A stretch of 64,000 nucleotides of DNA from an uncultured Acidobacteriota bacterium (GTDB lineage Bacteria > Actinomycetota > Acidimicrobiia > Spongiisociales > ZC4RG35). Shown here piece after piece: positions 1 to 64,000 of the stretch. A program made the translations under genes and the position numbers. Positions within the stretch are counted from its first letter, which is position 1. Each line of letters opens with the position of its first letter. Below the pieces are notes generated by a model. That model saw only the letters and a program-made list of their open reading frames with translations. It made no database searches and had not been told where the DNA came from. The stretch spans positions 1,575,581 through 1,639,580 of the forward strand of contig CAVVMG010000001.1 of NCBI GenBank assembly GCA_963749415.1, read 5' to 3'.

Positions 1-676
1 GCGCTTCGGCGAGTGATGCGTCCACATCGGCGTCGGTGAGGCTGGGCTCGATGGTGACCACCGGGATCGTGAGCTCTTGTGCTTCGGTGGAGAGGAGGGA
101 GGACTCGACGATGGCCAATCCCGCCGGGCGATCCACGCCACTTCCGATTGCCGGATACACCGCCTGGAGCTCTCCCTCGACGAGCTCGATGCCACCCTGG
201 TTGGCGGGGCGAGCGATCACCTCTGTGTCCCAGGTGTCGAAGATCGCGTTGACCGAATCGGCATCGATCGCGCCGCTGACCGGGATATGCACCGTGGAGA
301 AGATGTGGCCCAGCCACCACGTGAACTGGGAGAGCGGGCTTCCCTCCCGTCCCACCAGCATCGCCTCGTCGACGATGGTGTCTTCGTCGACGTCGAGCCC
401 GGCTTCGGGTGGGATCAGGCTGACCACCTTCCCGTCGAGATTGAAGATCGCTGGCCGCGCCAGGTACTCGTCTTCGACCGCGACCATCGCGGTTAATGCC
501 TGTTCCTCGTCGAGACCCCCTAACTGCGTGCCGGACACTTCGACGCGGCCGATCACCTCGCCTCTGGACGTGGCCCTGGTGAGGCCGTAGAGACCAAAGA
601 GGAGAGCGAGGACGGCTCCCAGGCCGAGGGCAGCCGCGAGCCATATGTTGTTGGGAGGGGAGAGGTGTTTGTTCAT
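1..676 (-). CDS. Membrane-anchored peptidoglycan-binding (VanW-like/PG_binding_4) protein, C-terminus runs off the window
   Basis: Manual translation from ATG at 676: MNKHLSPPNNIWLAAALGLGAVLALLFGLYGL (TM helix), then ...VEVSGTQLGGLDEEQA..., resembling VanW-family N-termini. Absent from the ORF track because it has no stop in the window. Confidence 0.6.
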   Translation of the reverse strand, partial: MNKHLSPPNNIWLAAALGLGAVLALLFGLYGLTRATSRGEVIGRVEVSGTQLGGLDEEQALTAMVAVEDEYLARPAIFNLDGKVVSLIPPEAGLDVDEDTIVDEAMLVGREGSPLSQFTWWLGHIFSTVHIPVSGAIDADSVNAIFDTWDTEVIARPANQGGIELVEGELQAVYPAIGSGVDRPAGLAIVESSLLSTEAQELTIPVVTIEPSLTDADVDASLAEA

Positions 677-750
677 TCAGAAGGCCGCCCCAAACGACCT
701 AGTGGATGGCCCGGGGATGGTAACGCCGACGCGATTCCTATTTGCAGTCG

Positions 751-772
751 TGTCCCAGGCGCGCCCTACGCT
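751..772 (+). promoter_or_regulatory. PafBC/RecA-NDp-like promoter TGTCCC-N10-TACGCT
   Basis: TGTCCC at 751-756, TACGCT at 767-772, then 6 nt to an in-frame GTG at 779 (leaderless arrangement). Confidence 0.55.
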
Positions 773-778
773 TTTCCC

Positions 779-1555
779 GTGGTAGTCGCCTTTCCCGATG
801 TGGTCGATGGAGACGCCATCCGAGTCTCCGCGACCACATACGTCACCTACAAGAAGTGCCCGGGGCAGGCCAACGCCAGGCTGCAGGGCGTTTTCGGCCC
901 GGATTCGCGTGCCTCATTCCTGGGAAGCCTCGCCCACCGCATGTTCAGCCGGCATCTCACCGCAGGCCCCATCGCCTCCGAGGAGTTCGTGCAGGCGTGC
1001 CGCGAGGAGATCGGAGGGTCGGCCCTCAACCACAAGCTGGGGCCCCTCGAGCTCAAGCCCTCCATCCTGGCCTCGATGATCGAAGAGGTCCGCGGGCTCT
1101 ACGAGCGCTTCACCCGACTACCAACTGAGGGCTTCGAAGGGTCGGAGGTGTCGATCTCGCGGGAGCCGGTCTCCGGTGTCGAGCTGGTCGGCTCGGTGGA
1201 CGCCGTGTATCGGGAGGACCTCGGAGGCCATCGGCTCGTCGACTGGAAGACCGGGGACCTGGGCGAGCCCGAAGATCAGCTTCTCTTCTACGCCCTGCTC
1301 TGGGCGCTGGAGAAGGACGAGCTACCGGCCTACGTGGAGGCGGTGTCGGTCCGCACCGGGGAGCGCTACCGGACTGTTCCCAGCACCGCAGATGTGAATC
1401 GGGTGGCCACGGAGGTGGGAGGCCTGGTCGATGACCTGCGCCGGGCATGGGCCAGCGGGAACGAGCCTGTGCGCCACGGTGGCCCATGGTGCCGGTATTG
1501 CCCGTTGCTCGAGGATTGTGTCGAGGGAAAGGCCGCCGGGGCGCTGCTCGATTGA
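779..1555 (+). CDS. PD-(D/E)XK nuclease, RecB/AddB/Cas4-like, with four-Cys Fe-S staple
   Basis: KKCPG; GSVDAVY...LVDWKTG; QLLFY; C-terminal CRYCPLLEDC. Start moved from 665 to GTG 779 on the basis of the promoter. Confidence 0.8.
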   Translation: MVVAFPDVVDGDAIRVSATTYVTYKKCPGQANARLQGVFGPDSRASFLGSLAHRMFSRHLTAGPIASEEFVQACREEIGGSALNHKLGPLELKPSILASMIEEVRGLYERFTRLPTEGFEGSEVSISREPVSGVELVGSVDAVYREDLGGHRLVDWKTGDLGEPEDQLLFYALLWALEKDELPAYVEAVSVRTGERYRTVPSTADVNRVATEVGGLVDDLRRAWASGNEPVRHGGPWCRYCPLLEDCVEGKAAGALLD

Positions 1556-1568
1556 GCAGCGCCCCGGC
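1535..1568. terminator. Perfect 15-bp inverted repeat between convergent genes
   Basis: GCCGGGGCGCTGCTC-gatt-GAGCAGCGCCCCGGC, spanning the nuclease stop and lying just downstream of the micro-ORF stop. There is no U-tract. Confidence 0.6.
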
Positions 1569-1580
1569 AGGATCCATCCG

Positions 1581-1634
1581 TCAGCAGCAACAGCTCCCGC
1601 CGCCGCAACATCCGGATATGTCGACGGAAATCAT
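1581..1634 (-). CDS. 17-aa cysteine-rich micropeptide MISVDISGCCGGGSCCC (putative metal/metalloid-binding)
   Basis: ATG at 1634 with AGGAAGGAG SD 6 nt upstream, TGA at 1581-1583, hairpin downstream, divergent from arsR. Confidence 0.65.
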   Translation of the reverse strand: MISVDISGCCGGGSCCC

Positions 1635-1649
1635 CTGAGGCTCCTTCCT

Positions 1650-1701
1650 ATCGATGATCTTCGATGTATCGATCTTGGTCGATGGATAGATATGTGTCAA
1701 T
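1650..1701. promoter_or_regulatory. Three tandem ArsR/SmtB-type operators, ATCGA-N6-TCGAT
   Basis: ATCGAtgatctTCGAT (1650), ATCGAtcttggTCGAT (1668), ATAGAtatgtgTCAAT (1686), with exact 18-bp periodicity. Confidence 0.65.
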
Positions 1702-1710
1702 ATGTGGGCC

Positions 1711-2043
1711 ATGGAATTCTGTTGCACGCCGATCTTCGAGGGCGTCATCGATGAGGACGGTGCTGAGGACACCGCCCGGGCGCTTGCTGCCCTGGGCGAC
1801 CCGGTGCGGCTCAGGATCGTCTCCTTGCTCGCCGCGGCGCCGGAGGGGACGGCCTGCGGCTGTGAGCTCGAGTCACCGCTCGGGTTGAGCCAGCCCACCG
1901 TGTCGCACCATCTTCGGATACTCCGTGAGGCGGGTCTGGTCAGCGGACGCAGGGAGGGCCGGTGGGTTCACTATCAGGTGGTGCCCGGTCGTCTCGAGGA
2001 GTTGCGTGAAGCTCTGACCCCTCCTGTGCTCGCCGGCGTCTAG
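1711..2043 (+). CDS. arsR: ArsR/SmtB family metalloregulator
   Basis: ALGDPVRLRIV, CGCELE, LSQPTVSHHLRILREAGLV, REGRWVHY; N-terminal CC. Confidence 0.9.
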   Translation: MEFCCTPIFEGVIDEDGAEDTARALAALGDPVRLRIVSLLAAAPEGTACGCELESPLGLSQPTVSHHLRILREAGLVSGRREGRWVHYQVVPGRLEELREALTPPVLAGV

Positions 2044-2105
2044 CCGAAGCGAAGCAGCCTCCTGGCTGACCTAGGCTCTGCGCCAGTCGACAGGACAGGA
2101 GTTCC

Positions 2106-2537
2106 ATGCAGAGCCGCGCCACCGCAACCTGGGAAGGTGACCTACCCACCGGTTCCGGGACCACGACATTGGCCACCGGCGTCGCCCCACCTCTGCCCGT
2201 GAGCTGGCCGAGCCGCACCGAGGAAGCCGCGGGAAAGACCAGCCCCGAGGAGTTGATCGCCGCCGCTCACGCCGCCTGCTATTCGATGGCGTTTGCCAAC
2301 GGGCTCTCCGGCCGCGGCTTCGTCCCCGATCGCCTGGAGACCTCTGCGGAAGCCACCTTCGAGAAGATGGAGCCCGGATGGCGCCTGACCACCATGGCTT
2401 TGAGGGTCACCGGGAATGTTCCCGGCATCGGGGAGGACGAGTTCCAGGAGGCGGCCGTCGCCGCCAAGGATGGATGCCCGGTGTCCAACGCGCTGAAGGG
2501 GAACGTGAACATCAGCATCGAGGCGTCGCTGGCCTGA
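2106..2537 (+). CDS. osmC: OsmC family peroxiredoxin
   Basis: ATWEGDL, SPEELIAAAHAACYSMA, AKDGCPVSNAL. Confidence 0.92.
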   Translation: MQSRATATWEGDLPTGSGTTTLATGVAPPLPVSWPSRTEEAAGKTSPEELIAAAHAACYSMAFANGLSGRGFVPDRLETSAEATFEKMEPGWRLTTMALRVTGNVPGIGEDEFQEAAVAAKDGCPVSNALKGNVNISIEASLA

Positions 2538-2541
2538 ACGG

Positions 2542-3078
2542 TCAGCCCTGGGTCATCTCGGCGAGCCGGGTGACCGTGTTCCAGTTGCGCATGGTCCCCC
2601 GGATCCCGAGCGTCTTCTCGAAGTAGCCGAGGCCCAACTTCGAACGCCCCTGCCCGTTGGGAAACTCCACGTAGATCTCCTGTCCGGCGACTTCGAAGCG
2701 ATCCGCCTGGAATCGGTCCGGCTCCAGTTCCGCGACCGCGGCCGCTTTCGGTCGGTCTTCGAGAAACACCACGTGGAGTTGGATCGCATTGGATTTATCG
2801 GTGCCAAGGGGGTGAGCTCGGGAAATCGCCGCCAGTTGCCGCCCGCTCCTGGTGATCACGGTTATGTCCAGGCCGAAGCGCTCGGAGATCACGTCGGCCA
2901 CGACCCGCGCATCATCCCGACCCTTGGGCCCGGCGGCGAACACGACATTCCCGCTCTGGACATAGGTGGCCACGTCCTCGAGGCCGGCCTCGTCGAGCGC
3001 CACCTTGAGCTCAGCCATCGGGATCCGGGCTCTGCCCCCCAAATTCACCCCACGCAGCAGGGCAGCAACCCGACTCAC
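2542..3078 (-). CDS. DUF1697 domain protein
   Basis: ALLRGVNLGG, TYVQSGNVVF, TMRNWNTV. The GTG start overlaps the upstream stop (GTGA). Confidence 0.88.
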   Translation of the reverse strand: MSRVAALLRGVNLGGRARIPMAELKVALDEAGLEDVATYVQSGNVVFAAGPKGRDDARVVADVISERFGLDITVITRSGRQLAAISRAHPLGTDKSNAIQLHVVFLEDRPKAAAVAELEPDRFQADRFEVAGQEIYVEFPNGQGRSKLGLGYFEKTLGIRGTMRNWNTVTRLAEMTQG

Positions 3079-3917
3079 CTCGGAGGCCTGACTCCCCTGA
3101 ATTCCCAATCGCCGCCGAGCGCCGTGGAAACGACCTCTTCGGACTCGGTGGGTTGGGCGCCCAGTTCGTCTGCGATCGGAACTTGCCCCTCGACGATGGT
3201 GTTGGTGAGCGCCCCCAGACCTTCCACCTCCACGGTCACCACATCACCGGGCACGACCGGTCGTGACCCTGCCGGCGTCCCGCTCAGGATCACGTCACCG
3301 GGGAACAATGTGATCGTGCGAGCGAGATCGGCCACCAGATACGCCATGTCCCATTCCATCTCCGAGGTGGTGGCCTCCTGGCGAACCTCCCCGTTTACCA
3401 GAGTCCGTATCGACTTTTCGTGGAAGTTCCAATCGTCGATGAGCCCCGGTCCCAGGGGGCAGAGTGTGTCGGAGCCCTTGACCCGCAGCATCGAGCCGGC
3501 ATCGGTGTCCCTGAAGTCATGGAGGCCGAAGTCGTTGGCGATGGTGTAGCCGGCGACGAAGTCGAGCGCCTGGTCCCGCCCGACCCCCTTGCACTCCCTG
3601 CCGATGACGATCGCGATCTCTCCCTCGAAGTTCAGGAACCGGCATCTCGGGGGGCGCACCACATCGCCGCCGTGGGCGTTCAATGCGCTGGTCGGCTTTT
3701 GAAAGTAGGTGGGAGCGGAAGGGAGTCGGGTCATGAACTCGTCCACCCGGCTCCGGTAGTTGAGGTGCACCGCCAAGACCTTCGTCGGCTCCACCGGTGG
3801 AAGGTGTATGGCGGTCGCCAAATCGAAGCGGCGTCCTTCCTCGCCGATCAGATCGTCTCCGTCGCGCACCACCGTGTGCGGGATCGCTCCCACCAGGATT
3901 CGGCGGACCTCGGCCAT
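3075..3917 (-). CDS. Fumarylacetoacetate hydrolase family protein (HpaG-like isomerase/decarboxylase)
   Basis: HLNY, FEGEIAIVIG, YTIAND, KGSDTLCPLGP, PGDVILSGTP. Confidence 0.88.
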   Translation of the reverse strand: MAEVRRILVGAIPHTVVRDGDDLIGEEGRRFDLATAIHLPPVEPTKVLAVHLNYRSRVDEFMTRLPSAPTYFQKPTSALNAHGGDVVRPPRCRFLNFEGEIAIVIGRECKGVGRDQALDFVAGYTIANDFGLHDFRDTDAGSMLRVKGSDTLCPLGPGLIDDWNFHEKSIRTLVNGEVRQEATTSEMEWDMAYLVADLARTITLFPGDVILSGTPAGSRPVVPGDVVTVEVEGLGALTNTIVEGQVPIADELGAQPTESEEVVSTALGGDWEFRGVRPPR

Positions 3918-3970
3918 GACGCCACGGTACCCATGGGGAGTGCCCGATTAAGTTTGGCCGCATACCAGAG

Positions 3971-5233
3971 ATGCCCGCGAACACCCTGCACCAGGACCTC
4001 GGCGAAGTCGATGCCGACATCTTCTCCCATGACACCTACGTCAGGTGCGTTCCTCACGCCGCCTTCGAGCGGATGAGGCGCGAGGAACCGGTGGCTTGGG
4101 TCGAGGAGGGCGATGGCACCGGTTTCTGGGCGGTGACCAGGCACACCGACGTCGAGATCGTCAGCCGCGACTACGGGCTTTTCACTGCGTCCCGTGGGAT
4201 TCGGGTGGAGCAGATGGCTCCAGATGCCCTCGAGGCGCGGAGGACCATGATGGAGTTCGATCCGCCGGAGCACGCTCGGCTGCGGAGGCTGGTCCAGCCC
4301 GGGTTCACGCCCAGAGTCGTTGCCAGCTACGAGGAGGCGTTCCGGGCGCTGGCCGGATACGTTCTCGACAGGGTGCTGCCTCTGGGCGACTTCGACTTCG
4401 TCACCGAGATCTCCCGCGAGCTGCCGATCCGCCTGCTGTGCCGACTGCTCGGCGTCCCCGAGTCCGACGCCTCGAAGCTCGTGGCCTGGGGGGACCAGAT
4501 GATCTCCAATGCGGACCCGGAATACACCCCTGTGGTGATCGATCGTGACGACACCGAGGAGTACCGGTTGCTTCCATTCCGCTCCCCGGCTGCGATCGAG
4601 GTGTTTCGATATGCCGAGGAGATGGCGGTCGAGCGGCGGGCACACCCCCAGGACGACATCATCACGACGCTGCTCCGTGCCGAGCCCGACGGCGAGCCCC
4701 TGACCGATCTCGAGTTCAAGAACTTCTTCACGCTGATGATGGTGGCCGGCAACGAGACCACCAGGCACACGATCAGCCACGGGCTCATCTATCTCACCCA
4801 CCATCCCGATCAGATGGAGGAGCTGCGTGCGGATCCGGCTGGTCTGTCGGTATCCGCCACGGAGGAGATCCTGAGGGCGTCCTCGGTCACCATGCATTTC
4901 CGGCGCACTGCCACAGAAGACACGGAGTTGGGGGGCGAGCACATCGCGCGAGGCGATCGCGTGGTCATGTGGTATTCGTCGGCGAACTACGACGAGGATG
5001 TGTTCGACGACCCATACCGGTTCGACATCCGGCGCTCCCCGAACGACCACCTGACCTTCGGCGCCGGGCGCCACGTCTGCCTCGGGGCATCACTGGCTCG
5101 GCTCGAGGTCCGGGTCGTGTTCGAGGAGTTGCTGAAGCGTGTCGACAGCATCGAGGTCGTTGGTGACCCGATCCGGCTCCGCTCGAACTTCATCAACGGC
5201 ATCAAGCACCTTCCGGTGAGGGTCGTCGCCTGA
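3971..5233 (+). CDS. Cytochrome P450
   Basis: I-helix AGNETT, K-helix EEILR, heme motif FGAGRHVCLG. Confidence 0.95.
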   Translation: MPANTLHQDLGEVDADIFSHDTYVRCVPHAAFERMRREEPVAWVEEGDGTGFWAVTRHTDVEIVSRDYGLFTASRGIRVEQMAPDALEARRTMMEFDPPEHARLRRLVQPGFTPRVVASYEEAFRALAGYVLDRVLPLGDFDFVTEISRELPIRLLCRLLGVPESDASKLVAWGDQMISNADPEYTPVVIDRDDTEEYRLLPFRSPAAIEVFRYAEEMAVERRAHPQDDIITTLLRAEPDGEPLTDLEFKNFFTLMMVAGNETTRHTISHGLIYLTHHPDQMEELRADPAGLSVSATEEILRASSVTMHFRRTATEDTELGGEHIARGDRVVMWYSSANYDEDVFDDPYRFDIRRSPNDHLTFGAGRHVCLGASLARLEVRVVFEELLKRVDSIEVVGDPIRLRSNFINGIKHLPVRVVA

Positions 5234-5253
5234 CCCGGCCCTTCCACACCACG

Positions 5254-6378
5254 ATGCAGCCTCGGTCTCCCGAGGAGGAGCATCGGGTAGCGACCCCGCT
5301 GGAGCTCCTGTTCGACCTGGTGTTCGTGGTGGCGGTGGCCTCCGCCTCCTCCCAGCTCCACCATGGGGTTGCCGATGGGCACGTGATCGACTCGTTGCGT
5401 GGGTACGCCATGGTGTTCTTCGGGATCTGGTGGGCATGGATGAACTTCACCTGGTTCGCCTCGGCCTACGACACCGACGATGTCGCCTACCGGCTCGCAG
5501 TGTTCGTGCAGATCATCGGGGCCCTGATCTTCGCCGCGGGAATATCCCGGCTGTTTGTCGGCGAGTTGCTCCTCGGGGTGATCGGCTACGTCGTCATGCG
5601 TCTTGCCCTCGTTTTTCAATGGACCAGGGCAGCCAGGTCCGACCCGGTCCACCGCGCGTCGTGTCTTCGCTTTGCCATCGGAATCGGGTTGCTCCAGGTG
5701 GCATGGATCGGCCTCCTTTTCATCCCTGACCAATGGGTCCCCTGGGGATTCCTGGTGCTCGCTGCAGGGGAGCTCGCGGTGCCGGTATGGGCGGAGCGGG
5801 CCGCGGGAACGACCTGGCACCCCGAGCACATTGCCGAGCGCTACGGCCTGTTCACGATCATCGTCCTCGGCGAGTCCATCCTCGCCGGGTCCCTGGCCAT
5901 CGAGGCCGTGGCCAGTGCCGGGCTGTTCACGGTCGATCTGGTCTCAACGATCGTCGGAGGCCTTGTGATCGTCCTCGCCATGTGGTGGATCTACTTCGAG
6001 CGACCCTTCCAGTGGCGGTTGGACACTCAGGTCCGGGCCTTCACCTGGGGCTACGGGCACCTCCCCATCTGGGCAGCCGCCGCCGCGGTCGGGGCCGGCC
6101 TCGCGGTCGTCGTCGATCAGGAGATCGGCGAATCCGTCATAGGCTCGTTCGGCGCCGATGCCGCGGTAGCGACCCCGGTTGCGGTGTACCTGCTCGGGCT
6201 GTGGACCCTTCACTTTCCTCTGAGCAAAGCTCCTGCCGACCGCTACCTGGCTCCGGTGGCGGCGGTGCTGATCCTGGTCACTCCGTTCGCTGCCGAGGCG
6301 ACCGTGCTCACCGCACTGGTGCTGGTTGGGTTGGTCGTCGTCAAGGCGGCACTCAACCGGCGAGTGACTTCTCGATGA
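5254..6378 (+). CDS. ltrA: Low temperature requirement protein A family membrane protein
   Basis: ATPLELLFDLVFVVA, HIAERYGLFTIIVLGE; polytopic. Confidence 0.9.
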   Translation: MQPRSPEEEHRVATPLELLFDLVFVVAVASASSQLHHGVADGHVIDSLRGYAMVFFGIWWAWMNFTWFASAYDTDDVAYRLAVFVQIIGALIFAAGISRLFVGELLLGVIGYVVMRLALVFQWTRAARSDPVHRASCLRFAIGIGLLQVAWIGLLFIPDQWVPWGFLVLAAGELAVPVWAERAAGTTWHPEHIAERYGLFTIIVLGESILAGSLAIEAVASAGLFTVDLVSTIVGGLVIVLAMWWIYFERPFQWRLDTQVRAFTWGYGHLPIWAAAAAVGAGLAVVVDQEIGESVIGSFGADAAVATPVAVYLLGLWTLHFPLSKAPADRYLAPVAAVLILVTPFAAEATVLTALVLVGLVVVKAALNRRVTSR

Positions 6379-7732
6379 TGTCGGTTGCGTGGTCGATGTG
6401 CTCCATCGTGGTCCTCCGGTTGAGGATGGCGTAACGGAGAACGAACCGACCGTCTACCAGCGTCGAGGACACGTGGACGATGCGGTCCCGGTTGATCGCC
6501 TCCATCGCCGCCCGCCCTTGATCGTCATCGTCGAATCCAAAGGCCACGATCGAGAGATCAGGAGCCCACAGGGCCCGCACCCCGCGAATCGCCGAGATGC
6601 GCTCGTGAGCCTTGTGGGCGAGGTCGAGGGCCAGGTCCAGTGCCTCCCGGAATGGGGCGATCCCATGGAGGTGGAGCGGAAGCCAGACCTGGAGGGCTCG
6701 AAACGGCCGGCTCAGCTCCGGTCCCAATGAGGCGATGTCGCGCTGCCCGAAATGGAGGTCGCTGCTGAGCAGGTAGGCACCCCGTCCCCGGTTGGTGTCG
6801 ATCAGGTGCGCCTCGTCCCGCACCAGGAGCGCCCCCACGCCGAATGGGATCGACAGCCCCTTGTGTGGGTCGAGGGCGATGGAGTCGGCGCGCTCGATCC
6901 CGGCAAGGGTGCGGAGGCCCCTCGAAGTGAGCTGGAAGAAGCCCCCGTAGGCGCCGTCGACATGCATCCAGAGCTCATGCTTCGAGACTTCGTCGGCGAT
7001 TGGGCCGAACGGGTCGACGGTCCCTGTGTCGGTCGTGCCCGCCGATGCCACCACCAGGAACGGCTGCAACCCAGCGCCTCGGTCTGACGCCACCATGTCG
7101 GCTAGTGCCTGGGGCTCCATGCGCAGGTCTCGGTCGACCGGGACGACCCGAATCTGGTCATTGCGGAAACCGGCGAGACGGGCGGCTTTGGCCACCGAGT
7201 GGTGGGTGTGCCCGCTCACGTAGAGGACACCCTTCCCCAGCTCGTCACCAAGCTTGGCGGTCCTCGCCGCCACGATGGCAGTGAAGTTCGCCATCGAGCC
7301 GCCTGAGAGCAGTAACCCGGAGGCCGATGGTCCCAGGTCGAACAGCGACGTCATCCAATCGACCGTGGCGTGCTCGATGGCGGTCATCCCGGGTGCGGCG
7401 CTGGCTACCCCGGTGTAGCGGTTGAGGCCTGCGGCCAGAAACTCGGCGAGAGCGGCCGTGTACATCCCGCTGTTGGGGATATACGAGAGGTGCCCCCCCG
7501 AGAGGTGGATGTGCCCCGCCTTCCCGGCCAGCTCCACATCGGCGAGGATCGACTCCAGTGAGCGCCCCTCCTCTGATGGGGGGGTCATCAGGCTGGCGAT
7601 CTCCTCAGCGCTGAGGTCGGTGCCCGAGCCGGGCATGGTCGCGGCCCTCTCCATCCAGTCATCGAGGAAGGCCGCGATCTGGTTGGCGAGCAGGGCGCGT
7701 TCGGCCCGATCGGGCTCGAGGCTTGACGACAT
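6353..7732 (-). CDS. Group II PLP-dependent amino acid decarboxylase (aromatic-L-amino-acid decarboxylase-like)
   Basis: SGGSMANF, AGTTDTGTVD, HVDGAYGG, DSIALDPHKG (PLP Lys). Confidence 0.88.
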   Translation of the reverse strand: MSSSLEPDRAERALLANQIAAFLDDWMERAATMPGSGTDLSAEEIASLMTPPSEEGRSLESILADVELAGKAGHIHLSGGHLSYIPNSGMYTAALAEFLAAGLNRYTGVASAAPGMTAIEHATVDWMTSLFDLGPSASGLLLSGGSMANFTAIVAARTAKLGDELGKGVLYVSGHTHHSVAKAARLAGFRNDQIRVVPVDRDLRMEPQALADMVASDRGAGLQPFLVVASAGTTDTGTVDPFGPIADEVSKHELWMHVDGAYGGFFQLTSRGLRTLAGIERADSIALDPHKGLSIPFGVGALLVRDEAHLIDTNRGRGAYLLSSDLHFGQRDIASLGPELSRPFRALQVWLPLHLHGIAPFREALDLALDLAHKAHERISAIRGVRALWAPDLSIVAFGFDDDDQGRAAMEAINRDRIVHVSSTLVDGRFVLRYAILNRRTTMEHIDHATDIIEKSLAG

Positions 7733-7801
7733 GGAGGGTCAAGGTAGCCATCCGGCGGCGGGTAGTAGGCACCCGCAGGCCTACGATGATCGGCGCCCAC
7801 G

Positions 7802-8611
7802 ATGCCCGGTTTCCTCTTCCCACGCACCCCCGAAGGTAGAGCGTCTCTCTTGCCCTCGCCGCCCTGGCATTACTCCGGGGAGATGCTGACTGTCGAATAC
7901 CGGGCCGATCCGAAGAGGGTGGCCGGGCTCCTGCCCGAGGGCATGGCGCTCGCCGACGATGACCCGGGGGCGGTGGCGGTGATCTGGGCGGACTGGCAGA
8001 GCTGCAGTGACGGTTTCGAGGAGATCCTCGACCCGGTCCGGGCTCAGTACAAGGAGTGCTTCGTGGTGGTTCGCTGCCAGTGGGAGGGCACTACCTGGAG
8101 TCGATGTCCCTACATCTGGGTGGACAAGGACTTCGCCATGGTCCGCGGATACCACCAGGGATATCCCAAGAAGCTGGGAGAGATCTGGATGACGCGGCCG
8201 GTGGTAGTCGGTCGCGCCGGGCCCCGACTCGAGCCCGGTGGGCGCTTCGGAGCCACGCTGTCGGCCTCGGGTAGGCGGATCGCCGAGGCGGTGGTCACGC
8301 TCGAGGCCCAGGCTGACCGCCCGGGCTTCGTCAACGGACATCAGATGCTGCACAACCGCTGGTGGCCGACGATCGAGTCCGATGGCGTCGACTCCCTGGA
8401 CGAGCTGGTGACGATGAGAGGTGAAGACGGGGAGACAACGGATGTCTGGGGCGGGTCGGCAACGCTCGAACTGTTCGATTCGCCCACCGAGGAGTTGGCC
8501 GGCCTGGAGCCGATCGAGATGATCGGTGGCTACTACCACCGGGTCGGCGTCACCTGGAGACAGGGGACCACCCTCCGGCGTACCGTTCCCGTGGAGGTGG
8601 AAAGCGGATGA
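7802..8611 (+). CDS. Acetoacetate decarboxylase-like superfamily protein (MppR/Sbi00515-like)
   Basis: PSPPWHYSG, QYKE, CPYIWVD, Schiff-base motif GYPKKLG. Confidence 0.85.
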   Translation: MPGFLFPRTPEGRASLLPSPPWHYSGEMLTVEYRADPKRVAGLLPEGMALADDDPGAVAVIWADWQSCSDGFEEILDPVRAQYKECFVVVRCQWEGTTWSRCPYIWVDKDFAMVRGYHQGYPKKLGEIWMTRPVVVGRAGPRLEPGGRFGATLSASGRRIAEAVVTLEAQADRPGFVNGHQMLHNRWWPTIESDGVDSLDELVTMRGEDGETTDVWGGSATLELFDSPTEELAGLEPIEMIGGYYHRVGVTWRQGTTLRRTVPVEVESG

Positions 8612-10062
8612 CGGCGATCCTGGATGAGCTGAGGGCCGGGGGCAAGACCGGCCTGTACATCGGTGGAAAGTGGGTCGAGGGCTCCGGTGAGATGCCCGTT
8701 GTCGATCCTGCCACGGAAGAAGTGCTGGTGGATGTGGGGCTGGCCGAGGCAGCGCACGGTGAAGAGGCGGTGACGGCCGCACACGAAGCAGCCAAGCCAT
8801 GGGCGGCTACGGCTCCCCGGGAGCGTGGTGAGATCCTGAGGCGGACCTTCGACCTGATGCGGGCCCGTGAGGAGGACCTGGCGGAGCTGATCGTGCTCGA
8901 GAACGGGAAGGCGTTTGCCGATGCCCTCGCCGAGGTCCGATATGCCGCCGAGTTCTTCCGGTGGTTCTCCGAAGAGGCCGCTCGGGTCGGTGGAGAGGTG
9001 CGGACGGCGCCGGCCGGCGACAAGCGGATCATGACTCTCCGCCAGCCAGTCGGGGTGTCGGTGATGGTCACCCCGTGGAACTTTCCCGCGGCGATGGCGA
9101 CCAGGAAGCTCGGCCCGGCGCTCGCTTCCGGCTGCACCGCGATCGTCAAACCCGCGTCCGATGCCCCTCTCACCACGCTTGCCGTGGTCCATCTGATGGA
9201 GGAGGCCGGTCTGCCCCCCGGTGTGGTCAACGTGATCGTGGCCAAAGGCTCGTCGGGAGTCATCGAGACGGTCCTTCGAGACCCACGGGTGAGGAAGCTG
9301 TCGTTCACCGGCTCGACCGAGGTTGGCCAGACCCTGCTCCAGGTGGCCTCCGATCAGGTTCTCCGGGTGTCGATGGAGCTCGGGGGCAACGCGCCGTTTC
9401 TCGTCTTCGACGACGCCGACCTCGACGCCGCTCTGGAGGGAGCCATGGTCGCCAAGATGCGCAATGCCGGTGAGGCCTGCACTTCGGCCAATCGGTTCTT
9501 GGTCCACGAAGCCGTTGCCCAAGAGTTCACCAGCATGCTTGCCGGTGCGATGAGCGCTCTGAAGGTGGGGCCCGGGATCGATCGCTCCAACCAGGTGGGC
9601 CCGATGATCAATGGGCGGGCCCGGGATGACATCTCGTCATTGGTGCAATCGGCGGTGGACGACGGGGCCGAAGTGGTCACCGGGGCCACGGTGCCCGACC
9701 GTGTCGGTTACTACTACACGCCAACGGTGCTCGGTGGGGTGCCGGCCGACGCCGACATCCTGCAACAGGAGATCTTCGGCCCGGTGGCGCCGGTGGTGAC
9801 CTTCGAGAACGACGAGGAGGCGATCGCTCTCGCCAACGACACCCCGTACGGGTTGGCCTCCTATCTCTACAGCGGCGACCTCGCCCGGGGGCTGAGAGTG
9901 GCCGAGGCCATCGAATCGGGGATGGTGGGCGTCAATCGCGGCCTGGTCTCCGACCCGGCAGCCCCTTTTGGTGGGGTCAAGCACTCCGGAATCGGCCGTG
10001 AGGGCTCCCACGAGGGGATGGACGAATACCTGGAGACCAAGTACATCGCGGTCAACTGGTAG
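8608..10062 (+). CDS. gabD: NAD(P)-dependent succinate-semialdehyde dehydrogenase
   Basis: TPWNFPAAMATRK, FTGSTEVG, MELGGNAPF, RNAGEACT, EIFGP, PFGGVKHSGIGREG. ATGA overlap with the upstream gene. Confidence 0.85.
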   Translation: MTAILDELRAGGKTGLYIGGKWVEGSGEMPVVDPATEEVLVDVGLAEAAHGEEAVTAAHEAAKPWAATAPRERGEILRRTFDLMRAREEDLAELIVLENGKAFADALAEVRYAAEFFRWFSEEAARVGGEVRTAPAGDKRIMTLRQPVGVSVMVTPWNFPAAMATRKLGPALASGCTAIVKPASDAPLTTLAVVHLMEEAGLPPGVVNVIVAKGSSGVIETVLRDPRVRKLSFTGSTEVGQTLLQVASDQVLRVSMELGGNAPFLVFDDADLDAALEGAMVAKMRNAGEACTSANRFLVHEAVAQEFTSMLAGAMSALKVGPGIDRSNQVGPMINGRARDDISSLVQSAVDDGAEVVTGATVPDRVGYYYTPTVLGGVPADADILQQEIFGPVAPVVTFENDEEAIALANDTPYGLASYLYSGDLARGLRVAEAIESGMVGVNRGLVSDPAAPFGGVKHSGIGREGSHEGMDEYLETKYIAVNW

Positions 10063-10065
10063 CGG

Positions 10066-10533
10066 TCAAGCGTCGGGCGCAGGCTCCAGGATCACGACGG
10101 CGGTCTCACCGGACCGGAGTGCGGCATATCCGTCCAGGTTCTTGTCGATCTCTTGCCACCTGGTCCAAAGACGCGACCGTTCCTCCCCGTCCGCGGCCCG
10201 CCCCGTTACCTGGCGTCGACTGTCGGAGACTTCGACCGTTGCTTGGGGATGAGCCTGGAGGTTGAGCCACCAAGCAGGCTCGGGGTCGGCCCATCCGTTC
10301 ATCGCCATGGTGACCAGGTTGGGGCCATCCTCGAAATAGCCAAGGATCACGCTCCGTTCCTGGCCGCTGCGACGCCCGGTCGTGGTGAGGCGCATCATCC
10401 CGTACTGGTTGGCCTTGGGAGGACGCAATCCGAATCGGCCGCCAGTCGCGCGGTACAAGCCCCGATGTACGGCCCATGCGAGACGAACGAACCAACGGGG
10501 GGGAAGCCGCACCGGTTTGTGGTCGTCTGCCAT
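10066..10533 (-). CDS. Deazaflavin (F420)-dependent nitroreductase family oxidoreductase
   Basis: LTTTGRRSGQER, NGWADPEPAWWLNLQAHP. Start trimmed to MADDHK. Confidence 0.85.
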   Translation of the reverse strand: MADDHKPVRLPPRWFVRLAWAVHRGLYRATGGRFGLRPPKANQYGMMRLTTTGRRSGQERSVILGYFEDGPNLVTMAMNGWADPEPAWWLNLQAHPQATVEVSDSRRQVTGRAADGEERSRLWTRWQEIDKNLDGYAALRSGETAVVILEPAPDA

Positions 10534-10609
10534 CGAGTGCCCCTCCGAGATGCTGGTTGACCAGGGTAGTTGGGGCCGGATCGAGCCCGATTGAGGGCCG
10601 GAAGGGTGT

Positions 10610-10954
10610 CTACATCGACAGGAAGGGCGTGAAGAGTCGGACCTCGCTGCCTGCCATCTTCTCTCTGAGCTCTGCGCTCGGCTCACCGAGGAGTTCGCCG
10701 GAGACTGATCCCGTCGCAAGGACTGCATCGACGAGGTCGCCGAGGTTCGCGGTGTGCTCGATGAGCGCCTCGGAGTCCCTGAATCGTTCGTGGACGATTG
10801 CCTCGGACTGGTCCTCGTTGAAGTAGGTGTCGTACTGCAAGGTTCCGGTGTCCTTGGTCCGCACGATCTCCATGCATTGTGCGGACAAGCGCTTGAACTC
10901 GTCGAGCTTGCCCTCGTGAAACTTGAACCGAGCGATGCCGTGAAGTTCACTCAT
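10610..10954 (-). CDS. Antibiotic biosynthesis monooxygenase (ABM) domain protein
   Basis: GKLDEFK...DTGTLQY...VHERFRDSEALIEH. GGAGG SD before MSELHG. Confidence 0.8.
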   Translation of the reverse strand: MSELHGIARFKFHEGKLDEFKRLSAQCMEIVRTKDTGTLQYDTYFNEDQSEAIVHERFRDSEALIEHTANLGDLVDAVLATGSVSGELLGEPSAELREKMAGSEVRLFTPFLSM

Positions 10955-11180
10955 TGCGCCGACCTCCGGTCTTTTGCGGATTGCGTACCGCGTCAGGGTT
11001 CTGGTGCTCGGGTAACGCCATGTCTCCCGTTCATTCCTCAATGTCTCACAACGAAGCCGCGTGCTGGCCGCGAACAGCGAAGCATTGCACGCTGTCGCTG
11101 TTCGGAATGCTCCCGGAGAAAAAAGGGACGAGCACGCGCCCGCCCTCGGGGCGGCCCTTTCGCGTCACGGTCGGGTTGCC

Positions 11181-11822
11181 TTACAGACCTGTCTTGTCCA
11201 CTCCATAGGTGGCCTGCTCGGTGGTGAACCCCTCGTACTCCAATTGGTCGATCAGACCAGATCGCGAGAACGACGAGAACTCCAGGTATTGCTCGGCTGA
11301 TTTCCAAGCCTGCTCGTTCCAATCGACGTCGAGATAGTCGACGGCCAAGGCTGCCTCGGCGTTGCTAAACCCCTCGTACTCCAACTGTCCGATCAACCCC
11401 GAACGAGAGAAAGCGGAGAAGTTGAGATAACTCTCGGCCGACTCAATCGCATTCTGCTCCGACAGGGTGAACTCAGCAGTCGTCGTCGTCGAAGCCTGGG
11501 TGGTTGTGGTCGTGGCTCTGGTGGTTGTGGTCGTGGCTCTGGTGGTGGTGGTCGTGGGCCTGGTGGTGGTGGTCGTGGGCCTGGTGGTTGTGGTCGTGGC
11601 CGGAGCCTGTGTGGTGGTCGGAGCCGCGGCCACGGTGGTGGCTGGAGCCGCGGCCACGGTCGTCACCGTGGGGTCCTCAGAGCCGGTGGCGGAGCCGATT
11701 CCGAAGCCGACCACTAAAGCGGCGGCAGCGATGGCGAAAGTACGGCCCATGCCACTCTTAGGCTTGGGGCTAGCTCCATCCGGTAATACGGGCGGCGTGG
11801 GTTCAGGTGGGAGTTGTGTCAC
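11181..11822 (-). CDS. Ltp-family surface protein with two Ltp repeats and a Thr-rich stalk
   Basis: N-terminal TM helix; two repeats NAIESAESYL..FSRSGLIGQL.YEGF and QAWKSAEQYL..FSRSGLIDQL.YEGFT..QATYGV. Confidence 0.85.
   Translation of the reverse strand: MTQLPPEPTPPVLPDGASPKPKSGMGRTFAIAAAALVVGFGIGSATGSEDPTVTTVAAAPATTVAAAPTTTQAPATTTTTRPTTTTTRPTTTTTRATTTTTRATTTTTQASTTTTAEFTLSEQNAIESAESYLNFSAFSRSGLIGQLEYEGFSNAEAALAVDYLDVDWNEQAWKSAEQYLEFSSFSRSGLIDQLEYEGFTTEQATYGVDKTGL
11499..11603. repeat. About five 21-bp tandem repeats encoding the Thr-rich linker (TTTTTR[A/P])
   Basis: GGTGGTTGTGGTCGTGGCTCT x2, GGTGGTGGTGGTCGTGGGCCT x2, plus one divergent copy. Confidence 0.85.
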
Positions 11823-12032
11823 TGTCTGTCTTTCTGTCTCAGGCGGGGCGTTCTGCTACCGGCTCGGTGGGCGCGTTGATCTAGGCGCTTGGTGAAGGGT
11901 TCACAATTGGAGAGTACGAGAATCTCCAACTACTTCAACGCGAAACCGTGGGCCGATCGACCCTATTGGAGGCGCAGCATCCGCGAGGGCACAGGCACCC
12001 GGAACACGCTCCGTTGAGACTTGACTGTCGAC

Positions 12033-13410
12033 CTAGCTCTCCGTCTCCCAATCTCGGGTGGGGAGCCATGGCAGGTCGTTGAAGGTCTGTGGGTCGGGCC
12101 GGACCTCAGGTGCCGCTTCGGGTTCGGGAACGAGGGCGGGCTTAGCGAGCTTGGGGGCGGGCGGTTGCCACGGCGAAACGTCTTGGACGACCTGGCCGTA
12201 GAAGCTCGTGATTAGGCCGAGGACCGAGGTGATGAACCCGAGGCTCTTCTTGCCCGCGGCTCGGCCCATGCCCATCTCGGCGCGGGCCACGACTCGGAAG
12301 CGGTGCGGTTCCCTCTTCTCATCATCGAGAGGGGCGAAACGATCCTCTCGGGTTTGATCGAGCGTCGCCGAGGTCGGGGTCCGGGCGTTGCGGGCGTAGA
12401 CCTCGATCACGGTATGCCCCGGTGCCTCCCCGAGTTGGTTGACCAACCAGGAGACTCGACCCCGGGCCCCGAGGTCTTGGGGGGCCAGGACATCGAGAGA
12501 CGTGGTAAGACGCCGGGACCGCAGGTTGGCCTCGACCATGAGGTCACCCGCCGTGTTGGGTATACGCAGTGCCCCGGCGAGACGCCCAGTCGAAATCAGG
12601 GAATCGACCAGGGCAGCGGCTCTCTGGCGGTGTTCGGTCTGACCCCGTGGGAACACCGGGTCAACATCCTCACCAATCTCGGCGCTGAGTTGGAGGGCGG
12701 CGAAGCGAAGCAACTGATCCCAGCGCCCGACCACATCCTCGATCCCCCCGAGCGCCGGGTTAGCGGGCCTCTTCCCGAGCGCCGTCCCGAATCCCGACCC
12801 AAGCCTGACCCATATCCGCAAAGTCGAGGGCACCCGATGCCGGGTGCTGTAGGTAACGGATCAATTCATCGAGCAACCAAGCTTGCTCGGAGTCAGCGAT
12901 TCCTTTGTGCCTCTTGATCCTTATCGCGGCGCTGACGATGGCGCTCCACGAAAGGTGAGAAACGGTGACTCTGGCGTTGGCCCGGACTTTGAGCCCTTGC
13001 GTCGGGTGGATGCCCTCTTGGGGTCCGAGTTCATTGGAGATGGTGAGGACATGATTGACCCCATACTCCCGAGCCAAGTCCCAATATGCGTTGATCTGAT
13101 CAGCGGTGAGCACATTGCTCCCGGTCTTGACTTCGACAAAGGCCGACCACATCGACTTGCCGAAGCCGACTTGGATCAGGCCATCGGGCCGGACCCTTTT
13201 TCCGGGAGTGTTGACCTCGATAAAGGTCTCCACCGTGGCCTTCTGCGCCTTCGATGCTCCCAAAGGGGAGAGGAGGTCGATAGAGAGGTCACGGACCACG
13301 CTGAGGACCGCAAGCAGCGCCGAGGTCGCCCTTTGCTCCGCCTCCTGAACGGAGCCAATCCCCGAAACCGGGATCAGACGCGCCTTGGTTCGGACAGGAT
13401 CGGTCGGCAT
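12033..13410 (-). CDS. Restriction-endonuclease-like PD-(D/E)XK protein (actinobacterial 'stress response' type), frameshifted near 12770
   Basis: ARLIPVSGI..EQRATSALLAVL, RPDGLI...FVEVKTG, VLTISN. The C-terminal half continues in another frame (ORF 12033-12833). Confidence 0.6.
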
Positions 13411-13501
13411 AAGCCCGAAGCTACTCAACCGCCTTTGTTGGGCGGCGTTGGCTCTTCTTGCCACATGAATGGGCCGCCAACCAGCACCCTCACCGAAATC
13501 G

Positions 13502-14732
13502 CTAGGGCGGGTCAGGCCCGGTCGTGTAGGTGTGGCCGAGGGGGCTGGTCCACTGGTAGATGCCAGGCTTGGTTCGTTTCATCTTCCATCCGGCATGTTT
13601 GAGCCGGTGGTCGTGTCGACAGAGTGGGGAGAGGTTGTCGGTGGTGGTGGGTCCGCCTTCGACCCAGGCTCTGGTGTGGTCGAGGTCACATTCGGTGGCG
13701 GGCATCCGACATCCCGGGAAGACACAGGTCGGCGTCTGGGTTTGGACTTGGCGGGTCTGGTGAATGGTGGGTCGTCTCCTGGTGGTCCCGGTCCATACCG
13801 GCTCCCCGTTCTCGGTGACGGTGACCCGATGGGTGGAACTGGTCTGCTCCCGGGCTACCTGGCGGGCGATGTCGGCGATCACCGGTCCGTACCCGTTGAG
13901 CTCACCAGGAGCCTCGGGGAGTCCGGCGAGGAGTGGTCAGATCGACGGTGATGTCCACCGTCCCCCGGTCGGCTCCTGAGCCGGCCGTACGACCATGGAG
14001 CAGGTCCAAGAAGACATCGGCTCGGAGCTGGTCGATGGATCGGGACTCGCCCTTGGCGGCAAGCCTCGGGCCAGCCGGTTGATCCGACGCATCACCGCCT
14101 GGGTTTCCGCGGCGGGTAATTGGAGACCGTAGAGGTTGGCGGTCCCATCCGGGTTGGCCTCCGATGCTCACCCGCCGCTCTGTGACACCCTGCTGTAACG
14201 CTTCTTGAGCCGAATCAGGGTCGACGGTGATCACCAGACGGGCGAGACGGGCCCGCAAGCTGTCCGCTGTCGTCTGACCCGACGCCCGTTCCATCGCCTC
14301 GCCTACGACCCGGTTCCGGACCTCGGATTCGAGATGGGAGGTCTGATCCACGATCACCATCGCCCTGGGCACATCCAACAGACCGGACTGCAGCGCCTCC
14401 CACACCTGCGGGTAGTCGACCACAAGTCGCCGGGCGAAACCCAACTGGAATTCCGCCGAACGACGGGTCAGATGCAATGCGGCACGGATCTCATCCGCGG
14501 CGGCATCGGTAGCCAACTCCAGATCCAATTCTTCGGTGGACTCGGCCACTGCGTTCATCGTGGCGTAGACCCGAGCCTGATAGTGATCCGCTTGCCGACG
14601 CTCCGCCCGCAACAACAGCACCCGGTCATGACCCGACAAGGAATCCCGGTCGATCGAAGCCAGAAACCCGGCCAACGCTGGCCCCGGCTCCATCTCGGCG
14701 AGGCCCTTCGGTATACCCGAGCTATCGAACAT
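13502..14732 (-). pseudogene. DUF222 + HNH endonuclease (REP13E12-like), several frameshifts
   Basis: MFD start; AADEIRAALHLT; GLLDVPRA; C-terminal CVFPGC...DLDH...GGPTTTDNLSPLCRHDHRLKH...WTSPLG. Split across frames, either real decay or assembly error. Confidence 0.8.
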
Positions 14733-14740
14733 ATGTTCGT
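14725..14740. promoter_or_regulatory. LexA (SOS) box overlapping the DUF222/HNH start codon
   Basis: TCGAAC-ATAT-GTTCGT versus the actinobacterial consensus TCGAAC-N4-GTTCGA. Confidence 0.8.
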
Positions 14741-14762
14741 AGCGTACCGACCCCCACCGACA
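14741..14762 (-). promoter_or_regulatory. PafBC/RecA-NDp promoter TGTCGG-N10-TACGCT
   Basis: Minus strand reads TGTCGG TGGGGGTCGG TACGCT, an exact match to TGTCGG-N10-TA-N3-T, 8 nt before ATG 14732. Confidence 0.75.
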
Positions 14763-14814
14763 GAATTCCATACCCCCGTTGGCGAAATTAGAAGAATTCT
14801 CCGGCGAGTTGGTC

Positions 14815-16290
14815 CTAACCCACCGTCCCCTGACTTATCTGGACCGTCTTCACCTCGGAGTGGAAATCGAGGGCATAGTCGCCGCCCTCCCGGCCGATGC
14901 CCGAAATCCGGCAACCACCGAAGGGGGCGGTCAGATCCCTGACCAGGAAGGTGTTGACCCAAATGGTCCCGGCCCGGATACCTCGCCCAACCCGCTGTGC
15001 CCGCTCCTCGGACCCGGTGTAGACGATCCCCGAGAGGCCGTACTGGGTGGAGTTGGCGAGGTCGATGGCTTCTTCCTCGTCACCGAACGTCTGGTAGGTC
15101 AGCACCGGCCCGAACACCTCACGCTGCACGACCTCGGAGTCGTTGGACTTGGGCTCGATCAGAGTCGGCTCGTACCAGAGACCGTCCTGTTTCCAGCGCT
15201 CCCCACCGCGCACGATGCGATCGCCGGCAGCCCGGGCCCGTTCCACGAAGCCCTCGACCCGCGCAAGATGTTCGGGGTGGATCAGTGGGCTGATCGTGGT
15301 CTGCGGGCTCCGGCTGTCACCGAGGACGTGTTCGTCCGTAAAACGGTGGAACATCTCCAGGAACTCGCTCGACACCGATCCCTCGACGAGGAGCCGGGTC
15401 CCGGCGAGGCAGACCTGGCCGGCGTCGTCGTACTGGAGGGCAGCTTTGCGGGCGGCCGCTTCGAGATCAGAGTCGGCGAACACGATGAACGGCCCTTTTC
15501 CTCCCAACTCTGCGGTGAAGGGGACGATGTTGCGCGCCGCGGCGACTCCGATGTGACGGGCGGTCTCCGGTGATCCGGTGAAGGAGATGCGCCGGACCCG
15601 GCGATCGGAGACCAGTGCCGCTCCTACTTCCTCACCGATTCCCTGGACCAGGTTGAACACTCCGTGGGGAATCCCCGCCTCCTCGGCCAGGTCGGCGAGA
15701 ACTGAAGCGGATAGAGGGGCCCACTCTGCCGGTTTGAGGATCACCGGGTTCCCGGCGGCCAGAGCCGGGGCCAGCTTCCACGTGGAGAGGATCCACGGTG
15801 CGTTCCACGGGGTGATGATCACCGCGGGCCCGGCAGGCATCCTCTGCACCTGGTTGTCGGTGCCCTTGGAAGACCAGGTCCGCCCTTGGTAGTCGGCTGC
15901 CAATGCTGCGTAATTGCGAAAATTCTCCGCACCGCGATGGATCCCCCGAGCGCGCAGGCTCTCGAGGAGCATGGCCATGTCGACACACTCGACTTGGGCG
16001 ATTGCTTCGATGCTCTGGTCGATGAGGTCGGCGAGGCGATTGAGGAGCTCACCTCTCTCGTCGGCCGACCGGCCGGACCAATCGGGGAAGGCGTCGACTG
16101 CGGCGCTGATCGCGGCGTCGGCGGTGAGCGCGTCGCCACGGGCGACATCGGCGAGCTTCCAGTCCCAATCGAGGGGGGAGCGAGACTCGAATGTCGCCTC
16201 TGACGACACCCGCTTCCCGCCGATGTAGTGATCAGGGGAGACCGCGAGGTCGGAGATGTCGACGCGTGCGCTGGGCAGGGTGTTGGTCAA
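14815..16290 (-). CDS. hpaE: Aldehyde dehydrogenase, 5-carboxymethyl-2-hydroxymuconate semialdehyde dehydrogenase-like
   Basis: ITPWNAP, KPAEWAP, FTGS, ELGGK, GQVCLAGTR, VRDLTAPFGG..SGIGREGG. Confidence 0.75.
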   Translation of the reverse strand: MTNTLPSARVDISDLAVSPDHYIGGKRVSSEATFESRSPLDWDWKLADVARGDALTADAAISAAVDAFPDWSGRSADERGELLNRLADLIDQSIEAIAQVECVDMAMLLESLRARGIHRGAENFRNYAALAADYQGRTWSSKGTDNQVQRMPAGPAVIITPWNAPWILSTWKLAPALAAGNPVILKPAEWAPLSASVLADLAEEAGIPHGVFNLVQGIGEEVGAALVSDRRVRRISFTGSPETARHIGVAAARNIVPFTAELGGKGPFIVFADSDLEAAARKAALQYDDAGQVCLAGTRLLVEGSVSSEFLEMFHRFTDEHVLGDSRSPQTTISPLIHPEHLARVEGFVERARAAGDRIVRGGERWKQDGLWYEPTLIEPKSNDSEVVQREVFGPVLTYQTFGDEEEAIDLANSTQYGLSGIVYTGSEERAQRVGRGIRAGTIWVNTFLVRDLTAPFGGCRISGIGREGGDYALDFHSEVKTVQISQGTVG

Positions 16291-16326
16291 CAGGTCAAAT
16301 ATAGACTTCCGCCCCTCAGTGAACTC

Positions 16327-16872
16327 ATGCCCGGGCCCCTAAGAGACCGCGATCCGGAAGTAGTGCTGGAGGCCGAACGGGACATCAGGGCCCGGCTCGG
16401 CGACCGGCCCCTCGACTTCGAGGCGATGCTTGCGGTGTCCAACATCTATCGGGCAGCAAACGCGGTCCGCAACCGGATGGAGCGCGAGGTCCTTGCGCCC
16501 GAGGGTCTGTCCTGGGGCGGATTCACCATCCTCTTCGTCCTTTGGGTCTGGGGAGAGAGTGAAACCGCCCAACTCGCCGAGGACTGCGGTCTGGCCAAAG
16601 GAACCCTGAGCGGGATGCTGGGCACTCTGGAGAAAGGCGGCCTCGTGGAGCGGAAGCGACATCCCGAAGACGGGCGCCGGGTCACAGTTCATCTCCTCGA
16701 CCCGGGTTTGGACTTGATCGAGACGGTGTTTCCACAATTCAACCGGTACGAGGCCAAGTTCACTGCGGCGCTCGATCCAGAGGAGCGCCTCGAGCTCGCC
16801 CGTTTGCTGCGTCAGGTCACCGCCACCGCCGACGGTGTGCCGCTCGTGGCCGGCCCACCGCCCGCCGGGTAG
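16327..16872 (+). CDS. MarR family transcriptional regulator
   Basis: GLSWGGFTIL, LAKGTLSGML..LEKGGLVER..HPEDGRRV; divergent from hpaE. Confidence 0.88.
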   Translation: MPGPLRDRDPEVVLEAERDIRARLGDRPLDFEAMLAVSNIYRAANAVRNRMEREVLAPEGLSWGGFTILFVLWVWGESETAQLAEDCGLAKGTLSGMLGTLEKGGLVERKRHPEDGRRVTVHLLDPGLDLIETVFPQFNRYEAKFTAALDPEERLELARLLRQVTATADGVPLVAGPPPAG

Positions 16873-16912
16873 GATTTCATTCGCTGCCTAACGAATCCGA
16901 GGAGGACCTGCC

Positions 16913-17788
16913 ATGGGTGAGGTCGTCGGCGCAGGGCTGATCAGCCATGCTCCCACCATCATGTTCGACGAGGCGACCCGCCTCGAGATCAACGAGGGCA
17001 AGGAGATCAGCCTCGTCCCCGGTCTCAAGCGCCTGCGCACCGAGGTCTTCGATCGGCTGCAGCCCGACACCATCGTGATCGTCGACTCACATTGGTTCTC
17101 CACCGTCGAGCACATACTGTCCGCTCACGAGAGGCGCGAGGGGGTCTTCACCTCCTCGGAGCTCCCTCGTGGCATGGCCCGGATCCCCTACGACTACACC
17201 GGTGACCCCGAGCTGGCCAAGCTCGCCGCCGACCTGGGTTCCGAATTGGGCACTCCCACCCACGCCTCGGAGGACGACTACCTCCCTGTCTACTACGCCA
17301 CGATCAACCTGCTCCACTACCTGCGAAAGGACGAGAACGTGGTCTCGGTGTCGGTGGTGCAGACCGGTGACACCGATGACTTCATGACGATGGGTGAGGC
17401 AATCGGCGAAGCGATCGCACGACTCGACCGCCGCGCCGTGATCCTGGCGTCGGGCGGGATGAGCCACACCTTCTGGCCGCTCAAGGACCTTCCCAAGCAC
17501 GAGGCATCGGACCCGGTCCACATCATCACCCCCGAGGCCCGGGCCGCCGACGAGGAGAGGCTGGAGATGATGCGCGCCGGAGACCACGCCCGGCTCGTCG
17601 ACACGATGGGCGACTATTTCGATCATGCGCCCGAGGGGAATTTCGGCCATTACCTGATGATGCTGGGGGCGATCGGGGGTCGGGACTGCGCCGCGATCGG
17701 CGAGATGTACTCCGAATACGAGAACGCCACCGGGACGGGTCAGGTCCACGTCTGGTTCGAGAAGCCCGCCGGAGGCTGGACCGGCTGA
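16913..17788 (+). CDS. LigB-family extradiol ring-cleavage dioxygenase (homoprotocatechuate 2,3-dioxygenase-like)
   Basis: SHAPT, PDTIVIVDSHW, ASGGMSH, YENATGTGQ. GGAGGA SD. Confidence 0.8.
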   Translation: MGEVVGAGLISHAPTIMFDEATRLEINEGKEISLVPGLKRLRTEVFDRLQPDTIVIVDSHWFSTVEHILSAHERREGVFTSSELPRGMARIPYDYTGDPELAKLAADLGSELGTPTHASEDDYLPVYYATINLLHYLRKDENVVSVSVVQTGDTDDFMTMGEAIGEAIARLDRRAVILASGGMSHTFWPLKDLPKHEASDPVHIITPEARAADEERLEMMRAGDHARLVDTMGDYFDHAPEGNFGHYLMMLGAIGGRDCAAIGEMYSEYENATGTGQVHVWFEKPAGGWTG

Positions 17789-17845
17789 AATCTCCCAGCC
17801 TGCTTGCCGTGATCTGCCCCGGCGTCATGCCACAATTTCACGGAG

Positions 17846-19342
17846 ATGGTGGCGATCAATGCACCCGCTGACCTGAGCACCGACCTGGAGCGGCTGGCTC
17901 GTTCGTTGGAGAAACTGTCCTTTCCCGAAATCCCGGGTGAAGTCGGTGTAGGTGCCACCAGAGACCGCCTGGTGAGGGCGATCCGCTCCTACCTCCTGCC
18001 CCGAATCGAGGGCCCGCCCGGGCCGCTGCTGGTCGTCTTCGCAGGCCCGACCGGAGCCGGCAAGTCGACCCTGCTCAACTCACTCTCGGGGATCGAGGTC
18101 AGCGAGACCGGGCCCCTGCGGCCAACCACCCGTGAGCCCGTCGTCCTCGCCGCCGACCCGATTCGATACGCAACCGTTGGTGGCGTCGACTGTGTGGCTG
18201 TCGGCGGAGCGGCCCCGATCCTGAACTCGATGACTTTCGTCGACACCCCAGACATCGACTCCACGTCGTCTCGACACCGCGCGGTTTCGGAGATCATGAT
18301 CGACCACGCCGACATCGTGGTATTCGTCAGCTCTGCCATGCGATACGGCGACCTGGTGCCCTGGGAGGTCTTGAGGCGGGCGAGATCACGGGGCGCCCCC
18401 TTGCTCGTGGTTCTGAATCGGGTGAGCACCGGGTCCGGTGCAGCCGTCGCCGACTTCCGAAAGCTGCTGGAACAGGAGAGCGTCGACGGAGAGGTGCTCG
18501 TGGTCCATGAGCATCATCTGGGCGCGGGCGCCGCAATCGTCCCGTCGGTCGCGGTGCGATCCCTCCGGCGCAGGTTGATGGCCGAGGTGGCGAAGCACAG
18601 AGAGCATCACGACGAGATCATGAAGTCGGTGCTCTGGTCGACCCTCGGCGAAGCCGGGGATCTGATCACCCAGGCCGATCTGGCGGTGGCGGACCGCGAG
18701 CTCATGTCCGGGATCATCGATGACCGGTTCACGCCGGACCTCGAACGCCTGATCTTCGAATTGCCCGACCTCGGCGATCACCGTATTGACCTCCATGCGA
18801 TCACCGCTCTGCGCCGGTTCTCCACCCGTCGGGTTCGGCGGAGATTGCGGCGTCTCGCGCCATCACAACAAAAGGTTGCGGCAACGAGGCGATGGCTCGA
18901 CGCCGCCCTGACCGCCGCCCTCGAGGTCGATCTCCGGGCAGCGGTCGAAGAAAGCCTGCGCGCAATGGGTGAACCCGATGATCGACGGGCGGGCCCCGCG
19001 GCCCGAGAATCGACCGACTTCGCGATCACCTCCTGGTCGGGCGGCTTGGATGCTCTGGCTGGCGGCGAAAACCCGGGTTTCACGGCGCTGCTGATCGAGA
19101 TGACGGTCCTCGGGGTCGGCGGCGCTCGGGAGGCACTCCAGGCTGTGGTGGGCGACGACTGCGAACGGTTGTTGGACAGCGCAAAGACGGCGCTGACCGA
19201 TGCGCTGCAGCCGGCGTATGGGGCGATACATGATTGGCTGACCTCCGAAGTGGCTGTCGAAGTCACGGCGCGGTCGGTCGTGGACGAGGCGCGTGCCACG
19301 CTCTCCGAGGCGGTTGCCCTCTCGGCATTCGCCAATGCATGA
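17846..19342 (+). CDS. Dynamin-like/TRAFAC GTPase with helical C-terminus
   Basis: GPTGAGKST, RPTT, FVDTPD, VLNR. Confidence 0.75.
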   Translation: MVAINAPADLSTDLERLARSLEKLSFPEIPGEVGVGATRDRLVRAIRSYLLPRIEGPPGPLLVVFAGPTGAGKSTLLNSLSGIEVSETGPLRPTTREPVVLAADPIRYATVGGVDCVAVGGAAPILNSMTFVDTPDIDSTSSRHRAVSEIMIDHADIVVFVSSAMRYGDLVPWEVLRRARSRGAPLLVVLNRVSTGSGAAVADFRKLLEQESVDGEVLVVHEHHLGAGAAIVPSVAVRSLRRRLMAEVAKHREHHDEIMKSVLWSTLGEAGDLITQADLAVADRELMSGIIDDRFTPDLERLIFELPDLGDHRIDLHAITALRRFSTRRVRRRLRRLAPSQQKVAATRRWLDAALTAALEVDLRAAVEESLRAMGEPDDRRAGPAARESTDFAITSWSGGLDALAGGENPGFTALLIEMTVLGVGGAREALQAVVGDDCERLLDSAKTALTDALQPAYGAIHDWLTSEVAVEVTARSVVDEARATLSEAVALSAFANA

Positions 19343-20537
19343 CTCGATCGCGGACCTCCTCCCCATCCTCGACCAAGCTCTGGCCGACTGCGTCGGCGTC
19401 GTCGATGAGCCGGATCTCGAGCCGATAGCCCAGGCGCGGAACCGGATCGAAGCCCGCCTTCGGCGCCCCGACGACGTCCTCCTGGTGGCTTTGGCCGGGG
19501 GCACCGGCTCCGGGAAGTCCAGCCTCTTCAACGCAATCGCCGGGGACGAGCTCGCGGTGACGGGCGGCACCCGCCCCACCACCTCCCAGCCCCTGGCGCT
19601 GGTGCCCGAGGCCCGCGCCCGGGAGATGGCCGGCTATCTGGCGGATGCGGGTGTCGACAACCGGGTTGTGGTCCCCGGCCCGCCCTGGCTGTGCCTGATC
19701 GACCTGCCGGACACCGACAGCGTCGTGGTCGACCACAGGCTGCGGGTCGAAGCCCTCCTCCCCAAAGTCGACGTTGTCGTGTGGGTGGTCGATCCCGAGA
19801 AATACCGGGACGCCGCCTTGCACCACGGTCTGATCACCCCACTCGCCGCATACGGGCGCCAGTTCGTGTTCGCCCTCAATCAGGTCGATCGGCTCTCTTC
19901 GGGAGATGCGGGCCGCGTCATCGACGATCTGGGCATCGCTCTTGCCGCCGACGGGGTCGCCGATCCCTCGATGTTCCCGACCGCGGCGCAGCCTCCGGCA
20001 GGCCCTGCGCTCGGTGTGGATTCACTGCTTTCACATCTCAGAGCCATGCTGGACTCGGGCTCGGTCGACGCCAAGATGCTCATCGATCTCGAGACCGCGG
20101 TGACGCAACTGGCCGAAGTGGCGGGGCCTGCCGGCGGAGTCGACTTCGAGGCGAGATGGGCAGATATGCAGTCCGGACTGGGCTCCGGCGATCCAGCAGA
20201 GCGGGGGATGGCGGTGGCTCGCTTTCTCGACGAGCTGGCCGACGAGGTCGGCGGCCCGTCTGCGCAGGGTCTGCGTGACATCGCCCGCAAGGCGCCCGCA
20301 GCACTCATCGACGGGCCTCCCGCGGAGCAACCAGACGCCAAACGCAACCGCAGGTTCGGCTTCGGCCGACGTCCGACCCCGGAGGATGCGGCCGATGCGG
20401 GCTCATTGGTGGAGAACTCGACGGAGACCGAGATCCTGGCCTCGGTTCGCGAAATCCTGACGAGGCGGGCCCGGGCCCAGGCCACGATCAGCCTCCTCGC
20501 CCTGAAGGTGCACTCCTTGGCCGACCGGGGCGGCTAA
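19335..20537 (+). CDS. Second dynamin-like/YfjP-like GTPase
   Basis: GGTGSGKSS, RPTT, LIDLPD, DPEKY, LNQVD; 8-nt overlap with the previous gene. Confidence 0.75.
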   Translation: MHDSIADLLPILDQALADCVGVVDEPDLEPIAQARNRIEARLRRPDDVLLVALAGGTGSGKSSLFNAIAGDELAVTGGTRPTTSQPLALVPEARAREMAGYLADAGVDNRVVVPGPPWLCLIDLPDTDSVVVDHRLRVEALLPKVDVVVWVVDPEKYRDAALHHGLITPLAAYGRQFVFALNQVDRLSSGDAGRVIDDLGIALAADGVADPSMFPTAAQPPAGPALGVDSLLSHLRAMLDSGSVDAKMLIDLETAVTQLAEVAGPAGGVDFEARWADMQSGLGSGDPAERGMAVARFLDELADEVGGPSAQGLRDIARKAPAALIDGPPAEQPDAKRNRRFGFGRRPTPEDAADAGSLVENSTETEILASVREILTRRARAQATISLLALKVHSLADRGG

Positions 20538-20551
20538 CTACTCTCGCCGGG

Positions 20552-21331
20552 ATGGACTCCACTTGGGGGCCCTGGATCGCCACTGCGGTCGTGGTGGTCG
20601 CCAGCCTCATCGCCTACTTCATCGTGCGACAGGTCGGCGAGCGTTTCGTCGCGAGGGTGAGCACCAAGGGGCCGGAATCGGCCAGCCGCGCCTCGACACT
20701 TTGGCTGATGGTGCGTCGGGTGGCCCTGGCGATCCTGATCGTGTTCGCCGTCCTCATGGTGTTCACGATCTGGGGATGGAGCGTCGCCCCCTTCATCGCG
20801 ATCGGCACCGTCATCGCCGCCGCAGTCGGGTTCGGAGCACAACACATCGTTCGCGACGTCCTATCCGGCTTCTTCATCCTCGCCGAAGACCAGTACCAGA
20901 TCGGTGATTCGGTCAGCCTCGCCGGCGCCTTGGGGACGGTCGAAGACATCCAATTCCGGGTGACGGTGTTGCGTGACGACGAGGGAAACGTCCACTACGT
21001 GCCCAACGGCCAGATCGCCGTGGCGTCCAACTTCACCAGGCTCTATGCGCGTCCGGTGATCGATATCCGGATCCCGTACGGCCAGGACGTCGACCGCGCC
21101 ATCGAGGTGATGACCGACGAATTGGGGCGCCTCGAGTCGGACCCGGCGATCGGGTCCATGGTGAGAGGGCCGGCGGAGATCCTCGGGGTCGAGGAATTGA
21201 GCGATGCCGGGGTGGTGATCAGGGGCCGGATCATGACCGATCCCGATCAGCGCTGGGTCGTGAAGCGTGAGGCCCTGCGTCGGCTGAAGAACCGCTTCGA
21301 CGCCGAGGGGATCGCTCTGCACAACCCCTAA
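20552..21331 (+). CDS. Small-conductance mechanosensitive channel (MscS family)
   Basis: AVGFGAQ..VRDVLSGFFIL.EDQYQIGD, VPNGQI. Confidence 0.9.
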   Translation: MDSTWGPWIATAVVVVASLIAYFIVRQVGERFVARVSTKGPESASRASTLWLMVRRVALAILIVFAVLMVFTIWGWSVAPFIAIGTVIAAAVGFGAQHIVRDVLSGFFILAEDQYQIGDSVSLAGALGTVEDIQFRVTVLRDDEGNVHYVPNGQIAVASNFTRLYARPVIDIRIPYGQDVDRAIEVMTDELGRLESDPAIGSMVRGPAEILGVEELSDAGVVIRGRIMTDPDQRWVVKREALRRLKNRFDAEGIALHNP

Positions 21332-22261
21332 GCAGGGCCAGGCTGGGGAACGACCACTGTGAGGCTCGCCGGCGACCACTCGATGCTTCCCCCATCGACC
21401 ATGCCCAGAGCCTCGCCGTCTGCCTGAGCCTCGACCGGGGGGTTCGCCTCCAGCTCCAGCATTTCCACCTTCCTCCACACGTCGATCTCGGGATTCGTCC
21501 CGAGGTCCCTTCCGGTGAGCACCATGGTGACGATGCGGGGGATTGCCCTCCGCTTGAGCCGTCCCATGACGAAGGCCGACATCGGTTCGGGTACGCCGGG
21601 GGCGAAACGCAGAGGGATCCTCCCGAAGTAGGTGTAGATGTCCCGGAACTGGACCAAGGCCGCGGTCGCCACAGCCTCGGAATCTCCAGCGCGGACCCTC
21701 ACGTGTGGCTTGCGCCGGGGAAAGTCCTGGAAGGCGATCCCCAGAGCGGATCGGGCGTAGTGGATCGACCCGAAGCGGTATTTACGGTACGGCTCCTTCT
21801 CGGCCCGCTGCACCACCGCAGCATCGAGGCCGACCCCGCAGGCAAACACCGCGTGGTGCGTGGTCTCGGTCGAGCCCCGACGCAGGCTCATCGTGGCGAC
21901 GCCGACGCTCCTCGTCGATGGGGGTTCCCAGGAACAGGCGCGCCGCCTTATTCGGCTTGGACGGGATCTCGAGGAGCCGGGCGAAGACATTGGTCGTACC
22001 CACCGGGATCACCCCGAGGGCGGACTCGGTCCCCACCAGGCCCTGGGCGACATGGTGGACCATGCCGTCACCTCCCATGGCCACCACGATGTCGACACCG
22101 TCCTCTGCCGAGGCTCGTGATCTCTCCTGGGCTTCGGCAGGGGAGCCGGGCCAGATCGAGGCCACGTCGGCGCCACGACTCAGCATCGCCATGACGTCGC
22201 GGTGCGAGCCACCGGTGAACTGGGAGGCTGCCGGGTTGGCAATGACCACTATCCGGTGCAT
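21328..22261 (-). CDS. Diacylglycerol/lipid kinase family protein, frameshifted near 21915
   Basis: IANPAAS, GGDGM, IPVGTTNVFA in one frame; GVGLDA and QADGE in the next. Confidence 0.8.
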
Positions 22262-22298
22262 CGGAGGCCGAGGGTACCCCGGTTAGCCTCACCTACCC

Positions 22299-23261
22299 GT
22301 GAGCGATACCGAGTCTCGTTTCTCCCTGATCTCCGGGGAAGGTGATGGCGCCATGCTCGGCCTGGCCGCCGGCGACACCGCCGGGGGCGCCTGGGAGCTC
22401 GGCTACTCGGCGGTGACCGAGCAGGCCACGGTCATCGCGTATCAACTCATCGATCCGGTCGACTTCGACATCGCGCAAATCGAGCACGCCATCAGAGAGC
22501 TCGACGGTTCCGACGTCGAGGAGCCGGTCTATCGGGCGGAGACGCCGCATTTCCGGGCGTGGCTGAGCCGGGGGGCAGGCGGGTCGCCCGCCCCGGAGTC
22601 AGACCAATCTCTGGATGGGGGAGCGCGGGCGGTGCCGGTCGGTGTGGCTCTCCGGAAGGAGCCTGAGGAGCTGGCCCGCGCCGTCCTCGAACTCGGATTG
22701 CTGTTCCATTCCGATCCGGCATCGGTTGCCACCGGTGTGGTGACCGCCAGCGCCGTGGCGGCATCATGTTTCGGCCAGGCCGGGAAGGATCTGGTGGCCG
22801 GCGTCGTCGAGTCGATGCAGGTGGCAAGCCGCTCGACGGCGATGCCGCCCAACGGATGGGGAGAGAGATGGGGCCAGCTCTCCGATGAGCTCAATGGCCT
22901 GGTGGATGTCGTGCGCACGATCGATGCCGACGGCGCACTCGCCGCGGTGGGATCGGGACCGGCGCCGGGTCCCTGGGAGTTGTTGAAGGCAGGGCTCTTG
23001 CTGGCCGCGCCACAAGTGGATCGCCCGCACGTCCCTGTCGAGCACGCGGCGCGGATCGGCGGCAGCCCGTTGGCAGCGATCGTCGGTGGGATCATCGGCG
23101 CTCGAGTCGGGATCAGGGCGTGGCCTTGGGCGTTTGCCAACGACACATGGTTCGCCGAGATCGGGAGGCGGCTGGTCCGTGGACCGCGTGAGGTACGTGA
23201 CCTCCCCATCCCCTATGCGGTGGAGCAGCACCTCATATCTGGGGAGCGGGACTTTCACTGA
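22299..23261 (+). CDS. ADP-ribosylglycohydrolase-fold protein with degenerate active site
   Basis: GAMLGLAAGDTAG, DGGARAVPVG, AAIVGGIIGA. The TDDT and DxDT motifs are absent. Confidence 0.6.
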   Translation: MSDTESRFSLISGEGDGAMLGLAAGDTAGGAWELGYSAVTEQATVIAYQLIDPVDFDIAQIEHAIRELDGSDVEEPVYRAETPHFRAWLSRGAGGSPAPESDQSLDGGARAVPVGVALRKEPEELARAVLELGLLFHSDPASVATGVVTASAVAASCFGQAGKDLVAGVVESMQVASRSTAMPPNGWGERWGQLSDELNGLVDVVRTIDADGALAAVGSGPAPGPWELLKAGLLLAAPQVDRPHVPVEHAARIGGSPLAAIVGGIIGARVGIRAWPWAFANDTWFAEIGRRLVRGPREVRDLPIPYAVEQHLISGERDFH

Positions 23262-24510
23262 CCACGGGAAGATCTTCCGGGGGCCAATGCCGCTCGGAGT
23301 CGTTCACCGACCTCAGCACCCACCAGCCGGCTCCGATGAAGAGGATGAGAGCGGTCATCGCCACCCGGCGACCGAGCCCAAGGACGTCGACGATCAAAGC
23401 CCAGGTGAGAGGCCCGAGGATCGTGGCGAACCGCCCCACCGTGGCATAGAGGCCATAGAACTGGCCCAGGTGGCGCGGGGGCGAGATCCTGGTCATGACC
23501 ACCCGGTCGGCGGTCCAGGTCGCTCCGAGCGCCAGCCCACCGAGGGCACCGATTGCCCAGGCGAGGACGACATTGCCCGTGATTGCCGAGATCACCCCCG
23601 AGGCGATGGCGATCATCCACAGGACCAGGACACCGCGTAACACCCGGAGTGGCCCCAAAGGTCGGAGCAGCCTGCCCGCGATGAACGCACCGGCGCTGGC
23701 GGCGATGATGGCCAGGACCAGCAGCCCGGTCACCAGGTTCTGCTCGAACCCGAGCTCCTCGATCACGAACAAGGTGAGGAACCCGCCGATCAGGGTGTTG
23801 ATGGCGTCGGTGTAGAGAAACCTCCCTACCAGGAACCGAACCACGCCCGGATAGCCGGCGGCGAACCGCCAGGAGGCGGCCATCTTCGACACCACATCCC
23901 GGAAGCGGGGCATCGGGGCGCCGTCGACGCCTCCACGCTCTCGTATGAAAAAGAATGCCGGCAGCGCGAAGACAAGGAACCCGAGTGCGAGGGCACGGAA
24001 AGTGGCGGCGTAGGACCACCCGAGGACCTCCAGGGTGACCAGGCCGATACCAAGACCGACAAAGGAGCCGATATAGCCGACACCCACGCCGAGACCGGAG
24101 ATCCGTCCCCGGTTTTCCGGTGTGCTGACATCGACGAGCAAAGCGTCGTAGGCCACGGCTCCGATGTTGAAAGCCACCAGTGCTACTCCGAGCAGGACCA
24201 GAGTCCAGCTCAGCGAGAAAACCGCCAGGAACGCCGTCGCTGCCACCGCGATCACGGTCGTCACCCTCAGGGTGGGCACTCGCGCCCCGCGAGCGTCACC
24301 GCGGGCCCCGGCCCATGGAGCGAGAAAGATGACGATCACCCCGGCCACCGACTCGACGACGGCCAGGGAGCTGTCGGGCTGCCCCACAGACAACAGCCAA
24401 CCCGGGAAGTAACGGCCGATCACTCCGAGGGCGAAGATAGTGTTGGCCAGGTCGTAGACGACCCAGGACCACATCGAGACCCGATCGGCTCCTTCGCGGG
24501 CCGGGGTCAT
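23233..24510 (-). CDS. MFS transporter (UMF1/Atg22-like)
   Basis: WVVYDLANT, YDALL..VS, GRISGLG..VGYIG, GQFYGLY; about 12 TM segments. Confidence 0.85.
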   Translation of the reverse strand: MTPAREGADRVSMWSWVVYDLANTIFALGVIGRYFPGWLLSVGQPDSSLAVVESVAGVIVIFLAPWAGARGDARGARVPTLRVTTVIAVAATAFLAVFSLSWTLVLLGVALVAFNIGAVAYDALLVDVSTPENRGRISGLGVGVGYIGSFVGLGIGLVTLEVLGWSYAATFRALALGFLVFALPAFFFIRERGGVDGAPMPRFRDVVSKMAASWRFAAGYPGVVRFLVGRFLYTDAINTLIGGFLTLFVIEELGFEQNLVTGLLVLAIIAASAGAFIAGRLLRPLGPLRVLRGVLVLWMIAIASGVISAITGNVVLAWAIGALGGLALGATWTADRVVMTRISPPRHLGQFYGLYATVGRFATILGPLTWALIVDVLGLGRRVAMTALILFIGAGWWVLRSVNDSERHWPPEDLPVVSESPAPQI

Positions 24511-24511
24511 C

Positions 24512-25588
24512 TCAGAAGGTGACGGCGACCGAGATCAGCTCCTCCCTCCCGAGGAGCCCGGCGGCGGCCTGCAATGCCCGCGAGGCCTCGGAGAGGGGGA
24601 ATTGGTGGGAGACGAGGTCGTCGATCCTGGGATCGATCTCGATCTGGCGGGTCGCCCACTGGTAGCCGACGCTGCTGGCGCCCATCGCCCCCTTGATCGT
24701 CAACTGCTTGGCGACCAGCACATCGCTGAGGAAATGAAACGCCCTGTTGCCCTTGGTCGAAGCCAGGATCACCCGCCCTCCGCTCCGCACCAGGTCGAGG
24801 GCGGTGAACACCGCTTCTGGGTCGTCCGAGGTGACGTCGACGACGATGTCAGGCCTCCTCCCCGCGCCCTCGGCTATAGCGCCGCCAACATCGTCCTGCT
24901 CGCTGTCTATGACCATGTCTGCGCCAAGTCGCTTCGCGAGCTCGAGCCGGTCCCGGTCGTGGCTGAGGCCGGTCACGCCCACCCATCCTGCTCCGGCGGC
25001 CTTGGCGGCGATGAGGCAGGCCAGCCCTCGAGGCCCGGGCCCGAGGATGAGCACGCTCTCTCCTGCCTGGAGAGCGGGCAACTCCACTGCCCAGGTGTGC
25101 CCCGCCGCCAGCGGGTGGACGAAAGTCGACACCTCAGCGGGCACATCGTCGGTCAGGGGGTGGAGGCGGGCATCGGGGTCGATGAAGAGGAACTCGGCGA
25201 GCCCTCCCCAGAGGCCCGGGGGCTCGATCGAGGGGATGAAGCCGTAGGAGTTCGAGGGTCTCCTCCGCACACACGTGGCCAGGCCATGCTTGCAGCGATG
25301 GCATTCTCCGCACCGGATGCGGGGCTCGAGGGCGACCCGCGTCCCGATCGGGAAGGGGATCGTCGGCCCCTCGGTTGCGATCCTTCCGACGACTTCGTGA
25401 CCGGGGACCAGCGGATAGACCACGTCTCGGGCGTCACCCTTCCAGACCTGGACGTCAGTCCCCGAGATCCCGGTGGCTTCGACTGCCAGCCAGCCGCCGC
25501 GATCCACAGGCTGGGTGGGCAGCTCCGTCATCGAGAAGTGACGGGGCTCCACGAGCATCATGGCCCGAGCTTTCGTCCCTGCCTCCAT
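24512..25588 (-). CDS. MDR/zinc-binding alcohol dehydrogenase family protein
   Basis: PGHEVVG, CGECHRC...C, ILGPGPRG. Confidence 0.85.
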   Translation of the reverse strand: MEAGTKARAMMLVEPRHFSMTELPTQPVDRGGWLAVEATGISGTDVQVWKGDARDVVYPLVPGHEVVGRIATEGPTIPFPIGTRVALEPRIRCGECHRCKHGLATCVRRRPSNSYGFIPSIEPPGLWGGLAEFLFIDPDARLHPLTDDVPAEVSTFVHPLAAGHTWAVELPALQAGESVLILGPGPRGLACLIAAKAAGAGWVGVTGLSHDRDRLELAKRLGADMVIDSEQDDVGGAIAEGAGRRPDIVVDVTSDDPEAVFTALDLVRSGGRVILASTKGNRAFHFLSDVLVAKQLTIKGAMGASSVGYQWATRQIEIDPRIDDLVSHQFPLSEASRALQAAAGLLGREELISVAVTF

Positions 25589-25626
25589 TCAGCGAGCGAG
25601 TGTAAACCCGGTGCAGAGAGGGTCTG

Positions 25627-26802
25627 TCAGCCGCCGAGAAACGCGGTGATTCGCTCCAAGCCCCGTTCGATCTCCTCTTCGCCCGTGGCATAGGACAAAC
25701 GGAGGAATCCGGGGGCGCCGAAAGACTCACCCGGGACGAGAGCCACCGCGGCCTCCTCGAGGATCGCCTCGGCGAGTTGGTCGGTGGTCTCCCAACGCTC
25801 CCCGAGATGGTCGGAGAAGTCTGGGAACACGTAGAAGGCGCCCTCGGGCTCCACGCACGCCACCCCCGGGATCGAGCTCACCATCGAGTACATGAGCTTG
25901 CGGCGGGCGTCGAAGGCACGACGCATCTCCTCGACCGTCTCCTGGGGGCCGGTGAGGGCGGCAATGGCTGCCTGCTGTGCCACGTTGGCGACATTCCCCG
26001 TGGCGTGGGATTGGTGGGCGTTCGCGGCGTCGATCACATCATGCGGCCCCACCATCCACCCAACCCGCCAACCGGTCATGGAATAGGACTTGGCGACGCC
26101 GTTGATCAGGAGCCAATTCTCGAAGCGAGGCGTTACGGCAGCGATCGAGGGAGCGACATCGGTGAAATAGGTGAGCCGCTGGTAGATCTCGTCGGCCATG
26201 ACCCACACGTCGTGAGCCGCAGCCCATTCACCGATCTGCTTCGCCTCCTCGACGGTGTACACCGCGCCGGTGGGGTTGGAAGGGGAGACAAACACCAGGA
26301 GCTTGGTGCGATCGGTACGGGCTTCCTCGAGGGCGTCGGCGGTGACCTTGAACCCGTCTTCGAGACGGGTCGGCACCGACACCGTCACCCCGCCCGCAAG
26401 GTCGATGCCGGCGGGATAGGTGACCCAGTGAGGTGATGGGAGGAGGACTTCGTCGCCCGGGTCGAGCAGGGCGGCAAATCCCTGGAAGACGGCTTGCTTT
26501 GCCCCGTTGGTAATCATCACCTCCGACCAATCGACTTCGACACCCGAGAAACGGGCAGTGTCTTCGGCGACGGCGCGGCGGAGCTCGGGCAACCCCGCGG
26601 CAGCCGTGTATTTGTGGTTGACCGGGTCGTGACACGCCCGTGCCGCGGCGGCAACGACGTGCTCAGGGGTCGGGAAATCAGGCTCTCCCGCGCCAAAGGA
26701 GACCACGTCGACCCCCGCCGACCGCATCTCCCTGGCGCGCGCCGCGATGCCGAGGGTGGCCGACGGCGGAAGCTGGCTCAGGCGATCGGAGACTCTCGTC
26801 AT
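25627..26802 (-). CDS. aspC: Class I PLP-dependent (aspartate) aminotransferase
   Basis: GEPDFPTP, GAKQA, PSNPTG, DEIY, KSYSMTGWRVG. Confidence 0.85.
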   Translation of the reverse strand: MTRVSDRLSQLPPSATLGIAARAREMRSAGVDVVSFGAGEPDFPTPEHVVAAAARACHDPVNHKYTAAAGLPELRRAVAEDTARFSGVEVDWSEVMITNGAKQAVFQGFAALLDPGDEVLLPSPHWVTYPAGIDLAGGVTVSVPTRLEDGFKVTADALEEARTDRTKLLVFVSPSNPTGAVYTVEEAKQIGEWAAAHDVWVMADEIYQRLTYFTDVAPSIAAVTPRFENWLLINGVAKSYSMTGWRVGWMVGPHDVIDAANAHQSHATGNVANVAQQAAIAALTGPQETVEEMRRAFDARRKLMYSMVSSIPGVACVEPEGAFYVFPDFSDHLGERWETTDQLAEAILEEAAVALVPGESFGAPGFLRLSYATGEEEIERGLERITAFLGG

Positions 26803-26865
26803 GTCCGGGTCAGACTATGCACCCCGGATCGCCTTCACGGAACCGCTCGGATGCGCGTCGAGCGC

Positions 26866-27171
26866 CTACTGACCGGTCAGGTCGTCCTTGGCCTCTTCGA
26901 CGGCATCCGACGCCCGATCTGCCGCTTGGTCGGCGGCATCGCCGGCATTGCTCGTCCAATCGGAGACTTTGTCCTCTGCGGCTTCCGTTGCATCCTCGGC
27001 CGCGTCCTTCGCCTCCCCGCCCATGTCAGAAGTCTTGTCGGCAACATCGGAAACCGTTTCCGAGACCTCCTGGCCGGCATCACTTGCGAAGTCTTTTACG
27101 TTGTCGGCCGCGTCGGAAGCAGAATCCCCAGCGGAACTGAACCATCCCTTGATGGTGTCCATCAACCCCAT
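26866..27171 (-). CDS. Small acidic Ala/Asp-rich LEA/hydrophilin-like protein
   Basis: MGLMDTIKGWF followed by A/D/E/K/S-rich pseudo-repeats; AAGGA SD upstream. Confidence 0.65.
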   Translation of the reverse strand: MGLMDTIKGWFSSAGDSASDAADNVKDFASDAGQEVSETVSDVADKTSDMGGEAKDAAEDATEAAEDKVSDWTSNAGDAADQAADRASDAVEEAKDDLTGQ

Positions 27172-27249
27172 ACGACATTCCTTCTCTCGGGGGGTGCAGC
27201 GTACGCCGGGCAATTCACCTTGTATGGCGCAATCTGTATTTTGAGCGGC

Positions 27250-29715
27250 GTGACATTCCCCAAGATCGATCGTCGTCGGGTCTGGCGACGTTCGTTGGTG
27301 ATCCTGGGCCTGATGACGGCTGGGGTCGCCGCTCCGGTCCTCGACCTCTACGGCCGGAATCCGTCCGTTTTCGTCGCCAATCGAAGCACGCCCGAGCAGA
27401 TCGTCATCTTCGGGCTCCTGGTCACTTTCACCCTGCCTCTCGTCGCGGTGATCATCCTCACCATCGCCGAGAAGTTCAGCACCCGCGCCGCCGACATCGC
27501 CTACTACATCCTGGTCGGGATCTCGGCCGCCGCCACCGGATTGGTCATCAGCCGACAAGTAGCGCCCAACAACACGGCATGGGCGGTGACGCTGGCGCTC
27601 GGCATCACGGTGGTGGTGGTGCTCCTCTGCCGCCGGGTCGAATCCGGTCTCTTGTTCTTCTCGCTTCTCGGGCCCGCGGTCCTGGTGATGTTCCTGCTGA
27701 TCTCGCCAACGTCGAGCCTCCTTGCCGAGCCGACCGCTCCCGTCGTCAATCCGGACCAGGTCGGGAGCCCGGCGCCGATCGTGTTCGTTCAACTCGATGA
27801 GCTGCCCCTCGCCTCGTTGCTCGACGAGGACGGCAACATCAATGATGCCCTGTTCCCGAACTTCGCCCGCCTCGCCAACTCCGGCAATTGGTATCGGAAT
27901 GCCCTGTCGAACTCGATAGCAACCACGCAGAGCGTCCCAGCCGCCCTCAGCGGCCGCCTCGCAGATTCCGACGCCAGCCCGTCATTGATCGATCACCCCA
28001 ACAACCTGTTCACCCTTCTCGGCGAGGGCTACGAGATGCACGTTGTGGAGTGGCTGACCGACATGTGCCCCGAGGACCTGTGCGAGGACTACGCCGGCAG
28101 GGGCCCAGCCCGGTTTGCCTCGCTCTTGGAAGACGTGGGAGTGGTCTACGGGCATCTCTCACTACCGGTATCGGCGAGGGAGCTCCTCCCCAGCATCGAC
28201 GGAAGCTGGAAGGGCTTTCTCGGCCAGGCCGAGGCACGGGAGGCTGCTCCGGTTGACATCGGGGATCTCGCGGTGCCGGTGGCAGGACAGCGAAGCAAGT
28301 GGATCGACTGGATCGAGCGCATCATCGACGGGGTGGAGAGCGATGCTCGCCCAACCCTCCACTTCGTCCACCTCCAGGCACCCCACATCCCGTGGCGGAT
28401 CAACCCTTCAGGCAGTCACTACCAGCGGCCCGAGCAGTACGACGAAGTCGACGGTGTCGAGGGTGGGAGGTGGGTGACCCGACCCGATCTGCCTCGGCTC
28501 GGATTTCAGAGGCACCTGTACCAGCTCGGCTTCGTCGACAACAGGCTGGGGGCGTTGTTCGACAAGCTGGAGGAGACGGGCAACTGGGAGGAGTCTCTGA
28601 TAGTCGTCCTCGCCGACCATGGAGCTTCCTTCGTGCCGGGGGAGCATCGGCGCTGGCCAATGGAGGACAATCGAAGCGACCTCTTCCGGATCCCGCTGCT
28701 GATCAAGCTTCCCGGGCAAGTCGAAGGTCATGTTTACGACGAGCCGGCATACGTCATCGACATCCTCCCCACGATCGTCGACGCACTCGACATCACCACC
28801 GACTGGGAGTTCGATGGCCACTCGCTGTTGCAGATCGAAGGCACCGACTACCCGCATCAGACCATCAACTACTGCTGCAGTCACAAGCCGGCGGCCACCG
28901 ACCTCGAAGAGCTCTTCGATCAGGTGCGCCGGAATCACGAATGGGTGCCCAATCAGGATGGCTGGTTGGGTGTGGCCGGATCGGGCCCGTATGCCGATCT
29001 GGTCGGACGACCCGTAGCCGAGCTGGCTCCGACTCCCAGTGATGAGTTGCAGTGGACATTGACCCAGGGCGAACAGCTGGCATCGGTGAGCCGCGCCTCG
29101 GGTTTCGTGCCCACCTTCATCTCCGGAAGGTTGCAACTGCCCGCAGGCGTAGCCGACGACGATCTGCTGTTGGCGATCAACGGCACCGTCGCCGGCACCG
29201 GTTTCGTGATACGAGACGGCGATACCAGCGGCGAAATCCGAGGGCTCTTGGCCGAAGACCTGGTGCAGGAGGGAGCCAACGAGGTGGCGATCCTGGTGCC
29301 GAGCCCTGGCGGTCAGGGATGGCTGGTGGGCGGCGCGGCCGACCTCATCGTCGACTACGTGGCGGAAGACGGGCGCCAGCTCGAACTGCAGCCCGAAGGC
29401 GACAAGCGGCTCGAGATCAGCGCCGTCCGGGAGACAGATGGCGGATGGTTGGTGAGAGGGTGGGCGGCTGACGTCAAGGAGAAGCTGACGGCCGATCGCA
29501 TCTACGTGTTTGCCGGAGACCGATTGCTCGTTTCCAGCCCACCGAATCTCGACAACAAGGATGTGGCGCGCTGGTTCAAGAGCGACAGCCTGCTCCATTC
29601 CGCGTTCACCTTCGACATCCCGGCTGCAGATGTGCCCGATGGCATGGACCGCCTGACCGTCATTGCCGAGTTCGGTGATTATGCGATCGAGAGCCCGGCC
29701 ACCCTTCCTCGATAG
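27250..29715 (+). CDS. Membrane-anchored alkaline-phosphatase-superfamily (sulfatase-like) transferase, NoeB-like
   Basis: About 5 N-terminal TMs; FVQLDEL, ATTQSVPAALSG, PHIPW, LADHG, IPLLIK, IDILPT. Start trimmed from 26494 to GTG 27250. Confidence 0.75.
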   Translation: MTFPKIDRRRVWRRSLVILGLMTAGVAAPVLDLYGRNPSVFVANRSTPEQIVIFGLLVTFTLPLVAVIILTIAEKFSTRAADIAYYILVGISAAATGLVISRQVAPNNTAWAVTLALGITVVVVLLCRRVESGLLFFSLLGPAVLVMFLLISPTSSLLAEPTAPVVNPDQVGSPAPIVFVQLDELPLASLLDEDGNINDALFPNFARLANSGNWYRNALSNSIATTQSVPAALSGRLADSDASPSLIDHPNNLFTLLGEGYEMHVVEWLTDMCPEDLCEDYAGRGPARFASLLEDVGVVYGHLSLPVSARELLPSIDGSWKGFLGQAEAREAAPVDIGDLAVPVAGQRSKWIDWIERIIDGVESDARPTLHFVHLQAPHIPWRINPSGSHYQRPEQYDEVDGVEGGRWVTRPDLPRLGFQRHLYQLGFVDNRLGALFDKLEETGNWEESLIVVLADHGASFVPGEHRRWPMEDNRSDLFRIPLLIKLPGQVEGHVYDEPAYVIDILPTIVDALDITTDWEFDGHSLLQIEGTDYPHQTINYCCSHKPAATDLEELFDQVRRNHEWVPNQDGWLGVAGSGPYADLVGRPVAELAPTPSDELQWTLTQGEQLASVSRASGFVPTFISGRLQLPAGVADDDLLLAINGTVAGTGFVIRDGDTSGEIRGLLAEDLVQEGANEVAILVPSPGGQGWLVGGAADLIVDYVAEDGRQLELQPEGDKRLEISAVRETDGGWLVRGWAADVKEKLTADRIYVFAGDRLLVSSPPNLDNKDVARWFKSDSLLHSAFTFDIPAADVPDGMDRLTVIAEFGDYAIESPATLPR

Positions 29716-29720
29716 GTTGG

Positions 29721-31079
29721 CTACCGGGGCTCGAGCTCGAAGAGGATCCGGGTGCCCTCGCCCAGCGCTTGCTCACGGATGATCTCGAACATGCTTGTGA
29801 GCATGGTGCGGAACTGAGCTTCGTCGCGTCCACCATGAAGCTCCGAGGACAGCTTGTTCCCGGCGAGCTTGGCCACCATCTCGTCGTCCGGTGAGACGAA
29901 CTCGACGATGACTGGCGTACCGAAGCTGTGCAGCCAGCGCATCACCTCCTGGGGTGGGATGCTGGCGGAATAGATGAGATGGTGGATGAGCCCGTAAGCG
30001 ACCACCAGGTCGGGTCGGGCCCGTTCGACGATCCCGGGCCGTTCCCCGCCTGCCCAGCCTTGAGCCGGCGAAGGGTTGCCGAGGTCGGTGAGCACGACCG
30101 AGAGGCTCTGTCCGGCGCTACGTCGGTAGAGGTCGTCGAGGACTGCCTCGTCGCCATCGAGGGCGATCGCGTGGGCTCCGCTCTTGGCGGCGATCATTGA
30201 AAAATGGCCGTCGTTGGCGCCCAGGTCGAGCACCCGTTTCGGATTGGTCCGATCAAGGGCTGATTGAAGGAACTCGCCTTTGGTGTTCCGGTCCCGCGAG
30301 ACATGGGTGCAGGAGCCGTAATCGGACCATCCGTCCACACCATGCTCCCACTCGAGAGACGCGACCAGGGAGCGGAGCTTCTTCACGTTGACCAGGATGA
30401 GCTCGCTGCTGAACCCCGCGGATCGAAGATCTTCCCGCACGGCCCGATCAGACATCCGCGCCTCCATCCTCGCCTGCAGCCGCACATGGAGCAGCGCACC
30501 AGAATTGAACCGCTTCCTGCCACCGAGCAGGCTCGCCATCTGGGCCGGAGTGAGGCCTTCGAGGTCGCCGCGCAACCACGGTTGGAAAGGGACCCCAACC
30601 CAGGCCCGAAGCATGAGAGGGAACAGAAACTGCCTGGTGAACTGGCGATAGCCGATCCACGGCTCGCCCTGCCTGTAGGCCTCGAACGATCCGATGTCGA
30701 TGAAGATCGGGCGCCCATCGACGAACTGGATGTTGTAGGGGGTGCTGTCCTTGATGGTCAGGCCCGCCTCCAGCGCTCCCTCGAGCAGCTCGAGCTGGAG
30801 CAGAGCGGCGTCCTTGAGCATGGAGAAGGTCCACTCATAGGGATAGCTGATCAGTGGCAGACGGGGATGCTCGAGTGCGCCTGCGCTGCCCGGTGGCGAA
30901 TCGGCTTCGGTCGCCGCGATCAGCTTGCCGTCGGAAACCGCCTTGGTGAAGAACTGGGTGCCCGAGAGGGCGCGCCATGCCTCGAGGCCGCGCTCGTCGA
31001 GGAGACGCAAGATCTTCTCGCCGTCGAGGACGACTCGTGAGGCCGGGTCGCGAAACGACCCCGGGTCGGGCGAGATCAT
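29721..31079 (-). CDS. NoeA-like protein: kinase-like N-terminal domain plus class I SAM methyltransferase
   Basis: GSFRDP, SYPYEW, KDSTPYNIQF, FIDIGSF; SAM motif VLDLGANDG; LIHHL. Confidence 0.78.
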   Translation of the reverse strand: MISPDPGSFRDPASRVVLDGEKILRLLDERGLEAWRALSGTQFFTKAVSDGKLIAATEADSPPGSAGALEHPRLPLISYPYEWTFSMLKDAALLQLELLEGALEAGLTIKDSTPYNIQFVDGRPIFIDIGSFEAYRQGEPWIGYRQFTRQFLFPLMLRAWVGVPFQPWLRGDLEGLTPAQMASLLGGRKRFNSGALLHVRLQARMEARMSDRAVREDLRSAGFSSELILVNVKKLRSLVASLEWEHGVDGWSDYGSCTHVSRDRNTKGEFLQSALDRTNPKRVLDLGANDGHFSMIAAKSGAHAIALDGDEAVLDDLYRRSAGQSLSVVLTDLGNPSPAQGWAGGERPGIVERARPDLVVAYGLIHHLIYSASIPPQEVMRWLHSFGTPVIVEFVSPDDEMVAKLAGNKLSSELHGGRDEAQFRTMLTSMFEIIREQALGEGTRILFELEPR

Positions 31080-31086
31080 GTGATGG

Positions 31087-31272
31087 TCAGGACTCGGGGG
31101 TGACGCGCTCGTCCTCGACGGCCTCGGTTGCCTCGACCTCGGAAGGGGCATTTCCCCCACGTGCCATGCGCATCCGCATCGCCTTGAAGGCGACCCCGAT
31201 GCCGGCCGCGCCGGCGATCACTGCCTGGAGGATGAGGCTCCCCGATCCTGCGTCCAAATATCCGAAAATCAT
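31087..31272 (-). CDS. 61-aa single-TM protein with YLDxGxGS motif
   Basis: MIFGYLDAGSGSLILQAVIAG; AGGAG SD; ends 7 nt before the NoeA-like gene. Confidence 0.75.
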   Translation of the reverse strand: MIFGYLDAGSGSLILQAVIAGAAGIGVAFKAMRMRMARGGNAPSEVEATEAVEDERVTPES

Positions 31273-31393
31273 TGCTCGGCTCCTAGAGAGAGGCCACCGT
31301 TTCCGGGGGCCGCAGGAACATTGTCGTCTAAGTCGGCAGTCAAGCAAACACCTGTAGTTGGTTTTCGGGTAATTCTCCTGTTACCCGGCCGGG

Positions 31394-32223
31394 TCACTCC
31401 TGATACCGGGCACGGGACACCACGCCGCCCTTGGCATCCAGGAGCAGCGCCATATCCCCACCGTTGCTCCACACCGGGCTCTCTCCAGGGTCCCATGCCA
31501 TGTCGGAGCTCGCGATCAACAGCACCCCGCCGACGGGGACCCCGGCGCCGGGTGGGAACGGGAAGCGATGCGCCGAGGACTCGTCCCGGAGGATCCAGCC
31601 CTGGAGGTCGACATCGGCTCCGCCGAGGTTGGTGATCGTCACCACCTCCTCGGATAGCACCTCCTGGTCGGGCCCCGGCGGGTCATGGCTGTCGGTGTCG
31701 ATCACCAGCTCGAGACCGGCACTCTCCGCCGCATCGCAGCCGTCCCAGAGCCCGACGCCGGACTCATATGCCGCTTCCTCGGCCGCCAAGAGGTCGTCAC
31801 CATGCTGGTCATCTGCCTCGGGAGTGGTAGCGATGGCCAGTCCGTCCTCGACCAGGGTCAGATTCACCACTTCCCCGTCGACCCAGACGTAAGCAAGGAC
31901 TCGCTCGAATTGGTCGATGCCACGAACCTCGACGCTTATCGCTCCGCCTTCGAGGAGTCCAGTGAGCCCTTCGGTGGCTTCGTCGTAGCGGCACTCTCCT
32001 CGATCGGGGGCGTTGATTCCCATCAGCCTGACGGGCGTTCGGGCGCCATCGATCTCGAAACTGGCGGTGTCACCGTCCTCGACGGCGAGGAGCCTTGCGG
32101 AGACGTTTCCCCGCGTGGTTGGGTCTGGAGGTCGTCGTCGGTCGTAGCGGGAGTCACGACACAGGAGGCACTCGCGATCAGGGCGACGAGGACTGCCGAC
32201 CAACGGCCGCCTCGAACGATCAG
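31394..32223 (-). CDS. Thermonuclease (SNase) plus lamin-tail-domain lipoprotein, probable frameshift near 32110; start uncertain
   Basis: EDGDT, VRLMGINAPD, DQFERVLAYV, GVGLW; LTD ITNLG..VDLQGWILRD, WSNGGD. The lipobox-bearing leader (ASASC) lies in another frame. Confidence 0.75.
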
Positions 32224-32552
32224 CTGGACTCCCGGAGGCGCTTCAGCTCCTGCTGCTCGGCGATTCGTCGTTTCCTTCTCCGGCGGTAGGTGAAGCCGAC
32301 GAGCGCAGTGAGGAGCACGGCGACCGCCGCAGTGATCAGGATGACCAGGGCCAGCGGGTATTCCCCCTCCAGCCAGAGGAAGTGCACGGGGACGGGCTCG
32401 GTGTTCTGGACGGCGAACACCACGGTGAGACTGATACCGAAGATTGCGATCAGGGCGCCCCAGGGGAACCCGGGCCCGGGCTCGACAGTCGGCTCCGGGG
32501 TGGCGGGCCGCTCCTCCTCGGGTGGCGAAGTCTCGAATGGATCGTCGGTCAT
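32220..32552 (-). CDS. LapA/DUF1049 family membrane protein
   Basis: VFAVQNTEPVPVHFL, PLALVIL, basic coiled tail. Confidence 0.8.
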   Translation of the reverse strand: MTDDPFETSPPEEERPATPEPTVEPGPGFPWGALIAIFGISLTVVFAVQNTEPVPVHFLWLEGEYPLALVILITAAVAVLLTALVGFTYRRRRKRRIAEQQELKRLRESS

Positions 32553-32609
32553 TGCAGGCAAGCCTATGCGTCCACCGTGCGACGGGCCACATGGCATAAC
32601 CTGCCTCCG

Positions 32610-33797
32610 ATGCGGCGCCTGTTGCCCATCACCCTCGTCGCCCTTCTCGCCTGCACCGGGGACTCCGCCACGTCGACGACGACGACCATCGACTCGCCGA
32701 CGACCAGCGCCGTGGAGACGAGCACCACTGCCGCCTCCACCACCTCGCCATCGACCACCGCGGCGCCCACGACGACCAACACGATCAACCTCGAGGACAC
32801 AGTCCTCGCTTATGCACCGATCGCCGAGATCAACTTCCCGGTGCAGATGACGGCCCGAGCCGGGGAACCCCTTGCCTACATCATCACCAAGGATGGGCGG
32901 GTCTGGGCCTACGACGGATCAGCGATCGCGGAGGCACCGGTCCTTGACATCTCCGACCAGGTCACCAACCAGGCCGAGCAAGGGTTGCTCTCGATCGCCC
33001 TGCACCCGACCGACCCAAGGCTCTATCTCCATTACACAGACAACAACGGAGACACCGCTGTCTCCGAATTCACGCTGACTTCGCCCACCGAGGCCGACCC
33101 CGCGAGCGAGAGGCCCATGCTCAGCGTCGAGGACCCGGCGCCCAACCACAACGGGGGGATGCTCCAGTTCACACCCGATGGAACTCTCATGCTCGGCCTC
33201 GGAGACGGGGGAGGAGCCGACGACCGTTACGGGAACGGACAGAACCCGGACACGCTTCTCGCCAGCCTGGTCGAGATGCGGGTCGACGGCGATCCGAGCC
33301 CGTTCAAATACGCAATGGGGCTCCGCAACCCATGGCGATTCTGGATCGACGGGGAGACGCTCTACGTCGCAGATGTCGGCCAAGACGAGTTCGAGGAGGT
33401 CAATGTGGTCCCCCTCGCCCCCGGCGCCAACTATGGGTGGCCGATCTCGGAGGGGCTGCACTGCTTCCAGGCGGCGGCAGGCAGCTGTGACACCTCGGGG
33501 CATGTGATCCCGGTGCTCGAAGTCGAGCATGGTGATGCGGGCACGTGTTCCATCACCGGTGGCTTCGTCTATCGCGGATCGGCGATTCCGCAGCTCAACG
33601 GCCACTACTTCTATTCGGACTACTGCGGTGGGTACCTGCGGAGCTTCCTCTACGCCGATGGCAGCGCCACCGCACAGCGTGACTGGACGGAACAAGTTGG
33701 TGTCGCCGGCGAGGTCACCGGGTTCGGCATCGACGGCCAGGGTGAGATGTACGTTGCCACCAAGGGCGAGTTGCTCCGGGTGGTTCCGGCGGGCTGA
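32610..33797 (+). CDS. PQQ-dependent glucose/sorbosone dehydrogenase lipoprotein
   Basis: LLAC lipobox, Thr-rich linker, EQGLLSIA, NHNGG, GLRNPWR, DVGQ, NYGWP, SITGG. Confidence 0.88.
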   Translation: MRRLLPITLVALLACTGDSATSTTTTIDSPTTSAVETSTTAASTTSPSTTAAPTTTNTINLEDTVLAYAPIAEINFPVQMTARAGEPLAYIITKDGRVWAYDGSAIAEAPVLDISDQVTNQAEQGLLSIALHPTDPRLYLHYTDNNGDTAVSEFTLTSPTEADPASERPMLSVEDPAPNHNGGMLQFTPDGTLMLGLGDGGGADDRYGNGQNPDTLLASLVEMRVDGDPSPFKYAMGLRNPWRFWIDGETLYVADVGQDEFEEVNVVPLAPGANYGWPISEGLHCFQAAAGSCDTSGHVIPVLEVEHGDAGTCSITGGFVYRGSAIPQLNGHYFYSDYCGGYLRSFLYADGSATAQRDWTEQVGVAGEVTGFGIDGQGEMYVATKGELLRVVPAG

Positions 33798-33819
33798 ACT
33801 CCCCGAATAGGCTCGACCA

Positions 33820-34257
33820 ATGCCCACGTTGTTCACCAGGATCATCGAGGGCGAGATCCCGGGCACGTTCGTCTGGCAAGACGACCGGGCGGTTGGGTTC
33901 ATGTCGATCAACCCATTGCGCCCGGGCCACACCCTCGTGGTGCCCCGCGAGGAGATCGACCATTGGATCGACTGTCCGCCCGATCTGGGTGAGCATCTCC
34001 TGGAGGTGGCGCGGACCATCGGCCGCGCCCAGATGCAAGCCTTCAGGCCGGAGCGAATCGGCCTGGTGATCGCCGGTCTGGAGGTCCCGCACCTGCATCT
34101 CCATGTGGTGCCGATCGACAGCGCCCGCGACCTCGACTTCGCGAGGGCGGCCTCCTCGGTGGAGCCGGCGGAGCTCGATGAGGCGGCGGCGGCGATTCGC
34201 TACGTGCTGCGTTCGCTTGGCCACGAAAGCGTGAGCGACGGAGCGGGCGGCCACTAG
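33820..34257 (+). CDS. HIT family hydrolase
   Basis: FTRIIEGEIP, GHTLVVP, HLHLHVVP. Confidence 0.92.
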   Translation: MPTLFTRIIEGEIPGTFVWQDDRAVGFMSINPLRPGHTLVVPREEIDHWIDCPPDLGEHLLEVARTIGRAQMQAFRPERIGLVIAGLEVPHLHLHVVPIDSARDLDFARAASSVEPAELDEAAAAIRYVLRSLGHESVSDGAGGH

Positions 34258-34259
34258 AC

Positions 34260-35090
34260 GTGGAGGTCGTCTTCGGGGGGATCAGCTCGCTCCTCTACGG
34301 CGTCGCCGACTTCCTCGGCGGTGAAGGAGCGAAACGGGTTCCCGCGGCGTCGGTGGTGTTGTGGGCCGGACTGGTCAGTTTCCCGATCCTGACGGTTGTC
34401 GCCATCGTGATCGGTGGTGAGACCCTGGTCTCCGACTACTGGCTTGGGGCCCTGGCCGGGTTGTCGGGCGCCGTCGGGCTGGTCGCCCTGTTCGCCGGCC
34501 TCAGCCGCGGTCAGGCTGCGGCAGTGGCGCCGGTCTCTGCCGCCCTGGGAGCAACCATCCCGGTGATGGTCGCCGTGATCGGCGGGGAGAGGCCGTCCTT
34601 GCTCGCTTGGATCGGGGTGGTGGCCGCCATCCCCGCAGTGTTGCTGTGTGCCTGGGTCGCCGACCCCGGGGAGGTTCCCGGCGGTGGGTTCTTCTACGGC
34701 GTGGTGGCAGGTCTCGGGTTCGGCGGGTTCACCACGATCTTCCGGCTCACCTCGGAGGAGTCGAATCTCCTGCCCCTGATTGCGTCGCGCGGAGCCTCCA
34801 TCGTCCTCATCCTCGCCATCGCCCTGCTCGGCTACTGGAAGGTCACCGGTCCCCGCCAGGTCCCTTTCAAGCTGGTGGCGACGAGTGGGCTGTTCGACGT
34901 GACCGCCAATGTCTCCCTCCTACTCGCAGTGCGCGCCGGCTCGTTGGCCCTGGCTGCGGTCGCCTCGGAGTTCTATCCGGCGGTCACCGTGCTCCTCGCC
35001 CGGATTGTCAACTCGGAGCGTCTGCTGCCCCGCCAGATCATGGGCCTGGTCCTCGCTCTGTTTTCGCTGACCGCGATCGCCCTGGGTTAG
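34260..35090 (+). CDS. EamA/DMT family transporter
   Basis: YGVADFLGG, VAPVSA, YPAVTVLLA..ERL; about 10 TM segments. Confidence 0.82.
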   Translation: MEVVFGGISSLLYGVADFLGGEGAKRVPAASVVLWAGLVSFPILTVVAIVIGGETLVSDYWLGALAGLSGAVGLVALFAGLSRGQAAAVAPVSAALGATIPVMVAVIGGERPSLLAWIGVVAAIPAVLLCAWVADPGEVPGGGFFYGVVAGLGFGGFTTIFRLTSEESNLLPLIASRGASIVLILAIALLGYWKVTGPRQVPFKLVATSGLFDVTANVSLLLAVRAGSLALAAVASEFYPAVTVLLARIVNSERLLPRQIMGLVLALFSLTAIALG

Positions 35091-35521
35091 CCCCGAACCA
35101 CGAGCCAGGTGCCGAAGATCACCATGGCGATGCCGAGAAGCCGCGGCCCATCCAGGGGTCTGGCCTCACCGAACCAGCCGAAATGCTCGATGAGGGCGCC
35201 AAGGACCAGGGTGGCGCCGGTGAAGAGGGTCAGCCCTGCCCCGAGGCCGAGCCGGGAGACGCTGACTCCGAGGGACGAAACCACTACCAGCCCCATCAGC
35301 CCCGCGGTGAACACCCACCACGGGAGGGCGCGCAGCTCGGACAGCTTCCCGCCCTGCAGGGCCAGCATGAGGATCGTGATCGCCAGACCCCCGCCGCCAT
35401 AGGTCACGAAGGTCGACGCGAGGGTGCCTACCCGCTGCTCCATGACACCGAGGAACTGGGACTGCAAGGCGCCGGCGAGACCACCGAGTACGGCTATTAC
35501 GACAACGACTGCGAGGCTCAT
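35087..35521 (-). CDS. YdcZ-type small DMT transporter
   Basis: GLAGALQ, PWWVFTAGLMG, IEHFGWFG, RLLG. ATG overlaps the mgs stop (ATGA). Confidence 0.8.
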   Translation of the reverse strand: MSLAVVVVIAVLGGLAGALQSQFLGVMEQRVGTLASTFVTYGGGGLAITILMLALQGGKLSELRALPWWVFTAGLMGLVVVSSLGVSVSRLGLGAGLTLFTGATLVLGALIEHFGWFGEARPLDGPRLLGIAMVIFGTWLVVRG

Positions 35522-36672
35522 GTCGGCCAATGGTGGTCTGCGGCGGCCTCGTAGTCACGGATCGTGTCCTCCAGGTGCCCGATTGCGGCCGTATAGCCCC
35601 GGGGCACCCATTCCAGGGTGTACGAGATGACCCGGTGCAGCCAGAGCCGGAATGCCAGTCGCTCCCACCCCGGTTCGTCGAGCTCGAACCCGTCGTGGAG
35701 GAATCGCAGCGTGGCGAGCCAGGTCGATGCGTCCATGAGTGTGGGCAGGGGGTGGGCCGGGTCGGCCAGACGCTCGATGCGGCCGGCGTCCGGCATCCCT
35801 GCCATCAGGTCGCTCTCCCCTTCCTCAAGCGGTGTTGATAGAAGGGCGGTTGTCTCGTCGAGGTCGTAGGCAACCGTGGTGAGCAGGTCGGGCGGGACCG
35901 GCTGGGGGGGATCGCTGCCATGACGGGCCCGGGCGTCGGGCCCGGGGAGCCCGCGCAACGAGACCGCCGCCGCCAGGCACTCGATGAGCATCGGTCGCAA
36001 CTCCTCCAGCGAGCCATAGAGGCTGTGCCTCTTCCCGTCGGCGACATGGTGCTCGTAGAGGCCGAGCCCCATCACCGCAGTGGCATAGGTGAGGACGGTG
36101 TCGATCCCCCAGTCCGAGCGGTCCCGCACCAAATCGGAGTGCGCGAGGAGCTGGAGGGCGGGCCGGGTGAGGAGGAGCTCGCCCCCAAGTGGCTGATCGA
36201 GGCGAGGCAGGAAGGTGCCCGGGAAGAGAAGGGCCAGGCTGGGCCGGGTCACCATCCACGTGATCATGGCATCGGTGGCGGCACGCGGGAACCGGTGCCT
36301 GACCACGCCGTATCCCCGGTCGGCAGCGGCCTCCGCGCCATCGATCCAGGAGTGATCGAAGTTGGTTATGTCGGCGTCGAAGAAATGAGCCCGCTCCCAC
36401 CCCTGTTCGGCCGCGGCAGCGATTGCGGTGTTAATGGCGTCACCCTTGCCGGGCCGGAAGCGGCCGATTCTCTCCTGGGCCAGGACGAGCACCGGCTTGC
36501 CCCAACTGCCAGCGATGTCCTCGCTCAATGCCGTGACTCGGGCAGTCTGGGAGCTATCGGTTGCGGCAACTGCCCAGACCTCGGTTACTCCGTCATGGGC
36601 CGCTGCGGTCTTCAGGTTGGCACCCACGATCGCCGGATCCTCGTCCTTGAAAGGGAACACCACCAGGCTCAC
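35518..36672 (-). CDS. mgs: Mannosylglycerate synthase (GT78)
   Basis: SLVVFPFK, QERIGRFRPGKGDAINTA, HFFDADIT, FPRAATDAMITWM, QPLGGELL, RSDWGIDT, GKRHSLYG, matching the recalled Rhodothermus marinus Mgs motifs along the whole length. Confidence 0.85.
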   Translation of the reverse strand: MSLVVFPFKDEDPAIVGANLKTAAAHDGVTEVWAVAATDSSQTARVTALSEDIAGSWGKPVLVLAQERIGRFRPGKGDAINTAIAAAAEQGWERAHFFDADITNFDHSWIDGAEAAADRGYGVVRHRFPRAATDAMITWMVTRPSLALLFPGTFLPRLDQPLGGELLLTRPALQLLAHSDLVRDRSDWGIDTVLTYATAVMGLGLYEHHVADGKRHSLYGSLEELRPMLIECLAAAVSLRGLPGPDARARHGSDPPQPVPPDLLTTVAYDLDETTALLSTPLEEGESDLMAGMPDAGRIERLADPAHPLPTLMDASTWLATLRFLHDGFELDEPGWERLAFRLWLHRVISYTLEWVPRGYTAAIGHLEDTIRDYEAAADHHWPT

Positions 36673-36698
36673 CCTCGTCACCCTACGAGACCGGTTCC

Positions 36699-36720
36699 TG
36701 TCCCCGGCGAGGTCTACTCT
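36699..36720 (+). promoter_or_regulatory. PafBC/RecA-NDp-like promoter TGTCCC-N10-TACTCT for herA
   Basis: TGTCCC at 36699-36704, TACTCT at 36715-36720, 7 nt to ATG 36728. Confidence 0.55.
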
Positions 36721-36727
36721 CGCCGCG

Positions 36728-38401
36728 ATGGAGGAGATGGTCGGTCGGGTGATCGGGACCGTCGACGCCACCCCGCTCGAGTTCTGGGTGGGCGTTGCCG
36801 ACGGCGAGTATCTGGAGCTCGACGACGTGGTCGCACTGGAGCGAGTGCTTCCCTCCGGTGAGTTGGTGAAGATATTCGGGACGGTGAGCCAGGTCCGGGC
36901 CCGTCACGAGGGGGCCCGCTTCGACTCCGATGTCTTCCTCATCGAGGACGGAGTGCTGCCCGCGGAAGTGGTCGAGGCGGCGCAGATCACAGCCACCAGG
37001 ATCGAACCCGAGATCTTCGTGCCCCCTCGGCCGGGGCAGCCTGTGCGGCGAGCGCAGGGCAAGGAGCGTGATCAGGCGCTGTTCTTCGACCGCATGGATC
37101 GCAAGTTCCCGGTGGGAGCCTCCCGCAACGGACAGCCTCTGTTCGCCAATTTCGAGTTCCTCAACGGGCAGCGGGGCGCCCATGTCAACATCTCCGGGGT
37201 CTCAGGGGTGGCCACCAAGACCAGCTACGCCACTTTCCTGCTCCACTCCCTGTTCACCTCCGGCGTACTGGGAGCTGCGGCAGTCAACACCAAGGCCCTG
37301 ATCTTCAACGTCAAGGGCGAGGACTTGCTCCACATCGACCGCCCCAATCGCAGCCTCGACGACGACGCCCGTCGCCGTTACCAGGATCTCGACCTGCCCG
37401 CCGCGCCGTTCGACTCGGTGGGGCTGTTCGCTCCGCCCCGGCCTGGATCCGACAAGGCGGTTGCCGAGGTCAGCTCCCGTCCCGACATCACGTCGTTCTT
37501 CTGGACCCTCGCCGAGTTCTGTCATGAAGATCTGATGGTCTTTCTCTTCGCCGACGCCGAAGACGAGCGGGCGCAGTACACGATGGTCGTCTACAACGTC
37601 ATGGCTCAGTTGAGGCATGCCGAAGAGGCCGCCGGGGGCTCGGTGAGGGTCGAGGGTGAGACCGTGCGCACCTTCCGCGAGCTCGTCGACCTGGTCACCA
37701 GGAAAGTGCAACAGGACGACACCAATAGCGAGTGGGCCGGTCCCCACATCGGGCAGGGCACGGTCAATGCCTTCGTCCGCCGGCTCCAGGGATCGGTGCG
37801 CCACGTCGAGCGCCTGATCCGGGGGGACATCGCCAACCCGGCGCGGCACAACATCGATGTCCAGGGCCACCAGGTGACAGTGGTCGACCTCCACAACCTG
37901 AACGATCGAGCGAAGCGGTTCGTGGTCGGGGTAACGGTGAGGCGCGCCTTCGAGGACAAGGAGAATGCCGGGCAGTCCGAAGAGCTGCTGTTCCTGGTCC
38001 TCGACGAGTTGAACAAGTACGCCCCGAGAGAGGGCTTCAGCCCGATCAAGGAGGTGCTCCTCGACGTGGCGGAGCGGGGCCGGTCGTTGGGGGTGATCCT
38101 GATCGGGGCGCAGCAGACAGCTTCCGAGGTGGAGCGCCGCATCATCGCCAACTCCTCGATCAGGGTCGTTGGCCGACTGGACTCGGCCGAGGCATCACGC
38201 GAGGAGTACGGGTTCCTGCCGGCCGCGCAACGGCAGCGGGCAACGATCCTCAAGCCGGGCACCATGCTCCTCGCCCAACCGGAGCTTCCCGTGCCCCTGG
38301 TCCTCGAATTCCCATTCCCCGCCTGGGCGACCCGGGCATCTGAGGCCGGCCTCCTTCCCACCCTCGACGATTCGCCGGGCGACCCCTTCCAGGATCTCTA
38401 G
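36728..38401 (+). CDS. herA: HerA ATPase/helicase
   Basis: N-terminal HAS-barrel-like VGRVIG; HVNISGVSGVATKTSY; FNVKGED; VLDELNKYAP; ERGRSLGVILIGAQQ. Confidence 0.85.
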   Translation: MEEMVGRVIGTVDATPLEFWVGVADGEYLELDDVVALERVLPSGELVKIFGTVSQVRARHEGARFDSDVFLIEDGVLPAEVVEAAQITATRIEPEIFVPPRPGQPVRRAQGKERDQALFFDRMDRKFPVGASRNGQPLFANFEFLNGQRGAHVNISGVSGVATKTSYATFLLHSLFTSGVLGAAAVNTKALIFNVKGEDLLHIDRPNRSLDDDARRRYQDLDLPAAPFDSVGLFAPPRPGSDKAVAEVSSRPDITSFFWTLAEFCHEDLMVFLFADAEDERAQYTMVVYNVMAQLRHAEEAAGGSVRVEGETVRTFRELVDLVTRKVQQDDTNSEWAGPHIGQGTVNAFVRRLQGSVRHVERLIRGDIANPARHNIDVQGHQVTVVDLHNLNDRAKRFVVGVTVRRAFEDKENAGQSEELLFLVLDELNKYAPREGFSPIKEVLLDVAERGRSLGVILIGAQQTASEVERRIIANSSIRVVGRLDSAEASREEYGFLPAAQRQRATILKPGTMLLAQPELPVPLVLEFPFPAWATRASEAGLLPTLDDSPGDPFQDL

Positions 38402-38414
38402 GAGTCCCAGGATC

Positions 38415-38436
38415 TGTCCCACCCCGGTCCTACGAT
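38415..38436 (+). promoter_or_regulatory. Internal PafBC/RecA-NDp-like promoter TGTCCC-N10-TACGAT before sbcD
   Basis: TGTCCC at 38415-38420 and TACGAT at 38431-38436, in the herA-sbcD gap. Confidence 0.55.
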
Positions 38437-38463
38437 CGGAGGGATGAAGGAGGCCTGGCTCAC

Positions 38464-39594
38464 ATGAGGCTGCTCCACACGTCCGATTGGCACGTGGGGA
38501 GGAGGATCCGCGGGCGCTCCCGCTCGGACGAGCACCGCGCGGTCCTGGCCGAGATCGCGGCCATCGCCCGCGAGCGGGGAGTAGACGCCATCCTGGTCGC
38601 GGGTGACTTGTTCGATGTCTCGTCACCATCGCCGGAGGACGAGGCCATCGTCTATCGCGCTCTTCTCGACCTGGCTGACGTCGGCCCCGTGTTGGTAGTC
38701 GGCGGCAACCATGACAACGCCGCCCGTCTCGATGCCATCAAGCCGCTTCTCGACTTGGGCCGGATTCGTGTCGTGTCACGACCGATGCCACCCGGCGACG
38801 GAGGGGTGGCCCACCTCGAAGAGCTCGGCCTTCGCGCCGCTTTCCTCCCCTTCGTCTCGCAACGAGGGATCATCAAGGCCGAGCAGATCATGGGTTTCGA
38901 TCCCGATCAAAACGTCCAGACCTATGAGCACCGGATGAGAAAGGTGATCGAGGCGCTGACAGGAGATATGGGCGTCGACACCGTGAATGTCGTCATCGGC
39001 CACGCCTTTGTCTATGGGGCGACAACGGGGGGCGGCGAGCGCGATTCCCACATCATGGGGTACGACATCCCGCCACAGGCGTTTCCCGGGCATCTGAGTT
39101 ATGTGGCCCTCGGCCATCTCCACCGGCAGCAGAAGGTCGCGGCCCCGGCACCGGTCTGGTACAGCGGGTCGCCGATGCAGCTCGACTTCGGCGAGGTCGC
39201 CGACCGAAAGGGTGTGCTCCTCATAGAGGCGGAGGCGGGCAAGCCGGCAAAAGTCGAGGAGATCCCGATCGTGAGCGGGACGAGGCTCGTGCAGCTGACC
39301 GGGACGTTGGAGCAGGTGATCGCGATGGCCCAGGACGTCGAAGGCGCCTATGTCAAGGTCGTGCTCGATGAGAAGGCCCGTTCCGGGCTCAACGACGAAG
39401 TTCGTGCCGCGATCCCGGGGGCGGTCGATGTCGTGATCGCACGATCCGGCGAAGCCGAGCACCAGGAGAGGGTGAGCAGGGCGGGGCGATCCCCGGTCGA
39501 CCTGTTCGCCACCTATCTCTCCTCCAAGGGCGTGGATGATCCGGCTGTGCTCGACCTGTTCCGCGAGCTCGAGCAGGAGGCGATCCAGACGTGA
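38464..39594 (+). CDS. sbcD: Mre11/SbcD nuclease
   Basis: HTSDWHVG, AGDLFD, GNHD, ALGHLH, YSGSP..LDFGE. Confidence 0.93.
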   Translation: MRLLHTSDWHVGRRIRGRSRSDEHRAVLAEIAAIARERGVDAILVAGDLFDVSSPSPEDEAIVYRALLDLADVGPVLVVGGNHDNAARLDAIKPLLDLGRIRVVSRPMPPGDGGVAHLEELGLRAAFLPFVSQRGIIKAEQIMGFDPDQNVQTYEHRMRKVIEALTGDMGVDTVNVVIGHAFVYGATTGGGERDSHIMGYDIPPQAFPGHLSYVALGHLHRQQKVAAPAPVWYSGSPMQLDFGEVADRKGVLLIEAEAGKPAKVEEIPIVSGTRLVQLTGTLEQVIAMAQDVEGAYVKVVLDEKARSGLNDEVRAAIPGAVDVVIARSGEAEHQERVSRAGRSPVDLFATYLSSKGVDDPAVLDLFRELEQEAIQT

Positions 39595-41921
39595 GGCCGC
39601 AACTCCTGGTCATGGAGGGGTTCCTCGCCTATCGGCAACGCACCGAGGTCGACTTCTCCGAAGCCGATCTCTTCGTGTTGTCCGGGCCAACAGGCGCCGG
39701 CAAGTCCAGCGTCATCGACGGGATGATCTTCGCTCTCTATGGAACGATTCCCCGGCTCGACGATCGTCGCTCCGTTGCGCCGGTGATCTCAGCACGAGCC
39801 GATCGGGCACACGTTTCCTTCGAGTTCACGGTCGGGGACGAGGCTTTCGTTGCCGCCCGCCTCGTCGAACGGAGAGGCTCGGGGGCCACCACCACCGAGG
39901 CGAGTCTGGAGCGGGGCGATGGCGAGGTGCTCGCCCGGGGCTCGGACGAGGTCACCGCCCGCGTGACCGAGCTTCTTGGCCTCAGCTACGACCAGTTCAC
40001 CAAGGCTGTCGTCCTGCCACAAGGGGCCTTCGCCGACTTCCTGACCGACAAGCCAAGCGAGCGCCAGGCGCTACTCCGCGCCCTGCTCGAGGTCGGGCTG
40101 TTCGAAAGAGTCATGCAGCTCGCCAACGCCAGGGCGAAGACGTCGGAGGGGCGCGCCCAGGCGATGGAGGAGAGCCTGGCCAAGCTGGAGGTGCCCACGC
40201 CCGAGCAGCTCGAGGGGGCACGGACCGGATTGGATGCGATCCTCGTCGCGCGAGAGGAACTGCCGTCGCGGGTAGAGAAACTGCAGACTCTCCAGGCCTC
40301 CGTTGTCGAGGCGAGCGCGGCTCGAGAACGGGCCGGCGAGGCGCTGAGCCTCCTGGAGTCGATCGCGGCGCCGGAGGATCTCGTGACCATCGACAAAGAC
40401 AGGCTCGAGGCGAAAGGAAGCCTCGAGGTGACGACCAAGGCCGTGGCCGGCCTCATGGACGAGCGTGAAGCGGCCGATGCGGCAATCGCCGGGTTTCCGC
40501 CCCTTTCGGAGCTCGAGGCTTGGGCGGCCAATCACGCTCGGCTGGAATCACTCCGCGCCGATCGAGCCGCTCTCGACCTCGAAGCATTGAGCGGTGTCAT
40601 GGCCGAGACGACAGCCGCCCGGGACCACAAACTCGCAGAACTGAGCTCTCTTCGGCTGGAGCATGCGGCCCACACGGTCCGCCAGGGCCTGGTCGTCGGG
40701 GAAGTCTGCCCGGTTTGCCACATCGTCATCGATGCGATCCCGAACGCCGGCGGCGGGCCTGGTGAGTCACTCGATCGCCTGGCAGGGGAGGTCACCGACC
40801 TCGATTCCCTCGTCGCCGATGCCCGGGATCGCCTCAAAGAGGCGGAAGGCGTCACCAAGCAGATGGACCAGCAGGCGTCGGGACTCGAAGCTCTGCTCGT
40901 GGGATCGCCGCCCGGTGAAGAGCTGGAGGCGACGATGGCATCCATGCGAAAGGTGCTCGAAAGCAGAGCGGAGATCGAGTTGAAGATCGCTGAGGCTCAG
41001 CACCGAGCCGACGAGGCCATGGCCAGAGTGGATGAGCTCACGCGGCGTGCGGCAGGGCTCTTCGAGACACTGCTGGCAGCTCGCGATCTCGTGGCCTCCG
41101 AGAAGCCACCGATGCCCGCTGACGACCCGGTGGATGCCTGGCAGTCGTTCGAGACCTGGCGACTAGGCCGCGTCGAGGAGCGCAAAGCGGACCTCGATCG
41201 GCTCGATCAGGTGGTTGTGGGCGCCCAGGAGGAAGCGACCCGGGCCATTGACGAGACACGCGCATGGCTCGAAGGCCTGGGTGTGGAGGCGAACGGATCG
41301 CCCGAGGCCAACCTGGCCCTTGCCGAAGAGCGCCGCCGTGCCGAGATCCACGAACTGGAGAAGTCGGTCGCCGAGGCCGAGGAGCTGAGTGTCCAGATCG
41401 CAGCGGAGCGGCTGCAGGCGCATGTCGCGTCGTCCCTTGGAAACCACCTCAGGTCCAGCAACTTCGAGGCCTGGCTCCTCGAGGAGGCAATGGAGACCCT
41501 GGTCGGCGGGGCGAACATCCTGCTCCATGAGCTGACCGGTGGCGCCTATTCCCTGGTTGCGACCCGAAGTCAGTTCGAAGTCATCGACCACCGAAACGCC
41601 GACCTGACCAGGACAACTCGCGGGCTCTCAGGCGGGGAGACCTTCCTGGTGGCACTGTCCCTCTCCCTGTCGATGGCGGAGCAGCTCGCCGAGCTGACCG
41701 GCACCTCTTCACGGCTCGAGTCCGTTTTGTTGGATGAGGGCTTCGGCTCACTCGATCAGGAGTCGATCGACGTGGTGGCCTCGGTGCTCGATGAGCTGGC
41801 CGGTCGGGGGCGGACCGTCGGGCTGGTAACCCATGTTCAAGAGCTCGCGGAGCGAATCCCGGTCCGGTTCGAAGTCACCAAGGGGCCGGAGAGCTCATCG
41901 ATCGAGAAGGTGGCCGTATGA
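39591..41921 (+). CDS. sbcC: Rad50/SbcC SMC ATPase
   Basis: Walker A GPTGAGKS, Q-loop LPQG, zinc hook CPVC, LSGGE, LLDEGFGSLD, VTH; GTGA overlap. Confidence 0.93.
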   Translation: MRPQLLVMEGFLAYRQRTEVDFSEADLFVLSGPTGAGKSSVIDGMIFALYGTIPRLDDRRSVAPVISARADRAHVSFEFTVGDEAFVAARLVERRGSGATTTEASLERGDGEVLARGSDEVTARVTELLGLSYDQFTKAVVLPQGAFADFLTDKPSERQALLRALLEVGLFERVMQLANARAKTSEGRAQAMEESLAKLEVPTPEQLEGARTGLDAILVAREELPSRVEKLQTLQASVVEASAARERAGEALSLLESIAAPEDLVTIDKDRLEAKGSLEVTTKAVAGLMDEREAADAAIAGFPPLSELEAWAANHARLESLRADRAALDLEALSGVMAETTAARDHKLAELSSLRLEHAAHTVRQGLVVGEVCPVCHIVIDAIPNAGGGPGESLDRLAGEVTDLDSLVADARDRLKEAEGVTKQMDQQASGLEALLVGSPPGEELEATMASMRKVLESRAEIELKIAEAQHRADEAMARVDELTRRAAGLFETLLAARDLVASEKPPMPADDPVDAWQSFETWRLGRVEERKADLDRLDQVVVGAQEEATRAIDETRAWLEGLGVEANGSPEANLALAEERRRAEIHELEKSVAEAEELSVQIAAERLQAHVASSLGNHLRSSNFEAWLLEEAMETLVGGANILLHELTGGAYSLVATRSQFEVIDHRNADLTRTTRGLSGGETFLVALSLSLSMAEQLAELTGTSSRLESVLLDEGFGSLDQESIDVVASVLDELAGRGRTVGLVTHVQELAERIPVRFEVTKGPESSSIEKVAV

Positions 41922-42820
41922 GATTCACCGTCGAGGCATGGGATCCCGACTACGGGGCCCCTTCCGACGCCGATCTCGCTGATTCCACCGACAAGGTCGA
42001 CCCGTCGGTGGAGGTGACACCCGAGAACTGGCGGCCTCTGCTCCCCGAATGCGAGCCGGCGAGCGACATCCTCTTCGTCGACGGCGTGCGCCGGGTGGAT
42101 GCCAACCTGTGGATCGATCGCGATGGGCTCTTCCCCGGGTTCGGGCTGGCCGCCACCTTCGCCGCGGGGGCAGTGCGCTGCAACGGCGAGGCCACGGTGG
42201 TTGCCGCCAGGGTGAAAAGGGGGATCTTCACCGGTGTCCCCGCCGAGGAGGTAGACACCAAGATCGGCCGATACGAGGTGATGAGCACCAAGGGATCGAC
42301 ACCCGAGGAGCTCTGGCTCGGCATCCAGGAAAGGATGGGTGACCTCGAGGGTGAGATCGCCTCCGATCACGCAGACGCCGCCCTGATCGTGGTCGATGGC
42401 CCCTTGTCACACAGCAGACACGTCGCGGGTGCTGTCGGCTACGTGAAGACCCAGCATGTCCAGTATCTCCCCGATGAGCTCCGTGCCACCCTGGGGACGC
42501 TGCCTGTGGGCTATCGGACCCCCCTCTTCCTCACCACGACCTCATGGAGCCGGTTCTCGTGGTACTTGCGGCTGGCCAATGGCTCCGGACCTGCCGGCGG
42601 ACTTGTTCGTTGCGAGGTCAAGGCGGACATGACCGTGGCCGATGCGGCGCGTGTTGCCCACCTGGTCTCGGCGAGCCTGCCTCGCTTCGCCTCAGCGCGT
42701 CACAAGGACCCTCGGGCGCCGCAGAACCTCTACCCGATAGGAGGTCTGGAGCGCGAGCTGCGCCGGCGCCTTGGCGACCGCGACCTTGTGATCCGGGCCT
42801 TGCGCTCGGCCGCCGCCTGA
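41918..42820 (+). CDS. nurA: NurA-family nuclease
   Basis: FVDGVRR, VVDGPL, GYVKT, PQNLYPIGGLE; ATGA overlap; operon context. Confidence 0.78.
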   Translation: MRFTVEAWDPDYGAPSDADLADSTDKVDPSVEVTPENWRPLLPECEPASDILFVDGVRRVDANLWIDRDGLFPGFGLAATFAAGAVRCNGEATVVAARVKRGIFTGVPAEEVDTKIGRYEVMSTKGSTPEELWLGIQERMGDLEGEIASDHADAALIVVDGPLSHSRHVAGAVGYVKTQHVQYLPDELRATLGTLPVGYRTPLFLTTTSWSRFSWYLRLANGSGPAGGLVRCEVKADMTVADAARVAHLVSASLPRFASARHKDPRAPQNLYPIGGLERELRRRLGDRDLVIRALRSAAA

Positions 42821-42821
42821 T

Positions 42822-43769
42822 CTAACCGGTCTCGCCTTCGACGAGGAGGCTTGCCATGTGCTCGGAGTCGGTCTCGCGTCGTGAGGCGAGCAGCGCCCCG
42901 CCAATGACCAGGCCAATGCCGAAGATTGCGATCGGAGACACCACCTCATCTCGGAACACCACGCCGAGCACCAGCGCCACCACCGGTATCAAGTAGGTGA
43001 TGAAGGTGGCACGCGTTGGGCCCACACTGCCCACCAGCGAGCCCATCATCACCATCGCGAGGCCAGTGCCGAGCACGCCGACGGCGAGCATGGCGATCAG
43101 CGATGGCCAGGCGAATGTCGATTGGGTGAGCCCGTAGATCCCGTACGGGGTGACCAGCGCCAACGCGGTCCATTGCACTCTGGCGAGGACCGGAAGCGAC
43201 CCATACCGCTGTTGGAGCGGGGCGACGATATTGGTGGCGAAGGCGTAGCAAATCGTGGCCAGGATCACCAGCACGACTCCGATGGCGGCGGTTGGCGCTT
43301 CGCCCGCCGAGGGGAGGGCGATTGCCAGGATGCCGGCGAATCCCACGAAGAGGCCGACGATCTGGAGACGGCCCGGCAATTGCGACAAGAGCACGGAGGC
43401 GACGATCGCGGTGAAGATCGGAGTCGCGCCGTTGAGCATCCCGGCCACTGCCGAGTCGATCCATTGTTGGGCGATGGGGAAGATGACGAACGGGATCGCC
43501 ATCCAGATCAACCCGAGAGTGAAGATCTTGGGGCGCTCGGAGCGAGGGATGTGCGAGCGGCGGGCCCTGGGGAGGGCGGCCACCGCCGCCGCTCCAAAGC
43601 CGACCCGGAGCCAGGTGACGAGGCCGGGATGAAAGGCGTCGAGGCCAATCGCCATGAAGAGGAACGAGGATCCCCAGATCGCGGACAGGGCCAGGAAGAG
43701 GCCCCAATCACGGCCGCTGAATGCCTCTCTATTGGTCCCGTGGGCCGTGGTCAATATCCGGTTCGACAC
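42822..43769 (-). CDS. EamA/DMT family transporter
   Basis: IWGSSFLFM, LNGATPIF, TYLIPVVA..LG...DE. Confidence 0.88.
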   Translation of the reverse strand: MSNRILTTAHGTNREAFSGRDWGLFLALSAIWGSSFLFMAIGLDAFHPGLVTWLRVGFGAAAVAALPRARRSHIPRSERPKIFTLGLIWMAIPFVIFPIAQQWIDSAVAGMLNGATPIFTAIVASVLLSQLPGRLQIVGLFVGFAGILAIALPSAGEAPTAAIGVVLVILATICYAFATNIVAPLQQRYGSLPVLARVQWTALALVTPYGIYGLTQSTFAWPSLIAMLAVGVLGTGLAMVMMGSLVGSVGPTRATFITYLIPVVALVLGVVFRDEVVSPIAIFGIGLVIGGALLASRRETDSEHMASLLVEGETG

Positions 43770-43843
43770 GTCTTCCTTAATGGTCCGTCAACAGGAGAAC
43801 ACTGTCGGGAGTGCTCCGGTTGCAATCAACACCTCGCAAGGCA

Positions 43844-44845
43844 TCAGTCTTCCGGCTTGGCGACCCTGCTCATCAATCGGAGCACAGCTTCCTTGGGGTC
43901 CAACCCGTCGTAGAGGACGTGGCCGACGTGGTTCGCAATCGGCATCTCGATCCCGCTTCGATCGGCCAGGTCGAGCACAGCCCGGGTGGTCTTCACGCCT
44001 TCGGCGACCATCCGCATCTCGGTAACCACCTGCTCCAGTGACTTGCCGGCGGCAAGGCTCACTCCCACCTGGTGATTGCGGCTCACGGTCGAGATGCAGG
44101 TGGCGATCAAATCTCCCATGCCGGCGAGGCCGGCAAACGTCGCCGGGCGCCCGCCCAATGACACGCCCAGCCTGGTCAACTCGGAGAGGGCCCTGGTGAT
44201 CAGGGTGGCCCTGGTGTTGTCCCCGAACCCGAGGCCGTCGGACATCCCCGCCGCGATCGCCATCACGTTCTTGAGGGCTCCGCCCAACTCGCAGCCAACA
44301 ACATCGTCATGCGTGTACACCCGGAAGGAGGGTCCCATGAAGACCTCCTGCAGCCGGCGGGCCGTCTCCAGATCGGACATTGCGATGACCGCGGCCGTCG
44401 GTTGCCCGGCGGCGACCTCGCTGGCCAGGTTGGGGCCGGTCAAGACACCGATCCTGGAACGGTCCTTCCTCGGCGAGGCGTCCGACACCACCTGGGTCAT
44501 CGTGGCCAGGGTGTCCTGCTCGATGCCCTTGGTGAGCGAAAGGACCGGGATTTCGTCGCCCAAAGCGGCCGACGCAGAGGAGTACACCTCCCGGAACCCG
44601 TGGGAGGGCACCGCCATGACCAAGGCAGACGTCCCGTCGGTTGCCTCCCCGAGGTCCGCGGTGGCGGTGACCAGCTCCGGGATCTCCAGGCCGGGGAGGT
44701 ACCGGGAGTTGTGGCGGCTCTCGTTGATCTCGGCGGCGAGCTCGGGGCGCCTCACCCAGAGCCGTGTTGGCGTGGAACGTGCCGCCAGGCAGGCGATGGT
44801 GGTGCCCCAGGAACCGGCGCCGATCACCGCGATTCGCTCCATCAC
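43844..44845 (-). CDS. gpsA: NAD(P)H-dependent glycerol-3-phosphate dehydrogenase
   Basis: GAGSWGT, TKGIE, GPNLA, GALKNV, GMGDLIATC, SRN, AEGV. Confidence 0.95.
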   Translation of the reverse strand: MMERIAVIGAGSWGTTIACLAARSTPTRLWVRRPELAAEINESRHNSRYLPGLEIPELVTATADLGEATDGTSALVMAVPSHGFREVYSSASAALGDEIPVLSLTKGIEQDTLATMTQVVSDASPRKDRSRIGVLTGPNLASEVAAGQPTAAVIAMSDLETARRLQEVFMGPSFRVYTHDDVVGCELGGALKNVMAIAAGMSDGLGFGDNTRATLITRALSELTRLGVSLGGRPATFAGLAGMGDLIATCISTVSRNHQVGVSLAAGKSLEQVVTEMRMVAEGVKTTRAVLDLADRSGIEMPIANHVGHVLYDGLDPKEAVLRLMSRVAKPED

Positions 44846-44892
44846 GGCACGCTAGTGGTCTGTCGTGCCGGGCTTCCTAACCTGCGTCGGCC

Positions 44893-45971
44893 ATGAGTCT
44901 CTCGATCGGGATCGTGGGACTTCCCAATGTCGGCAAGTCCACGTTGTTCAACGCATTGACCAGCTGCCGGCGTGCTCGCCGCCAACTACCCGTTCGCCAC
45001 CATCGAGCCCAACACCGGGGTGGTGCCGATTCCGGACCCCCGCCTCTCCCGGCTGGCATCGATCTTCGGCTCGAAGCGGACTATCCCCGCGACGGTGACT
45101 TTCGTGGACATCGCGGGCCTGGTCCGGGGAGCCAGCGAGGGGGAGGGCCTCGGCAACCGCTTCCTCGCCAACATCAGGGACGTCAATGCCATTTGCCACG
45201 TCGTGCGCGCATTCGAGTCCGAGAGCGTCGCGCACGTCGGCGCGGGGCCCGATCCGGCAGGCGACATCGAGGTGATCGAGACCGAGTTGGCGCTGGCGGA
45301 TCTGGAGACCATCGACCGGCGGCTGCCCCGCATGGAAAAGGAGGCCACCATCGATCGCAGCCTCGGGCAACGCGTGGAGCAACTGCGCGGGCTCCGGGAC
45401 GTGGTCGCATCGGGTCGGATGATCGGCAAGCAAGCCGATTTCCGCCCGGAGGAATTCGCCGATCTCCACCTGCTCACCGCGAAACCCATGATCTATGTGT
45501 TCAACTCCGATATCCCGCTGTTGGGTGATGTCGAGCGAAGGGCGTCGCTGGAAGGGCTGGTTGCCCCGGGAGAAGCACTCTTTCTCGACGCCCAGCTGGA
45601 GGCCGACCTCAACGAGCTCTCAGCGGATGAGCGCCTCGAGCTGCTCGAGTCCGTCGGCCAGGCCGAGCCGGGGCTGCATGCTGTGATCGATGCCGCATAT
45701 CGGGTGCTCGGCCTGCAGAGCTTCCTCACCGTGGGCGAAAAGGAGGCCCGGGCCTGGACTGTTCGGCCGCGGTGCCACCGCCCCGGAGGCAGCCGGAGTG
45801 ATCCACACCGACTTCCAGCGCGGGTTCATCGCCGCCGAGGTGATCGATTACCCCTTGCTGGAGGCGATCGGCTCCTGGGTGGAGGCAAGAGCACGGGGGA
45901 TGGTCCGTACCGAGGGCAAGTCATATGTGATGCGCCCTGATGACGTCGTCGAGTTCCGCTTCAACGTGTGA
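44893..45971 (+). CDS. ychF: Redox-regulated ATPase YchF, two apparent +1 frameshifts (near 44964 and 45766)
   Basis: GLPNVGKSTLFNAL / ANYPFATIEPN, DIAGLVRGASEGEGLGN / AAGVIHTDF, EGKSYVM..DVVEFRFNV in three successive frames. Confidence 0.9.
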
Positions 45972-45974
45972 CCC

Positions 45975-46011
45975 AAAAGGAGGGGCTCCGGTGGGGGTAC
46001 CGGAGCCCCTC
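45975..46011 (-). terminator. Intrinsic terminator (13-bp stem, U-tract on minus strand)
   Basis: GAGGGGCTCCGGT-gggggt-ACCGGAGCCCCTC preceded by AAAA on the plus strand. Confidence 0.7.
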
Positions 46012-46124
46012 GTGGTCCCTCCCGAAGAGGGACGCCAGGGCCTGGTTCAGCCGGCGCATTGGGGTGCTCGCCTGGCTGGGCCCCGGTTGTTGGGGTTGGC
46101 GCCGGTCGGAAACCGACCGGGCCG
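45975..46124 (-). ncRNA. Candidate structured sRNA with C-rich loops
   Basis: -10 TACTTT at 46136-46131; four hairpins; ends in a 13-bp stem followed by UUUU. Confidence 0.45.
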
Positions 46125-46198
46125 GACGGCAAAGTAACGGCGACGCTCCCTTTATGCGACATCTCCGGCGAGGCGCGAACTTCGTCGTATCATGACTC

Positions 46199-46297
46199 TG
46201 CCTTCGACACCGAATGGGAGAGCCCCGGGCTGCGGGGCGCCGAAGGGGCAACTCCTCCCCGGAAACTCTCAGGCACGTGGACCATTCGGTCGAGGCA
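46199..46297 (+). promoter_or_regulatory. Glycine riboswitch (single aptamer)
   Basis: ACCGAATG-GGAGAG...CGCCGAAGGGGCAA...AAACTCTCAGGCA...GGAC-CATTCGGT, directly upstream of gcvP; -10 TATCAT near 46188. Confidence 0.9.
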
Positions 46298-46346
46298 GCG
46301 CTGGAGGTGACGACAGCGGGGGAGGGCTGACAGCCTGAGGAGACTG

Positions 46347-49176
46347 ATGCCCAACCCCAGAGAGCGATTCGCCGACCGTCACATCGGCCCCAGCCCCGAA
46401 GCGGTCGAGAAGATGCTGGCCACCGTCGGTGCCCCTTCGCTCGACGCCCTCGTTGCCGAGACGATTCCCGCCGCCATCCGCGCCGTTTCCGGGATCGAGC
46501 TGCCGGGCGCGGTCTCCGAGGTCGAACTGGTGGCCGAGCTTCGGTCGATCGCCGTGCGCAACGTGGTGATCCCCTCGTTGATCGGAGTCGGCTACCACGA
46601 CACGATCACTCCGCCCGTGATCCAGCGCAACGTGCTGGAGAGCCCTGCCTGGTACACCGCGTACACCCCGTATCAGCCCGAGATATCTCAAGGCCGGCTC
46701 GAGGCCCTCCTCAACTTCCAGACGATGGTGGCCGACCTCACCGGTCTCGACGTAGCCAATGCATCCCTGCTCGACGAGGCAACGGCTGCCGCCGAGGCGA
46801 TGGCGATGTGCCGCCGACTCGGCAAGTCAGGGCGCGGGGTGTTCTACGTCCATGATGACTGCCATCTGCCCACCATCGAAGTGGTGCGCACCAGGGCGAA
46901 GGCGGTCGGCATCGAGGTGAGGATGCTGTCCGAGGGGGTCGAGCCTGGGCTCGGCATTCGGTGCCCTCATCCAGTACCCGGGCTCGTCGGGCGCCGTGGG
47001 CGACCATCGTGAGATCGTTGCTGAACTGCATGCTGATGGCGCGCTGGTTGCCGTGGCCACCGACCTGCTCGCTCTGACTCTCCTCGCCCCACCGGGCGAG
47101 TGGGGAGCAGACATCGCGGTCGGATCCGCTCAGCGTTTCGGGGTCCCGCTCGGCTACGGGGGGCCCCATGCCGGGTTCATCGCCACCCGTGAGAGCATGG
47201 TTCGCGCTCTGCCCGGCCGCCTCGTCGGGGTCTCCACCGACCCTGCGGGCAGGGCCGCATATCGCTTGGCGCTGCAAACCCGTGAGCAACACATTCGCCG
47301 GGAGAAGGCGACCTCCAACGTCTGCACCGCCCAAGTGCTCCTGGCGGTGATTGCCGGGCTCTATGCCTGCTGGCACGGCCCGGAGGGCCTTCGGGACATC
47401 GCGGTCGAGGTCCATGAGCTCACCTCGAAGCTGGCATCCAGCCTGCGACGTTCGGGGCACCGTTTGGAGAACGACTCTTGGTTCGACACGGTGACCGTGC
47501 TCACCCCGGAAGGAGCGGACGAAGTGTTGGCTGCGGCGCTCAACCAGGGCGTGAACCTGGGCCGGGTCGATGATTCCCGGGTGCGGGTGGCCCTGGACGA
47601 GACCACGACACCCGAGGTCCTGGCATCGGTCCTCGCTGCGTTCGGCGTCGGCGAGCTCGACGAAGACCCGCCGTCGGGGATCCCGCCCCGGGCGAACAGA
47701 CAGTCGGAGTTCCTGACTCACCCGGTGTTCAGCAGCTACCACTCGGAGCACGAGATGCTCCGATATCTGAGGCGGCTCGCCGACCGTGACCTGGCGTTGG
47801 ACCGGTCGATGATCCCTCTCGGCTCGTGCACGATGAAGCTGAACGCCACCACCGAGATGATCCCGATCACCTGGCCGGAGTTCAGCAGGATCCACCCCTA
47901 TGCCCCGCCGGATCAGGCGGCCGGCTATCGAGAGCTGCTCGACCGGCTCGAGGGTCAGCTGTGTGCGCTGACCGGGTACGACGTCGTCTCGCTACAGCCC
48001 AATGCGGGGTCGCAGGGCGAGCTCGCCGGGCTGCTGGCGATCCGCGCCTATCACCAGGATCGTGGGGAGGGGCAGCGGGATGTGTGCCTGATCCCGGCGT
48101 CGGCTCATGGGACGAATGCAGCTTCTGCCGTCATGGCCGGGATGAATGTGGCGGTGGTGGCCACCGATCCCGAGGGAAACGTCGACCTGGTGGATCTGGA
48201 CGCCAAGCTGGCTCTGCACGGAGATCACCTCGCGGCCTTGATGATCACCTACCCCTCGACTCATGGCGTGTTCGAGGAGGGAATCCTCGACATCACCTCG
48301 CGAGTTCATGACCACGGTGGGCAGGTCTACGTGGACGGGGCCAACCTCAACGCGATGGTGGGTCTGGCGAGACCTGTCGATCTCGGGGCCGACATCGGGC
48401 ATCTCAACCTCCACAAGACTTTCACTATCCCCCATGGCGGAGGCGGGCCTGGCGTCGGCCCGGTCGGAGCCCGGGCCCATCTCGCACCCTTCCTGCCCAA
48501 CCACCCTCTCGACCCTGCTGCAGGGCCGTCCGGTGGCATCGGCCCGGTCGCGGGGGCGCCATATGGCTCCGCCGGGATCCTCCCCATCCCATACGCATTC
48601 ATCAGGTTGATGGGCGACGAGGGGCTGCGCCAGGCATCGAAGGTCGCCATCCTCTCGGCGAACTACGTGGCCCGTCGCCTCGACCCCTACTTCCCCGTGC
48701 TCTACAGCGGCTCCAACGGCCGGGTCGCCCATGAGTGCATAGTCGATGTCCGGCCCATGGCCAAGAGCGCCGGGATCGACGCAGAGGACATCGCCAAGCG
48801 CCTCGCCGACTACGGGTTCCACGCCCCGACGCTCTCGTTCCCGGTCGTCGGCACCCTCATGATCGAGCCAACCGAGTCCGAGAGCCTGGCCGAACTGGAC
48901 AGGTTCTGCGACGCGATGATCTCGATCGCCGAGGAAGTGGGGAAAGTGGAGAGCGGAGAGTGGCCCCGAGCCGACAACCCCCTGGTCAACGCGCCTCACA
49001 CTGCGGAGGCCGTGGCCGCCGACACCTGGGATCACCCGTACAGCCGCTCGGTTGCCGGATTTCCCACCCGGAGTCTCGGCGGGGACAAGTACTGGCCGCC
49101 GGTGGGCCGGGTCGACGGTCCCGGAGGGGATCGGAATCTCACGTGCAGCTGCCCGCCGCTCGAAGCCTACGAGTGA
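46347..49176 (+). CDS. gcvP: Glycine dehydrogenase (P protein), apparent +1 frameshift near 46950
   Basis: [69 protein letters not shown]. Confidence 0.95.
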
Positions 49177-49260
49177 ATCTCCCCTTGACTTTCCCCGGCG
49201 TGATGGGATCGTGAAACGCTGCACGGGCGCAGGCTGGGGCGAGAAAAAGACGGTGATGCG

Positions 49261-50560
49261 GTGAGATTCACCGGACAGGTCAGGGTTCCCGAAGTCGATC
49301 ACCCCGGCGTGCCTGCCATCTTCTTGGTCGAAGATGGCCAGGCCGAGGTGCTTCTCGACGGCGAATCCCTTGGTAGGTGGTCGCTGTTCGACGTGCATGC
49401 CTCACGTCTGGTTTCGTCCGCCTTCTCGGTGTCACTCGACGGCGAGGAGATCACCTTCATCGCCGATGAGCCGGTCGACTTCGCCTACAAAGGCGTCGAC
49501 CACATGGCCGAGGCATGGGCCCGCTACAAGGCGATGACCATTCCTCGCCGCATGGTGGCGGTGGGCCGGTCCCGTCGCGGAACGAGGACTTCTCGAATCC
49601 CCGAGTTGCGAGACGCGATGCTCGCCAATCTCGAGGTCTACGCCGCAACGGTCGTCGACGATCCTGACGGAGTCGAGGAGCTCGAAGTCGTCGAGCGTCC
49701 GATCCGATTCACCCCGCGTCCTGAGAGCCGGATCGTCGAGGCGAGCGCGCCGGCCGCCGGGCCCGAAATCGCGACCGAAGCGTCCGAAGACGCCGCAGAG
49801 TCGGGTGAGGACGACGCCCCCTCCCTGACCGCGTCATTGCGTCCCGGCCCCGGCCTGGTCTCACGTCGGATACCGGTGGAATCGGTGCCCGAGCTCGATC
49901 CCATCGAGGCGTTCCAACCCGAGCCCGATCCGGTTCCGGTTGCCGAGTTGGTGTCGGAGCCGGAGCCGGTACCCATTGTCCAGGTGGAGGAAATCGCGCC
50001 GGAGACTTTCGCGGTCGTCGAGCCCGAGCCGGTCGCCCCGGTGGAGATGGAGCCGGAGCCGGAGCAGGTGCCGGTTGCCGAGTCGGAGTCGGAGCCGGAG
50101 CCGGAGCTCGGAGCCGGAGTTGGAGCCGGAGTCGGAGCCGGCACCGGTCGCCGAGGAAGACGGGGAGTCGGTCGAAGTGGCGGCCGAGGAGATCCCGGAA
50201 TCGCCAGATCCCGAGCCGCCTGCCGCCGAGGAGCCCGTTCCCGTCTCTGCCCCCGGCCCAGGACCCGATCTGGCCCCTCCCCGGCGACTCGTGGTCGACC
50301 TCGATGCTTATGAGCATGTCGACAGCGTCGCCGCCTCCACTACGACACTGGAGCCCAGAGAGCCGGCCCTGGCAGCCACTACCGCCGCCGTAGCCGACAA
50401 ATCGGGCCTCCTCGGGGCGGTACGCGCCGCCTTCGTCCGGAACAAGGGAGCTCACTCGCACGAGTTCGTCGAGGCTCCTGGCGGGATCGGAATCATCCGT
50501 CACATCTGCAACGAGTGCGGATACATATCGATCGGTGTCAACGACACCGAAGTCGACTGA
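49261..50560 (+). CDS. Hypothetical protein with Pro/Glu-rich linker and C-terminal HxH...CxxC motif; frameshift near 50107
   Basis: Globular N-terminus, EPEP repeats, tail HSHEF...HICNECGY in the second frame. Confidence 0.55.
50050..50140. repeat. GAG(C/T)(C/T)G hexamer repeat encoding Glu-Pro/Ser
   Basis: Runs of gagccg/gagtcg; one 7-nt unit (gagctcg) shifts the frame. Confidence 0.75.
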
Positions 50561-50561
50561 C

Positions 50562-51350
50562 TCAGTTCGAGCTGCGAAGGCCCCCACCGGCTCGGGGCTC
50601 CCAGGAGAACGACCGTATCGCGACGACGATCCCGACCGCGAGCCAGATCCCCATGGTCAGGATGGCCTGCCAGGGAAACGGGGCATCCAAGGTCGGGTTG
50701 AAGATGTCCACCATCGAGCTGGCGAACGGCTGAAGGGGGAACAGCCGGGCAATTGTCTCCAACCATTCCGGTGCATTTTCCATCGGGAAGAAGATGCCGG
50801 AGATGAACGCCAGCGGGAGTATGAACGCGTTCGCGATCGCCGGTGCCGATCGAGCGTTGGGTGTAAGCCCAGCCACCGCCAGCCCCAACGCGGAGAAGGT
50901 GGCTGCGCCGAGTGCCATGAGGAAGACGACCAGAGGGAGGTCGCCCCAAGGCATTTCCACGCCGAAGGCGAGGACCCCGATCGCCAGCATGATCACCACC
51001 GAGATCAGCCCGATGAGGACCGCCGAGAGCAACCTTCCCGCGAGATGAGCGGGCATCGGGATCGGGGTGGAGAGCACCCGCTTCAACACGCCGGTGTCCC
51101 GGGCGTTCGCAGTGTTGATCGCCAGATTGGTGAAGGTCGCGGTGACCATCCCGAAGACTGCAATCCCCGGTGTCGTGAACTGGGCCACCGAGATACCTCC
51201 CATCGACTCGATGGTTGCTCCCGAGTTGAGGAGATTGATCAGGACCAGGAAGAAGAGCGGGAACGCCAGCGTGAAGAATGCGGCAATCGGTGTCCTGAAG
51301 AAGATCTTGGTCTGGACTCCCGTCTCCGACCGCACCAACGAAGCCGGCAT
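50562..51350 (-). CDS. ABC-2 type exporter permease
   Basis: FFTLAFPL, RDTGVLKR..STP, FISGIFFP...P.WL. Confidence 0.88.
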   Translation of the reverse strand: MPASLVRSETGVQTKIFFRTPIAAFFTLAFPLFFLVLINLLNSGATIESMGGISVAQFTTPGIAVFGMVTATFTNLAINTANARDTGVLKRVLSTPIPMPAHLAGRLLSAVLIGLISVVIMLAIGVLAFGVEMPWGDLPLVVFLMALGAATFSALGLAVAGLTPNARSAPAIANAFILPLAFISGIFFPMENAPEWLETIARLFPLQPFASSMVDIFNPTLDAPFPWQAILTMGIWLAVGIVVAIRSFSWEPRAGGGLRSSN

Positions 51351-51361
51351 CGCCACTCCGA

Positions 51362-51770
51362 TCACCAAACCCGGGTGGCGGTCGGTGTGATCCGGATCGG
51401 GACCGAGTATTTGGCGCTGAATTCCTCGACGGTGCTCGAGAGCTCGTCTTCGATCTTGACCCGATACCTGGCCAGGTATTCGGGATGCTCGAGCGCGGAT
51501 GGCGCCGTGAGGTCGATTGCTGCCGAGCCCTGGATGATGGTCACCTCTTCCCGCCCTCGACCCATCGCATCGAGGTTCAGAGCTACCGTAGGGGTTGTTG
51601 GCGATGTTGCCCAGCTTCGGTCTGTTGGGCTGTGAGTAGATCAGAAAGGTGTCTCCATCCCACCAGAACCAGACAAGCGAGGGTTGGGGCTCGCAATCGG
51701 GCGTCACCGTCGTCAGCCAGATCAAATCGGTCGCGCCGAGGCGCTCTTCAACCCGAGGTTTCAGCTTCAT
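51362..51770 (-). CDS. PPOX-class F420-dependent oxidoreductase, frameshifted near 51590
   Basis: IWLTTV...PQPSLVWFWWDG, KLGNIANNP; the C-terminus YLARY...FSAKYSVPIRITPT is in another frame. Confidence 0.75.
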
Positions 51771-52653
51771 GGTTTCCGATCAACTCCAAGTAGGCGTCTT
51801 CGAGAGATGGTCGCAGGACCTGCAGGGCATCGAGCTCGATCCCCGCGTCGAGCGCAGCTCCGGTCAGCCGGTTGAGGTCTCTGGTGGGGGCTTCGCTCAT
51901 GACCGTCACCAGGCCGTCGGGCCCGGTGTTGACGCCAAGCTTCACCGCGTCGGTCGGATCGGGGAGCCGAAAGCGGATTGTGGCCGCCGCCGTCATCCGA
52001 TTCCCCAGGGTGTCGGGCGGCCCTTCGGCGACGACCTGCCCCGAACTGATCACGACCACTCTGTCTGCCAACACCTGCGCCTCCTCCAGATAGTGGGTTG
52101 TGAGGAGGACGGTTGTCCCCGCTTCGGCCATGCCTTTGATCAAGGCCCACGCATCACGGCGCGCTGCCGGGTCGAACCCTGTCGTCGGCTCGTCGAGAAA
52201 CAGCAACTCTGGGTTGCCGGTGAGGGCGAGGGCCAGGTCGAGGCGCCGCTTCTGTCCCCCGGACAGCCTCTTGACCCGCTCGTCGGCTTTCTCCGTCAGC
52301 CCGACGGTCGCTATCAGCTCGTTGCTGTCTCTCGGGCTCAGGTAGGCAGGCCGGAGGGCCTCGATCGACTCACGCACTGTCAGCTCGTCTTCGAGCCCCG
52401 CTTCCTGGAGGACAATCCCGATTCGCTGCTTGAGCGCAAGGCCCGACTTCATCGGATCCTCCCCGAGCACTTCGACGGTCCCGCTATCGGGACGGCGATA
52501 CCCCTCGAGGATCTCGACCGCGGTCGTCTTTCCCGCCCCGTTGGGGCCGAGGAGTGCCAGTACCTCGCCGGTCGCCACTTCGAGATCGAAGCCGCGCAGG
52601 GCCTCGACTGGCCCGTACGACTTGGTGAGGCCCCTGGCCCTGACTGCGCTCAT
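51748..52653 (-). CDS. ABC exporter ATP-binding protein
   Basis: GPNGAGKTT, LSGGQKRR, FLDEPTTG, TTHYLEEA. Start trimmed to MSAVRA. Confidence 0.92.
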   Translation of the reverse strand: MSAVRARGLTKSYGPVEALRGFDLEVATGEVLALLGPNGAGKTTAVEILEGYRRPDSGTVEVLGEDPMKSGLALKQRIGIVLQEAGLEDELTVRESIEALRPAYLSPRDSNELIATVGLTEKADERVKRLSGGQKRRLDLALALTGNPELLFLDEPTTGFDPAARRDAWALIKGMAEAGTTVLLTTHYLEEAQVLADRVVVISSGQVVAEGPPDTLGNRMTAAATIRFRLPDPTDAVKLGVNTGPDGLVTVMSEAPTRDLNRLTGAALDAGIELDALQVLRPSLEDAYLELIGNHEAETSG

Positions 52654-52722
52654 CGCCTGCCGGCAAATTAGCGACGCCGGGGGCGACCCATGGGCGACAG
52701 CCGGCCCGGGTACCCTCGCCCG

Positions 52723-53766
52723 GTGCCATCCCCAGTTCGACCGGTCATTCTCTCCGGAGGCTCGGGCACCCGGCTCTGGCCCTTGTCGACCCGTGACAAT
52801 CCCAAGCAGTTCCTGGATCTTCTGGGGCACAGCCTGTTCGAAGCCACCCTGTTGCGAGCGGGCAGCCTCGACGGAGCGGCACCGGCGCTGATCGCAACCG
52901 GAATCGATCACCTGGATGCGGTGGATCGCGCCGTCGATGCGGCGGGGGTCGAGGTGCGCGCCATCCTCGTGGAGCCGTCGGGGCGCAACACGGCGCCGGC
53001 GGTGATCGCAGCCGCGCTGGTTGCCGATCCGGAGGACGTCCTGGTGGTGATGCCCGCCGATCACGTCGTCACCGAAGGAGAGCGCTTTGGCGCGGCGGTA
53101 GAGGCTGCGGTTGAGATCGCACGAACCGGATCGATCGTCCTGTTCGGTGTGCAACCGAGCCGCCCGGAGACCGGTTACGGCTACATCGAGATCGGAGCCG
53201 CGGCGGGGGGTGGGTATCGGGTGGCCCGGTTCAAGGAGAAGCCAGCGCCGGCTCTCGCTGAGGAGTACCTGTCCGACGGGAGGCATCTCTGGAACTCCGG
53301 GATGTTCGTGTTCTCGGCGCGTGTGATCCTCGAGGAGTGCTCGGCGGTCGAGCCCGACCTCGTGGCGTCGGTGCGTCGTGCCCTGCCCCCGGACCCGGGC
53401 ACCCGGGTGGAGCTGGGCCCGGATTTCCTCGAGGCACCGTCGATCTCCATCGACTATGCGGTCATCGAGCGGACCGAGAGGGCCGTGGTCGTGCCGGTCG
53501 ACATCGGCTGGAGCGATGTCGGATCCTGGCAGGCGGTCTGGGAGGTGAGCACTCACGACCCGGACGGCAATGCTGTCGCCGGCGATGTGCTGATCGACGA
53601 TGTGACCGGCTCATATGTCCGGTCGACGTCGCGCCTGGTTGCGGTCCTCGGTGTCGACGATCTCGTGGTCATCGAAACCGGCGATGCGGTGTTGGTGGTG
53701 CCCCGGGAGAAGTCGCAACGAGTCCGTGAGATCGTCGAGAGGCTCGAAGCCGGCGGCCCGGATTGA
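52723..53766 (+). CDS. manC: Mannose-1-phosphate guanylyltransferase
   Basis: ILSGGSGTRLWPLS..PKQF, EPSGRNTAPA, PADH, TGYGYI, FKEKP, WNSGMF, SIDYAV, WSDVGSW. Confidence 0.92.
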   Translation: MPSPVRPVILSGGSGTRLWPLSTRDNPKQFLDLLGHSLFEATLLRAGSLDGAAPALIATGIDHLDAVDRAVDAAGVEVRAILVEPSGRNTAPAVIAAALVADPEDVLVVMPADHVVTEGERFGAAVEAAVEIARTGSIVLFGVQPSRPETGYGYIEIGAAAGGGYRVARFKEKPAPALAEEYLSDGRHLWNSGMFVFSARVILEECSAVEPDLVASVRRALPPDPGTRVELGPDFLEAPSISIDYAVIERTERAVVVPVDIGWSDVGSWQAVWEVSTHDPDGNAVAGDVLIDDVTGSYVRSTSRLVAVLGVDDLVVIETGDAVLVVPREKSQRVREIVERLEAGGPD

Positions 53767-53799
53767 GTCGCATCGACGCCGGCCCATAGCATCCGCTGC

Positions 53800-54105
53800 A
53801 TGAAGCGGCCGCTCATCACATTGCTGATCGTTGCGATGCTTCCGTCATGCGTCGGCCGGCCTCCGCAGGATGCAACCGGGGAGGAGATCTACCTACAGCT
53901 CTGCGCGAACTGCCACGGGGAGGAGATGGAGGGAGGGCTGGGGCCTGCTCTGGGGCCGGGGACGAATGCGGCAGGGCAATCCCACGAGTTCCTGGTCGCG
54001 ACCATCACCCAGGGCCGGGGTCGGATGCCCTCGTTCTCCACGACCCTCACCGACGACCAGGTAGATCTCCTTGTCGACTTCCTGAGAGAGGTTCAGAGCG
54101 GATGA
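53800..54105 (+). CDS. Monoheme cytochrome c lipoprotein
   Basis: LPSC lipobox, CANCH, GRGRMPSF. Confidence 0.88.
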   Translation: MKRPLITLLIVAMLPSCVGRPPQDATGEEIYLQLCANCHGEEMEGGLGPALGPGTNAAGQSHEFLVATITQGRGRMPSFSTTLTDDQVDLLVDFLREVQSG

Positions 54106-55061
54106 GTGCCCTGCTCGAAGCGCTCGAGTTGCACCCGTTCCGGATCCCGATGCGTCATCGCTTCCGGCGGGTCGATCACAGGGAAGGGGTTCTCATCCGG
54201 GGGCCGGAGGGCTGGGGGGAGTTCTCGCCTTTCCCCGACTATCCGCCCGAGGTGACCACACGATGGCTCGCAGCCGCGCTCGAGGCGGCTTGCGGTGCCT
54301 TGCCCAAGCCGGGCCGGGAACAGATACCGGTGAACGTCACCGTCCCTGCGGTATCGCCTGACGTGGCCACCGGGCTGGTCCTGGAGTCCGGCGCCTCGAC
54401 GGCCAAGGTCAAGGTAGGGGAGGCTGGCCAGCCGCCACACGAGGACGAGGCCCGGTTGGGTGCGGTCCGGGACGCACTCGGCCCCGGAGGCAAGATCCGG
54501 ATCGACGTCAATGCAGCCTGGGATCTGGACACTGCAACGGAGCGGCTCAACTCGTTATCCAGGTTCGACCTCGAGTACGCGGAGCAGCCGGTGGCCAGTC
54601 TGGAGGAGATGGTCGAGCTCAAACGTCGCACCGGCGTCAGGCTGGCCGCCGACGAATTGGTGCGGCTCCGGCCGGACCCGCTCGAAGTTGCCGAGATCGG
54701 CGCCGCCGACGTCCTCGTGCTCAAGGTCCAACCTCTGGGAGGCGTCAACCGCGCCCTGGACATCGCGGCCAGGGCGGGAATCCCGGTCGTGGTCTCCTCG
54801 GCATTGGAGACCTCCGTTGGCATCTATTGCGGTCTCCTGGTGGCATCCCTGCTCCCTGAGTTGCCGTATGCATGCGGCTTGGGCACCGTTGCCCTGATCG
54901 AGGGTGATCCCACCCTTGATCCGCTGGTCTCCCTCGACGGGATGCTCGAAGTCAGGCGACCGGAGCCTCATCCCGATCTCCTGGCTCGCTGGCGCCCGGA
55001 CCGGGATCAGGCCGCTGAGATGCTGCGTAAAGTCAGGTCGGCGGCAGAGGTGTTGACTTGA
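54102..55061 (+). CDS. menC: o-succinylbenzoate synthase
   Basis: GWGEFSPF, AKVKV, RIDVN, EQP, ADE, KVQPLGG, SSALET, CGLGT; ATGA overlap. Confidence 0.9.
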   Translation: MSALLEALELHPFRIPMRHRFRRVDHREGVLIRGPEGWGEFSPFPDYPPEVTTRWLAAALEAACGALPKPGREQIPVNVTVPAVSPDVATGLVLESGASTAKVKVGEAGQPPHEDEARLGAVRDALGPGGKIRIDVNAAWDLDTATERLNSLSRFDLEYAEQPVASLEEMVELKRRTGVRLAADELVRLRPDPLEVAEIGAADVLVLKVQPLGGVNRALDIAARAGIPVVVSSALETSVGIYCGLLVASLLPELPYACGLGTVALIEGDPTLDPLVSLDGMLEVRRPEPHPDLLARWRPDRDQAAEMLRKVRSAAEVLT

Positions 55062-56752
55062 GCCAACCAAACCCGAGCACTGCTCTGGCGCGATCTCTGG
55101 TCGACGAGTTGACGCGTCACGGCGTGTCGTTCGCAGCAGTGTCCCCGGGCTCACGGTCAGCCGCCCTCTCTATCGCATTCCACGAGCATCCGGCTGTGGA
55201 CACCAGGGTGGTTCTGGACGAGAGGTCCGCTGCCTTCTGGGCGCTGGGGAGGGCCATGGCGACCCGCAAGCCAGCTGTCGTTGTCTCCACGTCGGGCACC
55301 GCGGTCGCCAACCACCTTCCGGCAGTGATCGAGGCCGACCTCTCGGCGGTCCCGCTCATCGTGATCTCGGCAGACCGGCCCCCGGAATCGCTTCATGTCG
55401 GGGCGAACCAGACCATCGACCAGGTGGGGATCTTCGGGGACCGCGTCCGCTGGGCCTGCAACATCGGCCCCGCCGAGGCCGGGCTCGATGGCGATCGATA
55501 CTGGCGAAGCACCATCTCCCAGGCGGCGGCCAGGGCACTCGGCCACGGCCACCGTCCGGGGCCGGTCCACCTCAATGTGGCGTTCAGGGAGCCGACCGTC
55601 CCCGTGACCGACGACGGGAGGTCGAGCGGAGATGTGTACCCGCACTCGATCGAGGGCCGAGCCGATGGCCGCCCGTGGCAGGAGCATGCCTCTGCAACAC
55701 CTGCCGGCGCCCACCTGGATGCTCCATCCGACCCAAACGGGGTCGTGATTGCCGGCGAGGGCGAATACGACCGGGAGGTGCTGGTCGCCGCAGCCGAGAG
55801 CCTCGGCTGGCCGGTGCTGGCGACCGCCCAAGCCGGCCTCAGAGGGCACGAAGTGATCACCACCTATCACCATCTCCTCGTATCTGGCGTTCCCGAATGG
55901 CTGCGACCGGGGATGGTGGTGTCAGCGGGGAGGGTCGGTCCCAGCGACCGGCTCGGAGACTTGTCCTCAGCGGATTGCCCGCAAGTATCCATTGATCGGT
56001 GGGGCTCCTGGCACGACCCGCGCAGAGATGGAACGCACATGGTCCAGGCCGAGCCATCGATCACCCTCGCCGGCCTCTCGGGGCGGGTGAGTGCCGATCC
56101 CGACTGGAGACCGCGTTGGATTGCAGCCGACCGGGCGATGCGCTCGGCGCTCGACGAGGAGGTCGGCGTCGGTGAGGAGCCGAGCGGGCCGGCGGTGGCC
56201 CGTGCCCTCTCCGGGGCGAATTGGGGAGCGCTGGTTGCTGCATCATCGATGCCGATACGCGACGTGGATGCCCACACCGTTCGTTCCGGGCCGGTCCTTT
56301 CCAACCGCGGGGCGTCGGGGATCGACGGCCTGATGTCGACCGGCCTCGGGGTGGCGTCCGCATTGCCCCGGACCGTGGTCCTCGCCGGTGATCTCTCGAT
56401 GCTCCATGACGGCAATGGCCTGATCGCCGATCGGCTGGGAGACGTGGTATTCGTGGTGGTCGACAACGACGGGGGTGGCCTCTTCGACCTGCTGCCCACG
56501 GCGGTGCATGCGCCTGAGTTCGAGCGGCTGTTTGTTGCCCCTCACGGGCTCGACCTGGTGCGTCTCGCGGCTGACCACGGCTTGCCGGCGTCCGCCGCCG
56601 GCCCGGTTGCCGGCCTCGCTGCCGAGTTGGACTTCCGCCTCGACGACGGCGGCGCCCACGCGCTGGTGGTGACTGTCGATCGGGAGCGGGATCTCAAGCT
56701 GCGTCGCAGCCTCGATGAGGTGGCGCGGACCGTGGTCGCCGAGCTCAGCTGA
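55058..56752 (+). CDS. menD: SEPHCHC synthase
   Basis: SPGSRS, DERSAAF, TSGTA, ADRP, ANQTIDQ, SMPIRD, NRGASGIDG, GDLS...DNDGGGLF. Confidence 0.93.
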   Translation: MSQPNPSTALARSLVDELTRHGVSFAAVSPGSRSAALSIAFHEHPAVDTRVVLDERSAAFWALGRAMATRKPAVVVSTSGTAVANHLPAVIEADLSAVPLIVISADRPPESLHVGANQTIDQVGIFGDRVRWACNIGPAEAGLDGDRYWRSTISQAAARALGHGHRPGPVHLNVAFREPTVPVTDDGRSSGDVYPHSIEGRADGRPWQEHASATPAGAHLDAPSDPNGVVIAGEGEYDREVLVAAAESLGWPVLATAQAGLRGHEVITTYHHLLVSGVPEWLRPGMVVSAGRVGPSDRLGDLSSADCPQVSIDRWGSWHDPRRDGTHMVQAEPSITLAGLSGRVSADPDWRPRWIAADRAMRSALDEEVGVGEEPSGPAVARALSGANWGALVAASSMPIRDVDAHTVRSGPVLSNRGASGIDGLMSTGLGVASALPRTVVLAGDLSMLHDGNGLIADRLGDVVFVVVDNDGGGLFDLLPTAVHAPEFERLFVAPHGLDLVRLAADHGLPASAAGPVAGLAAELDFRLDDGGAHALVVTVDRERDLKLRRSLDEVARTVVAELS

Positions 56753-57866
56753 CGCCGAGTGCCCGCAGCATCGGCCTGAGCTTGATCCGCGTCTCCTCGA
56801 GCTCTGCAGCCGGGTCCGACCCTTCGACGAGCCCGACCCCGGTGTAGAGCACCAGATCTTTCCCGGCGACCATCCCGCATCGCAGGGCAATGGCGAACTC
56901 ACCGTCGCCATTGGCATCCAGCCAGCCGACCGGGCCGGCATAGCGGCCCCTCCCGTGCGGCTCGATCTCCCTGATCAGCTCCACCGCAGCCTTGGTCGGT
57001 GTGCCCGCCACCGCAGCCGTGGGATGCAGGGCCGCGACGAGATCGGTGACCTGGATGCCGGGTAGGGCTTCGGCCGCGAATGCGGTGGCGAGATGGGCGA
57101 TGTCCGCGTAGGTCTTCACAGTGGTCGGCTCCCGAGACAGCGTGACACAGAAGGGAGCAAGGGCCTCTTCCACCGAGTCTGCGGCCAGCGCGTGCTCGAT
57201 GGCCATGGTGGGGGATTCGAGCCGGGCGGAAGCCGTTGGGCTCCCTGCATCGGCCGACCCCGCCAGCGACAGCGACCGCACCGACGCCCCGTGCTTGGAG
57301 ACGAGGAGCTCGGGGCTCGATCCGACCAGCCCATCGATCATGAAGGTGTGCGATCCGCCCTGGGCGCGGGCGAGGCGGGCGGCCACCTGCTCGATCGGCA
57401 CCGCGGATTCGAACGCCATGTCGACGGTCCTCGAGACAACAACCTTCTCCACCTCCCCACGGACGATGGCGGCCATCGCCGCCGCCACGGTCGTGATCCA
57501 GGTCTCGCGATCCTCCACGACGATCCGGCCCTCCGGCATGGAAGGGGTGCCGGCGGCCGCAGGGATCGATTCAGGATCGCCGAACAGGAGCCGGGTCCCG
57601 GTCTCGGTCACCTCGACCAGTGTGTCGGGGACGACGACCACGGATCCCGGCTCGTCCTCATCGAAGGTGAAGGCCGCCAGCCCGACCCCTCCGGGAACGG
57701 CGCGTACTGCCTCCCGGGCCCGCTCGAAGCGCTCGGTTCCCGTGCCCGGGTCGAACCGCTGCGCTTCGCCCCAGCCATACAGGGCAAACCCCTCCCTGAC
57801 CCAGGCGACGGCAGGCCTCGAGAGCCATGGCTCCAGGGTTTCGAGGCCCGTTATGGATCCGCTCAT
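56745..57866 (-). CDS. menF: Isochorismate synthase
   Basis: EKVVVSR, GSSPELL, LAGS, HLAT, LHPTAAVAGTP, RGRYAGPVGW, EFAIALRC, ETRIK. Confidence 0.88.
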   Translation of the reverse strand: MSGSITGLETLEPWLSRPAVAWVREGFALYGWGEAQRFDPGTGTERFERAREAVRAVPGGVGLAAFTFDEDEPGSVVVVPDTLVEVTETGTRLLFGDPESIPAAAGTPSMPEGRIVVEDRETWITTVAAAMAAIVRGEVEKVVVSRTVDMAFESAVPIEQVAARLARAQGGSHTFMIDGLVGSSPELLVSKHGASVRSLSLAGSADAGSPTASARLESPTMAIEHALAADSVEEALAPFCVTLSREPTTVKTYADIAHLATAFAAEALPGIQVTDLVAALHPTAAVAGTPTKAAVELIREIEPHGRGRYAGPVGWLDANGDGEFAIALRCGMVAGKDLVLYTGVGLVEGSDPAAELEETRIKLRPMLRALGVS

Positions 57867-58636
57867 GGAGGAGACCAGGCTAGGACGGGTTCCGTGGCTT
57901 CGATCCCGGCCAGCTCCCATGCCATCCGTTCCAGGAGCACGGGGGACCCCGAGGTGGCAAGGCGGAGGGCGCCGCGGCCGGACGAGGCTCCATGGACCCG
58001 AGCCACTTGCTGGGCGACGGCGGGCGCAGGGTCGACGACAACGACCTCGGGCCCGGCCACGGCGCCGACGACTTCCTGGAGGAACGGGAAATGGGTGCAG
58101 CCGAGCACCAGGACATCCGCGCCCCCGGAGAGGACGGGGGCCAGGCATGCGCTGACCGCGGCCTCCGCCTCGTCACCGGCGAGGACTCCGAGCTCCACCA
58201 GCTCGACCCACCGCGGGCAGGCAGCTGTGAGGACCTCCAGTCCGGCTGCATGACGGGAAACCACTGAGGCGAACAGCTCTCCCTGGAATGTGGCGGCGGT
58301 CGCCAGGACTCCGATCACCCCGGTCTTGGTGACCATGGCCGCCGGCTTGACCGCAGGCTCCATTCCGACGAACGGGACCCCGGGGTGGGCTGCCCGCACC
58401 CGGTTGAGCGCGGCCGCCGAAGCTGTATTGCAGGCGATCACGATCGTGGTCGCGCCCTGTTCCAGGAGCCACTCCGTGACCTGGTCCGAGATCATGGCCA
58501 CCTCTTCGAGAGATCGTATGCCGTAGGGAGCCCGCGCCTGATCGGCAAGGTAGACGAGGTCGGCCTCCGGGAGCTCCCTGCGGACATGGGCGAGAACGCC
58601 GAGCCCGCCGATCCCCGAATCGAAGACACCGATCAT
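57863..58636 (-). CDS. murI: Glutamate racemase
   Basis: IGVFDSGIGGL, PYG, IACNTAS, VLGCTHFP. Confidence 0.95.
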   Translation of the reverse strand: MIGVFDSGIGGLGVLAHVRRELPEADLVYLADQARAPYGIRSLEEVAMISDQVTEWLLEQGATTIVIACNTASAAALNRVRAAHPGVPFVGMEPAVKPAAMVTKTGVIGVLATAATFQGELFASVVSRHAAGLEVLTAACPRWVELVELGVLAGDEAEAAVSACLAPVLSGGADVLVLGCTHFPFLQEVVGAVAGPEVVVVDPAPAVAQQVARVHGASSGRGALRLATSGSPVLLERMAWELAGIEATEPVLAWSPP

Positions 58637-58715
58637 CCGCGGTATATCAGCAGGCTGGTCGGGCGGTCACTGGTAGCTTCGATGTTGGTGCCCCCGAGAT
58701 GACGACGGGAGTCAG

Positions 58716-59318
58716 ATGACCACGATCCGGATCGGCCTGGTGTGCTTCGATGGAATGGAGGAGCTCGACCTCGTCGGTCCATGGGAAGTGCTCCGAATGT
58801 GGCAGCTCAGCTGGCCCGAAGACGGGGCTGAGGTGTTCACCCTCTCTCTCGACGGGGAGACCGTCACCTGTGCCAAGGGCATGGAGATCAAGACCCAGGT
58901 CCCGGTCGCGGAGGCCGGGGACCTCGATGTGATCGTCTACCCGGGCGGTGTCGGGACTCGCCGCCAAATCGGGGACCAGCACATCGCAGGCTGGCTCCGC
59001 GGGCTCTTCGAGCGCGGGACCCTCATCACCTCGGTGTGCACCGGGTCGCTGGTGCTGGCCGATGCCGGAATCCTCCGCAACCGCCCGGCCACCACCTATT
59101 GGTCCCGCTTGGAGACGCTGCGCGAGCTCGATCCCACGGTCGAGATCAGGCCAGACGACCGGTTCGTGGACTCCGGCGAGGTGATCACTGCTGCCGGTGT
59201 GTCCGCGGGGATCGACATGGCCCTCTACCTCGTTGGCCGCCTGACCACCGAGGAACGGGCGCGGGAAGTGCAGCGGGCGATCCAATACGATCCCGCCCCT
59301 CCGTTCGTCACCGCTTGA
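58716..59318 (+). CDS. DJ-1/PfpI family protein
   Basis: EELDLVGPWEV, PGG, SVCTGS, AGVSAGIDMAL, IQYDPAPP. Confidence 0.9.
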   Translation: MTTIRIGLVCFDGMEELDLVGPWEVLRMWQLSWPEDGAEVFTLSLDGETVTCAKGMEIKTQVPVAEAGDLDVIVYPGGVGTRRQIGDQHIAGWLRGLFERGTLITSVCTGSLVLADAGILRNRPATTYWSRLETLRELDPTVEIRPDDRFVDSGEVITAAGVSAGIDMALYLVGRLTTEERAREVQRAIQYDPAPPFVTA

Positions 59319-61248
59319 GTGGGACGATCCCATTCAGGCTCTCCGGGTTCTCCAAACCGGAAAGGTCTCCTGTCTCCTCGCCGAGAGCGAGGGCCCTCAC
59401 CACCCGGCGCATGATCTTGGCGGAGCGGGTGCGGGGGAGGTCCTCCACCCATTGGACCGACTTGGGGCGAAAGCTCTTGCCGAGGCCGGCCACCACGGCC
59501 GCTTCGACGCGGGCAGTCAGATCGTCGCCGGGATCGGCGTCGGGAGCCGGCACCAGATAGAGAGCGATGGCCTCTCCCTTCACCTCATCCGGCACGCCGA
59601 CAGCGGCCGCCATCGCCACTTCGGGCAGAGCAACGGCCAGGGACTCGATCTCGGCCGGCCCGATCCTCTTCCCTGCGATGTTGAGCGTGTCGTCCGAGCG
59701 CCCATGCAGGTACCAGAACCCGTCCTGGTCCACAGAGGCCCAGTCACCGTGCACCCAGATCCCTTCCAACCTCTCCCAATACGTGGCGAGGTAGCGCTCG
59801 GAGTCGTTCCAAAAGCCCCGGGTCCGACCCGGCCAGGAGCCGCGCACTGCGAGCTCACCGACCTCCCCTCTCACCGAATTGCCACTGCTGTCGACGATGT
59901 CGGTGCCGATGCCGAGCGCCGCGCCCCCGACCGAGGTCGGCTTGATGCCCTGCAGCATGTTCACCGACACCAGACAGGCGCCGATCTCGGTGCCGCCCGA
60001 GATATTGATGATCGGTCGATCCCCTGCACCGACCTCGTCGAAGAGCCACCACCAAGGATCGGGGTTCCAGGGCTCGCCGGTCGACCCGAAGGTCTTGAGT
60101 CGGGAAAGATCGTGCTTGGCTGCTTGGCCCGCCCCGTGCCGTTTCAGAGAGCGGATCAGGGTGGGGGAGATGCCGAGGATGCTGACTCCCATGTCCGCGG
60201 CGACCTGCCACAGGCGGTCCGGCCCGGGATGATCCGGCGCCCCGTCGAATGTGGCAACCGCGGCGCCGTTGGCGAGCGCGGCGACGATCACCCACGGCCC
60301 CATGATCCAGCCGATGTCGGTGGCCCACATCACGACATCCTCACGGTGGATGTCGAACTGGAACGCCCCCTCGGCGGCGACCTGGGTGGTGAAACCGGCA
60401 TGGACGTGGACCGCCCCTTTGGGCCGCCCGGTGGTGCCCGAGGTGTAGGCGATGAGAAACGGGTCCTCGGACCCGGTTTCCGCAGGAGCGGCGGGAGGGG
60501 CAGACGCCACCAGCTCCGACCACCAGATGTCCCGCTCCGGGACCATGTCAGGCGTGGGGCCGGCATAGTCGGCGACCACCACGTTCTCGATCCCACCTGC
60601 CAATGCGATCGCCCGGTCTGCCACCTCTTTCATCCCCACCATCTGGCCGCGACGTTGGAAGCCGGTGGCGCAGACGATGGCCTTCGGCTTGGGGTCGATC
60701 AGCCTCCCGGCAACCGCCTCCGCGCCATATCCCGAGAAGATGGGGACGACGATCGCACCGAGTCGGGCTGTTCCGAGAAACGCCACCACCGCCTGCCACG
60801 ACATCGGGAGGAAGAGGGCCACAGCATCGCCTCGCCCCACCCCGAGCGAGGCGAGCCCGCCGGCGAAAGCGGCTACCTGGTCGCGAAGCTCACCAAAGGT
60901 GAGCTCGTTCGTGGTCCCATCCTCGCGCTGCGAGCGAAGCGCGAGCCGGGTGGGATCGGAATCCGCCCATCGGTCGACGCATGCCCGGCTCAGGTTGAAC
61001 ATCGAGCCGGTGAACCAGGTGGTCCATGGCTCGCCACGCGAGGTGTCGCTCACCGCCCTCCAGGGGCGATCGAAGGGCAATCCGAGGAAGCCGACGACCT
61101 CCGACCAGAACCAGTCGGGATCAGCGACAGATCGGCGCCGAAGCTCATGGAAGTCGTCGATCCCGTGGACGGCCATGAAGGCGGCGGTGTGGGTTGCGGC
61201 GGCCCGCTCTGGACTGGGTCGCCAGGCGACCTCGAAGTGATCGGTCAT
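59308..61248 (-). CDS. Acyl-CoA synthetase (acetate--CoA ligase-like)
   Basis: YTSGTTGRPKG, GSTGEP, SGGTE, HGD, GRSDD, LPRTRSAKIMRR. Confidence 0.88.
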   Translation of the reverse strand: MTDHFEVAWRPSPERAAATHTAAFMAVHGIDDFHELRRRSVADPDWFWSEVVGFLGLPFDRPWRAVSDTSRGEPWTTWFTGSMFNLSRACVDRWADSDPTRLALRSQREDGTTNELTFGELRDQVAAFAGGLASLGVGRGDAVALFLPMSWQAVVAFLGTARLGAIVVPIFSGYGAEAVAGRLIDPKPKAIVCATGFQRRGQMVGMKEVADRAIALAGGIENVVVADYAGPTPDMVPERDIWWSELVASAPPAAPAETGSEDPFLIAYTSGTTGRPKGAVHVHAGFTTQVAAEGAFQFDIHREDVVMWATDIGWIMGPWVIVAALANGAAVATFDGAPDHPGPDRLWQVAADMGVSILGISPTLIRSLKRHGAGQAAKHDLSRLKTFGSTGEPWNPDPWWWLFDEVGAGDRPIINISGGTEIGACLVSVNMLQGIKPTSVGGAALGIGTDIVDSSGNSVRGEVGELAVRGSWPGRTRGFWNDSERYLATYWERLEGIWVHGDWASVDQDGFWYLHGRSDDTLNIAGKRIGPAEIESLAVALPEVAMAAAVGVPDEVKGEAIALYLVPAPDADPGDDLTARVEAAVVAGLGKSFRPKSVQWVEDLPRTRSAKIMRRVVRALALGEETGDLSGLENPESLNGIVPLKR

Positions 61249-61318
61249 CGTCGAAGCTCCACAGGCGGAGGCTAGGAGTTCCCCGTGCCCGGCCCGTGCC
61301 CGCCTACCCTCCCCGGCG

Positions 61319-62410
61319 ATGTCCACGGCAGCAGAGAAGGCGGACAGCAAGCAGTTCCGGAGGAGGACTCTTGTCGTCGCCGGCGTGCTCGTACTCACCG
61401 CGGCAGCGCTGTGGCTGATCTACCGGCTCAGCAACATCCTGTTCATGGTCTTCGTCTCGATATTCGTCGCGGTGGCGATCGAGCCTCCGGTGCACTATCT
61501 CGAGAAGCGGGGCTGGCGCCGCGGCGCGGCCACCGGTGTCGTCTTCCTGGCGGGATTCGCCCTGGTTGTGGTCTTCTTCATCGCTCTGGTGCCGCTGTTC
61601 GTCCGGCAGATCGACCAATTGATCGATGCCGCTCCCGGATACGTCACCACGCTGGCACAGTTCGTAGAGGACACGTTCGGCGTTCAGACCTCGGACCTCC
61701 AGGTCGCCGAGGAGGGACAGTCGGTGCGTGACGCATTGGGCAACTTCGCCGGCACACTGGTCGGCGGTCTGATCGGGGTCACCACCGGGGTGTTCAACTT
61801 CCTGATCTTCGCCACCACCGTCGGCATCTTCACCTTCTACTTGGTTGCCGACCTCCCCAAGGTGCAGCACACCGTCCTGTCATACATGCCCCCGGATCGT
61901 CAGAGGGAGGCGCTCCATGTCTGGGGCATCGCCGTCGAGAAGATGGGTGGCTACATCTACTCGCGGTTGATCCTGGCGGTGCTGAGTGCCGTCCTCTCAG
62001 CGGTCGTCCTGTCGTTCCTCGGCGTCCCGTTCGCGGTGTCGCTTGGGATCTGGGTGGGCGTGCTCAGCCAGTTCATCCCGGTAATCGGGACCTACTTGGC
62101 GGCGATCCTTCCTGCGGTGGTCGCCCTTTCGGCCAATGGGCCGACCAACGCGCTCTGGGTAGTCATCTTCTTCCTGGGCTATCAGCAGGTGGAGAACTAC
62201 CTGATCGCTCCTCGTATCACGAAGAGGACGATGGAGATCCACCCTGCGATCTCGATTGGCGCGATTCTGGCCGGAGGTGCGTTGATGGGCGGGTTGGGCG
62301 TGATCCTGGCGCTTCCCATGGCCGGGATCATCCAGGCCCTGATCTCCGAGTATTCGACCCATCGTCACGACGTGATCCCCGAGGTCCCGGAGCCGGAACT
62401 CGACGACTGA
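61319..62410 (+). CDS. AI-2E family transporter
   Basis: IPVIGT, QQVENYLIAPRI, IHP, GVILALP. Confidence 0.88.
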   Translation: MSTAAEKADSKQFRRRTLVVAGVLVLTAAALWLIYRLSNILFMVFVSIFVAVAIEPPVHYLEKRGWRRGAATGVVFLAGFALVVVFFIALVPLFVRQIDQLIDAAPGYVTTLAQFVEDTFGVQTSDLQVAEEGQSVRDALGNFAGTLVGGLIGVTTGVFNFLIFATTVGIFTFYLVADLPKVQHTVLSYMPPDRQREALHVWGIAVEKMGGYIYSRLILAVLSAVLSAVVLSFLGVPFAVSLGIWVGVLSQFIPVIGTYLAAILPAVVALSANGPTNALWVVIFFLGYQQVENYLIAPRITKRTMEIHPAISIGAILAGGALMGGLGVILALPMAGIIQALISEYSTHRHDVIPEVPEPELDD

Positions 62411-62559
62411 CCAGTGGCTGAGTTGTTGGCGTTGCGCCGTCGCCGCTTTACCTTTACCCATCCAGGATCGCTCGCGCTCGCGCAGAGCCGGTGTGAGCAT
62501 CCTCGGGGAGGGGCTTCGGCTCCGGGATCCGCAGGCCAACCACGACGGAGGGACGACAG

Positions 62560-64000
62560 GTGCGAGACTCGCGCGGCAGCGCAGTCGCCTCACGGGCGCG
62601 CCTATTGCTCGTGCTGGGCATGGTGGTTGCGGCCTGTAACGGCGGGGCCGAGGGCACCACGACCACCACCGTCACCACGACCAGTGTCGAGGCAGCGACC
62701 ACGACAGCAGCCCCGCCTCCGGAATGCCCCGACGCCTTCTGTGTTCGCTATCACGTCCGGCCCGAAGCGGCGTGGGCCGATGGCACGCCGGTGACTGCCG
62801 ATGATTTCGCCTTCACCTTCGAGACGCTGATGGACCAGGACCTCGAGGTCGCCAGCCGATCGGGTTACAGCCTCATCACCGGTTACGAGGTCGTCGACGA
62901 CAAGACGTTTCTCGCCATCTTCTCCGAGGTCTACGCACCCTGGAGGAATCTCTTCAACGTGGTGCTCCCGGCGCACGTATTGGGCGACCAGCCGTTCAAT
63001 GAGGTCTGGGACGAAGCCATCACCCTCGGCTCGGGCCCGTTCCAGTTTTCGGAGTACGTCGCAGAGGAAAGCATCTCGCTAACCCGTAATCCGAACTACT
63101 GGGCCACCCGCGACCCGGCCTCGGGAGCTTCGATGGGTGATGTTCAAAATGTGCGGATCGATTTCCTGGGTGACTCGGCAACTCTGGTGGACGCCCTCCG
63201 CGACGAGGAGATCGACATGTTCTATCCGGAGCCAAATGAGTCACTGGTCGATGAAGTCACATCGATGGGCGACATCACCTCGGAGATCGGACCGGGTCGG
63301 ATCTGGGAGCACATCGACTTCAACCATGACGATCCGCTGTTGTCGAAGAAGTACGTCCGCGAAGCTTTCGCCCGAGCCATCGACCGGGAGGAAGTCCTCG
63401 ATGAGGTGGTTCGGCCGATGCTCGAGGGGGCGGTGGCGCTCGGGAACACCGTGTGGCTGACGGAGACCCCGTACTACGAAGACCACTTCGGTCAGTACAC
63501 ATACGACCCCGAGGCCGCGCGGCAGCTCCTGGTGGCCAACGGGTGTGTGGAAGGAGAAGACGGGATCTACGTTTGCGACGGCCAGCGGCTGTCCTTCCGG
63601 TGGGCGACCACTGCGGGCATCGAAGGGCGGGAGGCCCTCTTCGACCTGGCCCAGGAGGACCTCCTCGAGGTCGGGATCGAGGTCGTCGCCGATTTCGGCC
63701 CGGCAACCAGGGTCTTCGCCAACGAGTTCATTTACGGGGACTCGTCGGTGTGGCAAATCCTCAACTTCGCCTGGTTTGGTGCAGCCGATCCGTCGGGACG
63801 GAACACGGTGTACTACTGCGAAGGTGCGGCACCCAGCGGTTTCGGGGATATCAACGTCAACCGGTATTGCAACGACGAGATCGAGGACCTGATCCACCAA
63901 ACCGAGACCGAGGTGGACGACCAAGCGAGGGCCGCCCTCTACAACCAGGCGGACTCGCTGTACCTGAACGACGTCGCCTCCATCCCGCTCTATCAGAAGC
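62560..64000 (+). CDS. Family 5 (peptide/nickel) ABC substrate-binding lipoprotein, partial
   Basis: GTG 62560 after GGAGG; VVAAC lipobox; WADGTPVTADD, GSGPFQF, LTRNPNYW, VREAFARAIDR, YDPEAARQLL; open to the window end. Confidence 0.85.
   Translation, partial: MRDSRGSAVASRARLLLVLGMVVAACNGGAEGTTTTTVTTTSVEAATTTAAPPPECPDAFCVRYHVRPEAAWADGTPVTADDFAFTFETLMDQDLEVASRSGYSLITGYEVVDDKTFLAIFSEVYAPWRNLFNVVLPAHVLGDQPFNEVWDEAITLGSGPFQFSEYVAEESISLTRNPNYWATRDPASGASMGDVQNVRIDFLGDSATLVDALRDEEIDMFYPEPNESLVDEVTSMGDITSEIGPGRIWEHIDFNHDDPLLSKKYVREAFARAIDREEVLDEVVRPMLEGAVALGNTVWLTETPYYEDHFGQYTYDPEAARQLLVANGCVEGEDGIYVCDGQRLSFRWATTAGIEGREALFDLAQEDLLEVGIEVVADFGPATRVFANEFIYGDSSVWQILNFAWFGAADPSGRNTVYYCEGAAPSGFGDINVNRYCNDEIEDLIHQTETEVDDQARAALYNQADSLYLNDVASIPLYQK

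What the first reader, a model, noticed from the sequence alone, without database searches (positions are those of the whole stretch)
751..38436. Four DNA-repair/nuclease genes share a TGTC(C/G)(C/G)-N10-TACNNT promoter: a PafBC-like regulon with a TGTCCC variant
Seen: TGTCCC-N10-TACGCT (751-772, Cas4/RecB-like nuclease), TGTCCC-N10-TACTCT (36699-36720, herA), TGTCCC-N10-TACGAT (38415-38436, before sbcD) and TGTCGG-N10-TACGCT (minus strand 14741-14762, DUF222/HNH). All four have identical spacing and sit 6-8 nt before a start codon. I did not see the motif with this spacing before the metabolic genes I checked, although the check was not exhaustive. Established: TGTCGG-N10-TA-N3-T is the LexA-independent RecA-NDp promoter activated by the WYL-domain regulator PafBC in mycobacteria. 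Inference: this lineage has a PafBC-like damage regulon with shifted specificity (TGTCCC) that drives an archaeal-style resection operon and an orphan Fe-S nuclease.
Basis: partly seen in the sequence, partly recalled or inferred. Interest (0 to 1): 0.78.

Follow-up and report, generated by a model that had tools for sequence, protein, structure and literature searches.

The report
PafBC DNA-damage promoters in an Acidimicrobiia genome
Four DNA-repair and nuclease genes in this window carry the two-part promoter used by the actinobacterial DNA-damage activator PafBC, so this is an expected extension of a known regulon to an uncultured branch of the phylum, with small differences in the promoter's flanking bases.

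Summary
All four sites exist at the stated coordinates (4 matches against 0.14 expected). They belong to a genome-wide promoter class. TGTCNN-N10-TANNNT occurs 41 times at spacing 10, against a mean of 11.2 at 13 other spacings. Twenty of the 41 sit 6-8 nt before a start codon opening at least 100 aa, against a mean of 1.6.

Genes behind these sites include recA, dinB, ku, uvrB, lhr, an adnAB-like pair, dnaB, two Cas4-like PD-(D/E)XK nucleases, herA, sbcD-sbcC-nurA, eight DUF222(/HNH) paralogues and a LAGLIDADG endonuclease.

The genome is an uncultured Acidimicrobiia. It encodes pafB-pafC in the canonical mpa-dop-pup-proteasome-pafA locus, and PafB keeps the two arginines that read GTC in M. 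smegmatis (PMC8635444).

The "TGTCCC specificity" claim is overstated. Hexamer positions 5-6 carry only 0.4-0.5 bits here (CC 10, AC 8, GG 5), and the core and spacing are unchanged. There is, however, a class-level bias at position 6 in recA promoters: C in 8 of 11 Acidimicrobiia, G in 41 of 43 Actinomycetia.

Verdict: a real feature, correctly read in outline, and a new member of a known kind. No expression data could be obtained.

The parts
751..772 (+). PafBC-type promoter: -26 element TGTCCC, 10-nt spacer, -10 TACGCT
   Evidence: Exact match. PWM score 17.9. The same pattern lies at the same distance in 8 of 26 orthologous loci, G000 included; this is 7 of 24 without the unpublished G011 and G021.
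779..1555 (+). Cas4/AddB-like PD-(D/E)XK nuclease gene, 258 aa, GTG start 6 nt after the -10 (leaderless type)
   Evidence: Pfam PDDEXK_1, E 1.2e-18. Cysteines at 27, 238, 241 and 247 form C...CX2CX5C.
14741..14762 (-). PafBC-type promoter: TGTCGG, 10-nt spacer, TACGCT, preceded by GGAATTC
   Evidence: PWM score 23.5. The motif-plus-SOS-box architecture recurs in 21 of 29 loci of this DUF222 subfamily, or 20 of 28 without the unpublished G011.
14726..14739 (.). LexA/SOS-box-like palindrome CGAACATATGTTCG, which overlaps the DUF222 start codon
   Evidence: One of 17 genome-wide CGAAC-N4-GTTCG sites. Others lie before lexA (3 boxes), recA, dnaE2 and uvrA.
13902..14732 (-). DUF222 gene, a truncated 276-aa copy with no HNH match
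   Evidence: Pfam DUF222 only. It is 57-63% identical to two longer paralogues that carry near-identical promoters.
36699..36720 (+). PafBC-type promoter of herA: TGTCCC, 10-nt spacer, TACTCT
   Evidence: PWM score 23.4. The pattern is present before herA in 20 of 26 evaluable orthologous loci, including all 11 same-genus relatives with an intact 5' region.
36728..38401 (+). herA, 557 aa, ATG 7 nt after the -10
   Evidence: phmmer hit to PDB 7f6d chain B (HerA), E 1.6e-144. There was no Pfam hit at E<=0.001.
38415..38436 (+). Second, internal PafBC-type promoter, 14 nt after the herA stop: TGTCCC, 10-nt spacer, TACGAT
   Evidence: PWM score 26.2. Present at the herA 3' end in 15 of 27 loci, including all 12 same-genus relatives that have herA.
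38444..38467 (+). Leaderless 7-codon mini-ORF whose stop overlaps the sbcD start (ATGA)
   Evidence: The arrangement is kept in G000 and its 5 closest relatives, with differing peptides.
38464..39594 (+). sbcD (Mre11-like), 376 aa
   Evidence: Pfam Metallophos from residue 1, plus SbcD_C.
39591..41921 (+). sbcC (Rad50-like), 776 aa, overlapping sbcD by 4 nt
   Evidence: Pfam AAA_23 and SbcC_Walker_B.
41918..42820 (+). nurA, 300 aa, overlapping sbcC by 4 nt
   Evidence: Pfam NurA, E 8.9e-5, 22.5 bits against a cut-off of 21.

Best explanation
The four sites are promoters of the PafBC (RecA-NDp) DNA-damage regulon of an uncultured Acidimicrobiia bacterium.

The proposed mechanism follows M. smegmatis. 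After DNA damage, the PafB-PafC heterodimer (HTH-WYL-WCX proteins) is activated by single-stranded DNA. PafB's recognition helix then reads the GTC core of the -26 element, and the complex bridges to SigA region 4 in place of a -35 contact ('sigma adaptation'). The housekeeping RNA polymerase therefore starts about 7 nt after the TANNNT -10.

At most sites here that start point coincides with the start codon, giving leaderless mRNAs. In the window this would switch on:
- a Cas4-like nuclease;
- herA, and separately sbcD-sbcC-nurA from a second promoter;
- a truncated DUF222 gene that is additionally shut by LexA at an SOS box over its start codon.

Shown here: the motif class, its spacing, its link to start codons and repair genes, its conservation in relatives, the presence of canonical pafBC, and conservation of the GTC-reading arginines.

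Inferred: binding by PafBC, damage inducibility, and the transcription start points.
For: Motif statistics:
- One search finds 4 matches against 0.14 expected.
- In one search, TGTC[CG][CG]-Nx-TANNNT gives 18 sites at x=10 against 1-9 at 11 other spacings.
- In one search, TGTCNN gives 41 at N10 against a mean of 11.2. Twenty of these have a start codon at +6..+8 opening at least 100 aa, against a mean of 1.6.
- In one search, 25 sites score above 18 bits against 0 in the reversed-sequence null. This is partly circular, because 26 training sites built the PWM.

Genes behind exact-pattern sites (Pfam):
- recA, dinB-type IMS, Ku, UvrB and Lhr;
- a UvrD+PDDEXK helicase-nuclease followed by a second one;
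- two PDDEXK_1 nucleases, herA and sbcD;
- seven DUF222(/HNH) genes and a LAGLIDADG endonuclease.
That is 18 of 41 exact sites.

Non-training PWM hits add a PDDEXK_5 nuclease and SSB.

Regulator:
- Three WYL genes were found.
- Two are tandem, 307 and 309 aa, with WYL+WCX and HTH_PafC+WYL+WCX. They lie in the order mpa-dop-pup-proteasome-pafA-pafB-pafC-tatC.
- PafB aligns to M. smegmatis PafB of the RNAP-PafBC structure 7p5x (E 1.1e-25). Its helix AFHRMFERDK keeps R46 and R50.
- PMC8635444 (passages read) states that these two arginines read the GTC triplet, and gives the consensus tGTCgg(N10)tA(N3)T.

Phylogenetic footprint:
- herA promoter present in 20 of 26 evaluable loci, and sbcD promoter in 15 of 27.
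- DUF222 promoter plus SOS box in 21 of 29 loci.
- A motif lies before recA in 11 of 12 Acidimicrobiia-labelled and 43 of 43 Actinomycetia genomes, but in only 1 of 13 non-Actinomycetota.

A LexA system coexists, as in mycobacteria. lexA carries three boxes, and recA has a box 44 nt upstream of its TGTC.
Against: - There is no direct evidence of transcription, start sites or damage induction. No RNA data could be obtained for this organism.
- The promoter of the Cas4-like nuclease is kept in exact register in only 8 of 26 orthologous loci, and in 5 of 13 within the genus. That gene may be a variable or recent regulon member.
- Some exact-pattern sites precede genes with no obvious repair role: thymidylate kinase, FhaA, a 62-aa ORF with a metallophosphatase, and two proteins without a family. 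At least one site lies antisense inside a gene.
- My own gene caller was unreliable, so no formal functional-enrichment statistic was computed.
- Binding of this PafBC to CC/AC-type elements rests on analogy with M. smegmatis.
Confidence: 0.87

Rival explanations
1. The TGTC element is read by a different factor, while PafBC does something else here. Candidates are the third HTH-WYL-WCX protein of this genome or a ClgR/ClpR-type regulator, which was once credited with RecA-NDp.
For: A third WYL regulator exists. PMC3381160 (passages read) records the earlier attribution of RecA-NDp to ClpR.
Against: The third WYL gene sits next to its own 10-nt-arm palindrome (ATGCGGACAG...CTGTCCGCAT), which has only one other copy in the genome. 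That fits a small separate regulon. The non-palindromic TGTC + N10 + -10 geometry, the conserved PafB arginines and the canonical pafBC locus all match the PafBC mechanism solved by cryo-EM (PMC8635444).
Confidence: 0.06
2. These are constitutive housekeeping promoters of a lineage-specific type that lacks a -35, and are not a damage-inducible regulon.
For: The -10 is an ordinary SigA-type TANNNT. Leaderless genes are common in the phylum (recalled, plus the Cortes et al. citation seen in the reference list of PMC8635444). A few member genes (tmk, fhaA, dnaB, gyrB) are housekeeping.
Against: Only about 30 sites exist in a genome of roughly 2,400 crude gene calls. They concentrate on recA, repair and nuclease genes. 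Several (recA and four DUF222 genes) also carry LexA boxes.
Confidence: 0.05
3. Chance, or shared ancestry of duplicated DNA.
For: The three TGTCGG promoters belong to paralogous DUF222 genes with near-identical upstream sequence.
Against: No shuffle reaches 4 matches. There is a sharp spacing peak. The other members are unrelated genes with different spacers. The motif is conserved in orthologous loci while the spacer varies.
Confidence: 0.01

Closest known systems
Mycobacterial PafBC / RecA-NDp regulon (M. smegmatis, M. tuberculosis)
   Same: - Bipartite promoter with a GTC-core element 10 nt upstream of a SigA-type TANNNT and no canonical -35.
- pafB-pafC after pafA in the Pup-proteasome locus.
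- PafB R46 and R50 conserved.
- Members include recA, uvr genes, adnAB and 13E12/DUF222 genes.
- Overlap with LexA boxes at recA and DUF222 genes.
(PMC8635444, PMC8223512 and PMC3381160, passages read.)
   Different: - Hexamer positions 5-6 are mostly CC or AC here, rather than gg.
- The base before TGTC is mostly C rather than T, and is preceded by an A/T-rich AAWT block.
- The residue before R46 is His rather than Ser.
- The regulon here includes herA and sbcD-sbcC-nurA.
- I could not check whether any of this is listed for M. smegmatis, because the regulon tables are in supplements that were closed.
LexA/SOS regulon with the actinobacterial SOS box TCGAAC-N4-GTTCGA
   Same: CGAAC-N4-GTTCG boxes lie before lexA (three boxes), recA, dnaE2, uvrA, a DnaQ-GIY-YIG exonuclease, a second IMS polymerase and four DUF222 genes.
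   Different: Of the four sites in the finding, only the DUF222 gene has such a box. herA, sbcD and the Cas4-like nuclease have none.
DriD of Caulobacter and other single-chain WYL activators
   Same: They are WYL-domain, ssDNA-sensing, SOS-independent activators of damage genes (abstracts seen in the listing).
   Different: DriD is a homodimer. The promoter class here is non-palindromic and fused to the -10 at a fixed distance, which is the PafBC heterodimer mode.
Bacterial HerA-NurA (PDB 7f6d) with SbcCD
   Same: HerA is 1.6e-144 to the 7f6d HerA chain. NurA, SbcD and SbcC domains follow in one gene string.
   Different: Here the string carries two PafBC-type promoters. How these genes are regulated in other bacteria was not examined.

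Membership tests
PafBC-dependent (RecA-NDp) promoter class | A GTC-core element at about -26, a fixed 10-nt gap to a TANNNT -10, and no canonical -35 | tested here: met
   Searches show a sharp peak at N10 only. The PWM core TGTC holds 7.2 bits.
PafBC-dependent (RecA-NDp) promoter class | 'gg' at hexamer positions 5-6 of the published consensus tGTCgg (at most 50% conserved in M. smegmatis) | tested here: not met
   Of 41 exact sites, CC 10, AC 8, GG 5 and AG 3. These positions carry 0.4-0.5 bits. The positions are weak in the type organism too, so this is not a core defining feature.
PafBC-dependent (RecA-NDp) promoter class | Located before recA and other DNA-repair genes, partly overlapping the LexA regulon | tested here: met
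PafBC-dependent (RecA-NDp) promoter class | Transcription start about 7 nt after the -10, induced by DNA damage and dependent on pafBC | not testable with these tools
   No RNA run was listed for this sequence.
PafB/PafC transcription activator | Two adjacent HTH-WYL-WCX genes downstream of pafA in the Pup-proteasome locus | tested here: met
   The PafB HTH was not matched by a Pfam model, but it aligns from residue 4 to M. smegmatis PafB.
PafB/PafC transcription activator | PafB helix-3 arginines R46 and R50, which read the GTC triplet | tested here: met
   The alignment shows RMFERDK identical. The role of these residues comes from PMC8635444.
PafB/PafC transcription activator | ssDNA binding by the WYL domains, and contact of the PafC HTH with SigA region 4 | not tested
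   No structure prediction or residue check of the PafC/SigA contacts was made.
LexA SOS box (at the DUF222 site) | Palindrome CGAAC-N4-GTTCG at a promoter, with lexA present and carrying the same boxes | tested here: met
Cas4/AddB-type Fe-S PD-(D/E)XK nuclease (window 779-1555) | PD-(D/E)XK domain plus one N-terminal and three C-terminal cysteines (CX2CX5C) | tested here: met
   Pfam PDDEXK_1 and the cysteine pattern. Cluster binding itself is not testable here.
HerA-NurA / SbcCD end-resection module | HerA ATPase, NurA nuclease, and SbcD and SbcC encoded together | tested here: met
   The NurA match is only just above the cut-off (22.5 against 21 bits).
DUF222/HNH (13E12-type) endonuclease (window 13902-14732) | DUF222 domain followed by an HNH nuclease domain | tested here: not met
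   The window copy has DUF222 only and is 276 aa. Paralogues of 351-412 aa do have HNH.

The most novel reading that the evidence does not exclude
The -26 element has been retuned in the deep-branching classes. PafB of Acidimicrobiia (and Nitriliruptoria) carries a basic residue (H, R or K) immediately before the GTC-reading R46. This residue would add a contact that favours C at hexamer position 6, that is, G on the other strand.

Supporting observations:
- In 14 genomes with paired data, all 4 with C at position 6 have H, R or K, while 7 of 8 with G have S, N, D or E.
- 80 of 80 Acidimicrobiia PafB loci have H or R at this position. That set is biased by the search pattern.
- The DUF222 selfish-type nucleases keep the GG form plus a LexA box across the order, which would give them a different activation threshold.

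The comparison is confounded by relatedness and uses one promoter per genome.
Probability: 0.2. Interest if true: 0.5.

Novelty: new member of a known kind. Interest (0 to 1): 0.35.

Why it matters
- It places the PafBC sigma-adaptation regulon in uncultured Acidimicrobiia. The published cross-species recA alignment covered 14 Actinomycetia only (PMC8635444 legend), and no paper in the library holds both 'Acidimicrobiia' and 'PafBC'.
- It predicts that a HerA-NurA-SbcCD end-resection module and two Cas4-like nucleases are damage-inducible.
- It shows that dual PafBC+LexA control of DUF222/13E12 genes, known from M. tuberculosis, is shared across classes.
- The natural variation at the element's flanks, and at PafB residue 45, offers a ready set of variants for testing how the -26 element is recognised.
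- None of this overturns current understanding. The literature already expected the pathway throughout the phylum.

Tried and rejected
- **RNA evidence:** The look-up of sequencing runs was unreachable four times. It then listed no RNA holder. This is no evidence either way.
- **Gene caller:** my crude codon-usage caller chose the wrong strand at the adnAB-like locus and elsewhere. I therefore dropped the planned formal enrichment test and used spacing controls instead.
- **Family searches that gave nothing:** NCBIfam gave no name for PafB, PafC, HerA or the nucleases. Pfam missed HerA at E<=0.001, and the PDB sequence search settled it.
- **Weak PWM candidates judged probable false positives:** a site antisense inside a gene at C1:134021, metK, an isochorismatase, an AraC-type gene and an ABC ATPase.
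- **Unknown 236-aa protein:** the ESM Atlas look-up gave only a weak HTH_23 lead.
- one search was rejected for a search term starting with a hyphen. It was corrected.
- **M. smegmatis regulon tables:** these are supplements and were not seen. I cannot say whether sbcCD or Cas4-like nucleases are listed members there.
Full report
**Observation.** Dinucleotide-preserving shuffles expect 0.14, and none of 100 shuffles reaches four. The flanking sequence shows a start codon soon after three of the -10 hexamers:
- GTG at 779, six nt after the -10;
- ATG at 36728, seven nt after;
- ATG at 14732 on the minus strand, eight nt after.

At the fourth site an ATG also lies seven nt after the -10 (38444). 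It opens only seven codons, and its TGA overlaps the true sbcD ATG at 38464. That true start follows an AAGGAGG and matches the Metallophos model from residue 1.

**The motif is a genome-wide class.** The window lies in a 2.66-Mb, 65% G+C genome of three contigs.
- TGTC[CG][CG]-Nx-TANNNT gives 18 sites at x=10 and 1-9 at the eleven other spacings tried. TGTCCC alone gives 10 against 0-1.
- For TGTCNN, spacing 10 gives 41 sites, of which 20 have a start codon at +6..+8 opening at least 100 aa. The thirteen other spacings average 11.2 and 1.6.
- An alignment of 26 promoter-like sites gives a PWM. TGTC holds 7.2 bits, the -10 T, A and T about 2 bits each, and an upstream A-A-T-T-C block 0.5-1.0 bit per position. 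Hexamer positions 5 and 6 hold only 0.4 and 0.5 bits.
- With that PWM, 25 sites exceed 18 bits against none in the reversed sequence. This is partly circular, since the training sites are among them.

**What lies behind the sites.** Pfam scans and one PDB sequence search identify the genes directly downstream.
- Repair and replication: recA (TGTCCC), a dinB-type IMS polymerase, Ku, UvrB, Lhr, and DnaB (-10 TAGAAA).
- Helicase-nucleases: a UvrD+PD-(D/E)XK protein followed by a second one, an adnAB-like pair.
- Small nucleases: two 258-261-aa PDDEXK_1 proteins, both with C...CX2CX5C cysteines. One is the window gene at 779.
- End resection: herA (E 1.6e-144 to HerA of PDB 7f6d) and sbcD, followed by sbcC and nurA with 4-nt overlaps.
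- Selfish-type nucleases: eight DUF222 or DUF222-HNH paralogues and a free-standing LAGLIDADG endonuclease.

Eighteen of the 41 exact-pattern sites precede such genes.

PWM hits outside the training set add a PDDEXK_5 nuclease, the main ssb and gyrB.

Sites before thymidylate kinase, FhaA, a 62-aa ORF with a metallophosphatase, and two proteins without any family are of unclear meaning. At least one exact match lies antisense inside a gene and is probably chance.

**The regulator.** The genome has three WYL-domain genes. Two are adjacent, 307 and 309 aa, overlapping by 4 nt. One carries WYL+WCX and the other HTH_PafC+WYL+WCX. They lie in the order AAA-ATPase (Mpa-type), Dop-type Pup ligase homologue, Pup, proteasome, PafA-type Pup ligase, pafB, pafC, then tatC. 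This is the locus used in the literature to define PafBC orthologues (PMC6789036, methods passage read).

PafB aligns over its whole length to M. smegmatis PafB from the RNAP-PafBC cryo-EM entry 7p5x (E 1.1e-25). Its recognition helix reads AFHRMFERDK against AFSRMFERDK. According to PMC8635444 (passages read):
- the in vivo consensus is tGTCgg(N10)tA(N3)T, with lower case meaning at most 50% conservation;
- only the GTC triplet is read base-specifically, by R46 and R50 of PafB;
- PafBC replaces the -35 contact of SigA region 4.

Both arginines are present here. The third WYL protein (HTH_11+WYL+WCX) sits beside its own palindrome and is treated as a separate matter below.

**Taxon and comparison with other genomes.** The closest RecA and PafB sequences in named public genomes are all from Acidimicrobiia metagenome bins, plus Aquihabitans.

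In 80 recA loci an NGTCNN-N10-TANNNT site lies upstream of recA as follows:

| Group | Loci with a site | Position 6 |
|---|---|---|
| Acidimicrobiia-labelled | 11 of 12 | C in 8 of 11 |
| Named Actinomycetia | 43 of 43 | G in 41 of 43 |
| Ambiguously labelled Actinomycetota | 10 of 12 | not used for the comparison |
| Non-Actinomycetota | 1 of 13 | not applicable |

It is a bias at a weakly informative position, the genomes are kin, and G000 itself uses GG, GT, AT, CT and AG at other promoters.

**Conservation of the four window promoters.** The sample was 30 relatives of the same order.
- **herA:** the pattern lies 28-53 nt before the start in 20 of 26 evaluable loci. This includes all 11 same-genus relatives with an intact 5' region. 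The spacer varies.
- **sbcD:** the internal promoter is present in 15 of 27 loci, including all 12 same-genus relatives that have herA.
- **Cas4-like nuclease:** the exact pattern is present in only 8 of 26 loci, and 5 of 13 in the genus. Several relatives keep the -10 and the start codon but have lost the register or the TG of the element. Its membership looks evolutionarily labile.
- **DUF222 subfamily:** 21 of 29 loci have GGAAT(C/T)-TGTCNN-N10-TANNNT together with a CGAACNNNNGTTCG box at or just before the start codon. NN is GG 11, TG 3, CC 2, AG 2, and AC, TC and GC 1 each.

These counts include the unpublished genomes G011 and G021. Without them the counts are 19 of 25, 14 of 26, 7 of 24 and 20 of 28.

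**LexA.** lexA is present, with three boxes in its own upstream region. The 17 CGAAC-N4-GTTCG sites also lie before:
- recA, 44 nt upstream of its TGTC;
- dnaE2 and uvrA;
- a DnaQ-GIY-YIG exonuclease;
- a second IMS polymerase;
- an AlkB-like oxygenase;
- four DUF222 genes.

Two damage systems with overlap at recA and the 13E12/DUF222 family is what is described for M. tuberculosis (PMC3381160 and PMC8223512, passages read).

**Mechanism and confidence.** I take the four sites to be PafBC-dependent promoters working by sigma adaptation, giving leaderless transcripts at three of them (confidence 0.87). The sequence class, the regulator, its reading residues, the gene content and the conservation are shown. 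Binding, induction and start sites are inferred.

Rivals are another regulator reading TGTC (0.06), constitutive promoters without a -35 (0.05) and chance or duplication (0.01).

**Novelty.** The literature already states that RecA-NDp extends beyond mycobacteria and that the pathway probably spans the phylum. The published cross-species alignment holds 14 Actinomycetia and no Acidimicrobiia (PMC8635444 legend). No paper in the searched library holds both 'Acidimicrobiia' and 'PafBC'.

This is therefore a new member of a known kind. Its new content is:
- herA and sbcD-sbcC-nurA as members with two promoters;
- two Cas4-like nucleases as members;
- the CC/AC flank bias.

**The boldest reading still open.** PafB's residue before R46 may have co-evolved with position 6.
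- It is H or R in 80 of 80 Acidimicrobiia PafB loci. That set is biased, because one search pattern contained the His.
- In 14 genomes with paired data, the four with C at position 6 have H, R, R or K. Seven of the eight with G have S, N, D or E, and one has K. The two with T have Q and K.
- This is one or two evolutionary events at most, and it uses a single promoter per genome.

**Limits.**
- No RNA run was listed.
- Supplementary regulon tables could not be read.
- My gene calls were too crude for a formal enrichment test.

Noticed in passing
window 38444-38467; L110-L114 (relatives): A leaderless 7-codon mini-ORF starts 7 nt after the sbcD-promoter -10 and ends in an ATGA overlap with sbcD. 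The arrangement is kept in G000 and its 5 closest relatives, with different peptides. In more distant same-genus relatives sbcD itself starts at +7 as a leaderless gene (VTVKILHTSDWH...). This looks like termination-reinitiation coupling that arose by a ~20-nt insertion.
   Followed up: partly
G000 C1:2490345-2490367 (L025 6345-6367) and C1:1083473 region: A third HTH_11-WYL-WCX regulator has a 10-nt-arm palindrome (ATGCGGACAG-N3-CTGTCCGCAT) about 20 nt before its start. The only other copy lies before a DrrA-like ABC ATPase. This is probably a small separate WYL regulon. Both copies were picked up by the TGTCCG-N10-TANNNT scan by accident.
   Followed up: partly
window 13902-14732 (-): The window's DUF222 copy is 276 aa with no HNH match. 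Paralogues and orthologues have open frames of about 350-490 aa. It is probably a decayed copy that keeps an intact promoter and SOS box.
   Followed up: partly
G000 C1:2326799 promoter, gene 2326833-2327543 (L006): The highest-scoring PafBC-type promoter in the genome (31.9 bits) precedes a 236-aa protein with no Pfam or NCBIfam family. The ESM Atlas gives only a weak HTH_23 lead. It is a candidate unknown damage-response protein.
   Followed up: partly
G000 C1:2038671-2040143 (L024 12672-14144, -): The proteasome genes read as one 490-aa open frame with two Proteasome-domain stretches. This may be a PrcB-PrcA fusion, or two genes merged by my ORF call.
   Followed up: no
G000 C1:1970408 promoter, gene 1970436-1970954 (L018): A free-standing LAGLIDADG homing-type endonuclease carries a PafBC-type promoter (TGTCAT, 23.3 bits). 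Like the eight DUF222 genes, it is a selfish-type nuclease wired to the damage response.
   Followed up: no
G000 whole genome: TGTCNN-N15-TANNNT is mildly elevated, at 21 sites against about 11 for other off-spacings. This is unexplained. TGTC may be acting as part of a -35-like hexamer.
   Followed up: no
G000 C1:1672330-1677605 (L157): Two adjacent UvrD+PD-(D/E)XK helicase-nucleases (adnA/adnB-like) sit behind a TGTCAC promoter. A second Cas4-like PDDEXK_1 gene with its own TGTCGT promoter lies 1.4 kb upstream on the same strand, with a glutamate-dehydrogenase gene on the other strand between them.
   Followed up: partly

What the first reader, a model, noticed from the sequence alone, without database searches (positions are those of the whole stretch)
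1581..1634. Unannotated 17-aa Cys-rich micropeptide (MISVDISGCCGGGSCCC) divergent from arsR
Seen: it has the parts of a complete transcription unit, namely a strong SD (AGGAAGGAG, 6-nt spacer), ATG, five Cys in the last nine residues, a stop and a perfect 15-bp hairpin. Its upstream region is covered by ArsR-type operators. No arsB, acr3, arsC or arsM gene is adjacent, so this peptide is the most obvious ArsR target besides arsR-osmC. Established: vicinal Cys pairs bind As(III), Sb(III), Cd and Hg, and SmtB controls the divergent metallothionein SmtA in cyanobacteria. Inference: a minimal, gene-encoded phytochelatin/metallothionein-like chelator that gene callers would miss because of its size.
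Basis: partly seen in the sequence, partly recalled or inferred. Interest (0 to 1): 0.78.

Follow-up and report, generated by a model that had tools for sequence, protein, structure and literature searches.

The report
ArsR-linked cysteine-rich micropeptide gene
A conserved but uncalled gene for a 15-21-residue, cysteine-packed peptide sits next to an arsenic-type repressor in a family of Acidimicrobiia and is probably a very small gene-encoded arsenic/metal binder.

Summary
Window 1634..1581 (-) encodes MISVDISGCCGGGSCCC, with a strong SD, an ATG, a stop and a 15-bp perfect hairpin.

It is a real gene, not a chance ORF.
- A divergent peptide gene (SD + ATG + GCCGGGxCC tail) is present next to 12 of 12 close arsR orthologues. 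It is also present in other genera, one other family and metagenome contigs.
- The Cys/Gly core changes almost only at third codon positions.
- Length changes stay in frame.

The promoter and ATCGA-N6-TCGAT dyads are conserved. That dyad occurs only 6 times in the genome: two copies here and one between arsM and a paralogous arsR. Homologous repressors have arsM or arsI/cadI in the peptide's slot. Outside the window's genus, the peptide is the only conserved partner of this arsR.

The tail resembles the C-terminal vicinal-Cys metalloid sites of ArsD. It also ends some Chloroflexota ArsM proteins. Unrelated ArsR-like genes in Chloroflexota and a Proteobacteria MAG have similar micropeptides beside them.

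Best reading: an ArsR-repressed, As(III)/soft-metal-binding peptide acting as a buffer or carrier. Expression and binding are untested. No family model, called protein or paper matched it.

The parts
1581..1634 (-). Micropeptide gene, 17 codons plus TGA: MISVDISGCCGGGSCCC
   Evidence: Orthologous ORFs of 15-21 aa occur in 16 of 30 relatives' ArsR loci, 5 of 80 metagenome ArsR loci and 20 of 20 fetched pattern loci. The core varies mainly at the third codon position.
1641..1649 (-). Shine-Dalgarno AGGAAGGAG, 6 nt before the ATG
   Evidence: GGAG lies 5-6 nt before the ATG in 13 of 13 loci. It was also found in all 17 ArsR-anchored loci by the regex (GGAG then 4-9 nt).
1650..1665 (.). Operator-like dyad 1, ATCGATGATCTTCGAT, in the inferred 5' UTR of the peptide mRNA
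   Evidence: ATCGA-N6-TCGAT occurs only 6 times in the whole genome. It is conserved across genera as ATCGAAG.TCATCGAT. ArsR binding is inferred.
1668..1683 (.). Operator-like dyad 2, ATCGATCTTGGTCGAT, over the peptide -10 and the inferred arsR -35
1672..1677 (-). -10-like hexamer CAAGAT of the peptide promoter (CATAAT in some relatives)
   Evidence: Read and the alignment. It lies 17 nt after TTGACA. The consensus scan did not call it (inference).
1695..1700 (-). -35 hexamer TTGACA of the peptide promoter, 1 nt from the arsR ATG at 1702
   Evidence: TTGACA is in the >=80% consensus of the 36-locus alignment. It is absent where L277 is gapped and reads TTGACT in L264.
1535..1568 (.). 15-bp perfect hairpin, 12 nt after the peptide stop; it overlaps the stop of the convergent nuclease gene and is probably a bidirectional terminator without a U-tract
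   Evidence: Pairing is kept through changes on both arms in relatives, by eye (e.g. L015, L152, L263). No Rfam family reached its gathering score.
1702..2043 (+). arsR1, an ArsR/SmtB repressor with N-terminal Cys7-Cys8 and Cys51-x-Cys53 in helix 3. The conserved start may be ATG 1711 (MEFCC), possibly leaderless, with -10 CAATAT at 1698-1703 (inference)
   Evidence: PF01022, E = 1.4e-16. NF033788 scores 97 bits (cut-off 55). NF041413, the Rv2640c family, scores 90.7 bits, below its cut-off of 155. The Cys pattern is conserved in 38 of 39 peptide-linked homologues.
2106..2537 (+). osmC, an OsmC-family peroxiredoxin downstream of arsR1; this linkage is seen only in the window's genus
   Evidence: PF02566. 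TIGR03562 scores 156 bits. It is downstream of arsR1 in 13 loci: L001-L012 and the 80%-identical metagenome contig L151. In L262 it lies directly divergent from the peptide. It was not found at L013-L015, L152, L154 or L263-L281.
665..1555 (+). Convergent PD-(D/E)XK nuclease gene (context only; it shares the hairpin)
   Evidence: PF12705, E = 1.9e-18. It is syntenic in the family.

Best explanation
The micro-ORF is a real, translated gene. With the divergent repressor gene arsR1 it forms a two-gene unit.

Proposed mechanism:
1. Without inducer, ArsR1 sits on the ATCGA-N6-TCGAT dyads. These cover the peptide promoter's -10 and its 5' UTR, and also the arsR1 promoter.
2. A thiophilic metalloid or metal binds the Cys7/Cys8 + Cys51/Cys53 site and releases ArsR1. 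As(III)/Sb(III) is the most likely inducer; Cd, Hg or Cu(I) are not excluded.
3. The short mRNA (about 30-nt leader, strong SD, 17 codons, hairpin) is then made and translated.
4. The peptide binds the metal(loid) through its two vicinal-Cys groups (CC-GGG-x-CC). This lowers the free concentration (buffer) and may pass it to ArsM or an exporter (carrier).
5. That in turn lets ArsR1 re-repress, closing a negative feedback loop.

Shown: the gene's conservation as coding sequence, its linkage to ArsR-type regulators, operator and promoter conservation, and its likeness to known As(III)-binding tails.

Inferred: transcription, translation, the identity of the inducer, metal binding and its stoichiometry, and buffer versus carrier.
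For: (1) It is coding.
- A divergent SD + ATG + Cys-tail ORF is present in 12 of 12 arsR1 orthologues of >=79% identity (own genome plus 11 same-genus genomes). It is also present in L014, L015, L017 and L020, giving 16 of 30 ArsR-anchored loci.
- It is present in metagenome loci L151, L152 and L154 (72-80% ArsR identity) and in L163 and L192, giving 5 of 80.
- In the 17 ArsR-anchored orthologues, the G-C-C-G-G-G core columns vary at codon positions 1/2/3 in 2/1/6 of 6 columns, and the ATG is present in 17 of 17.
- Peptide lengths are 15-21 aa, so all length differences are in frame.
- An in-frame stop lies just upstream of the ATG in 6 of 17.

(2) Control.
- TTGACA-N17-CAAGAT, the dyads and the SD are conserved across at least 5 genera.
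- The dyad occurs 6 times in 2.66 Mb. Two copies are here and one lies between arsM (NF008823, 299 bits) and arsR2.

(3) Slot equivalence.
- Among 130 loci the gene divergent from the ArsR homologue is the peptide in 39, arsM in 19, arsI/cadI in 26, something else in 40, upstream-truncated in 5, and one locus has no arsR. Of the 39 peptide loci, 19 were fetched because they matched the peptide pattern.
- All classes share the N-terminal CC and the helix-3 CxC. This layout resembles the CgArsR type-3 As(III) site, Cys15/Cys16/Cys55 (PMC11868830, passages).

(4) Minimal unit.
- Outside genus g1, arsR1 is followed by convergent unrelated genes, so the peptide is its only conserved partner.

(5) The tail binds metalloid elsewhere.
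- R46 ArsD ends ...SCCGGKTSCC*.
- The two C-terminal vicinal pairs of ArsD are reported as metalloid-binding sites MBS2 and MBS3 (PMC4562236 and PMC6683785, passages).
- Four Chloroflexota ArsM proteins end in GCCGGGGCC*. L040 scores 281 bits on NF008823.

(6) Independent recurrence.
- ArsR-like genes have similar micropeptides beside them in a Chloroflexia MAG (L044, convergent), an Anaerolineales MAG (L137, downstream, with its own SD and a U-tract terminator) and a Proteobacteria MAG (L052).
Against: - There is no expression evidence of any kind. No RNA run was listed.
- The consensus scan called no promoter or terminator, and the hairpin lacks a U-tract.
- The inducer of ArsR1 is unknown. 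Its score for the Rv2640c family is below the curated cut-off.
- A Cys4-type site could also sense Cd or Pb, as in CadC (recalled), or could sense oxidants.
- In the window's genus arsR1 is co-transcribed with a peroxiredoxin gene (osmC), which fits thiol or oxidative stress as well.
- The same tail also ends proteins with no arsenic link: FmdB zinc-ribbon proteins, a HesB/IscA-like protein and a DUF2892-like protein (my reading; NCBIfam gave it no family). The module may therefore be a general metal or Fe-S ligand.
- One orthologue (L013, 74%) has lost the peptide, and one genome (G009) keeps the peptide without arsR1.
- Twenty of the loci were found with a pattern that fixes the Cys/Gly core, so they add nothing to the codon argument.
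- Related genomes are not independent observations.
Confidence: 0.55

Rival explanations
1. It is a thiol or redox-stress peptide. ArsR1 would be a Cys-oxidation, electrophile or persulfide sensor, and the peptide a sacrificial or carrier thiol working with the OsmC peroxiredoxin, not a metal binder.
For: osmC is in the arsR1 operon in 13 loci: L001-L012 and the metagenome contig L151. In G009 the peptide is directly divergent from osmC. ArsR1 gives weaker matches to the BigR sulfite/persulfide sensor model (48.5 bits).
Against: The osmC linkage is seen only in the window's genus. It is absent at 24 peptide-bearing loci of other genera. Homologous regulators with the same Cys set sit beside arsM or arsI/cadI. 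The BigR score is far below its cut-off of 155.
Confidence: 0.12
2. The peptide is a regulatory partner of ArsR1, not a bulk chelator. It would hand the metalloid to ArsR1, take it away, or bind ArsR1 directly, and so tune the induction threshold.
For: The peptide and arsR1 form the only conserved pair. The ArsD C-terminal pairs were proposed to serve regulation (PMC4562236, passage).
Against: The strong SD and consensus -35 suggest high output, which suits a stoichiometric binder. Similar tails fused to ArsM point to substrate handling.
Confidence: 0.1
3. It is a cysteine-sensing leader ORF. Ribosomes would stall on the Cys run when Cys-tRNA is scarce and so regulate a downstream gene, as in the mycobacterial polycysteine attenuators.
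For: It has a run of Cys codons at the end of a tiny ORF in an actinobacterium. Such attenuators are documented (bioRxiv 10.1101/834739, abstract).
Against: There is no downstream gene on that strand. The ORF is followed after 12 nt by a strong hairpin and a convergent gene. It has an SD and an inferred leader rather than being leaderless. In L137 and L044 it ends at a classical U-tract terminator. The neighbours are not cysteine-metabolism genes.
Confidence: 0.04
4. It is a precursor of a modified peptide (RiPP, e.g. a thioether or thioamide product, or a metallophore).
For: It is a small Cys-rich ribosomal peptide with a variable N-terminus and a conserved C-terminus.
Against: No maturation enzyme, protease or exporter gene lies within about 1.5 kb in any locus examined. 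The neighbours are the nuclease, arsR1, osmC, and DUF1697- and amidotransferase-like genes. The 7-10-residue N-terminal part is short for a leader.
Confidence: 0.04
5. It is an incidental ORF in a conserved regulatory spacer and is not translated.
For: No expression data exist. No gene caller's product for it is in the 15-billion-protein collection.
Against: The core shows a third-position substitution pattern, the SD/ATG/stop are conserved, and all length changes are in frame. Cys-tail micropeptides also recur independently beside unrelated ArsR-like genes in other phyla.
Confidence: 0.03

Closest known systems
C-terminal tail of the arsenic metallochaperone/repressor ArsD (vicinal pairs Cys112-113 and Cys119-120 = metalloid sites MBS2 and MBS3)
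   Same: Nearly the same motif sits at a free C-terminus. R46 ArsD ends SCCGGKTSCC* and the peptide ends SGCCGGGSCCC*. Both have two vicinal Cys groups 3-5 residues apart and both belong to ArsR-controlled arsenic loci. The pairs are reported to bind metalloid (PMC4562236 and PMC6683785, passages).
   Different: ArsD is a 120-residue protein whose chaperone site is N-terminal (Cys12/13/18). Here the tail stands alone as a gene. No ArsD (PF06953) was found in this genome. The likeness may be convergent.
SmtB-SmtA type units: an ArsR/SmtB repressor with a divergent bacterial metallothionein gene
   Same: An ArsR-family repressor sits divergent from a small Cys-rich metal-binding product (SmtB/SmtA is recalled; AzuR/NmtA in Anabaena is from the abstract of PMC8790569).
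   Different: SmtA-type proteins are about 55 residues with a defined zinc-cluster fold. This peptide has 15-21 residues and 3-6 Cys. Two homologues (20 and 26 aa) gave 0 Pfam and 0 NCBIfam families at E<=10.
Phytochelatins and synthetic gene-encoded (Glu-Cys)n peptides
   Same: These are short, acidic, Cys-rich peptides that buffer Cd/As (abstract of PMC8041291). The peptides here often carry Asp or Glu before the first Cys pair.
   Different: Phytochelatins are made enzymatically from glutathione with gamma-Glu links. This peptide is ribosomal. Synthetic EC peptides are engineered, not natural (recalled).
Polycysteine leaderless sORF attenuators of mycobacteria
   Same: Unannotated actinobacterial sORFs rich in Cys codons (10.1101/834739, abstract).
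   Different: Those are leaderless, lie upstream of cysteine-metabolism operons and act through ribosome stalling. This one has an SD, a terminator and no downstream gene.
ArsM with a C-terminal GCCGGGGCC tail (Chloroflexia and Limnocylindria MAGs)
   Same: The same tail sits at the C-terminus, with an ArsR gene adjacent in L039 and L040.
   Different: There the module is fused to the enzyme. Here it is free and occupies the genomic slot that arsM holds beside homologous repressors.

Membership tests
ArsR/SmtB-regulated divergent unit | Regulator with an ArsR-type winged-helix domain | tested here: met
   PF01022, E = 1.4e-16. NF033788 scores 97 bits against a cut-off of 55.
ArsR/SmtB-regulated divergent unit | Inverted-repeat operators in the shared spacer, bound by the repressor and released by metal | tested here: inconclusive
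   Dyads are present, conserved and rare in the genome. Binding and release cannot be tested with these tools.
As(III)-sensing ArsR, CgArsR-like type 3 site | N-terminal vicinal Cys pair plus a Cys in helix 3 | tested here: met
   Cys7-Cys8 and Cys51/Cys53 are present. They are conserved in 38 of 39 peptide-linked homologues. The site definition comes from PMC11868830 passages. Actual metal selectivity was not tested.
Rv2640c-family ArsR (NF041413) | Score over the curated cut-off | tested here: not met
   90.7 bits against a cut-off of 155: a relative, not a member.
Bacterial metallothionein (SmtA/BmtA, MymT) | Match to a metallothionein family model; about 50-60 residues with a cluster-forming Cys/His pattern | tested here: not met
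   Two homologues (26 and 20 aa) gave 0 Pfam and 0 NCBIfam families at E<=10. The 17-aa peptide is below the tools' 20-aa minimum. Its length is a third of these proteins.
ArsD (PF06953) | Thioredoxin-like domain with Cys12/Cys13/Cys18 | tested here: not met
   Only the tail motif is shared. No PF06953 match was found in the genome.
Polycysteine attenuator sORF | Leaderless sORF upstream of, and co-oriented with, the regulated operon | tested here: not met
   An SD lies 6 nt upstream. A hairpin and a convergent gene follow.
RiPP precursor | Neighbouring maturation, export or immunity genes | tested here: not met
   No such gene was recognised within about 1.5 kb of the peptide in the loci. Most flanking ORFs outside the window were named only by tblastn with five queries and by reading their N-termini, not by family search.
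Translated protein-coding gene | Purifying selection at the codon level; conserved start, stop and frame | tested here: met
Translated protein-coding gene | Transcript, ribosome footprint or peptide detected | not testable with these tools
   No RNA run was listed for this sequence.

The most novel reading that the evidence does not exclude
GCCGGGxCC* is a portable thiolate module for capturing metalloids or metals. Bacteria would deploy it either fused (ArsD, some ArsM, FmdB zinc-ribbon proteins and others) or as a free-standing 15-21-residue gene product. This product would be the sole conserved target of a dedicated ArsR repressor. That would make it the smallest natural gene-encoded metal(loid) chelator or carrier, a ribosomal counterpart of phytochelatin, systematically missed by gene callers in several phyla.
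Probability: 0.45. Interest if true: 0.85.

Novelty: new variant of a known kind. Interest (0 to 1): 0.72.

Why it matters
If true, this adds a new and extremely small component to bacterial arsenic and metal resistance. It is a repressor-controlled peptide of about 17 residues that is invisible to annotation pipelines:
- no exact match among about 15 billion called proteins for five forms tested;
- no family model.

It would give a function to a regulator whose only conserved partner is this peptide. It would also help explain why vicinal-Cys tails recur on ArsD and ArsM.

The peptide is a natural scaffold for biosensing or bioremediation, and it can be made chemically and tested in days. More generally, it shows that scanning the divergent side of metal-sensing repressors can recover real micropeptide genes.

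Tried and rejected
- RNA evidence: no RNA holder was listed for window 1300-2600.
- Protein-space searches: the 39-aa extended frame was too short for the search for homologous proteins. A 41-aa frame found no candidate of 22-72 aa. An exact look-up of five forms found none (the first attempt failed on the 20-aa minimum).
Total prevalence outside the order is therefore unknown, and most hits were chance or in-protein motifs.
- The strict SD-ATG-CCGG pattern was not visibly more frequent than its reversed control outside family f1, by reading the table without a count. This says nothing about divergent forms.
- Rfam: nothing reached gathering score in 1300-2200, only sub-threshold hairpin matches.
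- The long TTG-start form (39 aa) and the 105-aa antisense-of-arsR frame were rejected as the gene, because in-frame stops interrupt them in relatives.
- L123 (Microcella) and L073 carry similar micropeptides, but no ArsR hit lies nearby. They were left unexplained.
- Structure and complex prediction were not attempted because the peptide is below the tools' size limits.
- Supplementary files of papers were not consulted.

Full report
**Observation.** The minus strand 1634..1581 reads ATG ATT TCC GTC GAC ATA TCC GGA TGT TGC GGC GGC GGG AGC TGT TGC TGC TGA = MISVDISGCCGGGSCCC. AGGAAGGAG lies 6 nt before the ATG. A 15-bp perfect hairpin (1535-1549/1554-1568) starts 12 nt after the stop. The 86-nt RNA folds at -53.1 kcal/mol, z = -5.8.

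The hairpin spans the stop codon of the convergent PD-(D/E)XK gene 665..1555 (PF12705), so both genes share it. It has no T-run, and the consensus scan called neither a terminator nor a promoter. The 67-bp spacer to arsR (1702..2043, PF01022) holds two tandem 18-nt repeats, each with ATCGA-N6-TCGAT.

As a chance control I scanned the whole 2.66-Mb, 65% GC genome for ORFs of 8-40 aa. Of 68,779, 335 have >=4 Cys, 28 of those have an SD-like motif, and 10 of those start with ATG. This one has the highest Cys density of the 10.

**It is a conserved coding gene.** I anchored on ArsR, not on the peptide.
- In 60 relatives plus the own genome, 30 loci were fetched. A divergent SD + ATG + Cys-tail ORF is present in 16 of them.
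- It is also in L014 (72%), L015 (64%), L017 (53%, another family; MAPIKITGDAGGDDSDCCSGCGPGCC) and L020 (54%; MDCCDVGSGGCCCC).
- L013 (74%) lacks it.
- In 80 metagenome ArsR loci it is present in L151, L152 and L154 (72-80%) and, in divergent form, in L163 and L192. L153 is cut 71 nt upstream.

In these 17 ArsR-anchored orthologues the ATG is invariant. The core G-C-C-G-G-G columns vary at codon positions 1/2/3 in 2/1/6 of 6 columns: TGT/TGC and GGN exchanges. Lengths run from 15 to 21 residues, so all indels are in frame. The longer TTG-start frame is broken by an in-frame stop in 6 of 17. It is therefore neither a remnant of a longer gene nor a DNA-level motif.

**Spread.** I sampled 401 genomes of the order with the pattern GGAG-N4-9-ATG-N12-42-TGYTGYGGNGGNGG.
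- It matched 36 of 124 genomes of family f1, plus the own genome. By my count of the table, the reversed-pattern control matched 9 f1 genomes.
- Outside f1 it was not visibly more frequent than the control; I did not count those rows.
- I picked 20 f1 matches by eye as peptide-like (excluding unpublished G226 and G300) and fetched them.
- Of these, 20 of 20 give a 15-20-aa ORF, 19 of 20 have a divergent ArsR1 orthologue (58-77% identity), and 20 of 20 have the convergent nuclease.
- These 20 were selected by the motif, so they add to distribution and synteny but not to the codon argument.
- In G009 the peptide and its promoter are kept but arsR1 is missing, and osmC is directly divergent.

**Regulatory anatomy.** An alignment of 36 loci gives the consensus ATATTGACA-N4-TCGAT-N2-ATCGAC-N-AAGATCAAT-N3-ATCGAAG-N-TCATCGAT-...-AGGAG. 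In the window I read this as follows (inference):
- -35 TTGACA at 1700..1695, a 17-nt spacer, and -10 CAAGAT at 1677..1672 (CATAAT in some relatives);
- a leader of about 30 nt carrying dyad 1 (1650-1665) and the SD;
- dyad 2 (1668-1683) over the -10;
- for arsR1, a back-to-back promoter with TTGGTC at 1675-1680 and CAATAT at 1698-1703, and a possibly leaderless start at the conserved ATG 1711 (MEFCC).

ATCGA-N6-TCGAT occurs only 6 times in the genome. Two copies are here. One lies between an arsenite methyltransferase gene (NF008823, 299 bits) and a paralogous arsR2, next to arsenate-reductase-like and MIP-channel genes. That spacer has the same TTGACA-N4-TCGAT...ATCGA-N6-TCGAT layout (read). 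So arsM there occupies the position the peptide has here.

**What the regulator tells us.** ArsR1 is an ArsR/SmtB metalloregulator. Its best specific model is the Rv2640c family, below cut-off. It has Cys7-Cys8 and Cys51-x-Cys53.

I classified 130 loci. Nineteen of the peptide loci below were themselves fetched because they matched the peptide pattern.

| Gene divergent from the ArsR homologue | Loci |
|---|---|
| Peptide | 39 |
| arsM | 19 |
| arsI/cadI (NF041414, 193 bits) | 26 |
| Other | 40 |
| Upstream truncated | 5 |
| No arsR | 1 |

The N-terminal CC and the helix-3 CxC are kept in all three named classes: 38/39 for each motif in the peptide class, 18/19 and 19/19 in the arsM class, 25/26 and 18/26 in the arsI/cadI class. 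This layout resembles the CgArsR type-3 As(III) site, Cys15/Cys16 plus Cys55 (PMC11868830, passages).

osmC follows arsR1 only in the window's genus. In the other genera arsR1 is followed by convergent DUF1697-like or amidotransferase-like genes, by my reading of the translations. The peptide is therefore the only conserved partner of this repressor.

**The tail as a module.** Plasmid R46 ArsD ends ...SCCGGKTSCC*. The two C-terminal vicinal pairs of ArsD are described as metalloid-binding sites (PMC4562236 and PMC6683785, passages).

Of 121 matches, 38 lie within 4 codons of an in-frame stop. These include:
- four Chloroflexota ArsM proteins ending GCCGGGGCC* (L039, L040, L051, L102; L040 scores 281 bits on NF008823; an ArsR is adjacent in L039 and L040);
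- about ten FmdB zinc-ribbon proteins (TIGR02605);
- a HesB/IscA-like protein, a DUF2892-like protein (my reading) and membrane proteins;
- free micropeptides.

Three of the micropeptides lie beside ArsR-like genes unrelated to ArsR1's clade:
- L044 (Chloroflexia, convergent; MFTQDPELTVCCDDGCCGGGGCC, with an SD and a U-tract terminator);
- L137 (Anaerolineales, downstream; MVEIELTEAGLCGGGCCGGGGCC, with an SD and a U-tract terminator);
- L052 (Proteobacteria MAG, downstream, start codon unclear).

Overall, an ArsR tblastn hit lies within about 1 kb of the motif in 12 of 120 loci.

**Mechanism.** The best-supported reading is a metal(loid)-derepressed peptide that binds As(III)/Sb(III), or another soft metal, through its vicinal thiols. 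It would act as a buffer or carrier, with feedback on ArsR1.

Rivals:
- A thiol or redox-stress role with OsmC. The linkage is seen only in the window's genus.
- A modulator of ArsR1.
- A Cys-sensing leader, as in mycobacteria (10.1101/834739, abstract). There is no downstream gene, and the ORF has an SD and a terminator.
- A RiPP precursor. No maturation genes were recognised nearby.
- A non-translated ORF. The codon pattern and independent recurrence argue against it.

**Is it known?**
- Two homologues (20 and 26 aa) gave no Pfam or NCBIfam family.
- No word-sharing candidate was found among 5.8 billion clusters.
- None of five peptide forms is in the 15-billion-protein collection.
- Four text searches for ArsR- or arsenic-linked cysteine-rich small peptides or sORFs listed nothing relevant (only lists MymT papers).
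- The library lacks most subscription journals, and supplements were not read.
- I rate it a new variant of a known kind: a repressor-controlled thiol-rich metal binder.

**Limits.** There are no expression or binding data. Relatives are not independent. Pattern-found loci are ascertainment-biased. Promoter and TSS positions are inferred. Metal selectivity is open.

Noticed in passing
L262 (G009:C1:1047800-1050900), peptide at 1531-1584: A same-genus genome keeps the peptide gene and its promoter and operators, but arsR1 is gone and osmC is directly divergent. This is a natural arsR1 deletion. It may be constitutive, or controlled by a paralogue.
   Followed up: partly
L013 (G031:C222): An arsR1 orthologue (74%) is still next to the PD-(D/E)XK gene, but the micropeptide gene is missing from the spacer: a loss event.
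   Followed up: partly
G000:C1:344161-348474 (L282): A second arsenic locus, with the same dyad type in the arsM-arsR2 spacer. It holds arsM (NF008823, 299 bits) divergent from arsR2, then an arsenate-reductase-like fusion, a MIP channel, a second reductase-like gene, another ArsR-like gene and an MFS transporter.
   Followed up: yes
L037, L053, L061, L063, L064, L078, L094, L108, L071, L113: FmdB-family zinc-ribbon proteins of about 70-100 aa end in the same GCCGGGGCC tail. They come from Nocardia, Streptomyces, Actinoplanes, Actinomadura and several MAGs. The function of the tail there is unknown.
   Followed up: partly
L092 (Streptomyces chlorus), also L045, L066, L098: Streptomyces frames with repeated YGPGCC units end in CCGGGxCCG*. 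These may be a different Cys-rich small-protein family. Starts and context were not examined.
   Followed up: no
L110, L139 (Gemella): A HesB/IscA-like Fe-S assembly protein (TIGR00049, 56.8 bits, just under its cut-off) has an acidic linker and a GGCCGGGCCCGH/R tail in place of the usual C-terminus.
   Followed up: no
L016:989-1420 (-): The ArsI/CadI-family protein divergent from an ArsR homologue also carries vicinal Cys pairs near its C-terminus (...ACCTSTEPAAACCSA).
   Followed up: no
G133:C1, 11 places: A roughly 45-nt sequence beginning GGAGGTGGCCTGATG... recurs 11 times in one genome of the order. It is probably the start of a multicopy mobile-element gene.
   Followed up: no
L123 (Microcella alkaliphila) 2576-2620 (-): An isolate genome has MSDLDGCCGGGLCC with an SD-like motif, ATCGAT-rich upstream repeats and a hairpin. 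No ArsR hit lies nearby; the neighbours look like a threonine-aldolase-like gene and a membrane protein.
   Followed up: partly
window 2542-3108 (-) and 3075-3917 (-): DUF1697 (PF08002) and, by my reading of the translation only, a fumarylacetoacetate-hydrolase-like gene lie convergent to arsR-osmC. Similar genes lie directly downstream of arsR1 in other genera, so osmC looks like an insertion into an older arrangement.
   Followed up: partly
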